From: Tubulanus polymorphus
Taxonomy: Eukaryota; Animalia; Nemertea
Reading direction: 5' to 3'
Assembly (NCBI RefSeq): GCF_964204645.1
Contig: NC_134033.1
Coordinates: 10,982,655 to 11,046,654, forward strand
DNA length: 64,000 nucleotides
Shown: positions 1 to 64,000 of the stretch, piece by piece
How positions within the stretch are numbered: position 1 is the stretch's first letter
How the letters are laid out: each line of letters opens with the position of its first letter
Made by a program: the position numbers and the translations under genes
The notes under the pieces: model-generated
Databases searched by the model: none
What the model was told of the DNA's origin: nothing
The model's input: the letters and a program-made list of their open reading frames with translations, nothing else

Positions 1-1355
1 CACGCGGCAGTTGTAAAATACCTACAAACAGAAAAACAGTTTCTTTTTTTAAATACAACTTTAACTCAATAATTAAGGAGTTGATGAGTGGCTCATAGGC
101 TGGCGTATTAAAATCATTTACTACACGCAGAATTGAAATACTGCGTGACAAAAAGCTGTATAATTAAATGGCAAATTTTACATTCTAACTGAAAATATTG
201 AATTTCAATTGCCTGGGAGACGAATTTTGAATTTTTGACAAATTTTCGCGTTGAAATTTGAAAATTTTAGCGAACTGTGTCATGAACTGAAAGAAGTATT
301 CACTCGGAGGGATAGAATTTTAAATTTTAAACGTAAATATCTGAATCTATCGGAAGAGCACATAAATCATTGTATCATTTTTTGATTTATCGGATAATTC
401 TATATTTTCTCTTGATTTCACTCGTGAAACTCGAGATTCTCATTGCTTTTTATTTCGCATTCTCATCTCGCTTGTGAATAATAATAGCAGTTACCTGAGC
501 TTCATCGTTATCCAAATATCTGCTTTTATCAGCTTCAAAATTATAGCTTCAAATATTTGCCTCAATATTTCACTGTTGCTATTTCAATGGTATGGCTTTG
601 ATCCGGTTTCGGTCGCAGATTGAATTCGTGCACTGTGCCAAATTTGAAATATGAAAAAAAATGAATGGCACGGATCAGTCCATTATTGGCACTGTGCCTA
701 GCAGCCACAGTCTTAATTATGATTTCTATATTTGGTTTAAACGTAAAATCAAACAAAAGAAGCTAAAATTACTTATGTAAATCATAATATATTAAGACCC
801 TAATGACTGTCGAGGGTAAATTCAATCCAGTCATGGCTTATTCCGGTCTTTTCTAAAACTAAGCCGTCTGGCTGAAGTTCATTGTTGACTGTTTGATTTT
901 ACGTGTGAAATAATGCTGGATTTTTTACGAAAAGCTTTTTATTAATATCTCGCTCGTCTCTTTAGCAAAATATTTTGCGAGGTAAATGAACGCATCCAAC
1001 CTTTTTGACTTATCCAAACTGCTCGAAGAGAATTTTTTGCGCGCAGACTCGCTTTATCTTTATCGAGATAAGATTTATGAATTAACATTAGTGTATCTGT
1101 GAATACCAGACGTGATGTGCTGCTGATGCCGTGCGGAATTTCCTGCTACCTGTTTGTTTGCATAATGAAATATGTTTCGGTGTTCGGAAATGATATAAAC
1201 CATAACCCATAACCATACATAAAAAATTGTGGTCTGGCCGATTATCTGTTGGAGTTCGTACAGATAAAAGTAGAACTGTTTACCGAGCAGAAATATGTGC
1301 TATCATTGTCTTTATGAATACCGGTTAAATCTCTTAGATTATAAAGGTAGCAGCT

Positions 1356-1438
1356 CCTATTGTTCCTGAACAGCAGCTGAGCTTCCCCTACTGTTCCTGA
1401 ACAGCAGCTGAGCTTCCCCTACTGTACCTGAACAGCAG
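1356..1438. repeat. 31-bp tandem repeat (cctactgttcctgaacagcagctgagcttcc), ~2.7 copies
   Basis: Direct inspection. Confidence 0.85.
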
Positions 1439-2675
1439 TATTTGTTACTGCTGTTTTCAAAGAAATGAACTCGATTACTGATTGATTTGGGAACAGACTA
1501 TAGAATAAATCGAGGTTGGAAGTGGAACAGACTATAGAATAAATTGATGTGGGAGGAGGTTGAGGTGAAATCAGAAACAAATTCAGATATTTGCAGATAT
1601 TCCTCAAAACTCAAGGAATAACCTCACTGTTTTAAGTAAATTTTTCGGCTACTAATGCGCTAGGGGTGAAACGAGCTCTTCACTTGAGATGATAAGAAAA
1701 ATGGATGCGTTTATTTGTTGATCTATATTTTGCTATATTTCATACACGTATACATCACTTAAGTATTATAAATACTGCACTAATTGATATGAATTTGATC
1801 TTCAATATCATTTTCATTATGATATTCTATTATTGCTCTAATTATAATCGTCATAACTAATGTCATATATATATATATATAATTATTATTATTACTATTA
1901 TTATTATGATATTCAATATGGTTAAATAATATATATAAACATATACGTATGTTATGTTAGCCAGCGCTTATTTGCTAGGCTATTTTTTCATCATTAATGC
2001 ATTTGAGCAATTATTTTTTTTTCTCGAAATTCATGAGATGAAAATGCATGCGCCGTGTAAAGTATACGGTAATTTCGGAGATAATGAACAATTTAAGACG
2101 TATTGAAAGTGAATTCGTTGAGACTCACTTTTAAGCTGGATGCACACGGCAGTCAAAAACACAGAAAACAGTTTTTGTAACGCAGTATGACGCACTAGAA
2201 AACAAAAACATTGATGTTTTCTTTTTGGTTCGGGATTGGAAAAAACAAGAAAAAGCTAATGGAGATTTTAGTTCATCTAAAGCCCTATCACCAGCCCTCC
2301 TTCATTGTTTTATAAGACTATTAGCCGGCAAAGCTTTCTTCTAGAACACTTAAGATAGCTGACAGTGGCCATATTGGATTCTTACGTTGTTCATATTGGA
2401 TCTCATTCCTGCTATATACAATCTACAGTTTTTACTGCTGAATATTCTATAACTTGGTACCGGAAGTGGCATATATGCAGCCTCTACTAGACTTTCGCTT
2501 ACTGGTTGAAACAGTTTTGCTCCGGGATATTTCAAGAAGGTTGGAGGCCGTCAATAAAAGGGGTGAAAACAACTCTTTAGTTCGCATTTGTTTAGGAACC
2601 CTGCCACAGGAATGTCACAAACATTTATTCCGATTTACCACCATATTTTTTGCGTCGCATTCATTTTAATGATAT

Positions 2676-2688
2676 TTATTATTATTGA

Positions 2689-2740
<52 letters not shown>
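2676..2740. repeat. (ATT)n microsatellite; others at ~9475-9545, 13529-13578, 21890-21930
   Basis: Direct inspection; explains poly-Ile ORFs. Confidence 0.95.
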
Positions 2741-2824
2741 GCATCATCATTTTCGCGCTTGGCCGATGCATTGTTCGCTGTAGATGTTTGAGTGCCGTAC
2801 GTTTTGTGTCTTTTTTTCTTACAG

Positions 2825-3130
2825 TGGAGACAAACGCCAAACGAATCATCCTCAGCCTCCACTTCTAGTGCCGCTGCCGCTGCTGCTGCTGCTACTGCCG
2901 CTGCTGCCGTTGCATCGTCCACATCCGCGCCTTCCGTTGCTTCTACTTCTACTACTACCACTACCACGCCTCGGTATACGCCGGTCGTGGCGGCCGCGGC
3001 GGCTAGTGCCCCCGGCGGCGTCGCGACGCTTAATCATCACCACGGCACATTCCCGCCGACGCCGTCGCCAACGGCCGGCTATATCGATGGTTATCGGCTA
3101 CGATTTACATCGCCGGAAATGTTGCCTTAT
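2825..3130 (+). CDS. mbl: Muscleblind candidate exon (Ala/Ser/Thr-rich, phase 0-0, 102 codons: WRQTPNESS...FTSPEMLPY), probably an alternative cassette
   Basis: Acceptor ttttttcttacag|2825, donor TAT|gtgagt at 3131; GC-rich open frame in AT-rich background; 306 nt keeps frame with exon 5530. Confidence 0.6.
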
Positions 3131-4617
3131 GTGAGTTTGTTGACCAAGACGTTCCCCGTGTGTGTGCGTGCGTGTGTGTGAGAGTGTTAGTTGATATAGC
3201 CGTCCAATCTACGGGCCATTTAAAACATCAATCGACCCTTTTGAGTTAGAATCAGTTTCATTTAGATATAAAGTCAAATGTTAACTAACTCACAACAGTT
3301 AGAATGGTTTGCTGTGCATTGTCAATATCGGGAAACTCATCCTGAAAATCAAAAACTGCAGTGGATTGTTAACGTACAGCACTATAACCGGCTCTGAGAG
3401 TCTATTGTTGATTGAAAATCATAAATTGATTGATTTTGACTTCAACGTCGGCTCCCAAACCATGAAAACTTTTATCATCGATTTAAAAAGTGAGAAATTG
3501 ATGTTTTGAGCGGCTTTAACTAAACACAACTGAGAAAGAAACAAAAGCAGAACAAATCTAACCGGAAAAATCTTATTGATTTTGTAATTGAATCAGAATC
3601 ACAGGTTTTTTTGACAAATTGTTTGATGTTGTGATTGAAGTGATTATATGGCTGCTTGTGGTTGTCAGTGTTTTCATCAATCAGTTGAAATGCTACAATA
3701 TTGCTCTTAATGATGCCGGATGCTGGCGACATGCTAAACTTTGTCATTACAAATTGTTTCTTCAATTCCTGATATGTCAGTTCGATATCTGAATCTATGA
3801 TCAGGTGATAAACTAGTTTGGATATCTTTGAATTTTGAAATTTTGCGCTGCATTCTGCCTGGAAACTCATCGAAAATATTGAAGTGCTACCATTACATTT
3901 ATTCATTATATTGTGAATTCATTTTTGGCTTCTGGTTGTAAAGTCGCCATTCACTGTGGATCCAAGAACCACCACTTTTTCAGGCCATTATTGACTCGTA
4001 GTTGAGTGAGATTATAACCTGTCTATAAAATCAGGCCCCATAATCGACGTTATAAAACAGTTAGGCAAACATGGATTTTTTTTTAAATCTCGAAACAAGG
4101 ACCTTGAGTTTCTGTGGCAGTTTGTATAAAACTAGGAGATCGTTTAAATGAGAGCAATTTTGCATCATTTCGTCAGGAAAGTTGAGTGTTTTCACCTGGA
4201 ACAGTGGACAAACAATTTGATTGACAGCGCATTTAAAATATCTTCATAAATCATCGGCACGTTTCGCTCCCTGATGAAGATTACTACGTTTTTACATGGC
4301 GATCAAATCGTTTTTCCATAAATCCACGACCGAGTTTCGTTGTTCTCTGTTTTCTGATCATATTTAAGACTTTCGGATATTTGAAGCGAGAACTACGCGA
4401 AACGGTGGTCAGTTTAAAAACGGAGTGAATTCTTAAATCGATTCAATATATATATATATACACACTGAATTAACATTGAAATGAAATCGATCGAAGAGTT
4501 CACCCGCACTTTACGTGTCTCAAGAAGATAATCGTGTTTTTTTGCACTCATCGCACGCTTTGGAAATAAATATTTTGCTGAAATTTACTCACTCGCTTAT
4601 ACATGTATATATATATA

Positions 4618-4651
<34 letters not shown>

Positions 4652-5529
4652 TATATTATAATAGCTATCATGGCCCCATAATGTGTGAATGTGCATGCAT
4701 ATCATATTATCATTATAGACATTTTTATAACATATGGATATATTTGTCTTTTGTGGGTTTGTGTTTTTTGTTTGATGTGCTTTGTTCGCAGTTTTTTCTC
4801 TCCATATACTAACAGCTTATTGCACTAGTTGCATCACTTTTTTCGTGTATAATATTGTGCAATCATTTTGTGCTCAGGATAGATAGAGTCAAGTGCTGTA
4901 GTCGGTTCCCGGGAACCTGTTTGTTCAACAGTCAGTGTCTACGGTCAAAATTAATTGATTTTCAATTTAGTCAAATTCAACCAACAACAGTGTTCTGAGT
5001 CTGGTTGGAAATCTTTGACAGCTCAGAAAACTTTGAAACAGTGACCTTTTTTGAAATGATAGTTGGATGTTTTTATTTTGACCGGGTTCGTTGGACTCGG
5101 TTCGTTGGACTCGGTTCATTAAGCCAGGCTTATTCGATTGAGCATTTGAACAATGTCGATGCCCAGTCATGCAGTCTATGTATAAGACCGATCTGAGCTG
5201 ATTTTGGCCGCAATCATACAAATCTCGGGTTTAAGCCTCTTTAAACGGAGGGTTTCGTTAGTAATAGATTTATCGATCAGTTATATCGGTCTTATATTTA
5301 GACTCCCGTGGAGCTGAGGACACAAAGTCTTTCTCAATAGCTATGATCACACAAGTTTTTTTTGGCTTGGGCCATATTTGGCTTGGGCCTGATGGTGCCA
5401 AATCGTCTCTGTGTGATCGCGGCTAATGTCTTAAAGAAAAAGATTGTTTTAATGATTAAGAATAACTCATTGAAATAATTGCGAATGTACGTAATAACGA
5501 TGTTCTGTTTTATATATACGTACATATAG

Positions 5530-5733
5530 GCTCATCCGACTTACTTCAACCCCGGTCTCCAAACTGCTGCATCATTCAATCCATACCTAACATCGGGCGT
5601 CGCCATGCCCGGCATCATGCAGACGCAGGACGGTTCACCGGTCCCGCAACACGCGGGTCAAATACAGACCCTACCGGTACAACAGGCTGGACCTACGGCT
5701 AAAACAACCGTACCTCGAGCTGATAGACTGGAG
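5530..5733 (+). CDS. mbl: Muscleblind linker exon AHPTYFNPGLQTAASFNPYL...VPRADRLE
   Basis: tatag|GCT and GAG|gtaagc; 204 nt; contains the MBNL-typical FNPYL and R(T/S/A)DRLE motifs that precede ZnF3. Confidence 0.93.
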
Positions 5734-8700
5734 GTAAGCTGAATATTATACTATAAAACACTAACACACAACACCTCAATACAGTTTAACTATATCAAAA
5801 TATACGAATATATATTTATGTATATATGAATACTGATATTCGTGTACAATTAGTTTTTAAAATATCAAGTCCAGTTTTATAGACTTGGTTTGATAGTTTA
5901 TTTACTATGATGCTGGCAGTGCTCGGTGTGATCGTGAACAATTTATCAACACGTAATAGTTAGCTCCTAGTCTATAAAATTGGGCTGTGTTTCTCGAAGC
6001 AGCACTCCAATATCCTTGCCATGTTTCACTTTTATACAAAATATTTGAATCAAGAAATGAAGTTTTGATGAACTATTTTCTTAGGAAATCCGCGTAAATT
6101 TGGTTTAGACGAAAATGTCGATGATTTTGCGTTGAATTTTTGTTATTTTTCCGTGAGCATCGCAGGGATTTTTCGCTGGTTCTGGTTCAGAAAATTACAG
6201 CAGCCTCGGTATAATTTTTTAAAGTACAATATTCCAGACACGTTTCGACGCTATATCGTAGCTCTGATATATCTTATCACATTCCCCTATTTACCATTTA
6301 CATATATATATATATATAAATATATATCTTTTGACGGTGAAATATTCGCGACCGTTTTCAACATTTCCTATTTGAGGTTGCGACTGTATTAGATGTGATA
6401 TTATCCTTTTTTTTTTTTTCAAAAGCTTGGTACAACTATAACTTGTTATTTTTTTCTTCAATTTTTATGAATCTGACTGCTCTAGCTGGTTTTATTGGTA
6501 GTGATGGTGTGTAACGTTATTTAGAAATATATTGACTTCGAAAAAAAAACGTTGAATCAAAGTCGCGCGTGACCCATTCCTATCAGCTTCTACATCCTAC
6601 GTATCTTGAAAAAAAAAACGTCCACGTTTGGGTCACAGTTTTTTTTGTTTTTTTTTTTGATTCGAGAATTCTTTGGCATTTTTAAGTTCGTTTTTGTCCT
6701 CGTTAATCTTTCAGGGCAATATGAAATGTTCACATTAGAGATTTTCTTATCAACCATTAATGATTTCTATTTCCTTCATTTACTGGAAAAAGGTGGTTCT
6801 TATTCTTAATTCTCTTCTTTGGCTGTTGAGCTACTGTTAAGAAGCTACTGTTAAGAATATTTTTTCTTAACATTTCATGGCTATTACTTTTAGACCTGTT
6901 GAGAGAATTTGAATGCTCACCCCAGAAAATATCTACGATCAAATACTTTTGAATTTGGGTAGTTGAGAATATTTAGACAATTTCTTCAATTTTCAAAGTT
7001 TTTTTTCTTTGAGACGCATCTGTGAGGGAGCAATGTGTGTTTAATTGATGTGAAGGAATCCCCCCTCCCTCCCCCCATAACTACAGTTTATTAGTTCAAC
7101 ATATTGAAGTAAGAATCTTTCTTTCCTTGGGTAAAAAAAACAACGAGAGAGAGTCATCATTGATGGTCTGTTGCACCGCTGCGAACTGTTGCATAGTTAC
7201 CAACCATCGCATACTACGTAGGTCTTCACGAGAACGATCTTATAACTGTCAACTTTACGCGCGAAAAGTGACAAGAAAATACGAATATGTCGTAGAATAT
7301 CTGTAGAAATTCTTCTTGAGTTATCTTTATTGATTTATATTTCTACCATCGGTCTGATTCTGGTTCTAACGCGTGTGTTGTATGTATGAGAGTTGTATTA
7401 ATAATGTATGAATGTTCAATAGTATTTATACTGATTCATTACTAACCATTTATGTCAAAAAAATTATACAAGAGAAACTTATAGAAAACCCTACTACATT
7501 AGTCTCTCTAGTCATAGAACTATAAGTGAACCAGAACTCTGACTCTGTGATTTCAATATACATTTGCCTTCGCAATCTTTGAAATTCATTAGAGCGCCCT
7601 CTACATTAACTAAAAACAATAGATGCTTGACAATATTTTCTCCGCGAGCATTCAGGATTGTGTTTACAAGATTTGATGAAGTTTTAAGTTCTTAGCTAAT
7701 CTTGAAAAACGCTAATTAAGAATAGAGACCGCCGGCAACCAGTATAGAACACAAGTTTGAGGAGTCGCTCTATCGATAGAACAAAATGAAATGTTCTGTC
7801 TTTGATTAGTCAAATACGAGAAATATCAATTTGACTTTTGTGCTCCGTGAAAATGACTATCGCTAAATATGATATCAAATGATTATTCAATATATGTAAA
7901 TAAAGATAATCCCTGATTTGAGCTCGGTTAATTACGAGTCAGACATATTCTCTGTAATGCACTGATACAGTGTCATATTATCATCTTTCTGTACAAAACT
8001 GTACATAATGCACCAGTATATCAGCACCTGCCATGAACTAATGAACGTTTCATCCTAATTAATGGCTAATTATCTTTTCATGGGCGGCCATTTTAATGAA
8101 TTATGTCACTGTTACGATCACATTGTATTTTCGGCAGGCGTCCTCGTTTTGAGGTATAATAACAAAAAAAGCTGGTCCTCACTTAACTGAACCCTCGTTC
8201 AATCATGATTAGATCTCGTATGTCTACTGACAGCAGCAGCTTCTTTTATTCATTATTGTTCCATTGAATTATATACGTAATTATCATTTTCCTATTATGT
8301 CAAGGTCAGACAACGCTAGAGTTGCGAGTAATTGTTGGTTCGTGATTTTTAGGATAGAATGTATGTTTATGTGTGTGAATGGTGAATCTAGGCTCAAACC
8401 CTTACGGTGCAACTTAACATCTCTCAACTTCCAGTGACTATTAGTGTGGCTGGAAAATGTGTGCAGCAGAGTTGGATCATGAAATATATGTTTGATATTA
8501 GTCCAGTCATCCTCCCTCGTAGAGACATCGAGACTCTACTACCAGTAGTACCCGGCCAAATAGATCCATTGTTGTCATTATCAACCAATCAGAAATCACA
8601 TTTCAATTAAGTCGAGAATATTCTATTCATGCGCTTAATAGATTACATACAATTGACAATCTGATTGGTAATTTTTCACTACTGTATATGCGCGTAGGCT

Positions 8701-9645
8701 ATTTAGGTAGGGTTTCGTGCTGTGGTAGAGTCTCGCAATGGTTCCTCAGGTTAAAGTCCCTGCCGATTGAGAGTAGCAATCCGGGAGATCGCACGCGGGT
8801 CATTAAAACATGCATCAGTGACTTTCTACTAGCGCTCAGATCCCCTTGTCTGCAGTCGATGACAGTCAGAAAAATATATAAATCTGATACATGTAGATAA
8901 CTTTTATGTCTCTCCCACTTATGACAAACAAAATCCAAATCCTTTTACTCCAATATCGTGGAACGTGTGATCCTTAAGAATATTCCATCAAAATGCCATT
9001 TCTTCTATTTCTAATCAACAATGCAATGATTACAAATTTATTCGAGTGTGATCCGACCAACACGTGCGTAATCCGTCAACACTAGGATAAACCGTTCAAC
9101 TTTGGGATAATACCTCTAAAATGGCCCTCCCCGCATAACAACCATGCAGAAGTATTTTACGTATCTCCACAATCGCCACTTTTTAAAACAACAAATGCCA
9201 AGAAAATCACTCCATATAATTAGATTATGTATTTATATTATCGATAACAGTAAAGAATGGTTAGGGTTAGTATAAATCTGAATGATTGTTAGAATACTGA
9301 TAGGTATCTATAATGATCTCCATAGCCACAGTTTATTGGAGATCCCACATAATCTCCGCAGGCACAGGAGATCACATAAACCAACGGATCAATTATTTAG
9401 TTCTAAAGATGGTTTCCACAGATATTTCATTATCGAATATCTAAATAGTTATTATTATAATCATATTATCATTAACATTATTATTATTATTATCATTATT
9501 ATTATTTTTATTATTATTATTATTATTATTATCATTATCAATATTATGATTATCATAATACTTGACATTGCCAAACGACCGGATATTTCCCATCCTAATA
9601 TATATCGTGTTCACTCACATTGTGTATACTACGTGCATTTATTAG

Positions 9646-9882
9646 GTTTGTCGAGAGTTTCAAAGAGGTAGTTGTACTCGTCAGCCTAGTGATTGTCGCT
9701 TTGCGCACCCCCCTGACCATGTACATGTGGACAACGGTGACAACCACGTCACCGTCTGCATGGATTTTATAAAGGGCAAATGTTCGAGAGACTCGTGTCG
9801 CTACTTCCATCCCCCTCCGCACCTCCAAGCTCAGATCAAAGCCACGCAACAACGTGCTACTCTCGCTGCTCAACAAGCCATG
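9646..9882 (+). CDS. mbl: Muscleblind tandem CCCH ZnF3-4 exon: [23 protein letters not shown]...[32 protein letters not shown]...AM
   Basis: ttag|GTT and ATG|gtaggg; 237 nt; Cx7Cx6Cx3H plus Cx7Cx4Cx3H spacing and HPPxHLQAxIKA are diagnostic for the MBNL second finger pair. Confidence 0.97.
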
Positions 9883-10055
9883 GTAGGGTAAACAACAACA
9901 GCAACCACGTAACGTTCAGACGTAAAACTATAATGGGATTTGAGATGAGGTCAGTCCGAGTCTGTCTGCTGCGGTGCTCTTCCTATTCTAAATCTTTACA
10001 TTTCAACTTCCATTTTTGGACAAAAATCTGTTCATACAGGTATGAATTAACAGCG

Positions 10056-10315
10056 TGGAACCACCAGCACCCCTCTCAAATACATTCGTAATCCCCCTGC
10101 GGTAGCGTCAGTCCGGAACCACCAGCACCTCTCCGTGGTAGCATCAGTCTGACCACCAGCATCCCCTCTGCGGTAGCGGCAGCCTGGTACCACCAGCACC
10201 CCTCCGCGGTAGCGTCAGCCTGGAACCACCAACACCCCTCCGTGGTAGCATCAGTCTGACCACCAGCACCCCTCTCAAATACATTCATAATTTTCCGCGG
10301 TAGCGTCAGTCTGAA
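10056..10315. repeat. Degenerate ~34-37-bp minisatellite (accaccagcaccc...ggtagcgtcagtc)
   Basis: About 7 degenerate copies. Confidence 0.85.
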
Positions 10316-10930
10316 CATGACTCTTGATAGCGTGGTGAAGTATCTGGTGTTTTATAGCCAATATCTTTTAGTTCATTTGCAATAAATGATATAACCGGTG
10401 ACATCTTGTGATCAAATGCTGGACGATCGAAAATTGGAAGAATGGTAATAAGGCGACCACGCTGCGAATTGAAACCTGTATATATAGATATATTTGAAGT
10501 TCATAAAACGCACCGTCAGCAGCGACATGGCCGCCTACTCTATCTCAATCATCTCTTATTCTCAGTTGAAAATGTTACAGATCTTGCGCTTTCATCATCA
10601 CACCCATATATATCAGCAACCTGTCTCCACTCAGCCCTTTGATTGCCCCAAGAAGCAAAACAGAATAAGCTTGAAATGGTCAGTTGCTAAAAGGCTGTTA
10701 AATGTAATCTAAAATGGATCCAGTTAAATGGATCCAGTTCCGCAATGTCGTGTGTTAACTCATCAACTCGGTTCTTCAGAGTGAACTCTGCAGCAGTTGA
10801 ACTTGAAAAAAATAATCTGTCAATTCTTTACTTCACAATTGTAGTATGTAAAAGTGTTGGACCTGGGTTCAATCCAACAGTCTTCAATCTAAAAAACTGG
10901 TCCTAAGTTGTAAGAAGGGCTTAGACTTCT

Positions 10931-11207
10931 GGGGCCGGTTGCACAGTCATGGCTTAGACTTAAGACCAGTCTAAGACTAACTTAGTTCTGTAGCTAATCT
11001 AACAATTGGGACCAGTCCCATAGTCATGGCTTAGACTTAAGACCAATTTAAGACTATTTTAGTTCTATAGCCAATCTAACAACTTAAGACCAGTCTTAAA
11101 ATCTAAGGCCATTTTTGGACTTAAGTCTCAACTGAGGAACTGGCCCCTGGAGACTAGTCTGGAGATTTAAGACCACTTTTGGACTTTAGTTACGACTGTG
11201 CAACTGG
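10931..11207. mobile_element. MITE with termini cc(g/a)gttgcacagtc...gactgtgcaactgg and a nested related copy (~11028-11148); relatives near 35.1 and 37.8-38.05 kb
   Basis: Terminal inverted repeats; repeated internal ttaagaccagtct motif; non-coding. Confidence 0.75.
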
Positions 11208-11459
11208 ATTAAGCATGAACAAACCTAACCCTTTCTGGAATTTGGATTGAATTTATTGTAGAACAGCCATCATAAATGTTCTTTTTTCTTAAAAAGACAG
11301 CTTTTCTTCTAGAGGTGGACACTCATTTCCAAAATAGCATTTAACAACCTTTGAGTAACTGGTCCCCAGATCAGCAGCATCTTCTCAGAATCATAATGAA
11401 GAGATATTGATTATTTTTAACACATTTCCTAAGCTCTCTGATCTGTTACGTATATCAAA

Positions 11460-11485
11460 CTGCTGCTGCTGCTGCTGCTGCTGCT
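11460..11485 (+). repeat. (CTG)8 intronic repeat; also (CTG)6 at 16082-16099 and (CAG)6 at 27966-27983
   Basis: Direct inspection. Confidence 0.95.
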
Positions 11486-13351
11486 TTCTATCTTGGCCGT
11501 TGTTCGCGTACATGCGCTTCTTTCATTTCGAGCTGTCTGATTATTGTAGATATCGCTCTATTTGTGAAATTAGTGAATTAGTTATAGTGGAGAAAGGTTT
11601 GCAACTTTTGAAAAAAAGCCTCTCATGTTTCATTTCATTTTCTAACCCTTTTATTTTCAACACTGTTTCTATTTGTGAAACAAAAGAGATGTTTTTTATG
11701 AGCTTTCGATTTTGTGACCAATTGTAGAAACGCAGTTAGGAGGATCAATATTTGCAAATTTTACAAACACGGAGTTCGCAAAAATTTCGACAATCGAATG
11801 CTCCTAAAAACGCTTGAGGATATCATAACTGACCAATCAAAATTCATAAACAACCAGTCATATTGTTATAGATGATCCTAATGTGTGTTAGGTAAATCTA
11901 GTATATTGAGCTGATTAGTTCATATTGCTGAATCATTGAAGTTATTGAGAATGAGAAGATTGTCATTAGTAATTAATGATAAGTCATTGAGAGTAATCTT
12001 AAATTCATTGGTATAATCGAGATTTATATCAGGTTAGAATCATTAGAATGCTGTCAAAATAAGTAGATATAATTCTAATGGATCCCAGATGAAAAATTCA
12101 GTGTTGAAAAATAGGGTTAGCGCTTCTTTTTTTTTATATAGTTGACGAACTAAGCGTTTTGGACGGTTGACGACGTTTGATGCTCCAACTTTTTTACGTA
12201 TTAAGAATACATATTTATATCTGGTATCAGAGTCTCACATGTCATACAATTTTTTTCCGCGTGTTTTTGAAGGTGTTTCGTTTCATCTGTTCCTAAAAAA
12301 AAAAAACGAATTGTGCAAATATTATTAAATGAACCTAGAATTTGAAAGTGTAATTAACATAGATTTAGGCCACTAGAGAACTCCTCTATATAGTTATTTA
12401 TTAGTTGCTGCTGGACTGGGTTGGGTATTTTTCTGACTCTCCTACTATTTCAGGAGGACTTTGTCCTTCTTTAACTAGTTCTGAAGGTTTAGATGTATAT
12501 ATTGCTCTTTAATGCTCTGCTGTTTTGTGCAAACTTTTAGCTGCCTCGCTCGCTGCTGCGTACAAATGTGTACATTATATATCCATATTAACCGTATATG
12601 AGAAATCGTGAGATACTAGCTAGCTTGTATTTTAGTGTGCTCTGATGCTGCCTTTTCGCTGCGTTCCCCGCCCGCTACATTACGCAAATAAACTCCCCCT
12701 AAAACTGAGTGGCCCCCGAGCTTTAGAAAGTCCTCCTCACTCCGAGCTGAAAGCAATCGCACACGCTTAATCAAAACCCTCATATTCTACGTAGTTCGAC
12801 GCCTATCTTTCAGATCAATCGTTACAAATTTTTGCAATCAACGCTAGCTAGCAACTTTTCTTCCAGAAGTTTTCCGAACATAATTGGAACTCGTAGTTCT
12901 ATCCGCATTACTTGCCTATATCTACGTAACTATTACTCTTTATGTGCGAACTTATCGTCTATTGTGGCATCATCGTTAATTTTCGTTACATCGGCGCTCA
13001 AACATTGTTTCTCCTGCTTTTTGTAGTGCAATGAAAAAGGTTTTCCTGCATTTTCTGTGTTTGTTGAGCTCTTTTTCGTCAGAAATGAAACCAACGAAAT
13101 TAATCTTCGGTAGCCGAATAGAAATTTTTTGGTTTCTATGTAGTTTCAGGTTCAGCTGTATTTGAGATTTTTTTGTGTGATTTTTATGGGAAAAATTTCT
13201 TCTTTTCTTTTTCGTGTCCAACTCACAGACACTTCCCCGAACTCAACCCGTTCGCCGGTTATAATGATAAAAAACTGATGATTAAATTTTTTGAATTTTT
13301 GTTTGTTTCAATATCTCTTACCGTTGTCTCTGCACGACATTTCGTTGACAG

Positions 13352-13471
13352 CCTAACGATCACAACCATCAAGCGGTACAAATTCGAACTACGCCAAACC
13401 CGGTGGCCATACAGGGGCCACCTCAACAATGGACAACGCAGCCCCCGCCGCAAGAGGTGCCGTGTACATGT
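13352..13471 (+). CDS. mbl: Muscleblind candidate cassette exon (40 aa, P/Q-rich: PNDHNHQAVQ...PPPQEVPCTC)
   Basis: ttgacag|CCT and TGT|gtaagt; 120 nt, phase 0-0, open; ~120-nt AG-free zone upstream. Confidence 0.6.
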
Positions 13472-13544
13472 GTAAGTTTAAACTGAATAGAAAAAAAACG
13501 AAAGCAAAAAATGAATACTAAATTACAGATTATTATTATTATTA

Positions 13545-13578
<34 letters not shown>

Positions 13579-16500
13579 CATGGAGTCAACTCATTCTATC
13601 TCTATTTTACTGTCGTTGAACCTTCTGTGATTGTCTGCCTGCGTTACACGCAAAATGATCAAGACAAAAAAATGAAAGGAATGCCGGGCTAGTTTTAATG
13701 CATATACATATCCACCGTTTACAGGGATGCGAACCTGGTGAAAATCTGGGAATGCCACTTCTGCCATGACGTGAAAACCCCAGTGTCTAAAGGTCAGGGT
13801 CAGTTTCTAGCAGGTTGTTTGATATTCCAATTGTGTGACCATGCTATTTGAAAAATAGTTACCTGGCATAGCTGCTGTGCAACCAGATGCTTTTGCAAAA
13901 GCCTGCTAAGCTTTTCGAATATCAGTGAACTGTAAAGAGTTGCAGCAATTTTTTTTTAATGATACCATAGGACCCAGTTCCAGTGATTTGGGTTGATATG
14001 TGATAAATGAAAATTGGATCCAGTTTCACAATTGTGGGTTAGATTTTACCCTTGGGTCATAATCAGTTCATTTCCAATTCATTTATTTGAACCTCAGACT
14101 GTGGAACTGGCTCCCCATCGTGGTACAGCATTAGCAGTGTTTGTTAATATTTGCTGGCCTGGGTTCGCGTGTGGTGGCAGGGAGTCAGTCTCAGGGTTCA
14201 CATCCTTGCCAATGAAAGATGAAAGCGATATATATGTGTATATATATATGCCTTCCTGTTGGCTGTCTAACTGTCTGCTCTACTGCTATGATACACAAGG
14301 TCATAATCAAGGTCATTTGATCTGTTTCCTGCTTTTTATTCACTGCAGAATTGAATAAATCGAATCTTAATTTTGCCTTTTATTTTTAATCACCAATCAT
14401 CGAATTTATCCAGACTCAAGACAACTTCTTGCATGATCAATACATATATGCATAGGGTAGTTGTGTATACTTTGTTGCTATGTTTGAGAAATGAAATTTG
14501 ACTTCTAGTTCGGTTAAGCACTCAGCTTTTAAACAATTTTTTATCGCATTGAGTTTGTTAGAAATAAGAACGACTGTAAAAATGTGTAAATGAATTATAT
14601 CGGTATTTTTGAAGACATTTAGGACTGGTAATCGTACATGTACACCTAGAAAGACAAGTTACTCGATGATTTGTCTTGAACAAGTCCCACTATTGGATTT
14701 TGGGAAATGAAATGTATCTTAAGCACAAGTTTGAATAGTTGGCTTCGTGCTTGATTCTTTATCAACCGCCAATGTAATTTTTTGAGAAAATGCTTCTTCT
14801 AAAATTGAAGCGAATTCATTTATTTGGTTATCGTATTACTTACTAAAATGGTGGCATCGATGTGGATAGCACTATTGTAAATTCGAAAAATAACCTTATG
14901 GAGGTTAAAGTCTGATGCTTTATGTCCAACAGACTTTTATTGTTCAATTTGATTGCTTGTATCAGGTGGTAATATTTGAAGTAAGTACCATCATCAGGTA
15001 GTTAAAACAACCAAATGATCTTCATGACATCGTTGAACATTTCAAGGTCTAAAATCTAATGGTTGGCTTTTTTTATGAGAAGATAAATAAGTTGGAAATT
15101 TAGAAGCATCTCATTCAGCCCCCGTGGAAGATGACAGTGAGTTCAGAGCAGTCCGTGCTAAGCATTGTCGCGTTCAAAAACAGGTCATGATGGATCAGAA
15201 GACACTTCGAGGTTCTGTGTTTATTCGACTATGAAGTCATTGACTTAGTAAAAGAAGAAACATTTTAACTAGAATCGTAGTGTCACCGAACATAAGCAGA
15301 CTTGTTGTGGCAAAGCCCAATGTGATATAGACATTGGAAATGCATGGTCATGTTCAAAAGAAATGTTCTACACATACAAGCACTCTGATATCAAGCTTTT
15401 GAATATGATGTGCTTGGAATACCAGATGCATTTTTGATATGTGTAATGAGTTTAAGGGGCACTTTATTTTATTTTCTTTCTCAATGCCAATAAGTTTTAG
15501 TTTTGATACGTTCTTGTATTAAGTAGTGGTATGTCTGTTTTTGAAATGCAGGAAAATCTTTTTACCGCTTACTCTTCTAGGAGCAGCCTATCTATACACA
15601 GCCACAAATGTAGCGATTTTAACGTTTTTGAACATCAGTCGAGCGCACTTTTAGGTTACATCTTTCACTTGCAGCTAGCTATCCAATAGAAAAACTTCAT
15701 GGTCCCGTTCTGGTGGTAAAAGCCACTGTTTAAAATGATTTTCTTCCACTTGGCCACTTTGTCAACCGAAAGATTCCATTGGAGCTTCTGAGCAGCTTTT
15801 TAGGGAACGAAACTACGCTGGTGACTCGCTTAAGTTTTCTGCTTTGCCTTGGCTTTGTCTTTGTGTATGTCGATATTAACCTGACTAATAAATATCATTA
15901 TAATTATCAACAATATTGTTACTGTTATGAATAATGAGCTTTTAGTTGATAAGGCATACATTATTGGCCGCTCGCTGCAGCTATAGTTGCATAAGCTATG
16001 CATTGTTTGATGAATCATAATGCTTCAGTGATTAACATATTAAATGGACTTATTACGTATTAACATAACACCTGCTATTCGCTGCTGCTGCTGCTGCTGT
16101 AGATTTTGTAGTGCTTCATCTTGCACAACACTCGCGTCATTTTGTGCCGGACGATTTGAAATACCCGAACATCGATGTCAATTCCCATTTTGGAAGCTAC
16201 TCGTCTTTAGTTTTTTCTAAGCCATTATCATTGGCGTTGGCAGTCGCAACTGTCTTCTTGTCCCTGACAGCAAAGAGCATGTGTGTATATATTTGTATCA
16301 TGAAGTTTTTAACTTTCAGTTTTTGTAAAAGAGACTTGGCACGTGAATGGATGAAGTTCTTTCATGAACCTCTTTACTCTGGTTTTTTTTTTCTTAATGA
16401 CATGTGAAACTTTTAACGGCCATAAATATGTATACATATATATATATTCAATAAATGGAGCATGCGTCTATATGCGTTTCTATAGTTACTATGCTTATTT

Positions 16501-18922
16501 GATTATTATTCATGCCATTGTCATTACCATTACAATTTTACATGTCCTAACCAATCAGCTTCTTGAGTCGTATATAAATATTAAACTAGCTTATTTTTGG
16601 GCACCGGCCTCAGTTTTTTTAATAAAATAGTTCCGACGTGTGTTTTCCTTGCATGTGGATTGTTGAACTGGTGAATGTAACAAACAATGATGAACTCATT
16701 GCCGATGTCAACCCCTCGTAACATCACTCCAACTAGTTCTGGTTAAAGCACATACAATGTATTTGCTGATAAAGAACAAATGTAGGCGATTTTGTTTTTG
16801 AAGCTGATCTGGTGAAAGAGATTTTAAAAGTTACCAATTACCAAATGCACCGTCCTTCCCAGTTAGGTCACGCTATTAGCATTACCGTTTCCATGTCCCT
16901 CCTTACAAGTTACAATTTTTAGTGTGGCCATTCGAAAATTACTTTAGCAACTAAGACAACCTTGAGTATTATAATTTTCTCTCATCATAAGAAATGGATG
17001 AAACATTCAAACCAAACTCTACAACCATCATAGGTTTACCATCATTACTGGCTTCATTTTTAATGTAGTTCTCGAATGCAACTTCCCTATCTTCAGTCAC
17101 TATACACTACTACCTTTGCCACCTCAATCCTGCCTCTTAACAACTTTCCAAACGTTTACTACGTATCTTACCTCTGCCTCTTACAGCCTCTAGGACTTCA
17201 TAATAGCCCTCGCAAATGCGCTCACCGATAATTCAAGTCGATGTTTCATCATTTGTGTTATAATCTGTAAACTGCTATGACGGCCCTTCTCTCGTTTATG
17301 AAATAACTGTCAAACTTTGCAGCATGAATATCATTGAAAAAATTTGAATCATTATTTCTATTGTTATTATCATGATTATTATAATTATTATTATTATCAT
17401 TAGTCGTATAGCCAGGCGCTGGTATCAGTAATCGTATATACCTCACTACCACTTCTATTTCCTTTCTTACAGCAACGTTTCTAAAATATCTTCCTAATTA
17501 CCAAATTAATAGATATCATTCGTTGCTTTGTCGAGGGCCTAGTTTTCTGCATTTTCAACCGATATTTCATTCACAAAATCATTTTTTCAAAAATTTTGGC
17601 ATCTAATTTTTAACTTACAATTTGTGGAAGTCTTTTCAACTGTTTGTATCTCGGTGCACGAATAATTGGTTGAATTTGTTTTTAAAGATGGCTGCTATGG
17701 CAACTCGCACATTCGTCTAGTCTAGTCCACGATCGTTCGATTTGGACGCAGCGCCATTTTCACGTTTGAAACCATTAAAACAGCAATAGATTTTACTTTT
17801 TCAAATATCGAAGAAGATTTATTCAACTGCTTGAATGGGTTAATTTTCATTCGGCAAATTTTTTAGAGTGTGAGACAAGTTCAAATTCATCTCATTGTCT
17901 ATAGTAGTTGTACTGTGCCTGTTATGCTCATCAAAATCTGTCTGCCTAAATTTTTAAAAAACCCATTGAACAATACGACTAAATCAATTTTTCATCGAGA
18001 ACTATTCGCTTATCTTGCATTGTGTATTACCACCATTATAATTATGATTATTATTATCATTATTGTTATTATTATTATTGATATTCGATTTTAGTGTTTG
18101 TAGTCTATATATATGATGGCTTTCCATGTGACGCTATTGCATTCTAGATATACGTTTGTGTAGGCATATTCTTGAACCCTGTCAGCGATAACATTACCTA
18201 CTATTTTTCTTCCGGCAAGAAATCCACCAATTTTTCTATTAAGAAAAAAAATCTCAGCCGTCATTCATAATTTCTCGCCTAATTTCCAAATTTATAATTT
18301 GTAATTTGTAACTCAAAATTTTATCGAAATTTACTCCATATTGAAATTACATTCTACCACATTCTTTTGGTTTTTTACTTCAAAATCTGATTTGGAATTT
18401 ATAACCGACCTCATGGCATAGATAGATAAGCAGAATAAACGACAGTACTGCTATCAACACTGAAGATGGGTCTCTTTCTGAGATAGAACTTTTGCCGAAT
18501 GGACATATATATATGTATATATATTGCCCTGTCTACACTAGAGAGTGAATATGGATTTAGAGTATTTTATACTAATGAAACTGAGGACTCGATCAATCCA
18601 CATTCATTTAATCCACAAGACCACCTAGTCTCAATCAGTCCTAGAGTAAATAGGAACATCTTGCTTGCCCATATATGTTAATGTATGTACTGGTGCATTG
18701 CAGAGGCGTCTCGTGTAGACATAAATTCATTCTGAATTTCGTTTGAATGAATTATGCTTGAAAAATCTTCCAAAATCTCTAGTATAGATATGCGGCATTT
18801 GTATCTCGATGCGATATGAAAACTACCGTAATTTCACCCTCTATTTTCTGTTTAACAAACAAACGAACGATCAAAATAGAAATAAAATATCTACTGACTG
18901 GAAACCAAAATTATGCATGTAG

Positions 18923-19067
18923 ATCTGTTACAACTACTTATTAATATTGGTGCTTTTCTTTTTATTTTTTATTTCCCACGATGCATTGCTGCTTGCTGTT
19001 GTCATGTGCCGCCAACCCTGCCATGCTATTGGCCAATTGCGATCATGTGCTCTGCATAACTAATTAG
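18923..19067 (+). promoter_or_regulatory. AG-exclusion zone / distant branch point with ~9 YGCY (MBNL) motifs upstream of the NLS exon
   Basis: No AG between 18923 and 19065; TTAAT at 18941-18945 followed by a pyrimidine tract, then TGCT/TGCC/CGCC cluster. Confidence 0.8.
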
Positions 19068-19133
19068 CAGCCAGTGGTAGAGGTGTTGAAGGGCAAGAAG
19101 CGTACACTCGATCCTGCCGATGAAATCGTCCTG
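19068..19133 (+). CDS. mbl: Muscleblind NLS cassette exon QPVVEVLKGKKRTLDPADEIVL (counterpart of the vertebrate MBNL1 54-nt exon 5)
   Basis: taattag|CAG (NAGNAG alternative start 19071) and CTG|gtactat; 66/63 nt, phase 0-0; KKR basic motif between ZnF4 and the KRPA exon; 143-nt AG-free YGCY-rich zone upstream. Confidence 0.85.
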
Positions 19134-22100
19134 GTACTATTATATTCAAAAAACTATTCCCTTTGATAAAGGGGGAACTCATCGACTCCTGCACATTTCG
19201 ACCATTTTGCGCACATATTGTTCGTATACACGGGTGATCGGGTCGCTTTTAGAGTGTTTACTATCATCATTATCAGTATTATTTTCCCCCAAAAACTCCG
19301 TCATATCCTCGATGTGTCAACCTTCGCTTTCCTGCGCAGTGCAGAATACAGTTATAGATGCTTAATATTCTTTATGAAGAGATCTGAAATAGCATGAATG
19401 ATCTTCGTTCGGGCAATATGTGTCTGTTGATATAACCGCGAAACGAATTCGTTAAAAATGTCATTAGCGAATGGTTGATTTTTTCTCAATTTTTAGCGCC
19501 AGGACCCGACATCGAACAATTTGTCTTTTGCATGGGACACTACTTACGAACAATTGGCCAAACTGGAACAAAATGCACAGAAGTTTTTGAGTGCCTCTTT
19601 TTTGCTTCGAAAAGGACTCTGACGGGACACCCGGTGGGCGCCTATTCTAACAGAAATACTGAAATATGTATACCTCCGCGGTAACAGCAACCGGGCGTCT
19701 CCCATCAGTGTTCTTGCTTTTATATGCATGTTGCAAATTAGTAGATCGGACTCGCTTTTTAGGTAATTTTCGCACACAAGTCACATGACAAGCCTACTCT
19801 GTGCTTTGTACATTGGTTGATTTTTTCCCTCTTACATATATACGTATACATACATTGAAAAACTATTGTTGCTATGCAAAGCCAAGCATAACTATGTACT
19901 CTTTGTATCACACATGCGCGAATCATTGTTTTACATCTAATATATTTATATCATTATTATTATTATTTTGTGCTTGTAATTTTCCTTAGCACATATTGTC
20001 GATCTCCTTATATTGTCCGCTCTGTTGTCATGACAACACCACCGGTATTGCAGCTTGGCACGTGTCATTCTGGAAAAGAAGATAATCGAACAAAATGAAG
20101 AAAAATATGAAAAATCAGAAATGCCATTGCTCCTTTTGGTGTTTAAATTGATTATTTTCAGAAAATTTGAAATTCGAAACTACATCTCTCCCCAAAGTTA
20201 GTTAAAGTTAGATTATTATAGAAAATCTAAATTTGAAATTTCTTTTTGGAATTATGAACATTATCTTTATCATTATTCTTATTATTATTATTGTCATCAT
20301 TAATCCTGATTTTTTAGGTGAAATTTGAGATGAAATATTTGGATATGATGATTTTCAATGTCTTTCAATCTTCTATCCATTTCTGGTAATTCAAATGATA
20401 CCTGAGCATCCCCTTACTGGCATAATATTACAAATGTATACAAGATGAGAATGTTTGTCATGTGATTTATACCGAGTTGTTTTAAACAAAATGGTGGATT
20501 TGAGGAAAATGGTCAAAAGCATGATTTTATGGGCTTTCTATGTTTAGAACTTATTCGAAACTCCTCTTCGAAAAAAATTAACCTTCACGGTCTCTAAATG
20601 AGCTTGAAAAGTTCATTGTTTAAGGCGAAATGAAAATCGAGTCTTATCTATTTTACAAACATGTAAATATTCATCCTTGCTTTGCGTGGATTTGTCCCTG
20701 ATGGTCATCAATGCTGCTCTCTGTACCACAGTATCAAACACTGTAGACTCATCTAAGCAGGTCGGTATCACTTGAGAAAAATGTGTGGACACTATTATTG
20801 AGTTCGAACAGTTTATCATTGCCATTACAAACCATCTTGTTCTTGTGCTCCTTTGGCAGCTTTGCCACCATGAGATGTCTCATGTGTCCTGTTGTGTAAT
20901 CATTGACTCTGTGAGGATATCTCGTTCTACCAGTTCCACATCCTTGCCACTAGAAAATAACTCTTGACTTGTCACTCTGACCTCATGAGTTCATCAATAT
21001 CGTGCTCCGATGCTCGATTACCAACTACCAAGATAATTTAGAGTAGCAAATTGAAGAATGATCATGGCAGTGAACTGAATAAATTTGAAATATATTCAAA
21101 ACTTATTAATAATACAAGACATAACTCCACACATTTTCTGAAATTGATAACCCCAATTAAAAGCCATGTCTATTACTGGGCAGTATTTTACATTGTGTCT
21201 GAGAGTACCGCCTATTCATGTGGTCTAGTTCAAATCCGCTCAAAGTGAGGATACAGTTTATTCATATCTTATACCGCGTTATCAAACATTACTGTTACTA
21301 TATGGTTGTAATTGTATATATGTATTTTCTGGGTCAATTTTCTACATCAAAGAAGAAAATGATAATATTCACAACCAAATAAAATCAACGTGAAGTTTTT
21401 GCTTTTCTGAACGTGAAATGATGAATGTATATATGTTTTGAAAAAGGTACCGCTTACGAATTTATGCAAAATGCGAAAATAATTTGCTCAAATCTCATGG
21501 AATACGACGAAAACTTAGAATTTCTTCTTTTTTTTTTTTTTAATGCACTTTCTAACCTGAGAATCTACTTGCAATTAAAAGTTGAATTCTGGCATCTTGT
21601 TGGCTTCAATTCTATGACAGATCTGATGATCCTAATCTTGAATGTGCATCGAACCTGGACAAAATGTTTAGATTTGCTTTCTCTACTTTATCGCACTGTA
21701 TATGTAAATATATATATATACATATGAATATATATATATCGATATATTGATAAATATATTTATATATATTTATGTATATGTATATTGATATATATTTTTG
21801 AAAAGTTAATGAGTCTAATAATTTGCATGTTCATGGATATTATTGTTATAATTATAATTACTACTATTAATTATCGATCAGAGCACTTTAATTAGATTAT
21901 TATCATTATTATTATTATTATCATTATTAATAATGCTTTCATTGTTGTGTAGATGCTTCAAAAAAAAATTAAACAAATTTTTTCTAAATATTTTGGAATT
22001 GTGCGACCTAACTTAAATTCTGAAAGTGCCCCATCGCAGCCCAGCAAGACAACATATTAATAGGATTTAGGGGAAATTTTGTAAATTGCTTTTCCCTCTC

Positions 22101-22789
22101 ATGGCGGCAATTTGGATCGTGACAAAAATGGAGATAAAATTCTGTCCGTTAGAAAATGTCCAATTAACTTTAGAATCATCACGATATTAATTCAGCCGAT
22201 ATGAATAATGATATTCCTGTTAAGATTATTATCGTAATGATAAAAACGAAATATTCTTTCTCGTGAACGACTATAATGTAATCTATTCTGGTGTATGTCG
22301 AGAATTCATGAATGTTCATATTTTTAATCTGCAAAATTCTAGTAGTCAGTAGAAATTTGGGTCGCCCGCTGAAAGAATGGAACTACAAATTTTATAAGCC
22401 GATGTGCCAATTATTTTTGTCAACAATACGAAAGATGGGTAGATTTTTTGTTTTTTTTTTTTGTATGTCGAGTGTTGATAATTCTACTAAATCAACTGGT
22501 TTTGAGCTAAAAATCAAATGGAATCTGTACATAGCTTTCCAGTGTTTCAAAGCATTTTTGATTTGTCGAAACATTTCTGAACTTGATAAAGAATTTGTCC
22601 TTTGTTGAGACAACACAAAGCTTTATCAAATATGACATTTACAAGGTATTCAAAAACTGATCAAACGTGATGATTTTGTCTTGAAATTGTGCTGCTGACT
22701 GTAAAATACATTCTCTATGTAGTCTGTGTGGACGGTGGTTCAGTTTCATTTTGAACTACTCATGCCAAGGCAGACCAGGCCTTTAAACT

Positions 22790-22970
22790 GGTCGGGTGGT
22801 TTGGGGAGAATAAACCAGTCAGGGCTGCAGAGTCGGGTGGTTTGGGGAGAATAAACCAGTCAGGGCCACAGAGTCGGGTGGTTTGGGGAGAATAAACCAG
22901 TCAGGGCCGCAGAGTCGGGTGGTTTGGGGAGAATAAACCAGTCAGGGCCGTGGAGTTGGGTGGTTTGAGA
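22790..22970. repeat. 41-bp minisatellite (agtcgggtggtttggggagaataaaccagtcagggc..), ~4.4 copies
   Basis: Period 41 measured from 22831 to 22872. Confidence 0.9.
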
Positions 22971-23112
22971 GATGATTTGGTATTCAGATAAGTCATAAAG
23001 GGTAATGATGTTAACCTCATTGACTAATGTACCGACTAAGTGAACAGACAGTGACATTTCTCAAATATCCTGTGAACTGATCTGGCAAATAATCAGAAAA
23101 CCCTCGCATAAA

Positions 23113-23254
23113 GATGGCTACCTCTTACATCCTCCTATGACATCATCAGATTGCCATCTAGCAGATAGGTCGTTTTGGATTTGTTTTCTTGGAGAATCTC
23201 GATCAAATCGCTAAGGCAGATTATGATGTCATGGGGGATTTTAGGATAGCCATC
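23113..23254. mobile_element. Foldback/MITE-like inverted repeat (gatggcta..atgacatcat / atgatgtcat..tagccatc)
   Basis: ~45-bp imperfect arms. Confidence 0.55.
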
Positions 23255-24074
23255 ATGACTTGTTCAATTCAATGACTAGTTCAATTTAAAATAATTAATC
23301 TGAATTTGTTTGTGAAGCTTCACGGCTGATCAATCCAGGGGAACTTTTATCTAATAAGCAAAAATATTTAGAAAGCCACATTTAAGTGATGTCTAAATTT
23401 TTGGGTTTAAAACAACTATTTTCCCCCACCCCTATCTTAAACATGGGTATAGACAACTGGAAGTATCATTTATATCCTCTGCAGCTTCTCTAGTTCTATA
23501 AGGTCGACTTGTCTCCGTTAAGCCTGTTGTGACAAGCGTCTGCACCTTTATTCAAGGTCATCTACTCAATTAGTATGCATGACGACTGCTCGGTCACTGA
23601 CTGGATTTCGACATAAAACTTGGCTAAAGTGCTACTCTAGAATTTCTTGTTTATGGCCACACGACACTTCAACGATCGGAATATATGAATAAATCGCAGA
23701 GGCTGCACGCTCCTTTCCACGGCCAGGCAGACATAATTCAAGACAAGATGTGTCATTGATATCAACTTCACCTTGATCGCAATGTTTTGTGAATGTACCT
23801 TTTTGGTAATTTTATCATTTTTGAATAGTAACTCAACTCAGCCCATCCACTTGCTGTTGATTCTTCAATAGACCTAGTGATGATCAGTTGAATACAATAT
23901 TCAACTCTGAGCAACATGAAGAGGGAAATTTTCAACAATAGAATTAGATTGAACATTTTCAATTGATGCAATCGTTACCAAATCATGTAGTTAAAATGCC
24001 AATACCTTTCGACCAATTTTTACTAATCAGAGTTTCCAGATGTAGCTTGCCACACAGTTGGCTGAATTGCTACC

Positions 24075-24137
<63 letters not shown>

Positions 24138-24600
24138 CTTAAAAACTGTTCGAATTTTGATAAAGATTTGATTGAAAATGAATTGGTGCGGCGGCTACTT
24201 TCATAATTGGCTTCATAGAAATATCAATTCAAAATACATCTTTGTATAAAGCTGAAACCAGTTCTACGTATTGTTAATTGTTTTTCATAGATTTTTAACT
24301 GCAAATGTTATGTATACATAAAAGTATATATATATATTTATAAGTTTTTCATGAATTCTTGACAAGTTTTATTCTGTACTTAGAATAGGAAAATATTTTT
24401 TCGAAATGTTGAGATTTTTTTCTGTATTTTCGATGGCCACACTGAAAAAAAAACAATGCGCAAACTTCTAGAAATGAAAACCTAATTTGATGTTTATGCG
24501 ATGTGATCATCGATCTGTGTGATCATCGATCTGTGTGATCATCAATCTGTGTGGTCATCGACGTAGAAAAAAAGTTGAATGACGAAGTGAAGTTTAAAGA

Positions 24601-24816
24601 ATACTGTAAAATCCTACAATATTGATAAAGGAAATCAGTTCGAGAGTTTGGTTTGAGTATAGTTTATTTTAATGTTTCGACTTTATCCTAATAGTCATAT
24701 TTAATAATAGTAAAGTGACTCCATTTAGAATATAGTTGAAACATTAAGATCGATTTTATTCAAGCAAAAACTTCCGATCTCATTTATGTTATCGGTATTG
24801 TAGGATTTAACTGTAC
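24601..24816. mobile_element. Foldback MITE, Tc1/mariner-like (aaatcctacaata...tattgtaggattt)
   Basis: Long imperfect inverted arms. Confidence 0.6.
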
Positions 24817-25665
24817 TATTCAACACGGATAGAAAAAAAGTTAAGATTAAAGTTGGAGCTCCAAACATCAATATCTGTTGTCATTGAATGAAAGAAAATC
24901 AACGGTAAAGAAGCAACAGTTTGAACTCAATTGACTTATATAGTTGAAACCAGTTGCTGGAATCGGGTCCTAGGCCTTCTGAAAAAAAGAAATAGATATT
25001 CTGAACAAATTTTCGATGATTTGCTTTCATCCAAAACGTTAAGTTATTTTGTGATGTTGTAACAGTTTTGTATGTGTCTTAAACATCAAAAGGCCGAGAC
25101 AAAAAGAAAAATTGTTTTTCAATCTGTCCACGTTCCTAAGTTGTGGTTCATCATTTGATCTTCTATTAAAAATTAGTTCAATTAACCTATGACTCTAGAG
25201 ACTTTCAGTTACAGTCTCTTTAATTAAAATTAGATTTACATGTTTTATTTACTAATGAGTCAGTCTGAAAAAAATGAATGGCACTGGAGTGAAATCTCAA
25301 TTTGTTCAGACATTGAACTCATTTGAATGACATTACCTCCATTTTGGACCCATTCCAGGCTTGCAGTTCAAATACCTTTAACTTAAGAATATTGAATAAT
25401 GAACTCATTTTGACAGAAGAGTTGATGTTCAACTCACAACTATGGTACTGACTCAAGCGAGGACCCAGTTCTCAGATGGGGGTTGAAATTTGACTCTAAA
25501 ATTAAGACGATTATAAATCAAATGATTTCATGAGTCGAATTTCGACATGGAATTTTGAAACTGACTGTAAATTTGCAACTCAAAACTATCATCACATATC
25601 AAATACTATATAAATTCAAACGAACTCGAACCGTGAAATAATTGTGTGTATTTTTCTGATATTAG

Positions 25666-25831
25666 GGAATGACTGGAATGCCAGGAATGGTACCGATGAT
25701 GAAACGGCCAGCAGTAGCGGATGCAAAGAGTGGTCTACCAGTTTACCAACCGGCGTCTAACGTCGCCGCCTATCAACAAGCGTTAGCCGTTGCGCAATTG
25801 CAACAAGGGCAAGGATATGTACCGGTCTCGT
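25666..25831 (+). CDS. mbl: Muscleblind exon GMTGMPGMVPMMKRPAVADAKSGLPVYQP...GYVPVS (ends phase 1)
   Basis: attag|GGA and T|gtaagt; 166 nt; KRPA motif and YQQALA motif typical of MBNL C-terminal region. Confidence 0.92.
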
Positions 25832-26833
25832 GTAAGTAGTGTGAAAGTATTGTGGGAATCAATAACGAGGGAGGCGGGTTTAATTCGACTTAAAATCAGG
25901 CTTCAAAGTTGTAGGTTTATTGCGATTCCTGCTCCAAACCAAATTTTTCTTTCTCCATCTGGTTTGCGGGATGCCCTTTTTTGTTTCAAAGATGAAAATC
26001 ATTTGCTGCACTTATTGACTGTTTGATGTTTACTTGTAAGGAGTGGAAACATTGTTTCAGTGTTTATAAGTTCTGTTCTTCAAAGACTGGCAGTTATTAT
26101 TAGCTCACAAAAATCTATCGTGGTTTTTGTAGATGCATTTATACAGAGCTACGAGTTTTTACTTATGTCATCTAAGACAAGTCTATCTATATAATCATCG
26201 GTATCATTTAATTCGTTATAATTCATGCACTTTTGAAGTCACGCTAAGAGCCTTTGAAAGTCTTTGAAAGTTGCAACATGAACTAAGAAGATAAAGGCAA
26301 TAGATCGGTTTTTACGTTAGTCTGAAATAAGGTTATATGTACCCTTCTAGTACGCGACATCGAATACACCACATTCCTATCTACCGTGGTCTATTCAGAT
26401 ACTATTCTTAGGTAAATTGATTATGAAATATCGCTCGGAGAGTTTTAATAGTCTTTGATGCTACAAACATTGATAAGTTCATTTTCTGCGCGGCACATTG
26501 TAAAAAATTTGGTGTAGTTAACGTTTATCACATTAGCAGAACTTTTCTCTCTGCAATGCTACACGTTTGATTACATTCTCTTCCGCTGTCGCAAAATAAC
26601 ACTGGCGACATTTGTTTAATTCATCAACTTTTCCACATTCTTAATGAATAGAATAAATATAGGTAGGTGATATAGGTGTTTATGTAGAGATGTTGTCGAT
26701 TTTAGAATTACGTGAAACGTATTGATATTTCATCTGGTTATTAGTATTTCATCTGGCCCTAGAAATTCCAAGAACTAATTGATATGTCTCATGAAAGTCT
26801 AGATGATAGGATCTAAGTTGATCACTAAAAATG

Positions 26834-27118
26834 CTAGCCCATGGTGATGCAGGGCTAGCCTATGGCAGATACGTTATTCAGCTAGCCCATGGTGATGCGG
26901 GGCTAGCCTATGGCAGATTCATTACTCAGTTAGCCCTTAGTGATGCAGAGCTAGCCCATGGTGATGCAGAGCTAGTCTATGGCAGATACGTTACTCAGCT
27001 AGCCCATCATGGTGCAGAGCTAGCCCATCGTGATGCAGAGCTAGCCCATCGTATGCAGAGCTAGCCTCTGTTGATGTAGAGCTAACCCATTGCGATACAG
27101 AGCTAGCCCATGGTGATG
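26834..27118. repeat. 21-bp-based minisatellite (gctagcccatggtgatgcaga)
   Basis: About 12 degenerate units; gives the spurious LAHGDAE ORF. Confidence 0.9.
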
Positions 27119-27534
27119 AGTGGTTCGATTTCATGGTTCTCTAGAGTTATAAGTTTGTCGACTTCGGTGATAAGTTAATGGTCGGATAACGAGACATCAG
27201 TCAGCCAATTATAGCCGTAAATGATGCTCAAGTGAGAACACCTCGGCGAGTAATTGGTCATTTTGTTTCGACAATCAGGCAGTTTTTGGTAGTTTTTCAC
27301 CCGTTCAATATGCGAGATTGCCGCGCTTAAAAAAGTACGAAGCGTGACTGACATAACTCGTTTGTAAAAGATGAACATGGTTAGCAGTAGGTAATTTCGA
27401 ATCTAGGGGTTGGACATTAGTATGTGGTTTGGGAAATAGAAACAGAGATTTTAGAATTCATACACTGACTACTATTTTTATATTGCTATCAGTAGTTAAC
27501 CTTCGATGGGAGCTGCCATATTGCAAACTCTTAA

Positions 27535-27818
27535 CCCTTTCAGTGCGTCTACACCGCAGTGCGGTGTTTGAATCAGTGATGGATTTTGCTTGTACACCGC
27601 ACTGCGGTGTATTGATTTATTTAGTTATTACTAATTATCTCTCTTGAAATATGGCAGCGCCTGTCAAACATAGTGAAATATTAGTAACTAACGATACACC
27701 ACGCCACGGTGTAGACGCACTATAGTGCTATTCTTGTTGTTCAACACACTAGGGTGGAATTTTTCAGAATTTTCAAATCATCAGCCTATAGGGTATTAAT
27801 TAGCCAGCACTGAAAGGG
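27535..27818. mobile_element. piggyBac-type MITE (284 bp)
   Basis: TTAA|CCCTTTCAGTGC ... GCACTGAAAGGG|TTAG; 12-bp TIR; internal palindromes tacaccgca(g/c)tgcggtgt. Confidence 0.75.
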
Positions 27819-29792
27819 TTAGCGACACGAGAAAATGTTTAATGAGGCAGTAGTTTGAATTTGGCCCATGGAATAGCAACATCCAATATGAACACCTAGG
27901 GCCTCACTATGTTACACGCTGTTGCTCTTGCAGAGAATATATTCGCTGCTACGTGAAGATAATAGCAGCAGCAGCAGCAGCAGCCGGGAGCTCTAAAAAC
28001 ACTCTTTTAGAAAATCGAAAGAATATATTTCTGCGTTCATAAAGGTTTCAAATACGTATGAGTATTCAATAACTCTATAGATTCCCCTTGAAATACTCTA
28101 CTAGAAAGTATTCGAACATACTTTCGATCTATCGTTGGTCAATAGGCGGCAATCTAATCTTGGAACTCGGTTATTTTCACTCCGTAGATTCAGTCATTGC
28201 AGAGACAGGATCCGGTGACCGATTCACTATGAGTAAACCACACGCGTCAAACTTTCCAACAAATTCGGCCGATTATTCACTATTCAAGTGGGTTGATGTT
28301 GGTAACCGAATAACTGCCGGTTACCGACGGTTACCGATGTGATGCCGAGCTGAAGATGAAATTTGACGCGTCGTGCCTCAATAATTTATGACTCGCGACG
28401 CATTCAACAGGAGTCAGTTTCATCGGCGATGATGACATATTAGGGAATTTAATACTTGTTATGAGGTGCTCGGTATTCACTGTATGAGCGTCTTGTATGA
28501 TTTTTCCAACAGACAAACGACATCTAGTTTCATAGAGTGCCGTAGCATGAAATTATAAGTGAAATGCTGTGGTAATTCGGGTTTGTAGTTTATGCTGTTC
28601 TAAGAGACCGATCCTTGTTGAAAGTTGCCGAGTGGATTGTAATTCAGGGGCTCGCTGAGGGCTGTTTCTGCTCCAAACACATGGCAGGCATATAGACATA
28701 CAGATATAAGATCCAGTTTTATTTTGTAGCCACTTCCTTCTTGGCGTTTAAATCTGGGGATTTACGAAAAAAAAGATTACAAATCTGCTATTCCACTTGT
28801 GGATCCACCAATCAGCTTTTAATGGACATCAATGCTGCATTTCTTTTTTACGTATGAAAAGGTCATTGTTTAGTTTATGCTGAGGCATGATTCGTCTAAT
28901 TCTGGGTAAAAATTAGCTGAATTTCCTTAGAGTGTCGCGGGAGCAGCATCTAGTGGGATAACCCGGTCGCATAGCGGGATAGTGCATTGCTGTATCGATG
29001 CAATTCCTATAATAAAGTCTCTGACGATACAATCCAATCATGAAACCACCGGTTAGATTCAATCCTGCCGCTGCCGGTGCATGATTTATTTTTCGTGTGA
29101 AATCGTTTTTTAAGTAAGGCAGTAATTAATCATAGTATCTCCAGAGCGCCAAGGAGCATTACGCGTTCCGCTCGGCGTGAAGGTGCGACTGCTCTTCAGA
29201 CTCAAATTTGATTAAAATCGTCTCCCGTTTGCTGTCATCGCTGTCTGCCGTAATAACTTATTGATAAATAAGAAACAATGTGTTCAGACAGATTTATTCG
29301 CGATCACTCTCTTTTCGGTCATGTGTCTGCTTCAGCGGCGGTTGCCGTCGACAACGATGAATCAATCGAGATTTTAATGCGTATCGCGCGCGTGCAAAAT
29401 GAAACCGGATTATAACCTGATGATGAAATAATTTCTTTTCCGATTCCATTTTGAAATTGTTACTTTTGAAATATCGAAATTTAACGATCCTACGATCATT
29501 AATGATCATATGAATATTAAACCTATCGGAAAAAGATCATTAGCGATCATTAACAATTCATCGCAGCTTGTCCAGTTCAGATAAGGTACTCACAAATTAC
29601 CCTCTAACATCACAACTTCTGCATGAATTGAAAATTATTTAAGTTTTTGAAGGCAATATCCATCATTGCGATCGTTTCCGGCCTTTTCGCCCCATTTGTT
29701 ACGTACATCAAATGTAGAGTCTTTTAAATTAGTCATTTAATCAGTTCGTATTCTTCTGATCGAGTTCATAGATGGTTTAGAAATCGAGAAAG

Positions 29793-30083
29793 TTATGGAC
29801 GTAAAACTGATGGCTGAAATTAATGTTTATGCTCTGTGTTTTTTCTCTTTCATAAACTCACAAAAATCGCACACCTATAAAACACTCGCGTGTGTGTGTG
29901 TGTTCACTGCTTGTCTCTACCTACCACATATACCACTGCATGCAACGCCTCCTAACACTATTCGCTCGCCACTGCTGCTTTCTCGACCACTACCAAAATA
30001 CTCGGGGTGCACCGACTGACCTCACTTGCCTGTGCTTGCTGCCGTTTTGCACACATACCGCGCAACACCACGCACACCAACAG
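29793..30083 (+). promoter_or_regulatory. 289-nt AG-exclusion zone with ~11 YGCY motifs and a TGCATG upstream of the frame-switch exon
   Basis: No AG between 29793 and 30081; candidate branch points TTAAT (~29820), CTAAC (~29952), CTGAC (~30016). Confidence 0.75.
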
Positions 30084-30199
30084 ACCCCACGACTGCCACC
30101 GCCTTGCTTTCGGGACAGACTTCACCGGTAACTGGTAGCACGGTTCAGCTTACCCACCATCACAATGCTAGCGTCCAATATTTTGACGAAAAAAGTCAG
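30084..30199 (+). CDS. mbl: Muscleblind frame-switch cassette exon (Y)PTTATALLSGQ...VQYFDEKSQ, phase 1 to 0; alternative donor ends exon at 30205 (+VQ)
   Basis: First AG after a 289-nt AG-free zone; open in the incoming phase-1 frame; donors CAG|gtacag (30200) and CAG|gtatcg (30206); 116 or 122 nt puts exon 32939 into the zinc-finger frame. Confidence 0.8.
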
Positions 30200-31440
30200 G
30201 TACAGGTATCGCTTTAACACGCCAAACGAGTTCCCACCAAACGTCTTAATTAGGTTTTTTTTCTGAAACACTTCACTGCTGAGGTCATACAACGCGATAG
30301 AGTACCTAGTCAATCAAATTATTTTGTCTCCAGAATTTAGATATTCCAAACTATCTTACTTTGTGTTTGGTATAGTTTTCATCGATAATTGATTTACTTA
30401 TTTACCTAGGAGAAAGTATGTTAGATTTTAATTGAAATATAAAAGAAGCAGAGGTAACTGGCAAACCTCACTTGCCACGAGGGAAATCCTCGATTGTGAT
30501 AGCAAGTTAGTCCTCATTTCTGGACAGCCTTACGATCGTCAGCACAAGGCAAGACCCCTGCATGAAAACCCCAGCAGTCGAAGTGTTAAGAATGAAACCA
30601 CATGCAATCAAGGTTTTCAATTACTGATTTCAAATACTTTTTTTCCACTTTCGAAACTTACATTACTCTATATTGTTAGTTCCACTTCAAATAGATTTGC
30701 ATAGCTAGAATGTTCTAAGACCTTTGGTGGGAACGCAAGCTTACATGAAGATTACAGGATCTGGATATGACTTCCTTTGATTTCGGATTTTGTATTTGAA
30801 ATCTCGGTTCTCAATTAGATTCAATCATCTCGGTGAATGGAAACTTCATGCATTTGTTTGTATTTGTAATTGTGGTGTTGGATGCTAACACCCTTTGTAT
30901 CGGTAACTCATACTCTTTCAATATCGATGACTTTACAATCATCGCTGAAATTGGAGAGTTTTAGATATCAACCCTGAGAACAATATTTGATACTGGGTCA
31001 AAATTCAATACCTAGGTGTGGGCAAATTATGATATATACCAAGGAACATTGTTGCTGTTCCCCAAGTTTGAGTGTGGTGGTTATTCTACTAATATAAACC
31101 ATTATTATTGCGGTATTCATAATGAGTTACTCGATGCATTGGGTTACTTTTATAAACTCATTCCCAGATTCACGAAAACGTTTTGCCAAATTCATAATTT
31201 GTTCAATTATACCAAACACAAATCAATCTATTCTTAAACATTTTCGTGAAAACTGAGACAAACAAGTTTTTCATTTCAAATTAATCCTTAACAGTTTATC
31301 AAATATTCCTTGCACAAAAGCATTACTTATTGATGCCCTCTCACAAAATGGCCTCAGAAATAATAGAATAATAATAACTCCTGTCTTGTGTGTTATACTA
31401 ATTTTGATATATTAACGAAACCCTTCGCTTTGCTACGCAT

Positions 31441-31457
31441 TGCTGCCCCCTGGTGGC
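31441..31457 (-). promoter_or_regulatory. CTCF consensus-like motif (GCCACCAGGGGGCAGCA on - strand)
   Basis: Close match to the bilaterian CTCF core; weaker matches at ~44028 and ~63740. Confidence 0.5.
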
Positions 31458-32938
31458 TGGTTCTAACCTTACCCACAACTGTTTGTCACACTAATGCACA
31501 TAGCTTGCTGCACGCCTTACTACATTCCAAAATTAGCGGATATACTTTTTGCATAAGCCAGGTCTGTTTATGCCGAAGAAGCAGCACCTGAACCAACGGA
31601 AAATATATAGATATCTGTTTGGATAATATTAATAAAATAGGTCGATAGAATAGATATACAGATTTTATCCTGCTAAACGCTAAACGCTGTTCCACTCGAG
31701 TGCACTTATTTTTTTTTTCCTGATGTCAAAGTCCTGATCGAGGTCGACTGATTGCAACTAACACCTTTTCCATGTTGCATAGGAATCTCAGGAGGTGTTC
31801 AACTTGCGGATCTCATCTGGAAAGCATCGTTCAAAATTTTTAAAGCTTCAAATTGTACTGATTGAATTTCTTGAGAGCGTGTCGTGCCGTGGAGTGTTTA
31901 TAAGGGAGTTTGATGTTTGTTTGATAAGAGGCGGAATCAAATATCCAGTAGGAAGGGGCATAGTATGCGCTGTATCTCGCTGTCTCAAATTTAGAGGAAA
32001 GATTTTTTGTCCACCATGCCACCAGCTATCCCCACAGTATAGATTAATACTAAGATTAGTTCATCTTCACTGGAACTGCGGCAAGTAAGGATCAACAAGC
32101 GGCCTTCAAAATCTTCTTCATTTCAGAACTCAAAATAATCCAGTTCTAAATTGTTTCTAAATGAACAAATTTTGACCCAAAAAATGCCGGCTGGTGGGAT
32201 AGCTGCGTTTGAGGCGGGATAGCTGTGTTTGAGGGAAGCCTGTCAATTCCAATCAGTGATTTCCATACCCAAAAATTGTATATGAAAATCATGATGATTA
32301 AGTTCCATTCACAAGTGAAGTACAGTTACAGTTTGAAGGTATTGATCGAAATTTGAGTTGGTTTGGCTGTTTAATATCTCACTACAGCCACTAGGCAGAT
32401 TCTTCACACTTGCTACAGTAGACTTGTAGGTATCTGATTCAAACGGTAAAAGGGAAATGTGAAGTCATGGCCTGCAGCAATATGTGTCATAGTGACTACA
32501 ACATCGTGGAAGGTTTATATCAGAACAAAATTCACTGTGAAATATTCTTTGTGCTAATAACATGTTTGCAGCCATATTGGAACCAGAAATTTCGTTAAGA
32601 TAAATTATTTTGAGGGATTTGGGGATTTGTGCCCATTTGCACAGTCTGGGCTGATGGCCCAAAGTGTTAAAACTGATCTGAAGTTATTAGATAGGATAAG
32701 AAGTAAGAAAAGCTAAGACTGGTCTTAAATCTTACTAAAAGTTAAAACATGTAAACTCCACTGAGAAACTAGTCTCCTGGGCCTAATTCTGTATGGTCCA
32801 TTTCCAAAACTGATCTCAGTTGTTACTTTTAGCCCATATACCGGTACATATAACAGCCCATCTATTACATTAACCCTGGTAGTTTTGTAAAATGTATTCA
32901 GTTATATGATTTCCGATTTATATTTCTATTTTCTATAG

Positions 32939-33023
32939 TTACTGGACACCATCCCGGTGTGCCGCGATTTTAAGGCTGGCCAGTGTTTGCGGCCACAATG
33001 CAAGTACGTTCACCTAGTTGAAG
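32939..33023 (+). CDS. mbl: Muscleblind dual-frame exon: phase 1 gives (F)TGHHPGVPRF* (TAA 32971-32973); phase 0 gives LLDTIPVCRDFKAGQCLRPQCKYVHLVE (CCCH finger)
   Basis: ttttctatag|TT and AAG|gtaagt; both frames give recognisable Muscleblind motifs. Confidence 0.92.
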
Positions 33024-33425
33024 GTAAGTGATTATTCTGGATAGATATGTTTACCTTAAGTTCTAAGGTTGATACATTTGTTTCTACGTCATTTTTGGTC
33101 TGAATTCTGAGGCCTGTAGCTTCTTAAAGGCTTGATGGGGGTATACTCTGGAAAGGGATCGTTCATGAAGGAACATATCAAGTAGATCTTTTGATGAATC
33201 AATTGTCAGGCAAACGCTGAAACTGTTGTGCATATTTATGATTATTGCAAGGTCATCCGTTTGTGTATTTGTTCATCACAGATGTTGATAATCGAAATTG
33301 TCAGATTGTGAAGCATTCGCATGCGCGATCATTGTGTCCCTGGATTCCCGGTTTTCCTAAAAAGAAAAATGTCGAACAAAAGGTTATGAGATAATTTTGA
33401 TAATAATGTTCTTTTCTTTCGGCAG

Positions 33426-33547
33426 ATTACGTTGAAGTTATGGATGGTAAAGTTACTGTGTGTCGCGATGCGGCTAAAGGAAAATGCACTCGACCGATGT
33501 GTAGATATTACCATATTCCTGCGGTAATGCCCCACATAATTCTGTGA
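33426..33547 (+). CDS. mbl: Muscleblind last coding exon (D)YVEVMDGKVTVCRDAAKGKCTRPMCRYYHIPAVMPHIIL* (CCCH finger)
   Basis: ttctttcggcag|AT, phase 1 matches the donor at 33024; Cx7Cx4Cx3H; TGA 33545-33547. Confidence 0.93.
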
Positions 33548-33694
33548 CTTCTGCAACCGTTCGTCATATCAATATTACTGAGATGATATAGGTGGCAGCA
33601 GCAGCACACAGGATATTCATTACACGACGACTATGATCTCTGCGCGAAAAAATACGTATGGATATATATGTATAATATATATATATGTATACCA

Positions 33695-33726
<32 letters not shown>

Positions 33727-36700
33727 TGATATTAAGATGGTTTATAATAATACTTAAGTATCGTATATCGATTGCGTGTTCATAAAGATTTGATAAATAC
33801 TACTAAGACAAGGCTAATGCCAGTTCGTATTCTGATGTCTACTTGGCCATTCAGCGAATTCTCAAGCGCCACCTCTTGGAAGAACAGTCCAATGTTTAAG
33901 AAAACTTCTATATCCACATCTGGAACTAACCTATACATTTATTCATTCGACTAGTTTAAGAGAACGGCGCTTTTTTTAGGAAGGACGACTGTCTGAATTT
34001 TTTCTAAATCGAGTGGCTGAATTTTTTAGCAACTTCATCATTTGAACAAATGACGAAATTAGGTTTTTGTAATTTTTTCTATGAGAGCTAAGGGAAAAAG
34101 GTTGACGCGATGGAACCATAGCTTATCGGAGTGAAGTAACTCTTCATTTCAGCTCACTATCATTTTGAGTGAAATATAATCGGAATTATATTTTCGGAAT
34201 ATTTGAATCTATGTCCAACGAGTTATCTTAACTGTTCAATTCAAAATTTCTTCATTTTCAATTAATCATTTAATGCTTGTTTGGATTTTTTATACAGTGC
34301 ATTTGTTCTCATCTTTAAAACTAGTATTTAATGTTAATAGAACTGAAGAAAAATTGACTCCTCGAACTAGATTTCAACTAATTTATTCCTAAAAGTATAT
34401 CTTCCGACAAAAGACAACTAGACTAGTTTTATGAAAATTCTATGATACAACAAAATTCAACGCTGCAAACTTTTTTTTGAAATATTTTTCTAGATAGACT
34501 TACTCGCTCCGATTGTTATTTAAATGTGATAAAATTAACGTTCTTTCCAACTCGTCCTTTTGAATTTTTCATACTCGTATTTATTTTCTTATTTGTGAAA
34601 AGAAAAAAGAATATGTTCAATCAATGCTGAAACTGGTTTTGTAAATTGTGCACGCGTTGATTTACACGCGATAAGAAAGCGAGGAATCGGTATCAGTGAC
34701 AGACGGATTTATGTATAAAAATGGAAATATTCAGCTGAAAAGTCGATGGGAATTATGAATTGTCAAAATAAGTGTGTAGTTTATAAGATTAGATTCTTAG
34801 GTTGCCTAGCAACCGGCCCTGAATTGTGATCACATGATCTGAAACAGAAATTATTATCCAATCAGAAATGGGTATATATCGAAATATTCCACTCATTCAC
34901 TGTGTTGACATAGTCAACTAGAGCTGGGCCTGGGCGCTATACACATCAGAGCCTGCGCGCTGTACACATCAGAGCCTGCGCGCATAGTTATGACTTCTTT
35001 ATTGTCAGGATTAAGATTGGTCTTAATTTGTTAGGGATTTGTAGATGGCGTAAATTTGGTTCAAACCAAACCAAAAGTCTTTTTATGGAATCGAAATGAG
35101 CTAGGATCGGTCTTGAGTTTTAAGTCGTGACTGTGTAAACTGAGCTTTAGGCATCAAATGCACCGTAGCGCTTGTGGCTTTCGAATTCGTGCTGGGAAGA
35201 AATTTGTATTTTTAGAATCGACAGTCTATTCGAGGTAGAGACGAGATGAATGAGTGTACGTTTTCAACCACAGTAGAATACCAAATTTGTCTTCCTTTTT
35301 AAAAAAAAAGAAAATTGCGTTGCATGACTAGTGCCAGATGCGTATGTTGCTTGTATATTCTTTTCGTATCGGTATATCAATAGTTTATTGACATAAATCG
35401 ACGTGTAGAAAATCTTTGTGTTCATCTGTTATATACATAAAAAATCTCGCATTGTCAAATTCTGCGGTTTATATCGCATGAATCGCAAAAGTACCACTAC
35501 CACGCCATTAGCACCACATTCGCTGCTTAAATGCGCCAAAAATGGCCACGCTTCGGGCGCGGTATAGTGCCGAGATACCACACATCGCAATGAAGTATGT
35601 CTAAGCAAATTTTTTCAATCCAGTCGACTCGCGATTTGAAATTGATGTTCTATTTTCTCTCTCCATATTAAAACAAGAATTTAACGTATTGACTTATATG
35701 TAAAGTTCATGATTTTTATAACGAACTCTGGTGCTCTCTGAAGTGATGCATTTATAAAATTTCTAACATTTTTTCCGAGCACTAAATTCTTCATGTATCT
35801 AGGCATCGAGTCATTCGCAAACGAATATTTTACCGCGTTAATTGCTGCAGTGCAAATAATGTCCATGCAGTTTCTGCAAATCAGGAAAAAAATATGTTTG
35901 AAACATTTATGAAAATTCAATCGCTCGTTGATGAGGGGATATTTACCTGCCCGATCGTGCCTGCCTTCTGGTAGTGGGAAAAAAATCAGTTATGAATTTA
36001 GCCAGTGAATTTCGGAATTGTGAGATGACTCAAAGCAACAAGTCTGCGCTTCTAGGTCTGTACCGATTACAATCGCTAAGAAAAACATAAGTCGTGATTA
36101 CATGTGCTGCCCCCTATTGATTACCGTGGAAACCAATTGAATCCGCAGCCCTCTATTGATTATATGAGCGATCGATGTGTTGCCCCTATTGATTTCCATG
36201 GTAACCAAAATGTTGGTTACCCCGACGACCGCATCAGTGTTGGTTATTATAATATTGTACGAGTGCTAAAAAGTTAGTAGTTATCGAATTAGTAAATAAG
36301 TTTTTAATTAATCGATTAATTGTATCTAATTATTATAATTTAATTAAGTAATTAATTAGTGTAAAATAATTGAAAAAAAACGAGGAAAATGCTCTGTGTG
36401 TATTGAATATAGTCGAACGTGTTTGTATGAGCCGTTAATATTTAACAGACACGTGGATCCGTCGTGAATTATGAGAAAATGTGCCATAAAAATCGCGTGA
36501 ACGCCATCTATTAGTAGTGAAATGTATCACATCGGCGTAACGCGATTGTAGATATTACGATTGTGCTATTGTTTCATTCTTGTGAATAAGAAAATTTTAC
36601 AACTTTGCTAATTAGTGTATCTTTTTAATAAGCAAACGGATGATTATCAATTGATTTTAATTATTTCGCGATCTTAAGAAATTTTTCTTGTCTTTTTTTT

Positions 36701-39700
36701 TTTACTCGATATCAAACTTTAAGTCTTCAGAAAAAGTTGGCCGCCCTAGCCCCTATCCTTCCCGGTCCGTGCATGCACACCCCATTTGATATGATTCCTG
36801 TTTGCTCTATTTTTTCGTGGTCGAAATAAAAGAGTGATTTGAAAAAGGTTGAAGATGGAATAAATTGGAATATTTTGTTTGATGATTACCTGAAAGTGAG
36901 AGTGTTAAATTAATCCCAACCTATGTTTAGTGTGTACAACTACTTTGGACATTTTAATGTATTTGACACATCTATTTTTAGCAAATTTCAATATTGACAC
37001 CTTAGGTATATTTACATGTACGTGGCCTGGTTGTGATTTTAGTGGTTATTGTATTTTTAAAACAATTTTAACCGATATTTTTAATTACATTTAGTAAATG
37101 AGTAGTAAATGACTGAACCGTTTTTAATCCCCGGAAAAAAGTTACCGATTGTGATTTCTAATTGTGCCATATGACTTAATTAACCTCAGCAGGCCAACTT
37201 TATACATGTAGTCTGCTAGTAAATCTATCCCTTGGAACATTTGAAATGTGTCAGTTATTTATCTCCATGGTTACCATGGTAGTTAGCCACTAGGTCTTAG
37301 TTGTAGCAGGGTCCACTTCCACAGTTCTGAGTTAAGATTTGACCCTGGGTTAAAACATTGAAAATGAACTAACTTTAACTCTGAGTTAACTCTAACTCAC
37401 AACTGTGGAACTGGGTCCTGGTCGATAAGTTTGATATCTTTGACCCGGTCCCACAGTTGAGCGAGTTGAAGAACTTCTACGCCGGAGTTTAAGTAATCAT
37501 ACTATATTTTAAACTCGGGGCTTACTCACGACAACTGTTGAATCGGATCCTGGTCTGTTAAACTGGCCTCCAAATGTCGGATGACTTTTTACTGAACATT
37601 TCGATATAATTAAAATATTTGATGTAAAAAATTAGTGCCATACTCTTCACTTTGTCGTTGTTACGATGTTGTCAGTGCATTAGAATTTGAACCAGTTGCC
37701 TAGCAACTTATCAGAAATATTGAAATAGAAAACTTTTTCGCTGTCACAGTATTCAAGCTACATATGCCCGATTTGTGTGAAAAATTGAAAAGGTTTTAGC
37801 CCTAAAAACCTAGAAATTGAATAGCAGTTGCACGATGTGGAATTAAGTACACACATATGGTCTTAGATTGGCTAAACTAACCTAATGTGGTTTAGACTAG
37901 TCGTATGTTAAAACATTGACTGTGCAACTGACCTTTAGATTTTATTCAAAATCCTAAGTCCTTAGTTGTTATATTGGCTATATAACCAAAAAGGTAATGA
38001 CTTATGTCAAAAAATTGTTTCGAATCTTAAGACTGGTCTTAAGTTGTTAGGAGTAATTTTTATGTCATTACATACATTATATTGTATAAATCCAGAAAAG
38101 AGTGGCATTTTTCAACAACAAAAAATGAATTTTTTCTCTTGATTTCTATTTGAAAGCTGCAGTCTCATTGAATTTTTGCCATGAAGGCATTTATATTTTC
38201 ATGAATTAAAAGTGACCTTTATCAAAATATTCTCAATTAAAGCACGTGTGTAATCTTTTTTTTAACGTACAGGGTTTTTCAGATTAGATTGAAAAATATG
38301 GTTATTCAGTGTAAAAAGGTTGTCTAATATGGAGATTGTATATTGTTTCTTTTTTCTTTTATGATAAAGCACTCCTGCCTGAAAGGCGACTATATACTAG
38401 TATAGTGCAGTGCAGTGCACTAACTTTTTGTATGAAATGTTGAATTTTTTTATTTTGTTGTAAAGCCAAGTCGTATATGGTGCCGATAACCGATTCAACT
38501 GATTTCAACTAGTTGTAGAAAATTTGAGAAATGTTGCCTTCGATTTGCGTTCTACTGGAAGCAACTGGTTACCAGCAACTCATGTCAAGTTGCGTTACAA
38601 AAAACAGTAGAGCAGTTGCTGTTATTCACTTGGATGACTCATAGTAAGATGGCAATTGGTATTTGTTGAATACAATCATTATGGCACCATCTACGCTTGG
38701 TTTGATAATATTTGAACATAATGTATCCTGGAATCTTTGGCGAATATAGGCTACACAAGTCGAAGACCAGATGTACCTAGAAAGTGTGGTAGTTCATAGT
38801 GGTTCGTTCTCTCAAAAAGCCTCAGCGTGAAATGATTCCAGGTTGTTTATGTTGTACTCTGCCAAAACGAATTATTTTAAAGAAAAGGTCGATTTTGTAG
38901 CAGTTTGTAAATATTTGCAAAGAAAATTCATATGAAAAATTCTTAAATGAATTTTTATATTATATTATTATTATATATTATCTTAGGTCATATATTTTAG
39001 ACTGTACTAAAAAACCGTAGATGTTTAGTTTGAAACAAACTTGTGAAGTATTTGATTCGTTTCCCCAAACTTTGAGTACTTGAGTCAGCGGGTGTAAACA
39101 CCTGCTCTCAGTTACCTGACGTTTGGATTTTGAATAATATGCGTCAAACGCACACAATGCCCCCTAGAAATGTGCTATATTCTCAATTGTTGAACTGTTG
39201 AACGAATTAGTGGAAATTCTTTCTTAAGAAAAAAAGAATTTCAGCAGAAAAAACCTTATGTATGGACATAAACGTGAGATGTGTAAATTTAGCTATATTA
39301 ATACTAATATCGATAGTTATTGAATATGTAATATTAGAGGAAGACATTAAATGTTCTTCGTGAGACACGTTCTAGAATAATATGTTTAAAAAAGCAAATA
39401 ATGTCGCAAGAACTCTTTTTTCAACTTGAGGAAAGAGCTTCGGTGTAACGTGTGACAACACGCTTATTATTGGCTATTGTGCTAAATGATCGAACACGAT
39501 AAATATATATAGTTAAAATGTATATATATATATGTTTATCAAAGCTTTCTGTGTGCTTATTTGCCGTGGGACTGTCAAACAGTCCGAAGCTTATTTAATC
39601 TATGTATACAGCGTTGCTACCGCTTTGAGAGATAATATATCATGATACGGACCTTATTCACGGGATGTCACAGGGCGTCATACTGATCCCCACCGGCAAC

Positions 39701-42700
39701 CTTATATCTGAAGTGTGACATCTGAGAATAAGGTTTGTAGTTATCTTCTGATCATATTTGATGTGTGTAGTAGTTTAAAGAAGCCCCCAGTTTTATAATT
39801 GACATGCCAACTTTCACTATCCACAATTTTTTGAAATTTTCGGGCTGATTATAAGCTTTCGTCATTACCACAATGATTCGGCACTATATCAATGGATCCC
39901 CTATTCAAGTCTTATTATGAAACGGGCCTGGGATTTTAAACTGATCCTGATTCCCCAGTTTTTTTATATCAGTAAGAAAACAACATCCGAATAATTTCCA
40001 ATGCACAAACTCGTGTGAAAAGCTTTTTGACTGTAATAAAATGCATGCTTCCCTTTTCATTGAATCTTAGCTGTGTGCTCTCACAATATTACAAGGTCAA
40101 GGTTGGCTTGCTTAGAAAAATAGGGAGGCATAAATTCAGATGATATTAACTGAAGTGAAAATTGAATAGATTCTGAAAATTCTAATCAAGAAATAATTTC
40201 ATCAAGTTCCCATGTGTCACCAGCTCCACTTGGACACAAGAGTGAACATGAAGTCATGATTCTATATAAAAAATCTAAAAAAGTTAAAGTTAAATCTAAA
40301 GAGTCGAGAAAAACTACTTCGTCAAATTTACTTTCATTTGGAATCATCACTCGTGAGTCTAAATTCAACAACAACTGTTGAACCGGTCAAAGTGTTGAAC
40401 GTAAACCGGGACAAAGTTTCTCACAATTGTGCAGTTTACAATCGAAAACATCAGAATTTGTTTGAATCATATTAGGCTTATCAATTGTGTAACTCGCTGG
40501 TCAAATTTAACTCAAAACTAGAACTAGGTCCTTAACTTTTGGCGATGATGATTAAAAAATCAAATTAGCTGATTTTCATGGGGAGTAAATTAAATGATAG
40601 TATTTATATCTAACACAAATAATCGTAGATATATTTGTATTTTTGGTGATGGTATTTGATTTTCAATTTTGTCTTTCTCTGTATTAGGCCCGACGCTTGT
40701 ATAAACAAGTGTATTGTGCATTTTTCTTTAAAATTTGACAAAACCCGTTTTGAAAAGAGGAGACGAAAGTGCATCATTTTTAAAAGTAGACGAACGTTTA
40801 TGATTGGCTATAAATGCAAGGTATGGAGGACAATATTGAAAATATTGTGAAATTATATTGCGACAGATTGTAGTGTAGCACGAGCAGTAGTTTACGCTTA
40901 ATGAGGCTTTTTCGCTGGCAGGGCCTACCTGGCCAAAAACTGGTTTTCATTTTTTCATTCATATGTGCTTGTAATTATATTTTGTCTATATATACACACA
41001 TGTATAACAATGCATATAAATATGATTATATATCTAGATATATATATATATATAATATTTATATGTATGTTTATATTAATGGTTACAGTAAGCTTCGTTG
41101 CCATATGTAATATATATATATATACATATATGTATATTTATATATATATATATGTGTATATGTATATATTTACTTTACTATAAACTCTGAGTTGAAAAAG
41201 TTTCACTTCTTGATCAGATAAGAAATGACGGATTATGAAAATAAAAAGATAATTATGATATAATTGATAATTACAATAATTATAATAAATAATAATTATG
41301 ATAATAATAATAATACAATGATATTATCAAATCACCGGATTCAGAGTTCGTACGATGTTTATGTACAATTTTATTTTCGTTTTTACGGCTTAAATTTGGC
41401 TGCATGGCATTATATATATATATATATACATATATGTGACCTAAAGGATGAAGGACCCAATGCAGCGACAGTGGCGACAACTAGTGGTGTCGTTCGCAGA
41501 CGCTGATGAAGAGGTTTCTTATTTTCGGACAGTCTGTCTCATCATTTTTACTGTTATCTCTTTCTCTCCTCTCGCTCGGCGCGCTAGAGTGTTGCTAATA
41601 ATGTGTTCCATTCTGAGTGACAAATTCTTGATTTTTCTGGTCACGTTTTTTTTAACACCTTGCACTTTTTTGGAAAATGTAGTTGCACCAAAACTCAACG
41701 CTCGCAGACGGCTCTTAGAACCAAAAAACAACCCGCTCTGCACCGCAACAAAGTTAACCGATGCTTCAACGCGCATAGATAACATGATTTCGATGCAGGT
41801 TGCATGACGACTGTAAGTCCCACCATTGAAACGACCGCCATATTGACAATATCCCCGTATGGCCGGTCAGCTATTGACTTACCGATGATCGGAAATGATT
41901 TTTCATACGAAAAAAGCTATTTTCATTTATGCTGGATTTTATTTTCCCATAGCAACGCATATTGTTACCACGTCACATGGCAACATTAAACTGATCTCAC
42001 TTTGCTCTTAAATCGAAATTTTACTATTTCCAATATCTAACCGTATTACCATATATTCCTCGGTGTTTTTGTATCCAAGCGCTTGAATTGTTGCCGTGGC
42101 GTTCTAGTGTTGTTAACATGGTAACTATGGTTGCTATGAGCTTATAGCTGGGTGATTGCATTGTTGTCGCAGACGTCAATATCATTATTATTATTATCAT
42201 CATTATGATCAGTGCATTTTTTTTGTTTATTTTCGCTTCGACAATATTTCTTTCGAGAAACTCCGCTTGGATTCTGTACACTGTCAGTACAATACCGCGC
42301 TGTGCTTTCAACCACGCATGTGTCATGTTAGAGGCAGTTTTTGCAAAACGCTAATTTTCCAACTTCCGGTGTGTCTACCTCGCCGGAAATCGTACCCTCA
42401 AAGATCGAGATAATCCCTGATTTAATTTTCTACGTACAGAAAAATTGTCTGTCCTTTCTGGAACTTTGCTGAACTCAATGTGCTGAACTACGTCACCGTC
42501 CTGTCATGAAAAGTGGTGCCCCCTATGTAGGAGAATCATGATTTAAATGCTGAATTTCATTTGTAAAATGTAATGCACAAATTCGAATCATAATTGCGAC
42601 ATTTTGTCCGCGGTAAACAACATCAAATACACTGGGAAAGAAACACTCAGATAGAGAGTGAGTATTGGGTGGACCAAAAGTCATCTATGCAAAATGCAAA

Positions 42701-43900
42701 GCTGCTTGGCCGATTTTGTAATAACGATACTGCGAACACGCTTTTCACGGTTTATTAATCGCGTGTTTTAACACAGAAAGGACATGAAAAAAAGCCCTTT
42801 TCAGTAATTAAACATCCACACGTGAATTCACTATGAAGCAAAACAGTGCTGATAAATAAATATATCATTAACGGGTCGTCTTTTTCGAGAAAGGGGTAAT
42901 ATCGTCGCCATAGTCCTCTTTTTATCAGAGATAGACACACCGGATATGGATGTAGCCACAGTAAAATGTGTAAAAGCTTATATCCGTATAAAATGATGAA
43001 GAGTGCAAAAAGAACAACCGAAGTCTTTCATTAATTAACCCCGGTGTGCAGAGAAATGATTATGATAATTGTGTTGATAAAAACTAAGTCGAATGTTGTA
43101 CGTGGCTTTGGCAGTTTCCAAGAAATGGGAGTGTTTATAACCAGAGCAGATTTTCAACAAAAAATCGTTGCCGTATTCTCTTTTTACGATGAAGAAAAAA
43201 AATTAAATATTTGTTTCACCATTTTTTCTGTTTATTTTCTACGATATAATATTATAGGCTATTATATACATGTATTATATATAAGAACCAAAACCACCGG
43301 CATGGATCTGAAAATGATATACTTGAATATAGAAACATTCTACTTTTAGTTTATTCGACCCTCCCTCGAACCTTTAGACGCAAAACTATTTTCCGCATTA
43401 TTATGATAATGTAGATGAACGACCTAGAGTCGTCGCACAATGACCTTGCCATTGTCGCAGACGGCACCGAGGTGCATTATAAGTATGTTTATGAACTATA
43501 TATATCATATAAGATTATGAATCTTTCTTTGATTTTTTTTTCTGATTTGAAATTCATCTCCCTTGGCTTTGCGCACGCGCGTCGCTAAAAGTTCCCGATT
43601 TCGATCGGGTCAAGGACGTTTGCATTGCGTAGCGACGATCGATTGATATATAGTGTGTCATGAAATACATGTAGTAGAATTTAAAAAGAAAATGTCGAAC
43701 TTAACATTTTGAAAACTGTGATGAACTTGAATTCAGACAATACATAAATACATACATACAATAAGTTTTTAATATTTATTTTTTTAAATAGCGAATTATT
43801 ATTATTAGTAAAAAGGGAAAACGCTCAGTTTTTGTACGTTTGAATGTAATGATAATCGTATATTATATAAAACATATTTAAAAAAAACATTTATTGACAA
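33548..43900 (+). other. Putative very long 3' UTR of mbl (end uncertain)
   Basis: No credible ORF or exon for ~10 kb after the stop; AU-rich with many UGUA tracts; AATAAA near 36.8, 40.0, 41.2-41.3 and 44.07 kb. Confidence 0.45.
37309..37418. mobile_element. ~110-bp palindromic MITE family copy (ggacccagttccacagttgtgagtta...taactcacaactgtggaactgggtcc)
   Basis: Same family at 52336-52445, 62081-62189, 14016-14114, 37443-37550. Confidence 0.8.
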
Positions 43901-44489
43901 TAATCTTCAACAAATCGTAACGAAGATTACTGTGGATGATGATGAAAAAATGAGAATATTATTTGAGATAGGAGGAGGACATTTGAAAGCATAGAACGTG
44001 TGTTTAACGACATTTGATTGTCCATACAGCGCCCTCTGTGGAATACTGTGTAAATTATGAATATGATTAAAAAATAAAACAGTCTCTAATCTATATATAC
44101 AAACGATAGTTACGTAGTTTCTCATTGGCGGCGCTGAATCTCGGAGGCGACCGATATACGACTGGCTAATTGGATGATAATGATAATCAACGTATTTCGG
44201 ATGTGGAGATTGGTTACGAAAGGAAGTTGATGAAACAATAACCATAGCCAAAGAGATGATTATCATACTACAAAGACCTCGTATCTTGCTAGGTTTAGGG
44301 TCACGAGCGAACTAGGGTTAGCGTTACGGCTGAGGTGTCCCGGGTTCGAACCATTTAATGACTGATACTGGTTGTGAGTGGTCATGATTCTGTATAAAAG
44401 ATGTGCAACTCGTAGATCGCGATCAAGACATCAGTTTTAATGTCAAATTTCTGGAGGAAAATCCTTCAATTCTATACCACTTGACAGTG

Positions 44490-44740
44490 TTCTACCGCAA
44501 TAAATCATGTAAAAATATCATAATAGTAGAATTTAAGTTCTTCGGTTACAGTCAAAAGTGGACTTTTCTCAGGACCGGATTGGCCGCGCATAGAACACTA
44601 AAGTCTTCAGATGCAACATTGAATTTCAAATAGATATCCTGCAGTAGACACCTTGAATTGTGCCATCATTGTGAAATTCCTAGTAATAGGTGTGATACAT
44701 ACTCTTGTAATCAGAGATTAAGACAGGGTACACAGTGACT
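44490..44740 (+). repeat. Dispersed repeat, second copy at ~57760-58010
   Basis: Shared collinear blocks aaatcatgtaaaaata, ggccgcg(c/t)atagaacac, gaaattcctagtaatagg, cagggtaca. Confidence 0.75.
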
Positions 44741-46734
44741 ATAATGTACACTATATGGGCTGATAAGAGTGGAGGGGGAGGGTTACCGTCAACTCGTCGT
44801 CCCGTTTTCCTTCTTGATAGCAGACACAGAACACGTGGCTTGCCCTATCCCAAAAATACCCAGAGATGAATAGAGTACGGTGTATTGTTCATTGATGCGG
44901 CGGTTATTGTCATTTCTTAAGAATAAATTCTCAAATCTACCAAACCTTCGCCTTATTGGACTGTACATTAACGTATATTTTACAGGGAAAACTAACTGAT
45001 CCCCGTCCCTTGCCAGATGGGGGTCGATTAGTGGACACGCATCGGGGAAGCTAGTATAAACTATTAGTCCGATTCTACACCCGAGCCCCAGACGCAAGCC
45101 CTGGTTCTCCAACACCAACCTCTTACTCCACATGACCTCGAACTCCTCTCAATATTTCGGAAGATGACTATCATCAGGATATAATTGAAACGTTGAAATA
45201 AACTAGTAGCTCAATGAATTTGGACTCATCGTTCTTCTTTTTGTATTATGAGATTTTACCGCACTACCAATTTCTGATTGGTGAATGATGCAGTTTATCC
45301 GTTACTCAAGCCAAATAGATAGCACAGTAATTAATAAATCATTGATAACGAATTATTATCACAGATTTCTTTATACCTTAGAATAGGGATTATCTCTGTT
45401 ATTTATTTCGTTTGTTCGTTATTTCGTTGGTAAATTTCGTTTGATTTTCATGATTTGGTGTCCCTTACAAATCCACCACACCTGCCGGGAGCGAAACAGG
45501 GGGTTTTGATTTTGAAATCGAAGTACAGATATTGTTGTGTGATCGGCGGTCGAGTTTACAGAATTTTTGTTCTCTAAATCCAAGCACATAATTGGGAAAT
45601 TCGGTTCCGGTTCATTCAGAATTAATTTTACAACCAGTCTGAACCGGCAAGCGACTGATTGGGGTTAACTTTGTTGGCTGCCTAACTTAATATCGAGAGT
45701 TTGGAGATTACTATATTACAAAGTTGAAGATCATTTTTGTCCATTTATATATTTTTTGGTCTCGTTTTCTACGTGTATCGTAGATTTTTCTCGGGTAGAT
45801 GTTGATGTAGAAATCCTCTAAATTGAAAGTCCCGCGAGTTGACTAGATTAAAAGGAAGCACATTTCGTAACGCAAATTTCCAGATGAGAGTACGGTCCTG
45901 GTATCCGAAGAGTAGTTGGTACGTATGACATCGACGGTGCAGCTCCGATGAGGATGGGTTTCTCCGTCAAGGGGCGCAGTTGGATCTTCACATCTGGTAC
46001 TGAGTTTGCCTAAAAGTAAAAGTTGGAGACGGTAGCAGTTTGATATATTGACATATATGTTTGTACAATTGCGTATGTACAGTCTTGATCGGGTTTTTAT
46101 TTACAGTTATAGTAAAACGTACACACCGCTCCGATGGTTGACTGACAGTTCTATGCGTAATGAAAGACCGTCAGTGAATCATTAAGGCGGTGGAGCCCGG
46201 TTAATCAATTGTCACAATTATGTTTTGGTAGTTTTTAATGAGACCGGTGTCAGGAGGCAACTTCCCAGTCACCAACGTAGGCAGTTTTCCCGCGGGAATG
46301 ACACTGAGTTTACACAGTCGAAACATCAGAAACAAAAAAAACTATGCGAGCACGTGATATTATAAAACACAAGTCCTATGCGCATTGAAGACCGTTATCC
46401 ATGTTCATTTTAAATGAGAACATACCTCAAGTGTCAAAGCCATCATTTAGCCGCGTGGACAGATCTTGAACGCAAAATGCTGCCCCTAATAATAATATCT
46501 AAAATAATAATATCTATTTACAGTCCATCACATAAAATATCTCAACAGACTTTACAAAAACATTAGACAATTGACAGATATATTGAAATATTGCTCAATA
46601 CATTCATATATTCATACTATTTATCATTAACGGTCAATATATGAACTAACTACTGTACGGTATTCCAACTGCGACACGCGAGTTAGTTTTCAACTAAAAA
46701 CCATAATCAGAACTATTGTTTATATATTTTTGTG

Positions 46735-46848
46735 ACGCTTGTCTGGACGTCAAGGACAGGACAATCATTTAGATATTTCTGTACGCTTGTCTGGACTTCA
46801 AGGACAGAACAATCATTTATATATTTTCATACGCTTGTCTGGACGTTT
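46735..46848. repeat. 48-bp tandem repeat (acgcttgtctggac...), ~2.4 copies
   Basis: Starts at 46735, 46783, 46831. Confidence 0.8.
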
Positions 46849-47049
46849 CGAAATAGTCGTCCATTTGGGAAGCGTTAATATAAGCGTCAAACGTTTATCG
46901 ACCGTCTGCCGCCGCAGCAGCACCGAACCAGTCGATAGAGCGAGAGCTTACCAGACGACATTGGATGTGTAAACAGTTACTGCGTCAGTACAACACGACA
47001 GAGACTCACTATAAAACATTAACTAAAACTCTATCACGATCAAAGCAAC

Positions 47050-47342
47050 ATGCCCGAAACAGGTTTGACGCGCCTACGTTCGGTCACTAGGCCTTTAATA
47101 GTGCCGATTTCTCGCGGAAATAATTATGACTCCAGTCGTAATAGTAGTAATAACAGTACCGATCGCGCTGGTGGCGGTTATTACAACAAGACGAATAATT
47201 ACTTGAACGGCAATAATAGTAACAACTTCTACAACGTCGTCGACAGGGCATCGGTGAAAAGTGATTCGTCAACAAACAAACGTTGGATTAACACTAAGAA
47301 GAAAAACTACAAGAAGATGTCCAGAGAAACCAATATCGATCG
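47050..47342 (+). CDS. Plakin-like gene, alternative first coding exon 1a (Asn/Ser-rich, MPETGLTRLR...ETNIDR), ends phase 2
   Basis: caacATG, 293-nt open frame ending CG|gtgagt; phase matches exon 55103. Confidence 0.65.
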
Positions 47343-48029
47343 GTGAGTATAGGTGTTGATTACGATCACTGTTTGAATCAGAGATTTTCCCTTATCTCCC
47401 AGCGTATAGGCCTAAACCTTGTTTTTCAGGGTGTTCTCGGGGAGGAAATGCTTTATGCAACAAGCCCCTTCTGATGTTTGCTCTAGTTGTGCTGGCCCTA
47501 TATAGTCCTATTTCTGCACGTATTTTGAAATACATGTAGATAGATATTTATGTTGTAGTGGAACAAATATAGATTGCTAATTACGATGAGGTTATATTTC
47601 TTAATGAAACCAAAACTAAGAACAGTCAAGAAGAGTCAGATATTCACCGGGGCAGATGCACTGTTACAAAATATTCATTCAAGTTTCTTCGATGATAGTG
47701 TTATCATAAACCGCCGGTCCCCGGGTGGGCCATAAACACCTGACAGCAAATAACAACGTAGAAATCAGTTAGAAAAATTAACTAATCGTAACAAAAGTGT
47801 TTTTATTATATTTGATACATACATATTCAAATGACACTGTCATCCTGTCTGGATATAGAGTCTATGTTGTGTTCAAACGAATGATACATTATTATGCTAA
47901 ATAACCAGATGTCATTTGCACCGCATATATCAAATATTGTACGCATTTCTAATATAGTTATCTATATTCCAAATTATACTGATTGAATTCATTCAAACGA
48001 GTCGAATGCAAAGGCTGGGCATAAACCTT

Positions 48030-48127
48030 GGTCGCACTGGGGTGGTTTGTTACCCTGTTCGCACTGGGGTGGTTTGTACCCCTAGTCGCACTGGGCTGGG
48101 TTTAACCTGGTTGCACTGGGCTGGGTT
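48030..48127. repeat. ~26-bp tandem repeat (gcactggg..gg.tt), ~4 copies
   Basis: Direct inspection. Confidence 0.75.
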
Positions 48128-50009
48128 GTCGGCCAAGTATTTCCTCGAGTTGAGCTGCATTGACAATGATGTTCAGGGTCGGAACCATAGAAAAAGACAT
48201 TGGGGGAGGGGTGGGTTCTGAAAAGGTAAGTGCAACAAGTGCCGAAAAATAGAAGCCTTCAGACGCAATTTCCTGCTGATACATAGACGACTTGACTACA
48301 AACGATTAACGCGGCTAAATTACGATCAGTTTCGACTCTGATCGACGAAGAGATCTAAGAAATACAGTAAAACCCGTTAAAATCCGGATCGGCTTAATCC
48401 GGATTTTGGTCTAATCAAGACAATATTTTGCAGTCCTTCGATATACGAGAAAATGACTTATTTAATCAGGATTTCCCTTTAACGAGATAAATTTTCAGGT
48501 CCCAAGAGGAATGGACATGTTGAGCTAATTGGCAATACGGACCTGCGTGCATATTTTGGTAACTTTGTTTATCGAGTGCTCAATGTTAACTGCGCCTCCT
48601 GTGATATTAGAATAGATAGGTGTTCTCTATATAGAACTGCGCGTTTCGAAATGAAATATTAACAACAGCGCCTAAGAGTTCTAAGTTTTTCGTTTCTGAC
48701 GTAGAGAGGTGAAATTATCGTTTTTCGATAAAACACTTAACGGTACATATAACGTATTTCATATCGCCCATGTATATAAGCACCTGTCGCTTCCGTTCAA
48801 TCGTTATACTAAACCAGGGCAAAGTGCGCGCTGCCTCGTGATATATAACTCGGGTTTAGATAAAGCGTCAATTCTGTACGGAATCACGTCTCGGGATAGA
48901 TGGGGAAAGTCTGGAAGTCTAGGCTGGGGTTATTCCTGCTATTACTAATTTGACTCATACAGGTCGCACGCCCGAAAACGTGAGGGCGTTTACAGGTTTG
49001 GGAAATGTATGAAAAACCTCCAGCAAAATTCCTGCGAATTCCAGCAATTTCGTCATCGAAAGTGATTCACAAATGTAGAATTTTCTAACATTCCATTTAT
49101 ACGTATAAAATACCAATCTAGAATAACATACATTTAAACATTTTGGACAAAACATTTTCTTTTCATTTTCAAATGAAAACCCGTTTGTCATTTTATACGA
49201 ATGAATTTATCGCGTCATTTATTCTCAGCACATTCCGATTGAATGTGGGTGTCTCGAGGACTATCTTGTGTTTATGCTCGAATCGAAATGAAAAGTCTAA
49301 AACAAATCATTTTTGTAATATAACAGGAAGACTTCCTTAGCATTATTTATTTTACAGTTTTTCAACGCTACAAATTTCAAGATATACGCTTCATTTTAAA
49401 CATATTAGGATGATTAAGCAGTGCTTAAAAACGCTCAAAATGCTTGGAAATTAGGACTAATTTTCTGGGGGGGGGGGGGGGGTGACCAGGTAATGTTTGT
49501 TTGTTTTTTGGACCATAGCCAAACGAACTCGCCACAACAACATGCACCGAACCCGGTTCATGGTTTATGGGCCCGTTATTCATATTTGAATCTAAATTCC
49601 GGTTAATTAGTTCACTTTAAACATTTTAACTATTTAACGGATTCCACATTCCAATAAAGCAAAATACACTAAAATGCGTACTGTACTCCTTAATGGAAAA
49701 TCACTAGGGATTGTCAATTACTAGTTTAGGAACCCGCTGCTAGTGATTCTAAATTGCACTCTCTCCAGTGAAAGGCGAAAATGTCATCTACGTAGAACAG
49801 GCCCGTAGCGTGGGAGGAGGGGGATGGTTTGGTAAAAGGGGGTTACGCAGAACCGCCCAAAATCCGAAAGTTGTCCGCTTTTGAAAAATGAACTTGTAAC
49901 ACTTCCGCTTGCTGGCCTCCTCGGTCGCTGGGAGTATAGAGACGCTAATAGAGAGAGCAGGCGTCTATGCATTATTTAAAAACACATTTACACATTCAAT
50001 TTTTTCAAA

Positions 50010-50223
<214 letters not shown>

Positions 50224-50446
50224 TATGTAAATTATTCTTTAGATATTTCTAACAGGTTTCACGACTGCGAATGACAGCTAAAGAGTCGTCCCTTTAGAAA
50301 ATCATAAACCAGTTTTCGTTTTTAATTCGATAGTTTTTAGTATCTGCCGCGTGTTCGCGACTACCTATGATTATAATAGAATATATAGGTCTATACACAT
50401 TTTTACTCATATATTAACATAGATATACGAAGTGATTTCTGATAAA

Positions 50447-51191
50447 TCCATGGATCTCACAGCCACTGTTCCCTGTGTGATCCATGGATCTCACAGTCAC
50501 TGTGCCCTGTGTGATCCATGGATCTCACAGCCACTGTGCCCTGTGTGATCCATGGATCTCACAGCCACTGTGCCCTGTGTGATCCATGGATCTCACAGCC
50601 ACTGTGCCCTGTGTGATCCATGGATCTCACAGCTACTGTGCTCTGTGTGATCCATGGATCTCACAGCCACTGTGCCCTGTGTGATCCATGGATCTCACAG
50701 TCACTGTGCCCTGTGTGATCCATGGATCTCACAGCCACTGTGCCCTGTGTGATCCATGGATCTCACAGCCACTGTGCTCTGTGTGATCCATGGATCTCAC
50801 AGCCACTGTGCCCTGTGTGATCCATGGATCTCACAGCTACTGTGCTCTGTGTGATCCATGGATCTCACAGCCACTGTGCCCTGTGTGATCCATGGATCTC
50901 ACAGCCACTGTGCTCTGTGTGATCCATGGATCTCACAGCCACTGTGCCCTGTGTGATCCATGGATCTCACAGCCACTGTGCCCTGTGTGATCCATGGATC
51001 TCACAGCCACTGTGCCCTGTGTGATCCATGGATCTCACAGCCACTGTGCTCTGTGTGATCCATGGATCTCACAGCCACTGTGCCCTGTGTGATCCATGGA
51101 TCTCACAGCTACTGTGCTCTGTGTGATCCATGGATCTCACAGCCACTGTGCTCTGTGTGATCCATGGATCTCACAGCCACTGTGCCCTGTG
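50447..51191. repeat. 34-bp palindromic minisatellite, ~22 copies (tccatggatctcacagccactgtgccctgtgtga)
   Basis: 745 bp / 34; near-identical units, no unique spacers. Confidence 0.97.
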
Positions 51192-52335
51192 CGTACGTAA
51201 TAGAAACCTAGAAACCGCGTTTTTACGATAATTACGGTACAAACAATAAATTGATCGCAATAATTCTCGATACATGTAATTCACTTTCGACGATTTGATT
51301 GAGTAGCATTTTGAGAATCTGTGCCACCGACGTCGTTTAATACGAACTGTGACAAATCAGACCCATTAGACACCCCTCCCCTCACCCAAAAAACGGCGTT
51401 ACCGACTAGAACATATAATGGTACCGCGTTAAAGCGAAATTCGTGATTTGAATTGCTGAATATGTTGGCAATAGCAGAAAAATATTCATAATTGATACAA
51501 TCAGGATGAGATTGATGATAAAAAATGAAATGATGATAAAAAAAACTCGTCCTGCTAACAGTGCACGGGCAACACTTCAAAGGCTGTGGTCCCGACGTGA
51601 GGTTGAATGAATAATCCAATAGGGTTTAAGTCTCAGGGGAATCAAGATCCACAAGACGCGAAGCAAGATAAACATAAACATGATTTGCTGTATTGTTTAC
51701 ATATAGGAATTTGTTACATGTTATATTTGGAAATGTTTGGTTTGTTTATTATCTGGAGTTAAGATGACAAACATGAAACGTAAAATAACTGATTGAATAT
51801 TTTTTAAGGATTGAAACGAACTCTTGAATTTTTGAAATTTCACTACACCGGGATTCTTCCTATAATATTATTCTATGTGCAACAACAAACAACTGGCATT
51901 GCGTGAACAGTCTATCCTCCTACTCCCGCGGAATACGTTAATATCTAACAAAAAGAAACAATTCTAATTCACCGGATTTAAAGAGGCATATATATTAATT
52001 TTTCAAATTAGCTGAACTGCTAGGTCAATGATGATAATCGATATTTCTTTATTCAGTGAGGTCAAGGTCAACAGTCAACGCAAATTTATAGAACGAAAAC
52101 AAAGTAGATTTCGACATATTTTTCTAGTATAGAAATTAATTAGTTCACGAATATATTCACCTGCGATTATTAATTGCGCTATGATCGCGTTAAGCGAGTC
52201 GAGCGCTGTAACGAATCAATCATGTTTACCTATGAATCATAAGCAGATCTATAATATTCACTTCGGTTGTTCACTGAGAAATCACACTAATAAACTCCAT
52301 TAGAAATGGGGTATTCATCGCCAAATTAGTTTTCA

Positions 52336-52445
52336 GGACCCAGCTCCATAGTTGTGAGTTAGAGTTAACTCTGAGTTAAAGTTAATTTATTTTCGATGAG
52401 TTAACTCTGAGTTAAACCTTGACTCACAACTGTGGAACTGGGTCC
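52336..52445. mobile_element. ~110-bp palindromic MITE family copy
   Basis: Near-perfect terminal inverted repeats. Confidence 0.85.
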
Positions 52446-53675
52446 AGGGGATTTCTAGAATGCGCGCTGATCTAGAACACCAATTTCTTTTTTTATAAAA
52501 TAACATTCAAAACATTAATTATGCAAATTAAAACGACTGCTCTATTTGCGAATATGATATTTGAACAATGATAATGATATGGACCCAGCCTGCCAATTAG
52601 GTATTCAAATTGAATTTTAACGATCAAACACTCGACACTCGAAACTAGTAACTGACTGTAACAGCTGTAAATATCATCTAAAACAGTTCGAATATTGTAT
52701 AACGAGATTAAATATTCTATCGGCCAAAACTGTTCGGCCTGATATGCCCGGTAGACGGTGGTCCTTCTTATAGGATTTGTAACAAAATTTCAAGGTTCAG
52801 TTTCATGGATCGGTCAAACCAAAAGCTGCGGGTCAAGTTTACACCCTGTTCAATGTCCAACTAAATGTACCAAACTTGCGAGTAACCCAGCTTGCAAAAT
52901 TCATCAGTTTCAATAACCTCATAACGTAGGGTAAATTTTCTAATTCCTTGATTCAGGATCAAGTATTGCATTATTCAACATAAATGCAGCATTCAACTGA
53001 TGAAGCCACTATAAGATATTTACACTTGTAGCGAAAGCTAAATGCATAACATATATTATCATTAATATTAATACGATTGATAAATGAACTGATTTTTTTT
53101 CACACTAGCTCATTAAAACAGTTTGAACCGGGTTTAGTCCTTAAAGAACTATAGACGCTAAACCCAGTCCCACATTCATGAAAATTGTACTTGAAGCTAG
53201 AGAATCATCATTTGATGTTTTACTTCGCCTTATTCAGGTCACGTAAATATCTAAACTTCAACTGTATATTCATGACATGGATACCACGAGGCAGCTGGTG
53301 TTGCGCGGTCAAACGTGATCACCGCTTGACCCGTAGCCAAATACAATTCATTCTAGAGCCTGGATGGGTGAGGCTACCCTGATCTCTCAGTGTTCAGTTG
53401 ATAAGTCATCTGCCCCCTCCCAGGGGCTGCTGTGGTAACGCCTGTGTGAATTACGAAAACATTTGCTTTACCAATAAATGCCGGTGAAAATTGACATTTA
53501 TGCAATAATACACATATATCACGCGCGCTCGCGCGCACTATTGTCAACAAACATTTAACTAAACTGAGCGCACAGATGGCTCAAACCGAAGACAGCCATC
53601 TGGATTCGAGCGCCATTATTCTATCTATATGGCTCGAACCAGGCACAGAGCGGTCATAGTCTATGGTGGCAAAAC

Positions 53676-53803
53676 ATGGAGGTGTTTATCATTGTATTGT
53701 ACTGTTTCTGTATGTTGACTCTGACCATCGCCGTCATTCCTGTCATGGTGTTTTTACGGTCGAAACACTTCGTCGGTCGAAGGCGGCTGAGTTCCAGACG
53801 ATC
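53676..53803 (+). CDS. Plakin-like gene, alternative first exon 1b encoding a TM anchor MEVFIIVLYCFCMLTLTIAVIPVMVFLRSKHFVGRRRLSSRR(S), ends phase 2
   Basis: aaacATGG context, ~24 hydrophobic residues then a basic cluster; TC|gtaagt; frame not in the ORF track. Confidence 0.7.
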
Positions 53804-55102
53804 GTAAGTAGGATACATACAAATATTTACATTTTTTCCGCGACTGGATAAAAGGTGTTGGTGCTAGACGGTTTGACAGGTGCGACATAGATCGTTTTAC
53901 AATCTGTCTGGGACTGTAGACGTTTTAGATGGTGTCAAATAGGAGTAATTATTTGATTACTCCCAAGATAAGAGTTATGATACAATTCCGTAGACTCTGA
54001 AAGGAATTTAGAGTCCATGGTTATGCTGGTTTAAGGCACGTAAAGATAATATTATGAACATGTGAAAAATGCCACGTAAAACATTGTTTGTTGATCATTT
54101 CTTCGTGGAACAGAAAACTCCCGACTGAGACACATTCATTATACTGTAAACGCTCTTGTTTTCTTTGCTCCAATGACAATATGCATAACCTTTCCTTCCG
54201 TCGGGTACCATTTCATAATGGAGTGTACTTTTTTGAAAGTTTAAGAAGTCGCTACATACTGCAACAACTAGTAAATATCCCTAACTAAAATTTATGAATA
54301 TTTTTACATCACAAGACCCAAACATCTTGAGGAAGCTAGCAGTATTTATAAAAAGGTAAATAGCCTCATCTAGCCATCGCTGTGCACATCACGTGTATAA
54401 TGATGCGTACAGAAGAAGAAACTGTCACTGTATGTTATAAATGTAACTGGAGTAACCGTAATTTTATAGCTGTAAATTGTTTTTTTTTTGTATCCTGTGC
54501 TCGAAAAAATTGATTTCTGGAGCAATAAATTAAATCTGAATCTGAATCTGAATCTTTGTGAATAAATTCTACTGCTCGCTTTAAACTCGCTCGATTGCCT
54601 TCTCGACAATAGAAGTGTCCATAATTAGCAACGTCGTTAATCTGGCTGACGCGTGACTAATCGCTTTTACGTTGGTCGAATTTAGTTAATTTTTACCTCG
54701 ATCTATTTTCCAGGCTATGAAATCCAAATTGTCTAATTTATGACTCTATCAAAAGATTGACTTTTCGATGTTATTTTGCCGTTGTTTCATCCACAGTTGA
54801 ATTATGAAGAGTCGTTAATATTTGAAGTATCTGAAGCGCTGATAACCGATGAGTAACCGCTTACATACAGACACCTCGTAGAAGAAACCACTGAGACCTC
54901 AAATGAATCTCCAGACCCAATAGGTTACATTTGTGGAATCTTATGGCTTGTTGTTCGATTTCTTGTCATTCTTGTGGAAGGATTAGAGTCATATCAAACC
55001 CAGGGGAGCTCTGTTGTGTCGAGAATCATATTTAAAAACCAAACACCGAGTAAATCATTTATAATCAGGCATTTTATCAAGTGTGTATATATATATTTTC
55101 AG

Positions 55103-55154
55103 GGTGCACATTGAGAAACAAAATGAACACAAGGGATTTTTAGAATTTTGTTCG
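55103..55154 (+). CDS. Plakin-like exon VHIEKQNEHKGFLEFCS (phase 2 to 0)
   Basis: ttttcag|G and TCG|gtaagt; 52 nt. Confidence 0.75.
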
Positions 55155-55441
55155 GTAAGTGTAAATAATCTCATCTTTCTATCGTAATCACAAAATACAT
55201 ATGTGATCTTTTCGATTTAAGTTAGATTTCATCCGATTTTGACCAGAAAACTTTGAAATTATGTATTTCCAAATGTAGATCTTTGGTCTTTTCGTCCTAG
55301 AATTTAGATACTAACTACGATAATCTAAAATACTACATCGTTTCTGTTTAGGCTGTGAGGACCGGGACTTTTTTCTATGTAAATATGACAAATGAAAGAG
55401 GAATTGCACACGGGATTTTTTTTCTAATTATTTTCATACAG

Positions 55442-55525
55442 GACTGGGTGGTAAAGACGTACCGCAACGCTTTGAAGCCACAGGATTCTTACGAGGATTA
55501 TGGTGGAAAACGCAAAATCAAGTCG
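55442..55525 (+). CDS. Plakin-like exon DWVVKTYRNALKPQDSYEDYGGKRKIKS
   Basis: catacag|GAC and TCG|gtaaga; 84 nt. Confidence 0.8.
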
Positions 55526-55747
55526 GTAAGAATTTACAGTCGAAACGCACGGTCGGGATAAACAAACTTTACTGCAATCGTTGTCAAGAATCACATTGAA
55601 ATAACTGACTGATTCGTGTCACTCTTTCTTTCATTCCGCTTCATGCGCAATTTTTTTAATTCGTTTAATCACGGACTCTTAAAACGAAGAGAGTTCATCG
55701 TTTTAGAGTCCGTGGTTTAGTATATTTGTTTGGTTGTAACATAAAGT

Positions 55748-55835
55748 CCATCCTCCCTCGACAGGGATTCGAACTTCTCGCCACAGTATGAAAACCTGCC
55801 ACACAGACCGGCTGCGCGGCTTAGATCATCAGCTT
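55748..55835 (-). mobile_element. tRNA-derived SINE-like fragment
   Basis: B-box-like GTTCGAATCC on the - strand, no complete cloverleaf. Confidence 0.45.
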
Positions 55836-56722
55836 GAGCTTGGAGTAATCAGACTGTACTCCAAGGTTAGAGGGACTGGATTGAGATTGCGCGACAGAGG
55901 TTCAAAAATCTCGCAAATTAGATAAAAACATTTATATTCATAAAAAGATAGCAACAAACATTGACGTGGGGACAAGTCAATCGCAGTTTATATTCATTAT
56001 AATGAGTACAGCTGCAGACCTACCCTCTCTATCCAGGGTATATTCGATGTGTTTTATTCGATCGAATATGAATGCTATAAATTCATAGATATCAATAATT
56101 TACATATATTCACATTCACTCAAGAGGTATTTATTTATCCGGCAGTCAATCGATTGACTGGCTTCATCACGTGTCCCGAACAATATATCACAAATACTCT
56201 TACTCTATTTCATCCGCTCCGACGTCACCTAACCCTAAACCCGTAGAGACTTTTTGGTCCGCGAGATACGAGACAAGCGGAGTCTGCTGTATGTGGTTTT
56301 GATATAACGCGACCAGTTTCTAAAACCCAACTAGTCGTATATTGTGCATTTGAAATAGTTCTTTTCACTGTATCATGATCAGAACAAGTTACAGAAAAAT
56401 CAAATTCATTGACTATTAAAATGGAATGGTAATCATTGCGACCGACACACTCCAGAATGTTCATGTCTTTTTCACAATTTCTCGCACGCCATTTTTGTTT
56501 TCCGCCAAAAAGATGCACAATCTGTGTTTATCGGGATGCTTTCGTTTTCGTTTTCTACACAGCATTGTCACTACAGGGAGGCGAAATCGAGCCCCACAAA
56601 ATGACTGGTATTTGATTACATTACCAGTCATTAGTATAAGTCAGGGCTCCAACTGACACCACCCTAACACCGCTTTAGCTACTATTGCTCTGTCATATGT
56701 TGTATCATTTTCTATATCTTAG

Positions 56723-56740
56723 GGATTTTCCGGCGATCAG
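56723..56740 (+). CDS. 18-nt microexon GFSGDQ
   Basis: ttttctatatcttag|GGA...CAG|gtaaga; phase 0-0. Confidence 0.65.
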
Positions 56741-57327
56741 GTAAGAATTGTAACATCAAATTACTTGATGAAAAATCTATAGTCATTTCTGTCCGTAGTT
56801 TCAATTTCAATACGGGTTCTCTTCCAATAACGCGTGACATAATTTTTACCTTCAATCTAACTCCAGTTTATAGCCGTAGTTACGATGAAATGGCTCATAA
56901 TTTGGCAAATCTATAGTGGCTGATTCGGGCCACGTGAATATATTGCTTCATTGTCATCTACAAGAACGGCTAGAATTATAGTTTAAGCTTGTTATTGCGC
57001 CGCGAGATATGTTTTAATTCGTTCTAAAGGAGGATGATGTAGAAGAAATATATTCACGATGCTCGAATCAGCCACAGTTATCGATACATTACCCACAATT
57101 CCATAGCTGTTGGTTTTACGAAGAATGAATTGAAATTGAAAATAACGGTTTTAAGAATGAAATTTGCACTTTTTGCACTTATATAGGAGCACCTCGTTTT
57201 CGAGCGTCAGATTTTTTTTGTGTGATTTCGCTTCGGTTGAGTGAACATTATACAACAGTACAATCAATATATACGTATATATTAGTTTAACTGTTTTACG
57301 TAAGAAATATATGTCTAGTCTGTGTCC

Positions 57328-57413
<86 letters not shown>

Positions 57414-58075
57414 TATTCCTATTCATTCTTATACTTAAACAATTTCTATTTCATAACATGTTATGTTAAACGTTTCTAGTCTACATAGATTAACTTGTAT
57501 ACAAGTAAATACTGAACGTAAACCTCGCATGTTCTTTATTCACAACTTTTAAATTACCCGTGAAGTATGTTTATATTTAGTAATTAATATATATGATGCA
57601 TATATACTTATTTATATATATTCCATGTAAAAATTCTCGCATGTTTCCATTGACATTCAAATCAAGGTATAACAAATACCGGTCTAAAAAGATATTAGTT
57701 TTAATGTCAAATTCCTTTTAAAAAATCCTTCAATGCAATACTAATTGACAGCGTCCTACCGCAGTAAATCATGTAAAAATACCAGAATTCTGGAATTAAA
57801 GTTCACTAAGTGTTTGGTTACAATCAAAAGGGAACTTTCCTCAGGGCTGGATGGGCCGCGTATAGAACACAAAAAGTCTTTTCATAAAGATATCCTCAAA
57901 TAGACCCCTCAAATCATACATGACTTAAAATTTGAAATTCCTAGTAATAGGCCTTGTACATATTCTTGTAATTAGAGAATAAGGCACAGGGTACAACTAT
58001 CAGTGACTTACTAGTGTCGACCACACCTGACTGGTCACCACACTGACCAGGCATACTCACAAACTCGGTCAGTCA

Positions 58076-58205
58076 CCGGTCCTCAGTTGTCAAGTGGTTA
58101 GGGTGCTCGGCTGACATGCTGTAGGTCGCAGGTTATAGTCCTGCTAGGGCTAGGGTTACGGGTAAGCTCGGATTAGAGTTACGGGTATGTTAGGGCTGAG
58201 GTTGG
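58076..58205 (+). mobile_element. tRNA-derived SINE-like head followed by (tagggt/tacgggt)-like tail
   Basis: caagtggttagggtgctcggctg...gtcgcaggtt.tagtcctg resembles degenerate tRNA A/B boxes. Confidence 0.45.
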
Positions 58206-58383
58206 GGCTAATTTTTGGGCCAGCGAGGTCTTTATGATAATCACCTCTATGGTTATTTTTTCAACAATAGATTTTACCATTAAACTTGTATATTTTGAAC
58301 ACAAATCTTTTCTTTATCCAGTAAAGGTCAACCTCACAAACATAAATGCTAACTCTTCGTTTAATCCATTCTATTTATCGTAG

Positions 58384-58479
58384 ATTTCGCGACACGATTT
58401 TGACCTGAAGGCTGAACAGGTTCGCAAACTGATGCAATGCTGTCAGATACATCAAGCAAATCTCAAAAACTACTACCAG
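58384..58479 (+). CDS. Plakin-like exon ISRHDFDLKAEQVRKLMQCCQIHQANLKNYYQ (spectrin-repeat helix)
   Basis: tcgtag|ATT and CAG|gtatga; 96 nt; resembles the plakin-domain CC..H....Y.QFF motif. Confidence 0.85.
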
Positions 58480-58654
58480 GTATGACCGTTATTTATACCA
58501 CAACTGCGGGAACATTCCTAGACATTTTCAAAACACGAAATTTGAAATTTGCCTATTATAAGATCAGACAAATTAATTCATTTTCGACTGGAACAAATAC
58601 AGGAATATTGAATTATGTTACATAAAACCTTACGAAAATTGTATACGTTTGTAG

Positions 58655-58771
58655 TTTTTCAAGTTGTTTAATGACTGTGACCAGTACGGATCTGAGGTGG
58701 CGTCTTTTGTCGACAAAATCGTGCAAACTGATGATAAAAGATATCGAATGCGCTTCAAGACCACGTGCAAT
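58655..58771 (+). CDS. Plakin-like exon FFKLFNDCDQYGSEVASFVDKIVQTDDKRYRMRFKTTCN
   Basis: tttgtag|TTT and AAT|gtaagt; 117 nt. Confidence 0.85.
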
Positions 58772-60044
58772 GTAAGTCACCACGATTTCATTTAATCAAA
58801 TAATAATATTCATAAATTCACTTTATATCAGGGTTATCTGCTGCGACAATAATTTTCTTTTTTTCATTTCAATAACTATTTCTATTTGTCAGGCAGAAAA
58901 CCCGTTATCGAATAGCAGACGATATCGGAATTAGAATTCACTCGAATCTAGAGAGCTGGAATAGGTTTTTGTTTTAGAGTTCTCGGGTCTAATTTCAACA
59001 CTCTATCCTGCTATTACCAAACCAAGCAGTCTAGTATTGCTATAACTAATAGTGATTGTGGAATTTTTATAAATCCGATATAATATCAGTAATACAATAT
59101 TTTCACTTACTATATCTATTGTCGCACCTGCTGATACAGTTGCGGCTGTGTACCCGTATATACTGATACTGGTGCCTTGATTGAACATATGCCCAACATT
59201 GATATTCTATCATAATATCTATCTCTACGGTAACAGGTTCACACAACCACGTCGGGCTCTAATTCGCTTAGAACGTGAATTAGGCCGAATTTAGCTTCAT
59301 CGAGATTAACACGCTGTTTAAAAGTCATCGGTCATTCTGTAGAACCCGGGTACATGTACAAACACAATCGTTTGAAATATAGCCCACAAAACCCGAGGTC
59401 TTAGAGTTTCTTGATGGGTTGCAGATATGCACCGCAGACGATCGCATTAAGCTAGGAAACGATGGTAGAATAACTCTCTAAATTTCAAACCACTCTAGTT
59501 TTAAAACTATCAACATTCCATGATAGATTAGAGAATTTGTAACGTAGAATGTTTTTACGCAGTAGATATATATCTCAAATCGTGCAACTCTAAACATATG
59601 TTACCGTGCTGTTTTACTACGCGAATTGAACCCGTCAAAAACCCCTTATTGGTAACAGCGGTCGCTTGCAATGGGTTCCATAGGAATAATTGTTCTAAAC
59701 TATTGCGTTTTATCTATTAAATTGTAAATGAACTGAATAATTCAATATACGTGAACACTGTGATCGATAAGTTGTTCACTACACATTCAGTGGAAAATTG
59801 TTTTTCCTATAAATCAGCAGAGTTTTTGCAAATAACCGTACGAAAAATGTTGTTAATAACTACGGTTCGCTTTACCGAATTTAAGGTTTCCTCGGGGAAG
59901 ATCTTCACCCAACCAATAGTAATAGTATGACTAACACAACTGGTACTCTTTGGTAGATTATAGGTATTTCACGGTATATGTAGGCTACATAAATGTTGTC
60001 TAAAAATTATAACGCGTCTCCGTTTGTTCTTGTTTTTAACACAG

Positions 60045-60191
60045 GCATTGGTGGATAACTTTTTGAACTGGTCAAATAAAGTGAAAACATTGAAGAAGGA
60101 GGCAGAGAATTCTGTACCCGTCAAAAAGCGAATTCTCCAACAGTATGGTCTCATCCAGTGCAAGGCTTTATGTTCGTTCGATATTGAAGGG
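60045..60191 (+). CDS. Plakin-like exon ALVDNFLNWSNKVKTLKKEAENSVPVKKR...CKALCSFDIEG (entry into plakin SH3)
   Basis: acacag|GCA and GGG|gtaagg; 147 nt; A..xVPxKxR...KALCxF/Y is the plakin SR5-SH3 signature. Confidence 0.9.
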
Positions 60192-61101
60192 GTAAGGACG
60201 TCATCTATTCGGCAATTAGGTGAAAGCTGTAACTTCAACATATATTGAAAGATTGGCGAGACCTGCAGTTCTACAGTCAAATACATTTAACATATCAGTT
60301 TGTAGTGTTAATTCTTTCAGATGAGGTGAGATGAGTCTGATCTCAGATGCCAATACGCAAAAAGTTATCTATCTCTATAGGCATTGTGTCATAACCGTAG
60401 ATCTTGTTTCGTCACAGTAGATTTTAAGGGGGATTTCATCTAAAAGTTCATATGGATGACCTGCTGGTGAACTTCCGAGGCGACCTATACGAGAGGTCAT
60501 CAGATTTTCAAATTATTCTCGAAATATATCATTCTATGTAAACGGGCGGTTCGCGACATGCCGCAAACAGTATTATTATATTCCATACGTATATCAGCCA
60601 TTGAATAAGGGTACGCTTTTTAAGCATGCAGATATATATAAATAGACTCATCACATTTCACTTTTAATGGCTCATGTGGAACATTATAACAAATAAAACA
60701 AGAGTAGGTGAAACATTTTAATAGCTACCGCAATAAAGTTAATTATACCCGAGTATGAAATCGAACGTTTTATTCCCTAGCGAGAAATAAAAACAGAAAT
60801 GGCAAAAAATGGAAGCACATATTTGCATTCAACGGTGGGCAAATAAAACTAGCATAGTGCCTACATAAAAGCGTTATAACACCCGCGTTACGAACCTTTA
60901 AGGGAAATAATTACCGCTGTATTGAAGAACACGTTTTCAAATAGATAATAGAGCCGTTCAGATATACATTTAAAAAAAACATTATTTCATACCTCCCCGT
61001 ACAGAAATGTATTTAAAAAGGCCATTTTTTTCTACTCGACAAAGCCATGTATGAATGAATGCTTATATTTATAAATATACCGTAACCTAACCCCTACTGA
61101 G

Positions 61102-61293
61102 TGCGTTCACACAGCGTGATGGTACTTTTTAATGGACTTTAGAAAATAGAATGATAATATTTGATTTGGATGTTCTATAATATTTTCTGACATGGGGTGA
61201 ACGTTTTCGTTTGTTTTTTTTTTAAAGTTTTACATAATATAAGCGAATTGACCTGTTCAAACTTGAAGTACCATCATGCGGTTTGTGAACGCG
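61102..61293. mobile_element. MITE-like inverted repeat (gcgttcaca..gatggtactt / aagtaccatc..tgtgaacgc)
   Basis: ~25-bp imperfect TIRs. Confidence 0.6.
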
Positions 61294-61469
61294 TTTTTTG
61301 CGTTTTAAATAGTTTTTCTATGTTAAACATTTTGAGGTAGTGAAAGCATAGATGTTTTAACCTTAATTATCAACATTTTCGGAATAATCACTTGTATTCG
61401 GCTTTTGAAAGTAGTTTAAGATTTCGCTGGGTGCATATTTCATTGAATTTTCATTCGATTTCATTACAG

Positions 61470-61532
61470 GTGGAAATCGAAGAGAACGAGAAAGTTGTCC
61501 TGTTAGATAACTCTGATTTCTACATCTGGAAG
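61470..61532 (+). CDS. Plakin-like SH3 exon VEIEENEKVVLLDNSDFYIWK
   Basis: ttacag|GTG and AAG|gtaaaa; 63 nt; LxDNS...WK motif. Confidence 0.9.
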
Positions 61533-61844
61533 GTAAAATTTAATCGATAAGATCGATACATATTTCATTATCGAAATCCATCGGAAAAATTAGCACAATC
61601 TCTATTTATGTAAATCTTATGTTATTCTAATTCAAAACGCTAGTCTAAGCTCTATAAGCTAGCCACAAACCAAGTAGTTTGATTATAATCTATAATTGAA
61701 CTTCGAAATATATATTTCCAATGAAACTTGATAATTAGAAGTAACCAAACGTACACACGTGTGTTTATAAGAAGAAGGATTAGATCACTCAAATACTAAT
61801 TTCCTGTTGATTGATTTCATAAAATAACAGAATATTCGTTTCAG

Positions 61845-61936
61845 GTTAAAACTCGAGGAAACGTTGAGTTGAAAGTACCGTCAATTTTCCTAGGGATCCA
61901 CGGCGCCGACAACGTGCTTCTTAAACGAGCGAGCAA
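61845..61936 (+). CDS. Plakin-like SH3 exon VKTRGNVELKVPSIFLGIHGADNVLLKRAS(K)
   Basis: tttcag|GTT and AA|gtacgt; 92 nt; VPS(V/I)xF/L motif. Confidence 0.88.
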
Positions 61937-62080
61937 GTACGTAATGCTTAGTAACTTAAATAGGGTTTCTATAAATATGCGGTGTGTTTTGGTATCGGAT
62001 ATTGACGCCGATAAATGGAGAGGTTTTACGTCAATGAGGCAGCGGAAACGCTACTGCGGCAAGCGAGAGGATTCAGCGAT

Positions 62081-62189
62081 GACTCAGTTCCACAGTTGAG
62101 AGTTAAGATTTAATCCAGAGCCAACCCCATTGAAAATGAACTGATCCTAACTCAGAGTTAACTCTAACTCACAACTGTGGAACTGAACC
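62081..62189. mobile_element. ~110-bp palindromic MITE family copy
   Basis: cagttccacagttgagagtta...taactcacaactgtggaactg. Confidence 0.8.
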
Positions 62190-62451
62190 AGGTGTCGCTA
62201 GTGGTTACTCGGTAACCACGCTTCAATTTCCTTATACATTTCAATCAAATTCGAGTGAAATTTCCCACTAAGTATAAAATCGATCTGATGTTAAAAAAAA
62301 GTGGTCAAATATTTTCAAATATAGTATTTCTTGTACAATTATCATGTACTCATTTTGGATTTAATTTCTATTCTCTCAAGGATAATACTATAGATTTTAG
62401 CGTGCCAACAAATGTAGAAACAAATTTGAATATTATCTTATTTCGTGACAG

Positions 62452-62673
62452 ATTGGAAGAAGAAATTCTCGCGTCGAGGAAGAAGTTAACGAACTATTTA
62501 GAAAGCGGAGACGGATACGACTCGGTAATCGATGATCTTTACGAGGCGACTAACTTCTCGCAGACAACATCCGCGCTGATCGAAACTGCCAATAACAAGA
62601 GAAAACCACGCGCCGTCGATTTGCAGCTCGAGGAAAGGAAGAACTCCGGTAAAACTAGACACTTCATGCGTAG
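62452..62673 (+). CDS. Plakin-like exon LEEEILASRKKL...KTRHFMR(R)
   Basis: gtgacag|A and AG|gtgagt; 222 nt, phase 2-2. Confidence 0.85.
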
Positions 62674-62968
62674 GTGAGTAAGAGACTTCGCGTTGAGAAT
62701 ATTCAAGCAGTAATAATTTCTGAGAGAGTGGTATTTCACTGATAGCAATGATTGTAGTGGATTGAGACTTATTTGAGCAGTATACCCCCCCCCCCCCCCC
62801 ACAGTCACAGTCACAGTGGGCGGCGACGTCTGAACAAACATGTTTTGGGAACATGGGGAAAGTCTGTCGGGGAGGGGGGAGGTTTACAGATGATGCAGGT
62901 TGATAGCTGCATACGTTATCTAACATTTTTAAAATTTTCAAACTCCATTCCTTCTTACCTCATTTTAG

Positions 62969-63278
62969 GTGCGTAGAATTGAAAACTCGATTCACCGATG
63001 AGTTGGTAGAAGAGGAGATATCACACATGGCACCGGAACTGTCTCAGTTCTCCGGCCAGCAGATTCAAATGTTCGTCATAACGGCCGTCGTCGATACGTC
63101 CGACTTCAGCGAGATATCGCTGGCTGAGGCGAAATCTCGCGGTATCGTCAACCAGAAAGCCGGCACGTTTTATAACGCCGAGAACGGCGAATCGATTTCG
63201 ATACAGGAGGCCATGTCACTCGGTTACATCGTGGTCGAACGAACAGTCGTGAAAAAAGAACGCGAAACCGAACGTAAA
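62969..63278 (+). CDS. Plakin-like exon with plectin repeat(s) FVITAVVDTSDFSEISLAEAKSRGIVNQKAGTFYNAENGESISIQEAMSLGYI; read-through stop at 63317
   Basis: cattttag|G; ISLxEAxxRGIV and GExISIxEAMxxGxI are plectin-repeat patterns; candidate donor AAA|gttcgt. Confidence 0.85.
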
Positions 63279-63360
63279 GTTCGTGCCGGAAGTCAAGAAG
63301 ATTTATTGACCCACTGAGTTTTTACTACAAGAAAGAGAAAATGGATTGATTTTTCTACAG

Positions 63361-63390
63361 ATCGTGAGCCCACCCCATTTCTGTGTATGA
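63361..63390 (+). CDS. Candidate terminal exon IVSPPHFCV*
   Basis: tttttctacag|ATC, phase 0, 82-nt intron, TGA 63388-63390. Confidence 0.5.
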   Translation: MVSPPHFCV

Positions 63391-64000
63391 TGCCTTAATA
63401 GTCTAAAGCTTTCGCGAATCCCACGACTCGTGTTCCACCAAAATTACTACAAATATGCGCAATTTTAAACCACCTATCGTTACATCGTTTGAAAATGCGC
63501 CATCTAACGTGAGAAAATGTAAATTCTATATATAAATCATCATGGGGCTATATGCATGCATTTCACCAATTATAACCATTATACTGATTAGGGCCCATTA
63601 TATAAACTGTAAATATATTGCTGCATATGCTTGAAAATCATCATCAAAGTATTAAAAACGTTATGTATCAGACAATACGAATACTATATGGAAAATCCGC
63701 TTTTTACGCTTCGATACATCGCAATGGGATACCGGCACTCACCAGATGGCACCACAAAATACTGGGTCATTCGTAGTGAAAATCAGTGAATTTTCGATGA
63801 AATTTGAACTTAATTTTTAGGCTTCTAAATTCCGAATATTGTCAGAAAAGTCATCGGATAGAAGCGCGGTACCCCAGTGCCACAAGAGATCCTGGCGGAA
63901 TCCTCGCTTGCCACAGTCGGTACCCCATTTTGTATATAATGATATAATAATGATATCTATGGCTGCAAGTAGTCGTGTAATGTATATTCTGAGAAGTCGT

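What the first reader, a model, noticed from the sequence alone, without database searches (positions are those of the whole stretch)
9646..33547. Muscleblind with probably three tandem zinc-finger pairs (six CCCH fingers)
Seen: a vertebrate-like ZnF3-4 exon right after DRLE, plus a distinct C-terminal pair in which both fingers have Cx7Cx4Cx3H spacing. ZnF1-2 are inferred upstream of the window because the first exons here are linker sequence. Vertebrate MBNLs have two pairs, and the Drosophila second pair, as I recall it, resembles the C-terminal pair here. Inference: the ancestral gene may have had three pairs, with reciprocal loss, so the vertebrate and fly second pairs would not be orthologous.
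Basis: partly seen in the sequence, partly recalled or inferred. Interest (0 to 1): 0.78.

Follow-up and report, generated by a model that had tools for sequence, protein, structure and literature searches.

The report
Muscleblind's ancient third zinc-finger pair
This invertebrate's muscleblind gene, whose human relatives are the splicing regulators trapped in myotonic dystrophy, carries an extra pair of zinc fingers that an optional exon likely switches on; the pair is ancient, found from sponges to flies and hagfish and apparently lost in jawed vertebrates, so flies did not lose a different pair as first proposed.

Summary
The first pair lies outside the window and could not be fetched, but 120 of 120 listed homologues begin with it. 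Three pairs is the old animal state: six-finger proteins occur in a sponge, corals, echinoderms, amphioxus, tunicates, molluscs, arthropods including flies, and hagfish. The window's C-terminal pair groups with their third pairs (98/96); a lineage-specific duplicate is rejected (p=4e-6). Reciprocal loss is wrong: Drosophila keeps all three pairs and skips the middle one in some isoforms. The third pair is gated by splicing: exon 32939-33023 is read in two frames, and a 116-nt exon (30084-30199) selects finger 5 or a short tail. A spliced contig from a related animal shows the skipped form; the six-finger form was not seen here. That switch is published for Drosophila. Not found in print in my searches: the three-pair ancestry, hagfish retention, the likely identity of the switch exon with the vertebrate 95-nt exon, and three-pair look-alikes in green algae and ferns.

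The parts
2825..3130 (+). Candidate linker exon a (306 nt, phase 0/0, Ala/Thr-rich); probably optional
   Evidence: AG/GT sites and open frame; only low-complexity matches; not seen in RNA
5530..5733 (+). Exon b: linker between pairs 1 and 2, ends in DRLE
   Evidence: 43% identical over 75 columns to residues 128-199 of Lineus P0099
9646..9882 (+). Exon c: finger pair 2 (ZnF3-4), 237 nt, phase 0/0, so skippable in frame
   Evidence: best PDB hits human MBNL ZnF3-4 (112-114 bits) over ZnF1-2 (82-84 bits); tree
13352..13471 (+). Candidate in-frame exon d (120 nt)
   Evidence: Splice sites and open frame only; no homologue match
18923..19070 (+). AG-free, YGCY-rich acceptor region of exon e
   Evidence: 143 nt without AG before a tandem acceptor; 9 YGCY in 150 nt, shuffle p=0.0002
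19071..19133 (+). Exon e (63 nt): first basic motif (KKR) of the bipartite nuclear signal; counterpart of the vertebrate 54-nt exon
   Evidence: Matches Lineus and bivalve isoforms; arrangement described in PMC10773944
25666..25831 (+). Exon f (166 nt): second basic motif (KRPA); ends in phase 1
   Evidence: 72% identical to Lineus P0099 322-378; its 3' end is joined to exon h in contig 11 of run X4
29793..30083 (+). 289-nt AG exclusion zone with YGCY cluster before exon g
   Evidence: Longest of 3102 AG-to-AG gaps in the window; 9 YGCY in 150 nt, shuffle p=0.006
30084..30199 (+). Exon g (116 nt, 3n+2): frame-switch exon; inclusion puts fingers 5-6 in frame
   Evidence: its last residues line up with the stretch before finger 5 in other phyla; inclusion not seen in RNA here
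32939..33023 (+). Exon h (85 nt), dual-coded: finger 5 in one frame; short TGHHPGVPRF tail with stop at 32971-32973 in the other
33426..33547 (+). Exon i: finger 6 and stop of the long form; 3' UTR in the short form
   Evidence: h-i junction in contig 11 of run X4

Best explanation
The window holds the 3' part of an ordinary spiralian muscleblind gene with finger pairs 2 and 3 (pair 1 likely upstream), and pair 3 is an ancient module that the 116-nt exon g likely switches on by shifting the reading frame of the dual-coded exon h. Skipping g reads exon h as a ten-residue tail and stops (four fingers if exon c is in); including g is predicted to give fingers 5-6. Pair 3 is predicted to fold like MBNL1 ZnF3-4 and so likely binds GC steps in YGCY RNA. 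Exon g is probably repressed by Muscleblind itself through the YGCY cluster in its long AG-free acceptor, as shown for the vertebrate 95-nt exon (inferred, about 55%). History: three pairs in the animal ancestor; kept in flies and hagfish; pair 3 lost on the jawed-vertebrate line while the frameshifting exon stayed (inferred).
For: Shown: fingers, exon phases and two frames; spliced f-h-i contig in a related animal. 73 of the 120 listed homologues (of 3553 found; ranking favours more fingers) read 1-2-3-4-5-6, 14 have five, 32 have 1-2-3-4, one lamprey 1-2-1-2-3-4; all 120 start with pair 1. Six fingers in the sponge Sycon P0257 and hagfish P0380. Tree of 107 pairs: pair 3 one side of a branch 98/96, pair 1 100/94. 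AU tests on 50 rows reject window pair 3 as a copy of its own pair 2 (p=4e-6), fly pair 3 with pair 2 (6e-4), pig pair 2 as sister of hagfish pair 3 (8e-11), fly pairs 2+3 as sisters (3e-4). 26 of 32 four-finger homologues end in the tail; 19 of 20 distinct tails fit the other frame of a finger-5 start at 12 of 12 codons, 300 shuffles reach at most 9, and random synonymous codons give such a tail about 3 times in 10,000. A model of homologue P0351 (pair 3 only; pLDDT 92-95 over residues 271-320) matches MBNL1 ZnF3-4 at 1.5 A over 62 columns. Fly AE3 does the same (PMC9352392). Vertebrate 95-nt exon: frameshifting, repressed by MBNL1 (PMC9943662), AG-free zone 224 nt with branch point at -229 (PMC2991248).
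Against: Pair 1 and any transcript including exon g were not seen for this organism. Run X4 is only guessed to be RNA, is about 91% alike, and gives one contig of depth 5.5. The trees rest on 68-69 columns; pair 2 is not recovered as one group (monophyly not rejected, p=0.30) and 'pig pair 2 beside all pair 3' is not rejected (p=0.39). Exon g and the vertebrate 95-nt exon show no significant peptide similarity (197 of 1000 shuffles score as high). In fly heads mbl-O/P did not respond to MBL-C overexpression in brain and the two showed no crosstalk, which speaks against simple autoregulation of this exon. The first search missed the hagfish cluster, so absence from my lists is weak evidence; jawed-vertebrate loss rests on papers on mammalian MBNLs and a few proteins (pig, a lizard, eel, carp). 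No cartilaginous fish was knowingly examined.
Confidence: 0.82

Rival explanations
1. One reading: three ancestral pairs with reciprocal loss, vertebrates losing pair 3 and flies losing pair 2.
For: 20 of 21 Drosophila-named proteins retrieved with the pair-3 query lack pair 2. Trichuris P0259 and Trichinella P0263 models also read pair 1 + pair 3, so a true loss of pair 2 may hold in those nematodes.
Against: Fly exon 5 encodes a vertebrate-like second pair, 61% identical to human, amplified by RT-PCR (PMC3315501); D. montana P0139 has all three pairs; fly pair 2 is classed with fingers 3-4 and is rejected as sister of fly pair 3. Hagfish keeps pair 3.
Confidence: 0.03
2. Pair 3 is real and old, but in this species it is silent: exon g is hardly ever included, so the gene makes only tail-ending proteins and pair 3 is decaying.
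For: The only spliced contig skips g; no six-finger model was listed for Lineus or Lingula, the nearest rows to the window's pair 2.
Against: All eight zinc ligands are intact, identity to third pairs of other phyla is about 75%, and exon g has an open frame, consensus splice sites and a long AG-free zone.
Confidence: 0.1
3. Exon g is chosen by cell type through other splicing factors, not by Muscleblind feedback (a rival for the regulation step only).
For: In Drosophila mbl-C is brain-enriched, mbl-O/P is eye-enriched, and no crosstalk was found (PMC9352392).
Against: YGCY clusters sit before exons e and g but not before c, d or h; MBNL1 loss raises inclusion of the mouse 95-nt exon and MBNL1 binds there (PMC9943662).
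Confidence: 0.4

Closest known systems
Drosophila muscleblind, exon AE3: MBL-C versus MBL-O/P (PMC9352392); exon 5 and MblF (PMC3315501)
   Same: An optional exon shifts the frame and adds two fingers; the gene also has a vertebrate-like middle pair on a single exon. The window's C-terminal pair groups with the fly C-terminal pair.
   Different: The papers describe fly isoforms with one or two pairs and, in the parts I read, do not count three pairs per gene or trace pair 3 outside insects. The contig seen here joins f to h; whether the middle pair is usually kept in this animal was not seen. That MblF's second pair is pair 3 is my inference; I did not see the MblF sequence.
Human and mouse MBNL1-3
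   Same: ZnF3-4 with 7-6/7-4 spacing after DRLE; KR-motif cassette exon; next exon with second KR motif; then a 3n+2 frameshifting exon (95 nt; here 116 nt) behind a long AG exclusion zone (224 nt; here 289 nt).
   Different: Four fingers only; the frameshift chooses between unstructured C-termini (a PEST degron in MBNL2), not a finger pair. No significant peptide similarity between the switch exons.
Hagfish MBNL1-like isoform X5 (Myxine glutinosa, P0380), amphioxus, hemichordate, coral and Sycon models
   Same: Six fingers with the same 7-4/7-4 last pair in the same tree group.
   Different: Database models; the short GHPP-type tail was not noticed in the deuterostome, cnidarian or sponge proteins I read.

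Membership tests
Muscleblind/MBNL | Tandem CCCH pair, CX7CX6CX3H then CX7CX4CX3H | tested here: met
   Exon c; definition from PMC4176163. Pair 3 deviates: 7-4/7-4, shared by its homologues
Muscleblind/MBNL | N-terminal ZnF1-2 | not testable with these tools
   Outside the window, no genome held; present in 120 of 120 listed homologues; absent from two homoscleromorph sponge records P0122, P0335
Muscleblind/MBNL | Second pair on one exon | tested here: met
   Exon 9646-9882; rule from PMC3315501
Muscleblind/MBNL | Two KR motifs on adjacent exons, the first alternatively spliced | tested here: inconclusive
   Motifs on exons e and f; splicing of e not observed; rule from PMC10773944
Muscleblind/MBNL | MBNL tandem-finger fold for pair 3 | tested here: met
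   On homologue P0351, not the window protein: the ten matches at E<=0.001 are all MBNL1/2 domains
Muscleblind/MBNL | Binds YGCY RNA and regulates splicing | not testable with these tools
   Arg and aromatic columns in pair 3 are nearly invariant in 35 homologues; no binding data
Fly AE3-type frame switch | Non-3n exon directly before a dual-coded finger-5 exon | tested here: met
Fly AE3-type frame switch | Both isoforms are expressed | tested here: inconclusive
   Skipped form in one contig of a related animal; included form not seen
Vertebrate 95-nt MBNL exon | Follows the second-KR exon, length 3n+2, long AG exclusion zone | tested here: met
Vertebrate 95-nt MBNL exon | Sequence similarity of the encoded peptide | tested here: not met
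   197 of 1000 shuffles score as high (the profile held one mis-cut row)
Vertebrate 95-nt MBNL exon | Repressed by MBNL | not testable with these tools
   YGCY cluster only

The most novel reading that the evidence does not exclude
Three-pair Muscleblind is older than animals: streptophyte algae and ferns keep proteins whose last pair is orthologous to animal pair 3, against the textbook view that plants lack MBNL. In jawed vertebrates the third pair was lost after the split from hagfish, leaving its switch behind: the MBNL-repressed 95-nt exon of human MBNL1/2 is the orphaned on-switch of a lost RNA-binding module, and the short last coding exon is its decayed finger-5 exon.
Probability: 0.3. 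Interest if true: 0.72.

Novelty: new member of a known kind. Interest (0 to 1): 0.48.

Why it matters
Papers describe Muscleblind proteins as having one or two finger pairs (PMC10773944, PMC3315501). If three is the ancestral number, the human proteins are the truncated ones, and fly work on MBL-O/P studies a domain humans lack, which bears on fly models of myotonic dystrophy. It gives a likely origin for the frameshifting 95-nt exon that sets MBNL2 stability. Pair 3 has no solved structure among the PDB hits and its RNA preference is directly testable. The gene in the window is itself a typical member; its worth is as one more witness.

Tried and rejected
Fetching upstream DNA: no genome held. 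Sequencing runs: no RNA holder listed; X1-X3 cover introns like DNA and gave no splice joints. A 152-nt X4 contig on exon c was too short to use. I first reasoned that search 1 would have listed any six-finger vertebrate protein; hagfish P0380 turned up later, so that argument was dropped. Profile test of exon g against vertebrate proteins: not significant. ESM Atlas: MBNL clusters only, no finger counts. AU test 'pig pair 2 with all pair 3' is uninformative because it allows a sister position. Independent triplication in plants is not rejected (p=0.083; p=0.074 with Sycon, Dendrobium and several other rows left out). Lamprey P0017 has six fingers but by a repeat of pair 1, not pair 3. Rows dropped from trees: P0316 (mis-cut); hagfish P0390 pair 2 and D. 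montana pair 1 were not extracted because of inserts. PMC9084524 passages and the text supplements of PMC5041496 had nothing on a third pair (one file not searched, figures not held).
Full report
Observation. A six-frame scan of the window finds four complete CCCH fingers, at 9649, 9757, 32960 and 33461, all on the + strand. Reading the DNA and translating candidate exons gives exons a 2825-3130, b 5530-5733 (ends DRLE), c 9646-9882 (fingers 3-4), d 13352-13471, e 19071-19133, f 25666-25831, g 30084-30199, h 32939-33023 (finger 5) and i 33426-33547 (finger 6, stop). Exons a and d rest on splice sites alone. Exon c matches human MBNL ZnF3-4 structures better than ZnF1-2 (112-114 against 82-84 bits for the longer chains). 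Exon b aligns with the linker before pair 2 of Lineus. Pair 1 is not in the window and no genome is held, so six fingers are inferred: all 120 listed homologues start with pair 1. The organism is a spiralian by the tree (pair 2 with Lineus, Lingula and molluscs, 97/96).

How common is the third pair? Searching with exon c found 3553 proteins; of the 120 listed, 73 read fingers 1-6, 14 have five, 32 have 1-4 and one lamprey has pair 1 twice. The ranking favours proteins with more fingers, so this is no prevalence. Six-finger models come from corals, echinoderms, hemichordates, amphioxus, tunicates, molluscs, chelicerates, crustaceans and insects. A profile search of representatives and name look-ups added the sponge Sycon (six fingers), Oscarella and Corticium (pairs 2+3), Trichuris and Trichinella (pairs 1+3), and hagfish: Myxine isoform X5 (P0380) and an unnamed record of the same cluster (P0383) carry all six. 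The lamprey, pig, lizard, eel and carp proteins I saw have no pair 3. Since search 1 missed the hagfish cluster, absence in jawed vertebrates rests mainly on papers on mammalian MBNLs.

Orthology of pairs. In a tree of 107 animal pairs (68 columns, LG+G4) pair 3 is one side of a branch (98/96) and holds the window's C-terminal pair, the fly C-terminal pair, hagfish, amphioxus, corals and sponges; pair 1 likewise (100/94); pair 2 is unresolved at its base. On 50 rows, AU tests reject the window's pair 3 as a copy of its own pair 2 (p=4e-6), the fly C-terminal pair as a pair 2 (6e-4), pig pair 2 as sister of hagfish pair 3 (8e-11) and fly pairs 2 and 3 as sisters (3e-4). Pair-2 monophyly is not rejected (0.30), nor is pig pair 2 beside the whole pair-3 group (0.39).

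The fly claim. Irion 2012 (PMC3315501; parts 1-3 of 7 read, passages) reports a fly exon 5 with a second pair 61% identical to human and, apart from it, MblF with a second pair only 32% identical. In one search, 21 Drosophila-named proteins carry pair 3; 20 lack pair 2 and one, D. montana P0139, has pairs 1 (with an insert), 2 and 3. Glossina, Stomoxys and Eurosta have clean six-finger models. The fly lost nothing.

Mechanism. Exon f ends in phase 1 and exon g has 116 nt. With g, exon h opens in phase 0 and gives finger 5; without g it reads a short tail ending at a stop at 32971-32973, 50 nt before the h-i junction, at the edge of the usual 50-55-nt rule for nonsense decay (own knowledge). 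The tail is conserved: 26 of 32 four-finger homologues end in it; among 405 proteins held, 38 have it in 20 forms, 19 of which fit the other frame of a finger-5 start at all 12 codons, while 300 shuffles reach at most 9, and random synonymous codons give such a tail with its stop about 3 times in 10,000 (the tail pattern was chosen after seeing the data). Run X4 (RNA by guess, a related animal) has a 595-nt contig lying on 32939-33006 with 6 differences; its upstream loose end matches 23 of the last 30 bases of exon f and its downstream end finishes exon h and matches 12 of the first 13 bases of exon i (counted by hand). That is the skipped form. The included form was not seen. A model of a homologous pair 3 (P0351 in an alignment of 35) is confident over the fingers and matches MBNL1 ZnF3-4 at 1.5 A over 62 columns; all ten matches at E<=0.001 are MBNL domains. 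RNA binding by pair 3 is inferred from this.

Regulation. Exon g follows the longest AG-free stretch of the window (289 nt, first of 3102 gaps) with 9 YGCY in 150 nt (p=0.006); exon e has 9 (p=0.0002); c, d and h have 0-1. Mouse Mbnl2 exon 9 (95 nt, also in Mbnl1 and 3) shifts the frame, is bound by MBNL1 and rises when MBNL1 is lost (PMC9943662, passages); the MBNL1 95-nt exon has a 224-nt AG-free zone and a branch point at -229 (PMC2991248, passages); binding inside such a zone blocks the acceptor of MBNL1 exon 5 (PMC4176163, passages). Position, phase and acceptor type make g the likely counterpart of the 95-nt exon, but the peptides are not significantly alike. Against feedback: in fly heads mbl-C and mbl-O/P showed no crosstalk (PMC9352392, passages and section 13).

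What is known. The frame switch is in print for Drosophila: AE3 inclusion changes the frame and adds two fingers; an earlier scan note led me to that paper. Six-finger models are in public annotation. PMC10773944 (section 6 and passages) speaks of one or two pairs and trees only pairs 1 and 2 (its S4 figure is an image I could not see). PMC11837677 (passages, outline) uses 'TZF3/4' for fingers 3-4 and says MBNL is absent from plants. PMC5041496 (passages, text supplements) notes finger numbers vary among homologues; its figure was not visible. Searches listed no paper stating three ancestral pairs, hagfish retention or plant homologues; subscription papers are largely missing from the library, including the 2011 review cited for MblF, which may say part of this.

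Wider lead. Proteins from Mesostigma, Closterium, Ceratopteris and Dendrobium and two unnamed records have MBNL-like fingers in three or more pairs; the only PDB hits of the Closterium protein are MBNL domains. Their last pair groups with animal pair 3 (99/88 on 56 rows; 100/99 on 42 rows with a mixture model), but separate triplication in plants is not rejected (p=0.083, 0.074). An eel MBNL tail that fits the other frame of the pig last exon (10 of 11 codons) resembles a finger-5 start; random exon starts reach that score 0.9% of the time, a post hoc and weak result.

Verdict. Real feature, ordinary for invertebrate Muscleblind; the ancestral-three-pairs half of the reading is supported, the reciprocal-loss half is refuted. 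Interest 0.48, carried by hagfish retention, the link to the vertebrate 95-nt exon and the plant lead.

Noticed in passing
P0380, P0383: Hagfish MBNL1-like isoform with all six fingers; sister models P0381/P0382 run from finger 5 into a C2H2 zinc-finger array, probably read-through into a neighbour gene.
   Followed up: partly
P0302, P0352, P0357, P0323, P0349, P0355: Streptophyte algae, a fern and an orchid have MBNL-like proteins with three or more finger pairs, although a review says plants lack MBNL.
   Followed up: partly
P0304: A euglenid (Eutreptiella) protein with five MBNL-like finger pairs.
   Followed up: no
P0259, P0263: Trichuris and Trichinella models read pair 1 + pair 3; may be exon skipping or a true loss of pair 2.
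   Followed up: no
P0017: A lamprey protein reaches six fingers by repeating pair 1.
   Followed up: partly
window 19045-19070: The acceptor of exon e resembles, by eye, the human MBNL1 54-nt exon acceptor as read from a primer in PMC2991248; not tested statistically.
   Followed up: no
window 12541-12790: A YGCY cluster (10 in 150 nt) before a possible 81-nt in-frame exon at 12710-12790 with a weak donor.
   Followed up: partly
P0235, P0049: The other frame of the jawed-vertebrate MBNL1 last exon looks faintly like the start of finger 5.
   Followed up: partly
window 10930-11210 and 27530-27820: Very high-copy repeats in the introns (summed depth over 80,000 in run X1).
   Followed up: no
window 62216-63314: Two open stretches of 153 and 136 codons that look coding, no Pfam match at E<=0.01; the second recalls a plakin-type repeat (recalled, not shown).
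   Followed up: partly
P0030, P0043-P0045: Hemichordate and echinoderm models have two alternative versions of finger 6; 14 amphioxus models stop after finger 5.
   Followed up: no

What the first reader, a model, noticed from the sequence alone, without database searches (positions are those of the whole stretch)
18923..19140. Intronic element resembling the vertebrate MBNL1 exon-5 ultraconserved autoregulatory 3' splice site
Seen: a 143-nt AG-free zone with a distal branch/pyrimidine tract, ~9 YGCY motifs, a non-pyrimidine acceptor ctaattag, a KKR-bearing 66-nt exon and donor CTG|gtactat. Knowledge: human MBNL1 exon 5 encodes part of the NLS, uses a distant branch point with an AG-exclusion zone and is repressed by MBNL itself. 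From memory, the human intron has blocks like ctgcttgctgtt, ggcccattgccatcatgtgctc, ctaattaag and donor CTG|gtactat. This window has ctgcttgctgtt, ggccaattgcgatcatgtgctc, ctaattag and the same donor. If confirmed, this is nucleotide-level conservation of a non-coding splicing element across Bilateria.
Basis: partly seen in the sequence, partly recalled or inferred. Interest (0 to 1): 0.9.

Follow-up and report, generated by a model that had tools for sequence, protein, structure and literature searches.

The report
Ancient muscleblind self-splicing control element
A 150-base piece of intron in this worm's muscleblind gene still lines up, letter by letter, with the stretch that vertebrate MBNL proteins bind to switch off their own nuclear-import exon, so this splicing feedback switch has kept its DNA sequence since the common ancestor of worms and fish.

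Summary
Confirmed. The window holds a muscleblind gene, probably of a ribbon worm. 18923-19133 is the intron end plus a 66-nt in-frame KR exon, between the ZnF3/4 exon and the second-KR exon, as vertebrate MBNL exon 5 is. I fetched orthologous loci by protein, not DNA, and used no human sequence. The intron alone aligns directly upstream of the same exon in Lineus (85%/138 nt), the hemichordate Ptychodera (75%/115 nt, E 2e-14), amphioxus (33/37), flounder mbnl1 (23/25 plus 20/24), arowana mbnl2, Limulus and Priapulus. It beats shuffles that keep YGCY motifs and the AG-free zone. A teleost-only profile finds it at E 5e-7. A second acceptor of the same design in this gene does not align. There is no conserved RNA fold. 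Also conserved: an Rbfox TGCATG near -150 and a branch-consensus/QKI motif overlapping the acceptor. A coral shares the exon and layout but not alignable sequence. Autoregulation and the pan-bilaterian KR cassette are published; I found no report of this nucleotide-level conservation. Not shown: exon inclusion in this species, branch position, Mbl dependence. The scan had not noted this element on other DNA.

The parts
18914..18919 (+). TGCATG Rbfox-type motif at -154, just upstream of the AG-free zone
   Evidence: Present at -132 to -161 in all 10 invertebrate loci including the coral, and at -185/-193 in teleosts; 1.8% of background AGs have it in that interval
18923..19065 (+). AG-exclusion zone, 143 nt
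   Evidence: 127-179 nt in all 13 orthologous sites examined
18941..18945 (+). Candidate distal branch site YTNAY, A at 18944 (-124); alternative A at 18940
   Evidence: Motif only; inferred by analogy with the mapped mammalian -141 branch (PMC7901844); not mapped here
18955..18974 (+). Distal U-rich pyrimidine tract (18 of 20 pyrimidines)
   Evidence: same position (-104 to -141) in all orthologues
18971..18998 (+). Conserved block A ending in the overlapping YGCY cluster TGCTGCTTGCTG
   Evidence: 20-26 of 28 identical in Lineus, Limulus, Priapulus, Ptychodera, amphioxus and both teleosts
18999..19027 (+). Variable YGCY-bearing spacer (four YGCY); by position it matches the region holding the key mammalian MBNL1 site
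   Evidence: Alignment; PMC5082313 for the central site; correspondence inferred
19028..19052 (+). Conserved block B (25 nt), mostly not made of YGCY
   Evidence: 25/25 Lineus, 23/25 flounder mbnl1, 22/25 arowana mbnl2 and Ptychodera, 21/25 amphioxus, 17/25 Limulus, lost in Priapulus
19053..19067 (+). Block C: weak acceptor with a branch-consensus / QKI-SF1 type ACTAAT (19059-19064, A at -5) overlapping it; AG at 19066-67
   Evidence: CTRAY with its A at -4 to -6 in 10 of 12 loci, -12 in amphioxus, absent in arowana mbnl2; background 1.2%
19068..19133 (+). 66-nt phase-0 cassette exon carrying the first KR half of the bipartite NLS (KKR codons 19095-19103)
   Evidence: Versus Lineus 12 of 18 differences at third codon positions; RefSeq isoforms with and without the exon in Lineus, Ptychodera, amphioxus, oysters, corals; inclusion in this species not shown
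19134..19140 (+). Donor GTACTAT after CTG
   Evidence: CTG|GTA[CT] in every orthologue including the coral
9646..9882 (+). Upstream exon, ZnF3/4 tandem CCCH pair, ends in phase 0 (ATG|GTAGGG)
25666..25831 (+). Downstream exon with the second KR (..PMMKRPAVAD..), starts in phase 0

Best explanation
This is the orthologue of the vertebrate MBNL1/MBNL2 exon-5 intronic silencer, inherited from the bilaterian ancestor with its linear sequence partly intact. The branch point and pyrimidine tract lie about 110-125 nt upstream of a weak acceptor; the AG-free stretch between them lets the distal branch pair with the first AG and leaves room for nine YGCY sites. When nuclear Mbl is low the 66-nt exon is included, both KR motifs are present and Mbl is nuclear. 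When Mbl rises it binds the YGCY sites, the exon is skipped in frame, and a more cytoplasmic isoform is made: a negative feedback loop. Rbfox (TGCATG) and a STAR protein or SF1 (ACTAAT at the acceptor) probably tune it. Shown: sequence, gene position, homology, frame, two isoforms annotated in relatives. Inferred: branch position, Mbl binding and repression, localisation, co-regulators.
For: Gene context identical to vertebrates. Intron-only blastn: best hit of each whole-gene locus sits right before the KR exon. Smith-Waterman versus flounder 45, arowana 40, amphioxus 53, Ptychodera 87; z 4-13 against shuffles that keep YGCY, T-runs and AG absence; none of 725-1500 other AG-upstream 150-mers per locus reaches these scores. 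Teleost-only profile hits window 18975-19055 at E 5e-7 in 278 kb; protostome-only profile hits all four deuterostome sites. A second acceptor of the same design in the gene scores only 18-32 against it. YGCY 8-11 versus antisense RGCR 0-1 in every locus, AG 0 versus CT 10-15: constraint is on the RNA strand. An intron-only pattern pulled four animal contigs from metagenomes, each followed by the KR exon. Mechanism shown in mammals (PMC7901844, PMC5082313) and C. elegans, including FOX-1 co-repression (PMC10773944).
Against: No RNA evidence for the exon in this species: the run holding the ZnF exon has no contig on the KR exon (compatible with skipping, low level or filtering). Block B, the best-conserved part, is mostly not YGCY, so Mbl binding alone does not explain the conservation. 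The window lacks the downstream GCATG kept in 9 of 12 loci. Branch point predicted from motif only.
Confidence: 0.8

Rival explanations
1. The element is homologous, but its sequence is held mainly by other factors: a decoy branch site or QKI/How-SF1 competition at the ACTAAT overlapping the acceptor, Rbfox upstream, and an unknown protein on block B. Mbl would be a minor or vertebrate/nematode-specific input.
For: CTRAY at -4 to -6 is kept from coral to flounder, too close to the AG for a normal branch (distance argument from own knowledge). QKI represses exons by competing with SF1 for ACUAA (PMC13004596). Block B is the most conserved part.
Against: YGCY count and strand bias are conserved even in the coral where sequence is not; Mbl repression is proven in mammals and nematodes; arowana mbnl2 has lost the CTRAY yet keeps blocks A and B.
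Confidence: 0.12
2. The blocks pair with each other to form a conserved RNA stem that brings the distal branch close to the acceptor or hides the AG.
For: In deuterostomes CATGATG in block A can pair with CATCATG in block B and appears in the minimum-energy folds of flounder, arowana and Ptychodera.
Against: No sequence folds better than its shuffles (z from -0.6 to +1.75); consensus fold -1.08 kcal/mol with no compensatory pair; that stem is broken in the window and Lineus; mammalian probing finds the region largely unstructured (PMC5082313).
Confidence: 0.04
3. Convergence: independent YGCY-rich, AG-free acceptors look alike because they share a motif grammar.
For: Low-complexity motifs contribute to the score; the coral site (33) scores no better than same-design controls (29-32); direct window-teleost scores are modest (40-45).
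Against: Architecture-preserving nulls are exceeded (z 4.2-13.3; z 6-18 against four protostomes); 23/25 identity in a mostly non-YGCY block; three collinear blocks at the same distances; graded bridge through amphioxus and hemichordate; the second acceptor of the same design does not align across lineages.
Confidence: 0.02
4. A DNA-level enhancer (overlapping CCAAT boxes in ATTGGCCAAT) that happens to lie beside the exon.
For: Bilaterian-conserved enhancers often carry CCAAT boxes (PMC10735318); ATTGG is kept in the window, Lineus, Ptychodera and both teleosts.
Against: Neither ATTGG nor CCAAT in amphioxus, Priapulus or coral; strict sense-strand YGCY and AG bias; fixed distance to the acceptor.
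Confidence: 0.02

Closest known systems
Vertebrate MBNL1/MBNL2 exon 5 (54 nt) ultraconserved autoregulatory element (PMC7901844, PMC5082313; Gates et al. 2011 cited there)
   Same: Same gene position, in-frame KR exon, long AG-free zone, distal pyrimidine tract, YGCY cluster, weak acceptor, donor CTG|GTACT, and three alignable intron blocks
   Different: Exon 66 nt and protein sequence nearly unalignable outside KR; predicted branch at -124 versus -141; TAG not AAG acceptor; host gene has a third zinc-finger pair; function untested here
C. elegans mbl-1 exon 7 autoregulation and pan-bilaterian KR cassette (PMC10773944)
   Same: Alternative first-KR exon next to a second-KR exon; upstream GCAUG Rbfox site; YGCY sites
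   Different: That paper aligned introns only among Caenorhabditis, found cross-phylum conservation almost limited to the KR residues, and listed Ambulacraria as lacking the double KR. Here the intron aligns across phyla, and the cassette is present in a hemichordate, sea stars and corals (second motif KK or RK there)
Bilaterian-conserved non-coding elements (Bicores, PMC3410860; the 25 segments of Frith and Ni, PMC10735318)
   Same: Non-coding, alignable between protostomes and vertebrates, fixed position and orientation in the orthologous gene
   Different: Those are promoters, enhancers, 3' UTRs and one mid-intron segment; neither paper mentions MBNL and Clarke et al. removed 150 nt around exons. 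This one is a splice-site regulatory element acting on RNA
QKI versus SF1 competition at ACUAA branch sites (PMC13004596)
   Same: ACUAAY motif upstream of a regulated exon
   Different: Here the motif is only 2-3 nt from the AG, so it is unlikely to be the working branch; no link to MBNL in that paper

Membership tests
MBNL exon-5 autoregulatory NLS cassette | Host gene is a muscleblind orthologue and the exon lies between the ZnF3/4 exon and the second-KR exon | tested here: met
MBNL exon-5 autoregulatory NLS cassette | Frame-preserving exon encoding the first KR | tested here: met
   66 nt, phase 0 on both sides, third-position bias versus Lineus
MBNL exon-5 autoregulatory NLS cassette | Long AG-free zone with distal pyrimidine tract and weak acceptor | tested here: met
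   143 nt; tract at -113; pyrimidine fraction 0.45 beside the AG
MBNL exon-5 autoregulatory NLS cassette | YGCY cluster between tract and acceptor, sense strand | tested here: met
   9 YGCY versus 0 antisense
MBNL exon-5 autoregulatory NLS cassette | Intron sequence homologous to vertebrate MBNL1/2 | tested here: met
   Teleost mbnl1 and mbnl2; human not used
MBNL exon-5 autoregulatory NLS cassette | Exon is alternatively spliced in this species | tested here: inconclusive
   No RNA contig on the exon; both isoforms annotated in Lineus and other relatives
MBNL exon-5 autoregulatory NLS cassette | Far-distal branch point is used | not testable with these tools
   Motif prediction only
MBNL exon-5 autoregulatory NLS cassette | Skipping depends on Mbl level; isoforms differ in localisation | not testable with these tools
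   Needs minigene or knock-down
Bilaterian-conserved non-coding element | Non-coding | tested here: met
   Frame-breaking indels of 1, 4 and 8 nt among orthologues; stop in the exon's frame just before the acceptor; no Rfam match
Bilaterian-conserved non-coding element | Significant protostome-vertebrate alignment at the syntenic position | tested here: met
Bilaterian-conserved non-coding element | Enhancer or promoter activity (as for Bicores) | not tested
   Strand bias argues for an RNA-level role
Ultraconserved element (strict definition) | At least 200 bp of 100% identity between compared genomes | tested here: not met
   81.6% over 207 nt to Lineus; the term applies to the mammalian orthologue only
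Conserved structured cis-regulatory RNA | Stable consensus fold with covariation | tested here: not met

The most novel reading that the evidence does not exclude
The MBNL exon-5 silencer is a splice-regulatory intron element alignable between vertebrates and protostomes that surveys of deep conservation missed. Its most conserved parts (block B and a branch-consensus motif overlapping the acceptor) are not MBNL sites and point to an undescribed second layer, such as a decoy branch site or a QKI/SF1 gate, also acting on vertebrate MBNL1. The cassette and its layout predate Bilateria (corals).
Probability: 0.45. Interest if true: 0.85.

Novelty: new member of a known kind. Interest (0 to 1): 0.72.

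Why it matters
Only a few dozen non-coding segments are known to align between vertebrates and protostomes, and the published lists I read are promoters, enhancers and UTRs. This one is a splicing silencer whose vertebrate copy has a known mechanism and matters in myotonic dystrophy, where exon-5 inclusion is a marker of free MBNL. In mammals the element is 100% conserved, so comparison cannot say which bases matter. The cross-phylum alignment does: it picks out about 60 nt in three blocks, plus an Rbfox site, and shows that much of the constraint lies outside the YGCY motifs and is not structural. That gives direct mutational targets for the open question of why such elements are ultraconserved. 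At DNA level the element is better conserved than the zinc-finger exon of the same gene (81.6% versus 78% to Lineus, 75% versus 66% to Ptychodera).

Tried and rejected
Rfam scan of the window: no family. Single-sequence folding and RNAalifold: no structure, no covariation. A coding reading of the intron: a chance protein match to a Lineus segment belongs to a separate Lineus exon at L032:55906, and indels break frame. Coral sequence homology: local z about 3, global z about 1, no nhmmer hit, controls score alike, so only layout is claimed. Metagenome pattern scan: 23 of 27 hits were chance; the four true ones were selected by DNA pattern, so the verdict does not rest on their scores, though two helped build the protostome profile. 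Lamprey locus too long to fetch, Owenia not on record; no insect, nematode or named mollusc intron obtained. Reads: no RNA-labelled run; DNA-like contigs confirm the genomic sequence with one difference; exon use undecided. Gates 2011, Kino 2015 and Maeso 2013 were not read (Gates and Maeso not held), so a figure there could pre-empt part of the novelty.

Full report
Observation. All described features are at the stated places: no AG from 18923 to 19065, nine YGCY, a weak acceptor at 19066-67, a 66-nt open exon with KKR, and the donor CTG|GTACTAT. Neither the AG gap (11 of 3102 as long) nor the YGCY density is unusual alone; together they mark three AGs in 64 kb. DNA-like contigs from a public run cover 18456-19771 with one difference, so this is not an assembly artefact.

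Host gene. The + strand carries a muscleblind gene: a linker exon ending ..RADRLE at 5733, the ZnF3/4 exon 9646-9882, this exon, the second-KR exon 25666-25831 and 3' exons for a further zinc-finger pair. Both flanks are phase 0, so skipping keeps the frame. The closest orthologue obtained is the nemertean Lineus longissimus. An earlier scan note names the genome as Tubulanus polymorphus, which fits but was not verified. Exon differences from Lineus fall mostly on third codon positions (12 of 18). RefSeq lists isoforms with and without this exon in Lineus, Ptychodera, amphioxus, oysters, scallop, abalone and corals.

Homology test. I fetched orthologous gene loci through their proteins, so DNA similarity played no part in choosing them: Lineus, Limulus, Priapulus, Ptychodera, Branchiostoma floridae, flounder mbnl1, arowana mbnl2 and the coral Stylophora. 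No human contig was used. With the intron alone as query, the best hit in each bilaterian locus lies immediately before the KR exon: Lineus 85.5% over 138 nt, Ptychodera 74.8% over 115 nt (E 2e-14), amphioxus 33/37 (E 1e-7), Limulus E 9e-8, Priapulus E 3e-5, flounder 23/25 (E 2e-5) with a second collinear 20/24, arowana 22/25. Three blocks recur in order at the same distances. Scores exceed dinucleotide and 4-let shuffles, and shuffles that fix YGCY, T-runs and AG absence (flounder z 7.7, 7.3, 6.1; arowana 6.7, 5.2, 4.2; amphioxus 11, 8.5, 7.5; Ptychodera 21, 18, 13; Priapulus only 2.4 on the strictest null). No other AG-upstream 150-mer sampled from the same loci reaches them. A profile built from the two teleost introns alone finds the window (E 5e-7) and Lineus (E 9e-7) in 278 kb; a protostome-only profile finds all four deuterostome sites. 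The gene supplies its own control: a second AG-free, YGCY-rich acceptor (window 30083 and counterparts in Lineus, amphioxus, Ptychodera) scores 18-32 against the element and 18-33 among its own counterparts. Shared design alone therefore does not give this alignment. Limulus and Priapulus link to teleosts only through the window-type sequence. An intron-only pattern also retrieved four animal contigs from metagenomes, each followed by the KR exon.

What is conserved. In all loci: AG-free zone 127-179 nt, 8-13 YGCY with almost none on the other strand, distal U-tract, donor CTG|GTA[CT]. First, TGCATG sits at -132 to -161 in every invertebrate (background 1.8%), matching the FOX-1 site that represses the nematode exon (PMC10773944). 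Second, a branch-consensus CTRAY has its A only 4-6 nt from the junction in 10 of 12 loci (background 1.2%); in invertebrate bilaterians it is the ACTAAT recognised by SF1 and QKI (PMC13004596). It is too close to the AG to be a normal branch (own knowledge), so a decoy or blocking role is my inference. No RNA structure is supported, in line with mammalian probing (PMC5082313).

Coral. Stylophora has a 45-nt RKR exon at the same place, annotated as optional in three hexacoral genera, with a 127-nt AG-free zone, nine YGCY, TGCATG at -159, CTGAC at -6 and the same donor. Sequence similarity is not separable from same-design controls. The layout probably predates Bilateria; sequence homology is not claimed.

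Mechanism. Most likely the negative feedback known from mammals (branch at -141, 90-nt YGCY region, skipping at high MBNL1, loss of part of the NLS; PMC7901844, PMC5082313) and C. elegans (PMC10773944). Here the branch is predicted at 18944 (-124). Shown are sequence, position, homology and frame. Inferred are branch use, Mbl binding, skipping and localisation. Reads could not decide inclusion: no run is on record as RNA, and the run holding the whole ZnF exon has no contig on the KR exon, which fits skipping, rarity or filtering.

Novelty. The loop and the pan-bilaterian KR cassette are known. Verbeeren et al. report cross-phylum conservation as almost limited to the KR residues and align introns only within Caenorhabditis. 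Frith and Ni and Clarke et al. do not mention MBNL, and Clarke et al. excluded exon flanks. A vertebrate survey lists one MBNL1/MBNL2 paralogous element, without saying in the main text which, and found little amphioxus similarity overall. Ten paper searches found no report of the cross-phylum intron alignment, but subscription papers and figures were not visible. Verdict: a real, orthologous member of a known system, with an apparently unreported and unusual depth of non-coding conservation and two testable new motifs. Interest 0.72.

Noticed in passing
window 29793-30199: Second AG-free zone (289 nt, longest in the window) with YGCY cluster before an optional exon; same design at Lineus L032:75856, amphioxus L035:97724, Ptychodera L031:12070, but sequence does not align across lineages. 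Already noted by the scan.
   Followed up: partly
window 32940-33025 and 33427-33547: Exon readable in two frames: short tail ..TGHHPGVPRF* or start of a third zinc-finger pair LLDTIPVCRDF.. Already noted by the scan.
   Followed up: partly
L034:10594-10770 (Stylophora); proteins P0005, P0316-P0326: Optional 15-aa KR exon with the same intron layout in corals and Exaiptasia, beyond the bilaterian range published.
   Followed up: partly
L031:9072-9251 (Ptychodera); P0043, P0242, P0301 (sea stars): Ambulacrarians have the cassette; only the second motif is KK instead of KR, which may explain why they were listed as lacking it.
   Followed up: partly
L035:94555-94569 (amphioxus): The ancestral acceptor AG has become AC and the next AG, 7 nt further, is used, moving the ACTAAT motif to -12.
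   Followed up: no
window 19134-19215: The downstream GCATG (+17 to +29 in 9 of 12 loci) is absent in this species, Ptychodera and the coral.
   Followed up: no
L006:1184-1297, L007:2253-2354: Unidentified animal hosts in metagenomes carry a poly-alanine expansion inside the KR exon while the intron element stays intact.
   Followed up: no
window 62907-63317 (+): Open stretch resembling a plectin/plakin-repeat coding exon of a neighbouring gene (..IVNQKAGTFYNAENGESISIQEAMSLGYI..); resemblance from memory only.
   Followed up: no
window 10040-10300, 22723-22933, 26822-27061, 49961-50240: Short tandem-repeat arrays in introns and an (AT)n run.
   Followed up: no

What the first reader, a model, noticed from the sequence alone, without database searches (positions are those of the whole stretch)
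29793..30083. Second, longer AG-exclusion zone packed with MBNL motifs gates the zinc-finger frame switch
Seen: 289 nt with no AG (very unlikely by chance), ~11 YGCY motifs, a (TG)n tract and TGCATG at 29937-29942, ending exactly at the in-frame acceptor. It has the same architecture as the NLS exon. Inference: Mbl binding represses this exon, so high Mbl removes both its NLS and its third finger pair, giving a two-output negative feedback loop.
Basis: partly seen in the sequence, partly recalled or inferred. Interest (0 to 1): 0.8.

Follow-up and report, generated by a model that had tools for sequence, protein, structure and literature searches.

The report
AG-free gate of muscleblind switch exon
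A 289-base stretch with no AG lies just before a small optional exon of an invertebrate muscleblind gene; it is most likely the control region that decides whether the protein carries four or six RNA-binding zinc fingers.

Summary
Window 29793-30081 is a 289-nt AG-free run, the longest in the window. It holds 11 YGCY, a (GT)7 tract and one TGCATG, and it ends at the AG of an acceptor.

Homology shows that 30084-30199 is a real 116-nt coding exon of muscleblind (mbl). With the exon included, the reading frame runs into a third CCCH finger pair (32939-33023, 33426-33547). With it skipped, the finger-5 exon is read in another frame and gives ..VPVSFTGHHPGVPRF*. That tail closely resembles one shared by nemertean, mollusc, brachiopod, chelicerate and dipteran Mbl proteins.

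The orthologous exon in Littorina, oyster and pearl oyster also has a length of 2 mod 3. In each species it is preceded by one of the two longest AG-free gaps of the locus (243, 171 and 157 nt), and each gap holds one TGCATG. Oyster transcript contigs skip this exon, so there it is a cassette.

Best reading: a distant-branch-point 3' splice site whose AG-free spacer is a platform for regulators.

Mbl self-repression is plausible but unproven:
- The YGCY count does not exceed dinucleotide-preserving shuffles.
- YGCY is weak in the two bivalves.
- The motif conserved across species is the Rbfox-type UGCAUG.
- The oyster transcripts that skip this exon keep the NLS-like exon.

No RNA reads for this animal could be obtained.

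The parts
29793..30081 (+). AG-exclusion zone (289 nt), the last part of the 4.25-kb intron between exons 25666-25831 and 30084-30199
   Evidence: longest AG-free gap in the window, 11.5 AG expected; less structured than 99 of 100 shuffles (z=+1.93); unique sequence.
29807..29824 (+). Distal branch-point-like motifs CTGAT (29807) and TTAAT (29820), 15-30 nt inside the 5' edge of the AG-free zone
   Evidence: The placement near the 5' edge of the zone is what the AGEZ model predicts (PMC1431707). Not mapped experimentally.
29834..29851 (+). The only long pyrimidine tract within about 390 nt upstream of the acceptor (13-nt pure run 29839-29851), about 235-250 nt upstream of it
   Evidence: The last 22 intron bases before the AG have 11 C and no T, so there is no U-rich tract next to the acceptor.
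29890..29903 (+). (GT)7 tract, i.e. (UG)n in the RNA
   Evidence: That it is a possible CELF/TDP-43-type site is inference from general knowledge only.
29937..29942 (+). TGCATG (Rbfox-type UGCAUG), 147 nt upstream of the exon
   Evidence: Exactly one TGCATG also lies in the AG-free zone of Littorina (-99), oyster (-81) and Pinctada (-71). Per-zone chance is 0.02-0.05 by mononucleotide shuffles and 0.04-0.23 by dinucleotide shuffles.
29946..29979 (+). YGCY cluster 1 (5 motifs in 34 nt), surrounding the branch-point-like CTAAC at 29952
30016..30043 (+). Proximal branch-point-like CTGAC (30016) followed by YGCY cluster 2 (4 motifs in 17 nt, 30027-30043)
30082..30083 (+). 3' splice-site AG, the first AG after 289 nt
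   Evidence: The frame is confirmed by homology.
30084..30199 (+). 116-nt (2 mod 3) frame-switch cassette exon. It encodes (Y)PTTAT...NASVQYFDEKSQ. The donor CAG|GTACAG is weak, and a second in-frame GT lies 6 nt further on.
   Evidence: It is collinear with ...SVNYFDxNxQ|LLDTLPVC of bivalve, gastropod, scorpion, insect, amphioxus and hemichordate Mbl.
25666..25831 (+). Upstream exon (166 nt, ends in phase 1) encoding ..MMKRPAVADAKSGLPVYQP..GYVPVS
   Evidence: (72% identical to Lineus longissimus Mbl)
32939..33023 (+). Dual-coding finger-5 exon (85 nt). In frame 0 it reads LLDTIPVCRDFKAGQCLRPQCKYVHLVE. After skipping of 30084-30199 it reads (F)TGHHPGVPRF with stop TAA at 32971-32973, 50 nt before the exon end.
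   Evidence: The same overlap is seen in oyster and Pinctada and can be read from the Littorina sequence.
33426..33547 (+). Finger-6 exon up to the stop codon (..CRYYHIPAVMPHIIL*)
   Evidence: 78% identical to the Pinctada protein
18923..19133 (+). Sister module: a 143-nt AG-free zone with 9 YGCY, plus the 66-nt KKR/NLS-like cassette exon (19068-19133)
   Evidence: The same module occurs in oyster (145 nt, 12 YGCY) and coral (127 nt, 9 YGCY).

Best explanation
The AG-free zone is the extended 3' splice-site region of a regulated 116-nt cassette exon (30084-30199) of the muscleblind gene.

The functional branch point(s) and the only real pyrimidine tract lie far upstream, with distal candidates at about 29807-29851. 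The spliceosome therefore has to reach the first downstream AG across up to about 270 nt, and selection has kept every other AG out of that spacer.

The spacer is unstructured and rich in C, U and A. It carries binding motifs for splicing regulators placed between the branch point and the AG: one UGCAUG (Rbfox type), two tight YGCY clusters (Mbl type), a (UG)7 tract and CA-rich runs. Proteins bound there would hinder U2AF/U2 use of this weak site and cause skipping.

Because the exon length is 2 mod 3, inclusion puts the next exon in the frame that encodes zinc fingers 5 and 6. Skipping reads the same exon in another frame and ends the protein with the conserved ..FTGHHPGVPRF tail (MblC-like form).

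Shown here: the zone, the exon, the frames, conservation of the architecture in three molluscs, and alternative use of the orthologous exon in oyster.

Inferred: distant branch-point use, repression as the direction of control, and which proteins act. My odds are about 0.55 for Rbfox-type and about 0.4 for Mbl itself.
For: Zone and statistics.

Exon identity, phase and junctions:
- tblastn of 400 Mbl proteins on the window;
- the conserved pre-finger-5 peptide across Bilateria;
- junction translations.

Frame switch and dual coding. The PRF tail occurs in 33 proteins from six phyla.

Conservation:
- The orthologous exons are 116, 167, 122 and 107 nt, all 2 mod 3, and all have CAG|GTA donors.
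- Their AG-free zones of 289, 243, 171 and 157 nt rank 1st, 2nd, 1st and 2nd among 1617-3102 gaps per locus.
- Each zone holds one TGCATG.
- In the window, oyster and Pinctada a branch-point-like motif and a long pyrimidine tract sit at the 5' edge of the zone.

Alternative use: two Logan oyster transcript contigs join the preceding exon directly to the finger-5 exon, while RefSeq isoforms include the cassette.

Weak local signals: there is no T in the last 22 intron bases, and the donor is non-consensus. The zone folds less well than shuffles in the window and in Littorina.

Precedents:
- AG-exclusion zones mark distant branch points and alternative exons (PMC1431707).
- MBNL1 exon 5 has YGCY clusters and a mapped distant branch point in the upstream intron (PMC5082313).
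- C. elegans mbl-1 exon 7 is repressed by MBL-1 and FOX-1 through upstream YGCY and GCAUG (PMC10773944).
Against:
- Branch points are only motif matches. A proximal CTGAC at -65 could be the main one, which would leave the distal 220 nt of AG depletion unexplained.
- The YGCY count is no higher than in dinucleotide-preserving shuffles and is weak in the two bivalves.
- The window zone does not align at nucleotide level with the mollusc zones, so the conservation is of architecture and motifs only.
- The coral orthologue has an ordinary 19-nt zone.
- The three molluscs are not independent of one another.
Confidence: 0.68

Rival explanations
1. Mbl protein itself binds the YGCY clusters and represses this exon together with the 66-nt NLS-like exon, so high Mbl removes both the nuclear signal and the third finger pair (a two-output negative feedback).
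For: - There are two tight YGCY clusters between the candidate branch points and the AG.
- YGCY is 3.7 times the window background, and Littorina's zone has 16 YGCY (P=0.009 even against dinucleotide shuffles).
- The same gene carries a conserved YGCY-rich AG-free zone at the 66-nt exon.
- Upstream YGCY binding represses MBNL1 exon 5 and C. elegans mbl-1 exon 7 (PMC5082313, PMC10773944).
Against: - The window count equals the dinucleotide-shuffle expectation (P=0.39).
- Oyster and Pinctada have only 3 and 4 YGCY, which is not significant.
- The oyster transcripts that skip this exon include the 66-nt exon, so the two outputs can be uncoupled.
- No binding or dose data exist.
Confidence: 0.3
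2. The architecture is the same, but the factors bound in the zone activate the exon rather than repress it. For example, they might help a weak, distant branch point find the AG, so that the six-finger form is made where those factors are abundant.
For: The exon has intrinsically weak signals yet is included in most annotated mollusc and insect isoforms, so some positive input is needed. The direction of control cannot be read from sequence.
Against: The established position rules for MBNL and Rbfox (my knowledge; echoed for mbl-1 in PMC10773944) associate binding upstream of a cassette exon with skipping. Motifs that lie between the branch point and the AG are placed to block the site, not to help it.
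Confidence: 0.15
3. The AG-free run is a by-product of local G-poor, C/A/T-rich composition, or of chance, and the exon uses an ordinary nearby branch point without special regulation.
For: The zone is G-poor (16% G), and GA is also somewhat depleted (6 observed against 11.5 expected). A CTGAC lies at -65.
Against: - There are 0 AG against 11.5 expected, and 0 of 20000 shuffles were AG-free.
- It is the longest gap of 3102.
- The orthologous acceptor in three other species also carries one of the two longest gaps of its locus.
- The orthologous exon is a proven cassette in oyster.
Confidence: 0.04

Closest known systems
Intronic silencer upstream of vertebrate MBNL1/MBNL2 exon 5 (54-nt NLS exon), autoregulated by MBNL (Gates et al. 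2011 as cited in PMC5082313)
   Same: It is in the same gene family. A YGCY-bearing, AG-poor stretch lies directly upstream of a small alternative cassette exon, and the branch point is distant.
   Different: This is a different exon: the true counterpart of exon 5 in this gene is the 66-nt exon at 19068. The exon encodes no KR nuclear signal. The zone is about twice as long. I found no nucleotide-level conservation with other phyla. The output is a reading-frame switch, not loss of an NLS. Mbl dependence is untested.
C. elegans mbl-1 exon 7, repressed by MBL-1 and FOX-1 through YGCY and GCAUG in the upstream intron (PMC10773944)
   Same: Mbl-type and Rbfox-type motifs are combined in the intron upstream of an alternative mbl exon, in an invertebrate.
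   Different: Exon 7 is the KR/NLS exon. No long AG-free zone or frame switch is described for it. Here nothing has been tested at the bench.
Human exons with AG-dinucleotide exclusion zones and distant branch points (Gooding et al. 2006, PMC1431707)
   Same: Three features match: an AG-free stretch of more than 100 nt ending at the acceptor; a branch-point consensus and pyrimidine tract at the 5' end of the zone; and association with alternative splicing.
   Different: The host is an invertebrate. Conservation of the zone can be followed across at least two lineages. The exon controls which of two overlapping reading frames of the next exon is used.
MblC-type isoform of Drosophila Muscleblind, reported as the isoform conserved from nematodes to flies (PMC2238819)
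   Same: The skipping product here has the KRP-motif exon followed by a short ..VPVSFTGHHPGVPRF tail. That tail closely resembles the one in the dipteran Megaselia and many other protostomes.
   Different: That the Drosophila MblC tail is this same tail is my recollection and was not checked here. The paper does not describe the tail as an out-of-frame reading of a zinc-finger exon.

Membership tests
AG-exclusion-zone / distant-branch-point 3' splice sites (PMC1431707) | AG-free stretch of 100 nt or more that ends at the 3' splice-site AG | tested here: met
   289 nt (29793-30081), the longest gap in the window
AG-exclusion-zone / distant-branch-point 3' splice sites (PMC1431707) | The first AG after the zone is the acceptor actually used | tested here: inconclusive
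   Only this acceptor gives the conserved frame and peptide. The next AG (30116) would give a length of 1 mod 3. No RNA reads from this species were available.
AG-exclusion-zone / distant-branch-point 3' splice sites (PMC1431707) | Branch-point consensus plus pyrimidine tract near the 5' end of the zone | tested here: met
   CTGAT at 29807 and TTAAT at 29820, followed by the pyrimidine tract 29834-29851. Oyster and Pinctada have the same layout. These are motif matches only.
AG-exclusion-zone / distant-branch-point 3' splice sites (PMC1431707) | Experimentally mapped distant branch point | not testable with these tools
   Needs lariat RT-PCR or lariat reads
AG-exclusion-zone / distant-branch-point 3' splice sites (PMC1431707) | The exon is alternatively spliced | tested here: inconclusive
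   Shown for the oyster orthologue: transcript contigs L005 and L006 skip it, while XP isoforms include it. In the window the intact alternative-frame tail and stop imply it. It was not observed in this species.
Mbl/MBNL self-regulated cassette exon (MBNL1 exon 5 / mbl-1 exon 7 type) | Cluster of YGCY motifs in the intron just upstream, above expectation | tested here: inconclusive
   11 observed against 3.0 (window background) and 5.0 (mononucleotide shuffles, P=0.008), but 9.9 in dinucleotide shuffles (P=0.39)
Mbl/MBNL self-regulated cassette exon (MBNL1 exon 5 / mbl-1 exon 7 type) | YGCY cluster conserved at the orthologous exon | tested here: inconclusive
   Littorina has 16 (P=0.009). Oyster has 3 and Pinctada 4, which is not significant.
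Mbl/MBNL self-regulated cassette exon (MBNL1 exon 5 / mbl-1 exon 7 type) | The exon carries the KR motif that completes a bipartite nuclear localisation signal | tested here: not met
   The exon peptide is Thr/Ala/Ser-rich and has no KR. The KKR exon is 19068-19133.
Mbl/MBNL self-regulated cassette exon (MBNL1 exon 5 / mbl-1 exon 7 type) | Inclusion responds to Mbl dose, and Mbl binds the intron | not testable with these tools
   Needs knock-down or over-expression, CLIP and a minigene
Rbfox-regulated cassette exon | (U)GCAUG within about 300 nt of the exon | tested here: met
   TGCATG at 29937-29942, 147 nt upstream
Rbfox-regulated cassette exon | Motif conserved at the orthologous position | tested here: met
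   One TGCATG lies in each of the four AG-free zones. In the three molluscs it aligns in one block. Chance per zone is 0.02-0.23.
Rbfox-regulated cassette exon | Inclusion depends on Rbfox | not testable with these tools
   Needs a genetic or biochemical test

The most novel reading that the evidence does not exclude
An old protostome splicing switch, at least lophotrochozoan and with its exon and phase structure shared with deuterostomes and corals. In it, a cassette exon of length 2 mod 3, guarded by an unusually long AG-free distant-branch-point zone, decides whether Muscleblind is made as the familiar four-finger MblC-like protein or as a six-finger protein that I could not find described in the searched literature. 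It does so by re-framing one dual-coding exon. Mbl itself, together with Rbfox, sets the switch. The gene would then hold two separate self-regulated modules, one for localisation and one for RNA-binding valency.
Probability: 0.3. Interest if true: 0.75.

Novelty: new variant of a known kind. Interest (0 to 1): 0.6.

Why it matters
Muscleblind/MBNL proteins are master regulators of developmental splicing and the key proteins sequestered in myotonic dystrophy. Their self-regulation has so far been tied to a single exon, the NLS exon.

Here the same gene carries a second module of the same build, at a different exon. Its output is the number of zinc-finger pairs (two or three) and the identity of the C-terminus, produced by reading one exon in two frames.

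My full-text searches turned up no paper on a third Mbl finger pair or on the out-of-frame origin of the conserved ..GHPPxVPRF tail. Both are nevertheless visible in database proteins from many phyla.

The zone gives precise, testable targets for asking how an RNA-binding protein tunes its own valency: the UGCAUG, the two YGCY clusters and the candidate branch points.

Tried and rejected
- **RNA-seq evidence.** Only local tools touched it: Python, folding, alignment, and an Rfam scan of 29000-31000.
- **Structured RNA.** There is no Rfam match. The zone folds worse than shuffles in the window and in Littorina, and is unremarkable in the two bivalves. I rejected the idea that a (UG)n:CA-rich helix bridges the distal branch point to the AG. 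It appears in the window's MFE fold only, and the analogous ACC/UGG pairing in Littorina is not predicted.
- **Repeat or transposon.** There is no second copy in the window.
- **Coding potential of the zone itself.** No homology. A ZnF3-like 'CRFAHIPRNTT' in a non-coding frame has E about 1-2 and is explained by YGCY-rich sequence.
- **Nucleotide alignment of the window zone to the mollusc zones.** Not convincing; only the motifs are shared.
- **An extra 87-nt exon like the bivalve one between 25831 and 30084.** None found.
- **Orthologous loci.** Look-ups failed or returned no DNA for Pecten, Glandiceps, Nephila, Lineus, two tick proteins and a mosquito, either not on record or the gene was too long.
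- **Spliced model.** It was never joined for a search. Exons were searched or compared one by one by reference, and only short junction contexts were translated locally.

Full report
**What is in the sequence.** The window is a muscleblind (mbl) locus of an invertebrate, on the + strand.

Between the AG at 29791-29792 and the AG at 30082-30083 there is no AG for 289 nt. This is the longest of the 3102 AG-free gaps in the 64-kb window. The only comparable one, about 49960-50240, is a microsatellite.

- The zone's own base composition predicts 11.5 AG. None of 20000 mononucleotide shuffles was AG-free.
- The zone is unique sequence, matches no Rfam family, and folds less well than 99 of 100 dinucleotide shuffles.
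- It holds 11 YGCY in two tight clusters (29946-29979 and 30027-30043), a (GT)7 tract (29890-29903) and one TGCATG (29937-29942).
- It has four branch-point-like motifs, at 29807, 29820, 29952 and 30016.
- It has one long pyrimidine tract, at 29834-29851.
- The 22 bases before the acceptor AG contain no T at all.

**What the zone precedes.** A HMMER search with the finger exon 9646-9882 returned Mbl proteins. Many of them have three matched stretches, i.e. three tandem CCCH pairs. I laid 150, and later about 400, of these proteins on the window by tblastn. This defines the following exons:

- 5530-5733: linker exon
- 9646-9882: fingers 3 and 4
- 19068-19133: 66-nt KKR exon
- 25666-25831: KRP-motif exon, 166 nt, ending in phase 1
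- 32939-33023: finger 5
- 33426-33547: finger 6 plus stop

The stretch 30084-30199 is open in exactly the frame that phase 1 requires (T+AC gives Tyr). It ends ...NASVQYFDEKSQ at a CAG|GTACAG donor and continues in frame into LLDTIPVC of finger 5.

The peptide ...(N)A.S(V)xY(F)D...Q|LLDTLPVC precedes finger 5 in bivalves, gastropods, a scorpion, spiders, insects, a crustacean, amphioxus and hemichordates. This exon and its acceptor are therefore orthologous to a widely conserved exon.

The third finger pair is old. It is present in corals, hemichordates, ticks, molluscs and Diptera.

**The frame switch.** The exon is 116 nt, which is 2 mod 3. If it is skipped, the T at 25831 joins 32939 and the finger-5 exon is read as FTGHHPGVPRF followed by TAA at 32971-32973. 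That stop lies 50 nt before the exon's end.

This tail closely resembles one found in other animals. Thirty-three of the fetched proteins end ..VPV(S/T)F(A/T)GHP.x(V)xRF. They come from a nemertean, gastropods, bivalves, a brachiopod, ticks, spiders and a fly.

The same overlap of LLDTLPVC.DF with AGHPP.VPRF-stop is present in the oyster and Pinctada genomic exons. It can also be read in the Littorina sequence printed.

Inclusion gives a six-finger protein; skipping gives the four-finger form with the conserved tail.

Exons were compared one by one by reference.

**Related loci.** Genomic mbl loci were obtained for Pinctada imbricata (L001), Magallana gigas (L002), the coral Stylophora (L003) and Littorina saxatilis (L004).

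| Species | Switch exon length (nt) | AG-free zone (nt) | Rank of zone among gaps in the locus | TGCATG position |
|---|---|---|---|---|
| Window | 116 | 289 | 1 of 3102 | -147 |
| Littorina | 167 | 243 | 2 of 1617 | -99 |
| Oyster (M. gigas) | 122 | 171 | 1 of 2086 | -81 |
| Pinctada | 107 | 157 | 2 of 2264 | -71 |

- All four exon lengths are 2 mod 3, and all four exons have CAG|GTA donors.
- Each zone holds exactly one TGCATG.
- In the window, oyster and Pinctada a branch-point-like motif and a long T-rich tract sit at the 5' edge of the zone.
- In the three molluscs the TGCATG lies in an alignable block, but the window zone does not align at nucleotide level.
- The coral orthologue (50 nt, also 2 mod 3) has an ordinary 19-nt zone and no PRF tail. 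The long zone and the dual coding are therefore not ancestral to all animals.

**The exon is alternative, at least in oyster.** Two independent Logan transcript contigs (L005 from SRR11364048, L006 from SRR1987474) are at least 98% identical to the M. gigas locus. Both join the preceding exon (ending at 32700) directly to the finger-5 exon (starting at 35224), which gives ..VPVSIAGHPPSVPRF*. The RefSeq isoforms include the cassette.

Scallops and mussels also have both kinds of product.

These oyster transcripts include the 66-nt NLS-like exon and skip the finger 3/4 exon. Skipping of the switch exon is therefore not tied to skipping of the NLS exon.

**How it most likely works.** An AG-free zone of this length, with the branch-point consensus and pyrimidine tract at its 5' end and no U-tract at the acceptor, is the signature of a distant branch point. 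After lariat formation the first downstream AG is taken, so any other AG in between is selected against. Such sites are enriched at alternative exons (PMC1431707).

The spacer then acts as a landing strip for regulators. Two precedents in this gene family fit this reading:
- Vertebrate MBNL1 exon 5 has YGCY clusters and a mapped distant branch point in an upstream silencer (PMC5082313).
- C. elegans mbl-1 exon 7 is repressed by MBL-1 and FOX-1 through upstream YGCY and GCAUG (PMC10773944).

By analogy I expect factors bound in 29937-30045 to cause skipping.

**Which factors act is open.**
- YGCY is 3.7 times the window background and 2.2 times the mononucleotide-shuffle mean (P=0.008). It is not above dinucleotide-preserving shuffles (P=0.39).
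- YGCY is strong in Littorina (16, P=0.009) but weak in oyster and Pinctada.
- UGCAUG is the one motif present in all four species.
- I therefore put Rbfox-type control at about 0.55 and Mbl self-control at about 0.4. Both may act together.

**Comparison with the known.**
- The architecture belongs to the AG-exclusion-zone class. The zone and motif layout are met, but the branch point is unmapped.
- It resembles the MBNL1 exon 5 and mbl-1 exon 7 modules but is not their orthologue. That role belongs to the 66-nt exon at 19068, whose 143-nt AG-free zone with 9 YGCY is matched in oyster (145 nt, 12 YGCY) and coral (127 nt, 9 YGCY). The switch exon also carries no KR motif.
- What is new is a second module of this build in the same gene, with a different output: finger number and C-terminus, obtained by re-framing a dual-coding exon.
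- Full-text searches found no paper on a third Mbl finger pair or on this origin of the tail. The proteins themselves are in public databases as automatic predictions.

**Limits.**
- No reads from this animal were available. 
- Branch points, direction of regulation and the identity of the regulators are inferences.
- The three comparison species with a long zone are all molluscs, and the species of the window is unknown to me. Its closest exon matches are to the nemertean Lineus longissimus and to molluscs.
My data place the dual coding in the finger-5 exon.

Noticed in passing
window 32939-32973; L002 35224-35258; L001 42242-42276: The finger-5 exon is dual-coding. The out-of-frame reading gives the conserved ..GH(P/H)P.VPRF tail. 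In the window and in oyster its stop lies exactly 50 nt before the last exon junction, within the usual NMD-safe distance. The exon length is 85 nt in the window, oyster, Pinctada and coral.
   Followed up: partly
window 2824-3130: A probable alternative coding exon in the finger 2-3 linker (acceptor cttacag|TGG, donor TAT|GTGAGT). It contains a (GCY)n run that encodes poly-Ala. It has the highest YGCY density in the window (24 in 289 nt), so it is a CUG/GCU-like tract inside mbl's own pre-mRNA.
   Followed up: no
window 9449-9643: A 195-nt AG-free stretch directly upstream of the finger 3/4 exon consists of (ATT)n-like AT-rich microsatellite with only 1 YGCY. Here the AG-free state looks compositional. 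However, oyster transcripts do skip the finger 3/4 exon (L005, L006).
   Followed up: no
L005 and L006 against L002 (22719>29268 and 32700>35224): Oyster transcript contigs skip the finger 3/4 exon and the switch exon but keep the 66-nt KKR exon. The product is a two-finger protein that keeps the KKR (NLS-like) exon and ends in the PRF tail.
   Followed up: partly
window 30200-30214: A second GT lies 6 nt downstream (30206) and would add Val-Gln in frame. Reading through the donor ends the protein at ..KSQVQVSL*. Annotated Ostrea edulis isoforms (..NQQVTCARLCV..) and a Stegodyphus isoform (..GQVLLVL) show such read-through ends, which suggests a third outcome: a retained intron or an alternative 3' end.
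   Followed up: no
window 30040-30072: In a non-coding frame of the AG-free zone the sequence reads CRFAHIPRNTT, resembling the end of finger 3 ([11 protein letters not shown]). E is about 1-2, so this is probably a side effect of YGCY-rich sequence, but a decayed duplicate finger exon cannot be excluded.
   Followed up: no
window 18923-19067; L002 29121-29267; L003 11292-11420: The intron end before the 66-nt KKR exon shares near-identical letters between this animal and oyster (..catgtgctctgcata(a/c)taattag|). It is AG-free and rich in YGCY even in a coral.
   Followed up: partly

Follow-up and report, generated by a model that had tools for sequence, protein, structure and literature searches.

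Results

The stretch of Tubulanus polymorphus DNA analysed here (64,000 nucleotides, hereafter the window) very probably holds the 3' end of a muscleblind (mbl/MBNL) gene of the lophotrochozoan type, and with it an old alternative-splicing module that is common to protostomes. At the core of this module lies an 85-nt exon with 35 bases that can be read in two frames, either as a short C-terminal tail or as the opening of a zinc finger. Judged from the sequences compared, the module is real and old: both readings of the 35 shared bases were in place before the split of molluscs and arthropods and have been kept since. The features are as follows.

9646..9882, + strand: exon for the canonical second tandem zinc-finger pair, 237 nt, phase 0 at either end, zf-CCCH_10 score 101 bits
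25666..25831, + strand: linker exon of the MblC type, 166 nt, preceded by ag and followed by gtaagt, with MKRP and YQQAL motifs
29792..30081, + strand: AG-free zone with a YGCY cluster, 290 nt, upstream of the cassette acceptor, the longest of 3104 AG-free runs in the window
30084..30199, + strand: frame-switch cassette exon, 116 nt (3n+2), preceded by ag and followed by gtacag, 38 codons ending in HNASVQYFDEKSQ
32939..33023, + strand: dual-coding exon, 85 nt, followed by gtaagt; in phase 0, zinc finger 5 (Cx7Cx4Cx3H); in phase 1, (F)TGHHPGVPRF-stop
32939..32973, + strand: overlap read in both frames, 35 nt, with the stop TAA at 32971-32973
33426..33547, + strand: terminal coding exon part with the inter-finger linker, zinc finger 6 and a C-terminus ending in YYHIPAVMPHIIL-stop; stop at 33545-33547

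Gene identity

The first coding exon, 25 kb upstream of the window, ends in CCFDSIK, and the large intron that follows DSIK splits the N-terminal tandem CCCH pair, as expected of a muscleblind gene. The second tandem pair is encoded on the single exon 9646-9882, which is likewise characteristic of muscleblind/MBNL genes, and shares 78% identity with the second tandem finger of the Lineus longissimus muscleblind-like isoform X8 and 71% with its scorpion counterpart. Downstream of these fingers, exon 25666-25831 carries the muscleblind linker, an (F/M)KRP motif together with YQQAL..QLQQ. A phmmer search with this exon returned 55 matches, all of which bear the exon, and those with a source name are muscleblind proteins.

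Two readings of one exon

The linker exon consists of 55 codons and one T and so ends in phase 1, agreeing to the base with what had been proposed from the letters of this stretch; it is the upstream partner common to all three splice paths. When its T is joined directly to 32939 onward, the reading is F-TGHHPGVPRF-stop, closing with the TAA at 32971-32973, an ending that we take to be of the Drosophila MblC type. With the 116-nt cassette included, 32939 is entered in phase 0 and reads LLDTIPVCRDFKAGQCLRPQCKYVHLVE, that is, LLDTIPVCRDF and onward through 33426-33547 with two CCCH fingers. Translation exon by exon reproduced both of these products as the sequence-only reading had given them. 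The 3' end of the dual-coding exon, at 33023, was absent from that reading.

If the cassette is skipped, the 85-nt exon would be read in phase 1 and the protein would stop after 11 residues, with the MblC-type tail FTGHHPGVPRF, leaving the remainder of 32939-33023 and the following exon as 3'UTR. If the cassette is included, the frame would shift, the same bases would encode the start of finger 5, and translation would continue through 33426-33547, which holds finger 6. The protein would in this way gain a third MBNL-type tandem CCCH module; its RNA binding is predicted, and it may hence alter binding valency.

The short tail, x(T/A)GH.P.(V/L/M)(P/Q)RF-stop, forms the C-terminus of muscleblind proteins in a nemertean, a brachiopod, a limpet and a tick as well as of several transcript-derived proteins; we collected 19 proteins in which it is terminal (Lineus, Lingula, Patella, a tick and several transcripts).

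A third tandem finger pair

The exons of the longer reading scored 27.7 bits (32939-33023) and 42.0 bits (33426-33547) against zf-CCCH_10, for which the Pfam gathering cut-off is 27. The pair at 32939-33547 has two CCCH fingers over the profile cut-off, separated by the linker LVEDYVEVMDGKVTV (~15 residues) as in MBNL-type pairs, and all eight zinc ligands of fingers 5 and 6 are intact. The earlier suggestion that LLDT opens a CCCH pair held, whereas its designation as the second pair did not: the canonical second pair is at 9646-9882, and the pair at 32939-33547 is therefore the third. The proposed end of the reading at 33547 was correct, since two orthologous mRNAs end alike, in YYHLPIIPHLLV-stop and YYHIPILPQLLL-stop. 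No coding-looking ORF was found after 33547, which fits 33426-33547 as the terminal exon.

Both fingers have the spacing Cx7Cx4Cx3H, so that the first finger of this pair is two residues shorter than fingers 1 and 3 of MBNL, which are Cx7Cx6Cx3H. The same spacing was present in 22 of 22 aligned orthologues, indicating a conserved variant rather than decay. Because the pair in the window spans an intron, we used the orthologous pair from the mRNA L011, ~88% identical to it, as the query for fold and structure comparison. The L011 pair aligned end to end with solved tandem fingers of MBNL1/MBNL2 at ~40% identity (E 1e-14; 3d2q, 2e5s, 3d2n). Its model (pLDDT 76) superposed on 3d2s_A with a TM score of 0.74 and an rmsd of 2.1 A, and the ten best fold matches were all MBNL, the next having an E value of 0.6. 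More broadly, the pair resembles fingers 3-4 and 1-2 of MBNL1 (PDB 3D2Q, 3D2S, 3D2N, 5U6L, 5U6H) in aligning over the full length and in having an inter-finger linker of the same length class. By sequence and by modelled fold, this third pair belongs with the MBNL-type tandem fingers.

Selection on both frames

In six species for which DNA or mRNA was available, the tail and the finger start LLDT.PVC.DF are encoded by the same nucleotides; the five other dual-frame loci come from the pearl oyster, an army ant, one further genome and two mRNA contigs. The exon length of 85 nt, with GT following base 85, is conserved in three further genomes, and the junction is confirmed by two mRNAs. When we scanned strictly for splice sites and ORFs that might mark additional exons, the dual-coding exon was all that was recovered.

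Across the six species, 26 of 35 bases are invariant in the overlap vs 14 of 49 in the remainder of the exon. Finger-frame synonymous codons were identical in 123 of 149 comparisons (83%) over the 11 overlapped codons, in 67 of 137 (49%) over the rest of the exon and in 118 of 324 (36%) over the next exon, in a test on six sequences whose pairs are not phylogenetically independent. In a sliding scan the overlap was the maximum of 47 windows, and finger-frame synonymous sites are frozen solely where the tail overlaps them. When we simulated sequences with the finger protein alone fixed and synonymous codons free, the tail motif arose with a probability of 1e-4 to 6e-4 per lineage; it is present in 6 of 6 species.

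The earlier proposal that both frames are under selection is borne out: the tail is kept in relatives, the nucleotides are shared in six species, and synonymous sites are frozen in the overlap. Codon-level comparison of 32939-32973, which had been named as one of the checks, found both frames kept from molluscs to insects. Purifying selection in both frames is one hallmark of an alternatively spliced dual-coding region; another is an upstream alternative exon that is not a multiple of three, and this was found as well. The cassette measures 116 nt here and 107, 113 and 74 nt in three other genomes, so that each of the four lengths is 2 mod 3. The C-terminal motif of the cassette, NA..V.Y(F/T)D...Q, is kept from molluscs to insects and also in a scorpion and a sea spider. 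The 3n+2 length in four genomes and this conserved motif support the idea that one small cassette toggles the frame.

Transcripts and annotated isoforms

A 1376-nt metatranscriptome contig (L011) translates exactly to the short isoform, with the linker joined directly to the dual-coding exon and an intact finger 5-6 ORF lying out of frame behind the stop, in the 3'UTR. A contig from an RNA run (L013) likewise represents a short-tail transcript, and behind its stop the finger 5-6 ORF is intact and out of frame; here a 23-residue insert separates linker and tail, rather than a direct join. The combination of linker, cassette and fingers 5-6 occurs in annotated isoforms from bivalves, Patella, Hymenoptera, Coleoptera, Lepidoptera, Diptera, Orthoptera, a mayfly, a scorpion and a sea spider. 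Among the proteins of the finger frame, P0130 (357 aa) lies on a 2.3-kb contig, for which spliced RNA is the sole possible source. The annotations of many species already contain both forms, and RefSeq holds such isoforms in bivalves, insects and chelicerates.

The runs of T. polymorphus that cover 28000-33999 are X1, which is the assembly's DNA, and X2 and X3, fragmentary DNA-like contigs that cover introns. X2 and X3 have loose ends of the GATC ligation type and are probably Hi-C. Over this span the three runs showed no splice joints. Expression is seen in the relatives, and by comparison with them we infer that T. polymorphus itself uses both paths.

The cassette and its upstream region

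The acceptor of the cassette has a poor pyrimidine tract and both of its donors are weak, the alternative in-frame donor (gtatcg) lying 6 nt downstream, after 30205. The AG-free zone in front of the acceptor is probably a regulated 3' splice site with a distant branch point; in Pinctada the corresponding run is 2nd of 2453, and in the locus L010 it is 1st of 729. The zone holds 11 YGCY motifs within 150 nt, against a mean of 1.6 (SD 1.7). Their enrichment upstream of the cassette is in the top 1.7% of 300-nt windows here, but it is weak (8-27%) and not significant in the other loci examined. For this reason we treat autoregulation of the cassette as hypothetical: Mbl itself may act on it through the YGCY-rich AG-free zone upstream.

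Discussion

The muscleblind/MBNL family has a master role in regulating alternative splicing and a central one in myotonic dystrophy, and the action of its proteins depends on the number of tandem finger modules that contact RNA. We propose that the cassette and the dual-coding exon together offer two muscleblind C-termini, both of them under selection, and we weighed this against other accounts of the same sequence.

The conservation of the first 35 bases might reflect a need at the RNA level (a splicing enhancer, an Mbl-binding site or structure at a regulated 3' splice site), with the tail as a tolerated by-product. The overlap does lie directly behind an acceptor and includes a YGCY (TGCC, within GGTGTGCCG), and synonymous constraint is frequent in alternative exons. 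However, the constraint ends at the stop codon of the tail, and none of it is seen in the 11 codons that open the next exon (synonymous identity 0.28). In addition, finger residue 9 varies among R, Q and K, but in every case its codon ends in A or C, so that the tail retains its arginine, and the Drosophila MblC isoform is reported to be the most active and most conserved (PMC2238819). We consider an RNA-level origin very unlikely. An account in which the finger isoform alone matters, and skipping yields a premature stop and mRNA decay for dose control, seems to us more improbable still. Skipping puts a stop upstream of an exon junction, and autoregulatory splicing is known for muscleblind genes, but in 6 of 6 species the stop (ending here at 32973) is exactly 50 nt before the last junction (33023), and not farther upstream than the usual limit of 50-55 nt. 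Moreover, short-tail mRNAs were sufficiently abundant for assembly from two unrelated RNA data sets, and the tail peptide itself is conserved.

It is just as improbable that one path is dead in this species, with the cassette or fingers 5-6 as relics beside a functional short isoform, or the reverse. The runs of this species that hold the stretch are DNA only, and the weak splice signals of the cassette, a poor pyrimidine tract and two weak donors, would suit a relic. Against this, none of the eight zinc ligands has been lost and each finger exceeds the Pfam cut-off, the cassette frame is open with its end motif conserved, the splice sites are present and phase-compatible, and the AG-free zone has been retained, as in the bivalves. 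The reading that we prefer thus remains that of two selected frames chosen by one cassette.

The Drosophila MblC isoform was reportedly described by Begemann in 1997. Its tail was described in 2008, together with MblC-like isoforms of other protostomes (Vicente-Crespo 2008, PMC2238819), and MblC was reported there as the most conserved isoform, from arthropods to nematodes, with a specific region of 64 aa bearing an FKRP motif. The linker exon plus the short tail fits this region. MblC and MblC-like isoforms share with the short reading the order of zinc fingers, linker exon with (F/M)KRP and YQQAL, and short C-terminal tail; in contrast to our analysis, PMC2238819 makes no mention that the bases of the tail also start a zinc finger in another frame. 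The longer reading has its likeness in RefSeq X-isoforms of Crassostrea, Pecten, Mytilus, Diachasmimorpha, Xylocopa, Lutzomyia, Tribolium madens, Manduca and Centruroides, in Nymphon and in Drosophila MblF as cited in PMC3315501, which have an extra C-terminal finger pair. These have the linker, a cassette with ..Y(F/T)D...Q, a finger 5 starting LLDTLPVC.DF and a finger 6 ending in ..YYHIP., but are database models only. Irion 2012 (PMC3315501) says of Drosophila MblF only that its second tandem motif is divergent, and our literature search found no paper on a third tandem finger, a six-finger Mbl or a tail/finger overlap.

Vertebrate MBNL1 and MBNL2 have alternatively spliced dual-coding C-terminal regions (bioRxiv 10.64898/2026.05.28.727796, 10.64898/2026.02.24.707805). 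These belong to the same family, and there too the downstream frame is shifted by an alternatively spliced exon close to the 3' end, with both frames kept clade-wide; in contrast, their two frames encode unstructured C-termini and not a folded RNA-binding module. As a speculation that we regard as rather unlikely, the cassette and dual-coding exon could be a valency switch ancestral to protostomes, or possibly bilaterians, in which Mbl, by binding the AG-free YGCY zone, would set the ratio of four-finger protein with the MblC tail to six-finger protein; the dual-coding C-terminus of vertebrate MBNL1/2 would then be a remnant after the loss of fingers 5-6.

Annotation pipelines that work per ORF or with a single isoform mis-model this locus (e.g. 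P0013 and P0032). The locus offers a clean natural case of a dual-coding exon that has lasted over long times, with a folded domain encoded in one of its two frames. One small cassette would choose between the ancestral MblC-type protein and a protein with an additional, predicted RNA-binding module, and this points to a class of six-finger Mbl isoforms to which experiments have paid little attention.

Exon anatomy and gene identity

Reading and translating the three sites reproduced the exon anatomy and both readings described from the sequence alone, in which the same nucleotides either end a short C-terminal tail or encode an extra pair of zinc fingers. The features are as follows.

9646-9882, + strand: second tandem CCCH pair, a single 237-nt exon found by CCCH finger scan
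19068/19071-19133, + strand: exon-5-like exon, coding for QPVVEVLKGKKRTLDPADEIVL; its acceptor is a tandem NAGNAG (19068 or 19071)
25666-25831, + strand: linker exon, 166 nt (55 codons plus one T), preceded by ag and followed by gtaagt, ending in phase 1
30084-30199, + strand: candidate cassette, 116 nt (1 + 116 = 39 codons)
30205, + strand: alternative cassette donor, 6 nt past 30199, frame unchanged
32939-33023, + strand: dual exon, 85 nt, constitutive-looking, with a clean pyrimidine tract upstream and gtaagt after
32971-32973, + strand: tail stop TAA, reached on a direct join of linker and dual exon
33426-33547, + strand: terminal coding part, with its stop at 33545-33547

On a direct join, the linker's spare T plus TT gives F, followed by TGHHPGVPRF and TAA. 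With the cassette included, 32939 onward reads in phase 0 as LLDTIPVCRDFKAGQCLRPQCKYVHLVE, and the dual exon's spare G continues with 33426 onward as D-YVEVMDGKVTVCRDAAKGKCTRPMCRYYHIPAVMPHIIL-stop. Both finger exons reach the Pfam gathering score for zf-CCCH_10. The finger frame runs 170 nt past the tail stop with every zinc ligand intact, and constraint on this frame needs no argument from the overlap. Joining the linker (25831) directly to 33426 is likewise in frame (T+AT = Y) and would give an isoform holding finger 6 only. P0013, a relative's GenBank protein model (genomic locus L010, 5001-11364), has exactly this linker-to-last-exon structure despite an intact finger 5 exon in the same genome, and could be a genuine isoform or a model artefact.

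The gene is muscleblind; the first and second tandem fingers are present as usual. Its first coding exon, located by a search of the organism's own genome, lies 25 kb upstream of the window, starts MAMVSPT.., includes ..KDSRWLTLEVCREYQRNKC.. and ends ..CCFDSIK. The linker exon carries MKRP and YQQAL motifs, and the exon-5-like exon has ..PQVVEVLKGKKRPLD.. as its orthologous counterpart in Lineus and oysters. Against the second pair of Lineus longissimus muscleblind-like isoform X8 the exon at 9646-9882 shows 78% identity, compared with only 44% against the C-terminal pair of a scorpion. Because it matches the canonical second pair and not the C-terminal one, 32939-33547 is a third tandem module, so the term 'second finger pair' in the sequence-only reading holds only for isoforms that skip 9646-9882.

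As a stand-in for the window's intron-split pair, we used the contiguous orthologue in L011, a relative's mRNA contig, at about 88% identity. Over its full length this orthologue aligns with the solved tandem fingers of MBNL1 and MBNL2 (E 1e-14). An AlphaFold model built with 22 orthologues as input had a pLDDT of 76, and its top ten fold matches were all MBNL tandem fingers (TM 0.74 to 3d2s_A; next match E 0.6). Compared with canonical pairs, every orthologue lacks two residues in the first finger. The third pair may bind RNA.

Both isoforms in relatives

With the linker exon as phmmer query we obtained 55 matches, and x(T/A)GH.P.(V/L/M)(P/Q)RF forms the C-terminus of 19 collected proteins, with sources including Lineus longissimus, Lingula anatina, Patella vulgata and the tick Rhipicephalus appendiculatus. 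Two of the tail-ending proteins come from RNA-derived contigs. L011, a 1376-nt metatranscriptome contig, translates as exactly the short isoform, its linker abutting the dual exon directly (..PVT followed by ITGHTPGVPRF-stop); the other frame stays open through intact fingers 5 and 6 to ..YYHLPIIPHLLV-stop. L013, an RNA-run contig, has the tail at its end and intact fingers 5-6 after the stop, but a 23-residue insert separates linker from tail, hence there is no direct join. Read in the finger frame, this insert (~1430-1500) ends ..AAMTYY immediately before LLDT; it looks like a 3n-length version of the cassette, perhaps made via an alternative donor, that preserves the tail frame. Short-tail mRNAs are present in relatives, and the skip path itself is evidenced by L011. 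Since the finger ORF is perfectly kept in both contigs although it lies in the 3'UTR, its translation must come from a different isoform.

C-terminal region queries (two matches used) returned 44 and 72 proteins with linker, cassette and fingers 5-6. The long form was found in bivalves (Pinctada, Crassostrea, Magallana, Pecten, Mytilus, Ruditapes, Mercenaria), a gastropod (Patella), insects (Hymenoptera, Coleoptera, Lepidoptera, Trichoptera, sand fly, locust, mayfly) and chelicerates (scorpion, sea spider). One such protein, P0130, has 357 aa and derives from a 2.3-kb contig, so spliced RNA is its only possible source. Directly ahead of LLDT stands a conserved motif, NA..V.Y(F/T)D...Q (HNASVQYFDEKSQ in the window, NAASVTYCDEKGQ in scorpion); by this motif, 30084-30199 is the orthologous cassette and 30199 the conserved donor. 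The exon next upstream of the dual exon measures 116, 107, 113 and 74 nt in four genomes, always 2 mod 3, the ant acceptor being uncertain; this length and the conserved end motif bear out the proposal that the cassette toggles the frame. Another route into the finger frame, directly from the phase-0 exon ending ..RTDRLE, is taken by some annotated isoforms. Two deposited models misread the locus: P0032 (Sinanodonta woodiana KAL3846594.1) uses the third frame of the finger 5 exon (NCWTPSQCAEIL..), and P0125 (Eciton burchellii) is a chimera with unrelated sequence.

A run search for Tubulanus polymorphus listed no RNA set, and the case for the switch in this genome is a comparative one. We also aligned DNA contigs to 28000-33999. 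One set is the assembly's own DNA, and two others are fragmentary and intron-covering, with ligation-type loose ends and no joints. The latter belong to one sample, whose source is another individual or haplotype; relative to the assembly they show >10 SNPs and five small deletions in the introns of 28000-33000, one of these deletions being of 9 nt, at 32104. The intron that follows the cassette has a short repeat at 30363-30398 with 145-178x in the assembly-source contigs versus ~30x around it, and one contig connects 30401 back to 29199.

Selection in both frames

The dual exon was compared in six sources: the window, Pinctada imbricata, the L010 genome, Eciton burchellii, and mRNAs L011 and L013. 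All six keep both readings and an 85-nt exon, and GT follows immediately in the three other genomes. As a synonymous measure, we counted identical finger-frame codons among species pairs sharing the amino acid. Identity was 83% (123/149) for overlapped codons 1-11, compared to 49% (67/137) in the remaining dual exon and 36% (118/324) in the finger 6 exon (Fisher p = 3e-20, although pairs are non-independent and the effect size is what matters). The overlap tops all 47 sliding 11-codon windows, and 26/35 of its bases are invariant across the six sources versus 14/49 in the rest of the exon. The first 11 codons past the next acceptor score 0.28, thus the constraint is not accounted for by a nearby 3' splice site. 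Under selection on the finger protein alone, a fraction of 1e-4 to 6e-4 of synonymous recodings would be expected to carry the tail motif. The six-source conservation and the codon identity in the overlap support the earlier claim that both frames are under selection.

Constraint at the RNA level, rather than tail coding, might conserve the overlap, but this is unlikely. It fits poorly, as the constraint stops at the tail stop, and finger residue 9 varies among R, Q and K with only A or C at the third codon position, the requirement for the tail arginine. Cassette skipping might instead be unproductive splicing coupled to decay, a reading that sits poorly with a tail stop exactly 50 nt ahead of the last junction in every species, and with short-tail mRNAs assembled from two data sets. 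That Tubulanus polymorphus has lost one of the paths is improbable; every signal is intact in the window.

Proposed cassette regulation

The AG-free run ahead of the cassette (29792-30081, 290 nt) is the longest in the 64 kb window; its equivalent ranks 2nd of 2453 in Pinctada and 1st of 729 in L010. Together with the cassette it has the anatomy expected of a regulated exon whose branch point is distant. The run holds 11 YGCY motifs in 150 nt versus a mean of 1.6, which suggests that Mbl itself may control the cassette, an autoregulation that we infer only, because YGCY enrichment is weak at the other loci. Unusually long AG-free runs at 9448-9643 (196 nt), 18922-19065 (144 nt) and 29792-30081 each precede a candidate alternative exon, namely the second finger pair, the exon-5-like exon and the cassette, which suggests a common distant-branch-point style of regulation. 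Nine YGCY lie in the 150 nt surrounding the exon-5-like acceptor. The strongest clusters, at 2861-3010, 15967-16116, 12541-12690 and 11416-11565 (17, 11, 10 and 10 per 150 nt), fall inside introns of muscleblind, where they could serve as platforms for Mbl binding.

Relation to known work

A 2008 paper (PMC2238819) described the conserved MblC isoform with its FKRP motif, and Irion 2012 (PMC3315501) the canonical second pair in insects, also mentioning a divergent second motif in 'MblF'. Vertebrate MBNL1/2 are listed in two 2026 preprints with other genes whose alternatively spliced dual-coding regions are conserved. Full-text searches on a muscleblind third tandem finger, six fingers or dual coding returned no description of the tail/finger overlap; both isoform classes are already among RefSeq models. 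On comparative grounds, the frame-switch interpretation is supported for the window. The new point is a modest one, that conservation of the two frames is now quantified.
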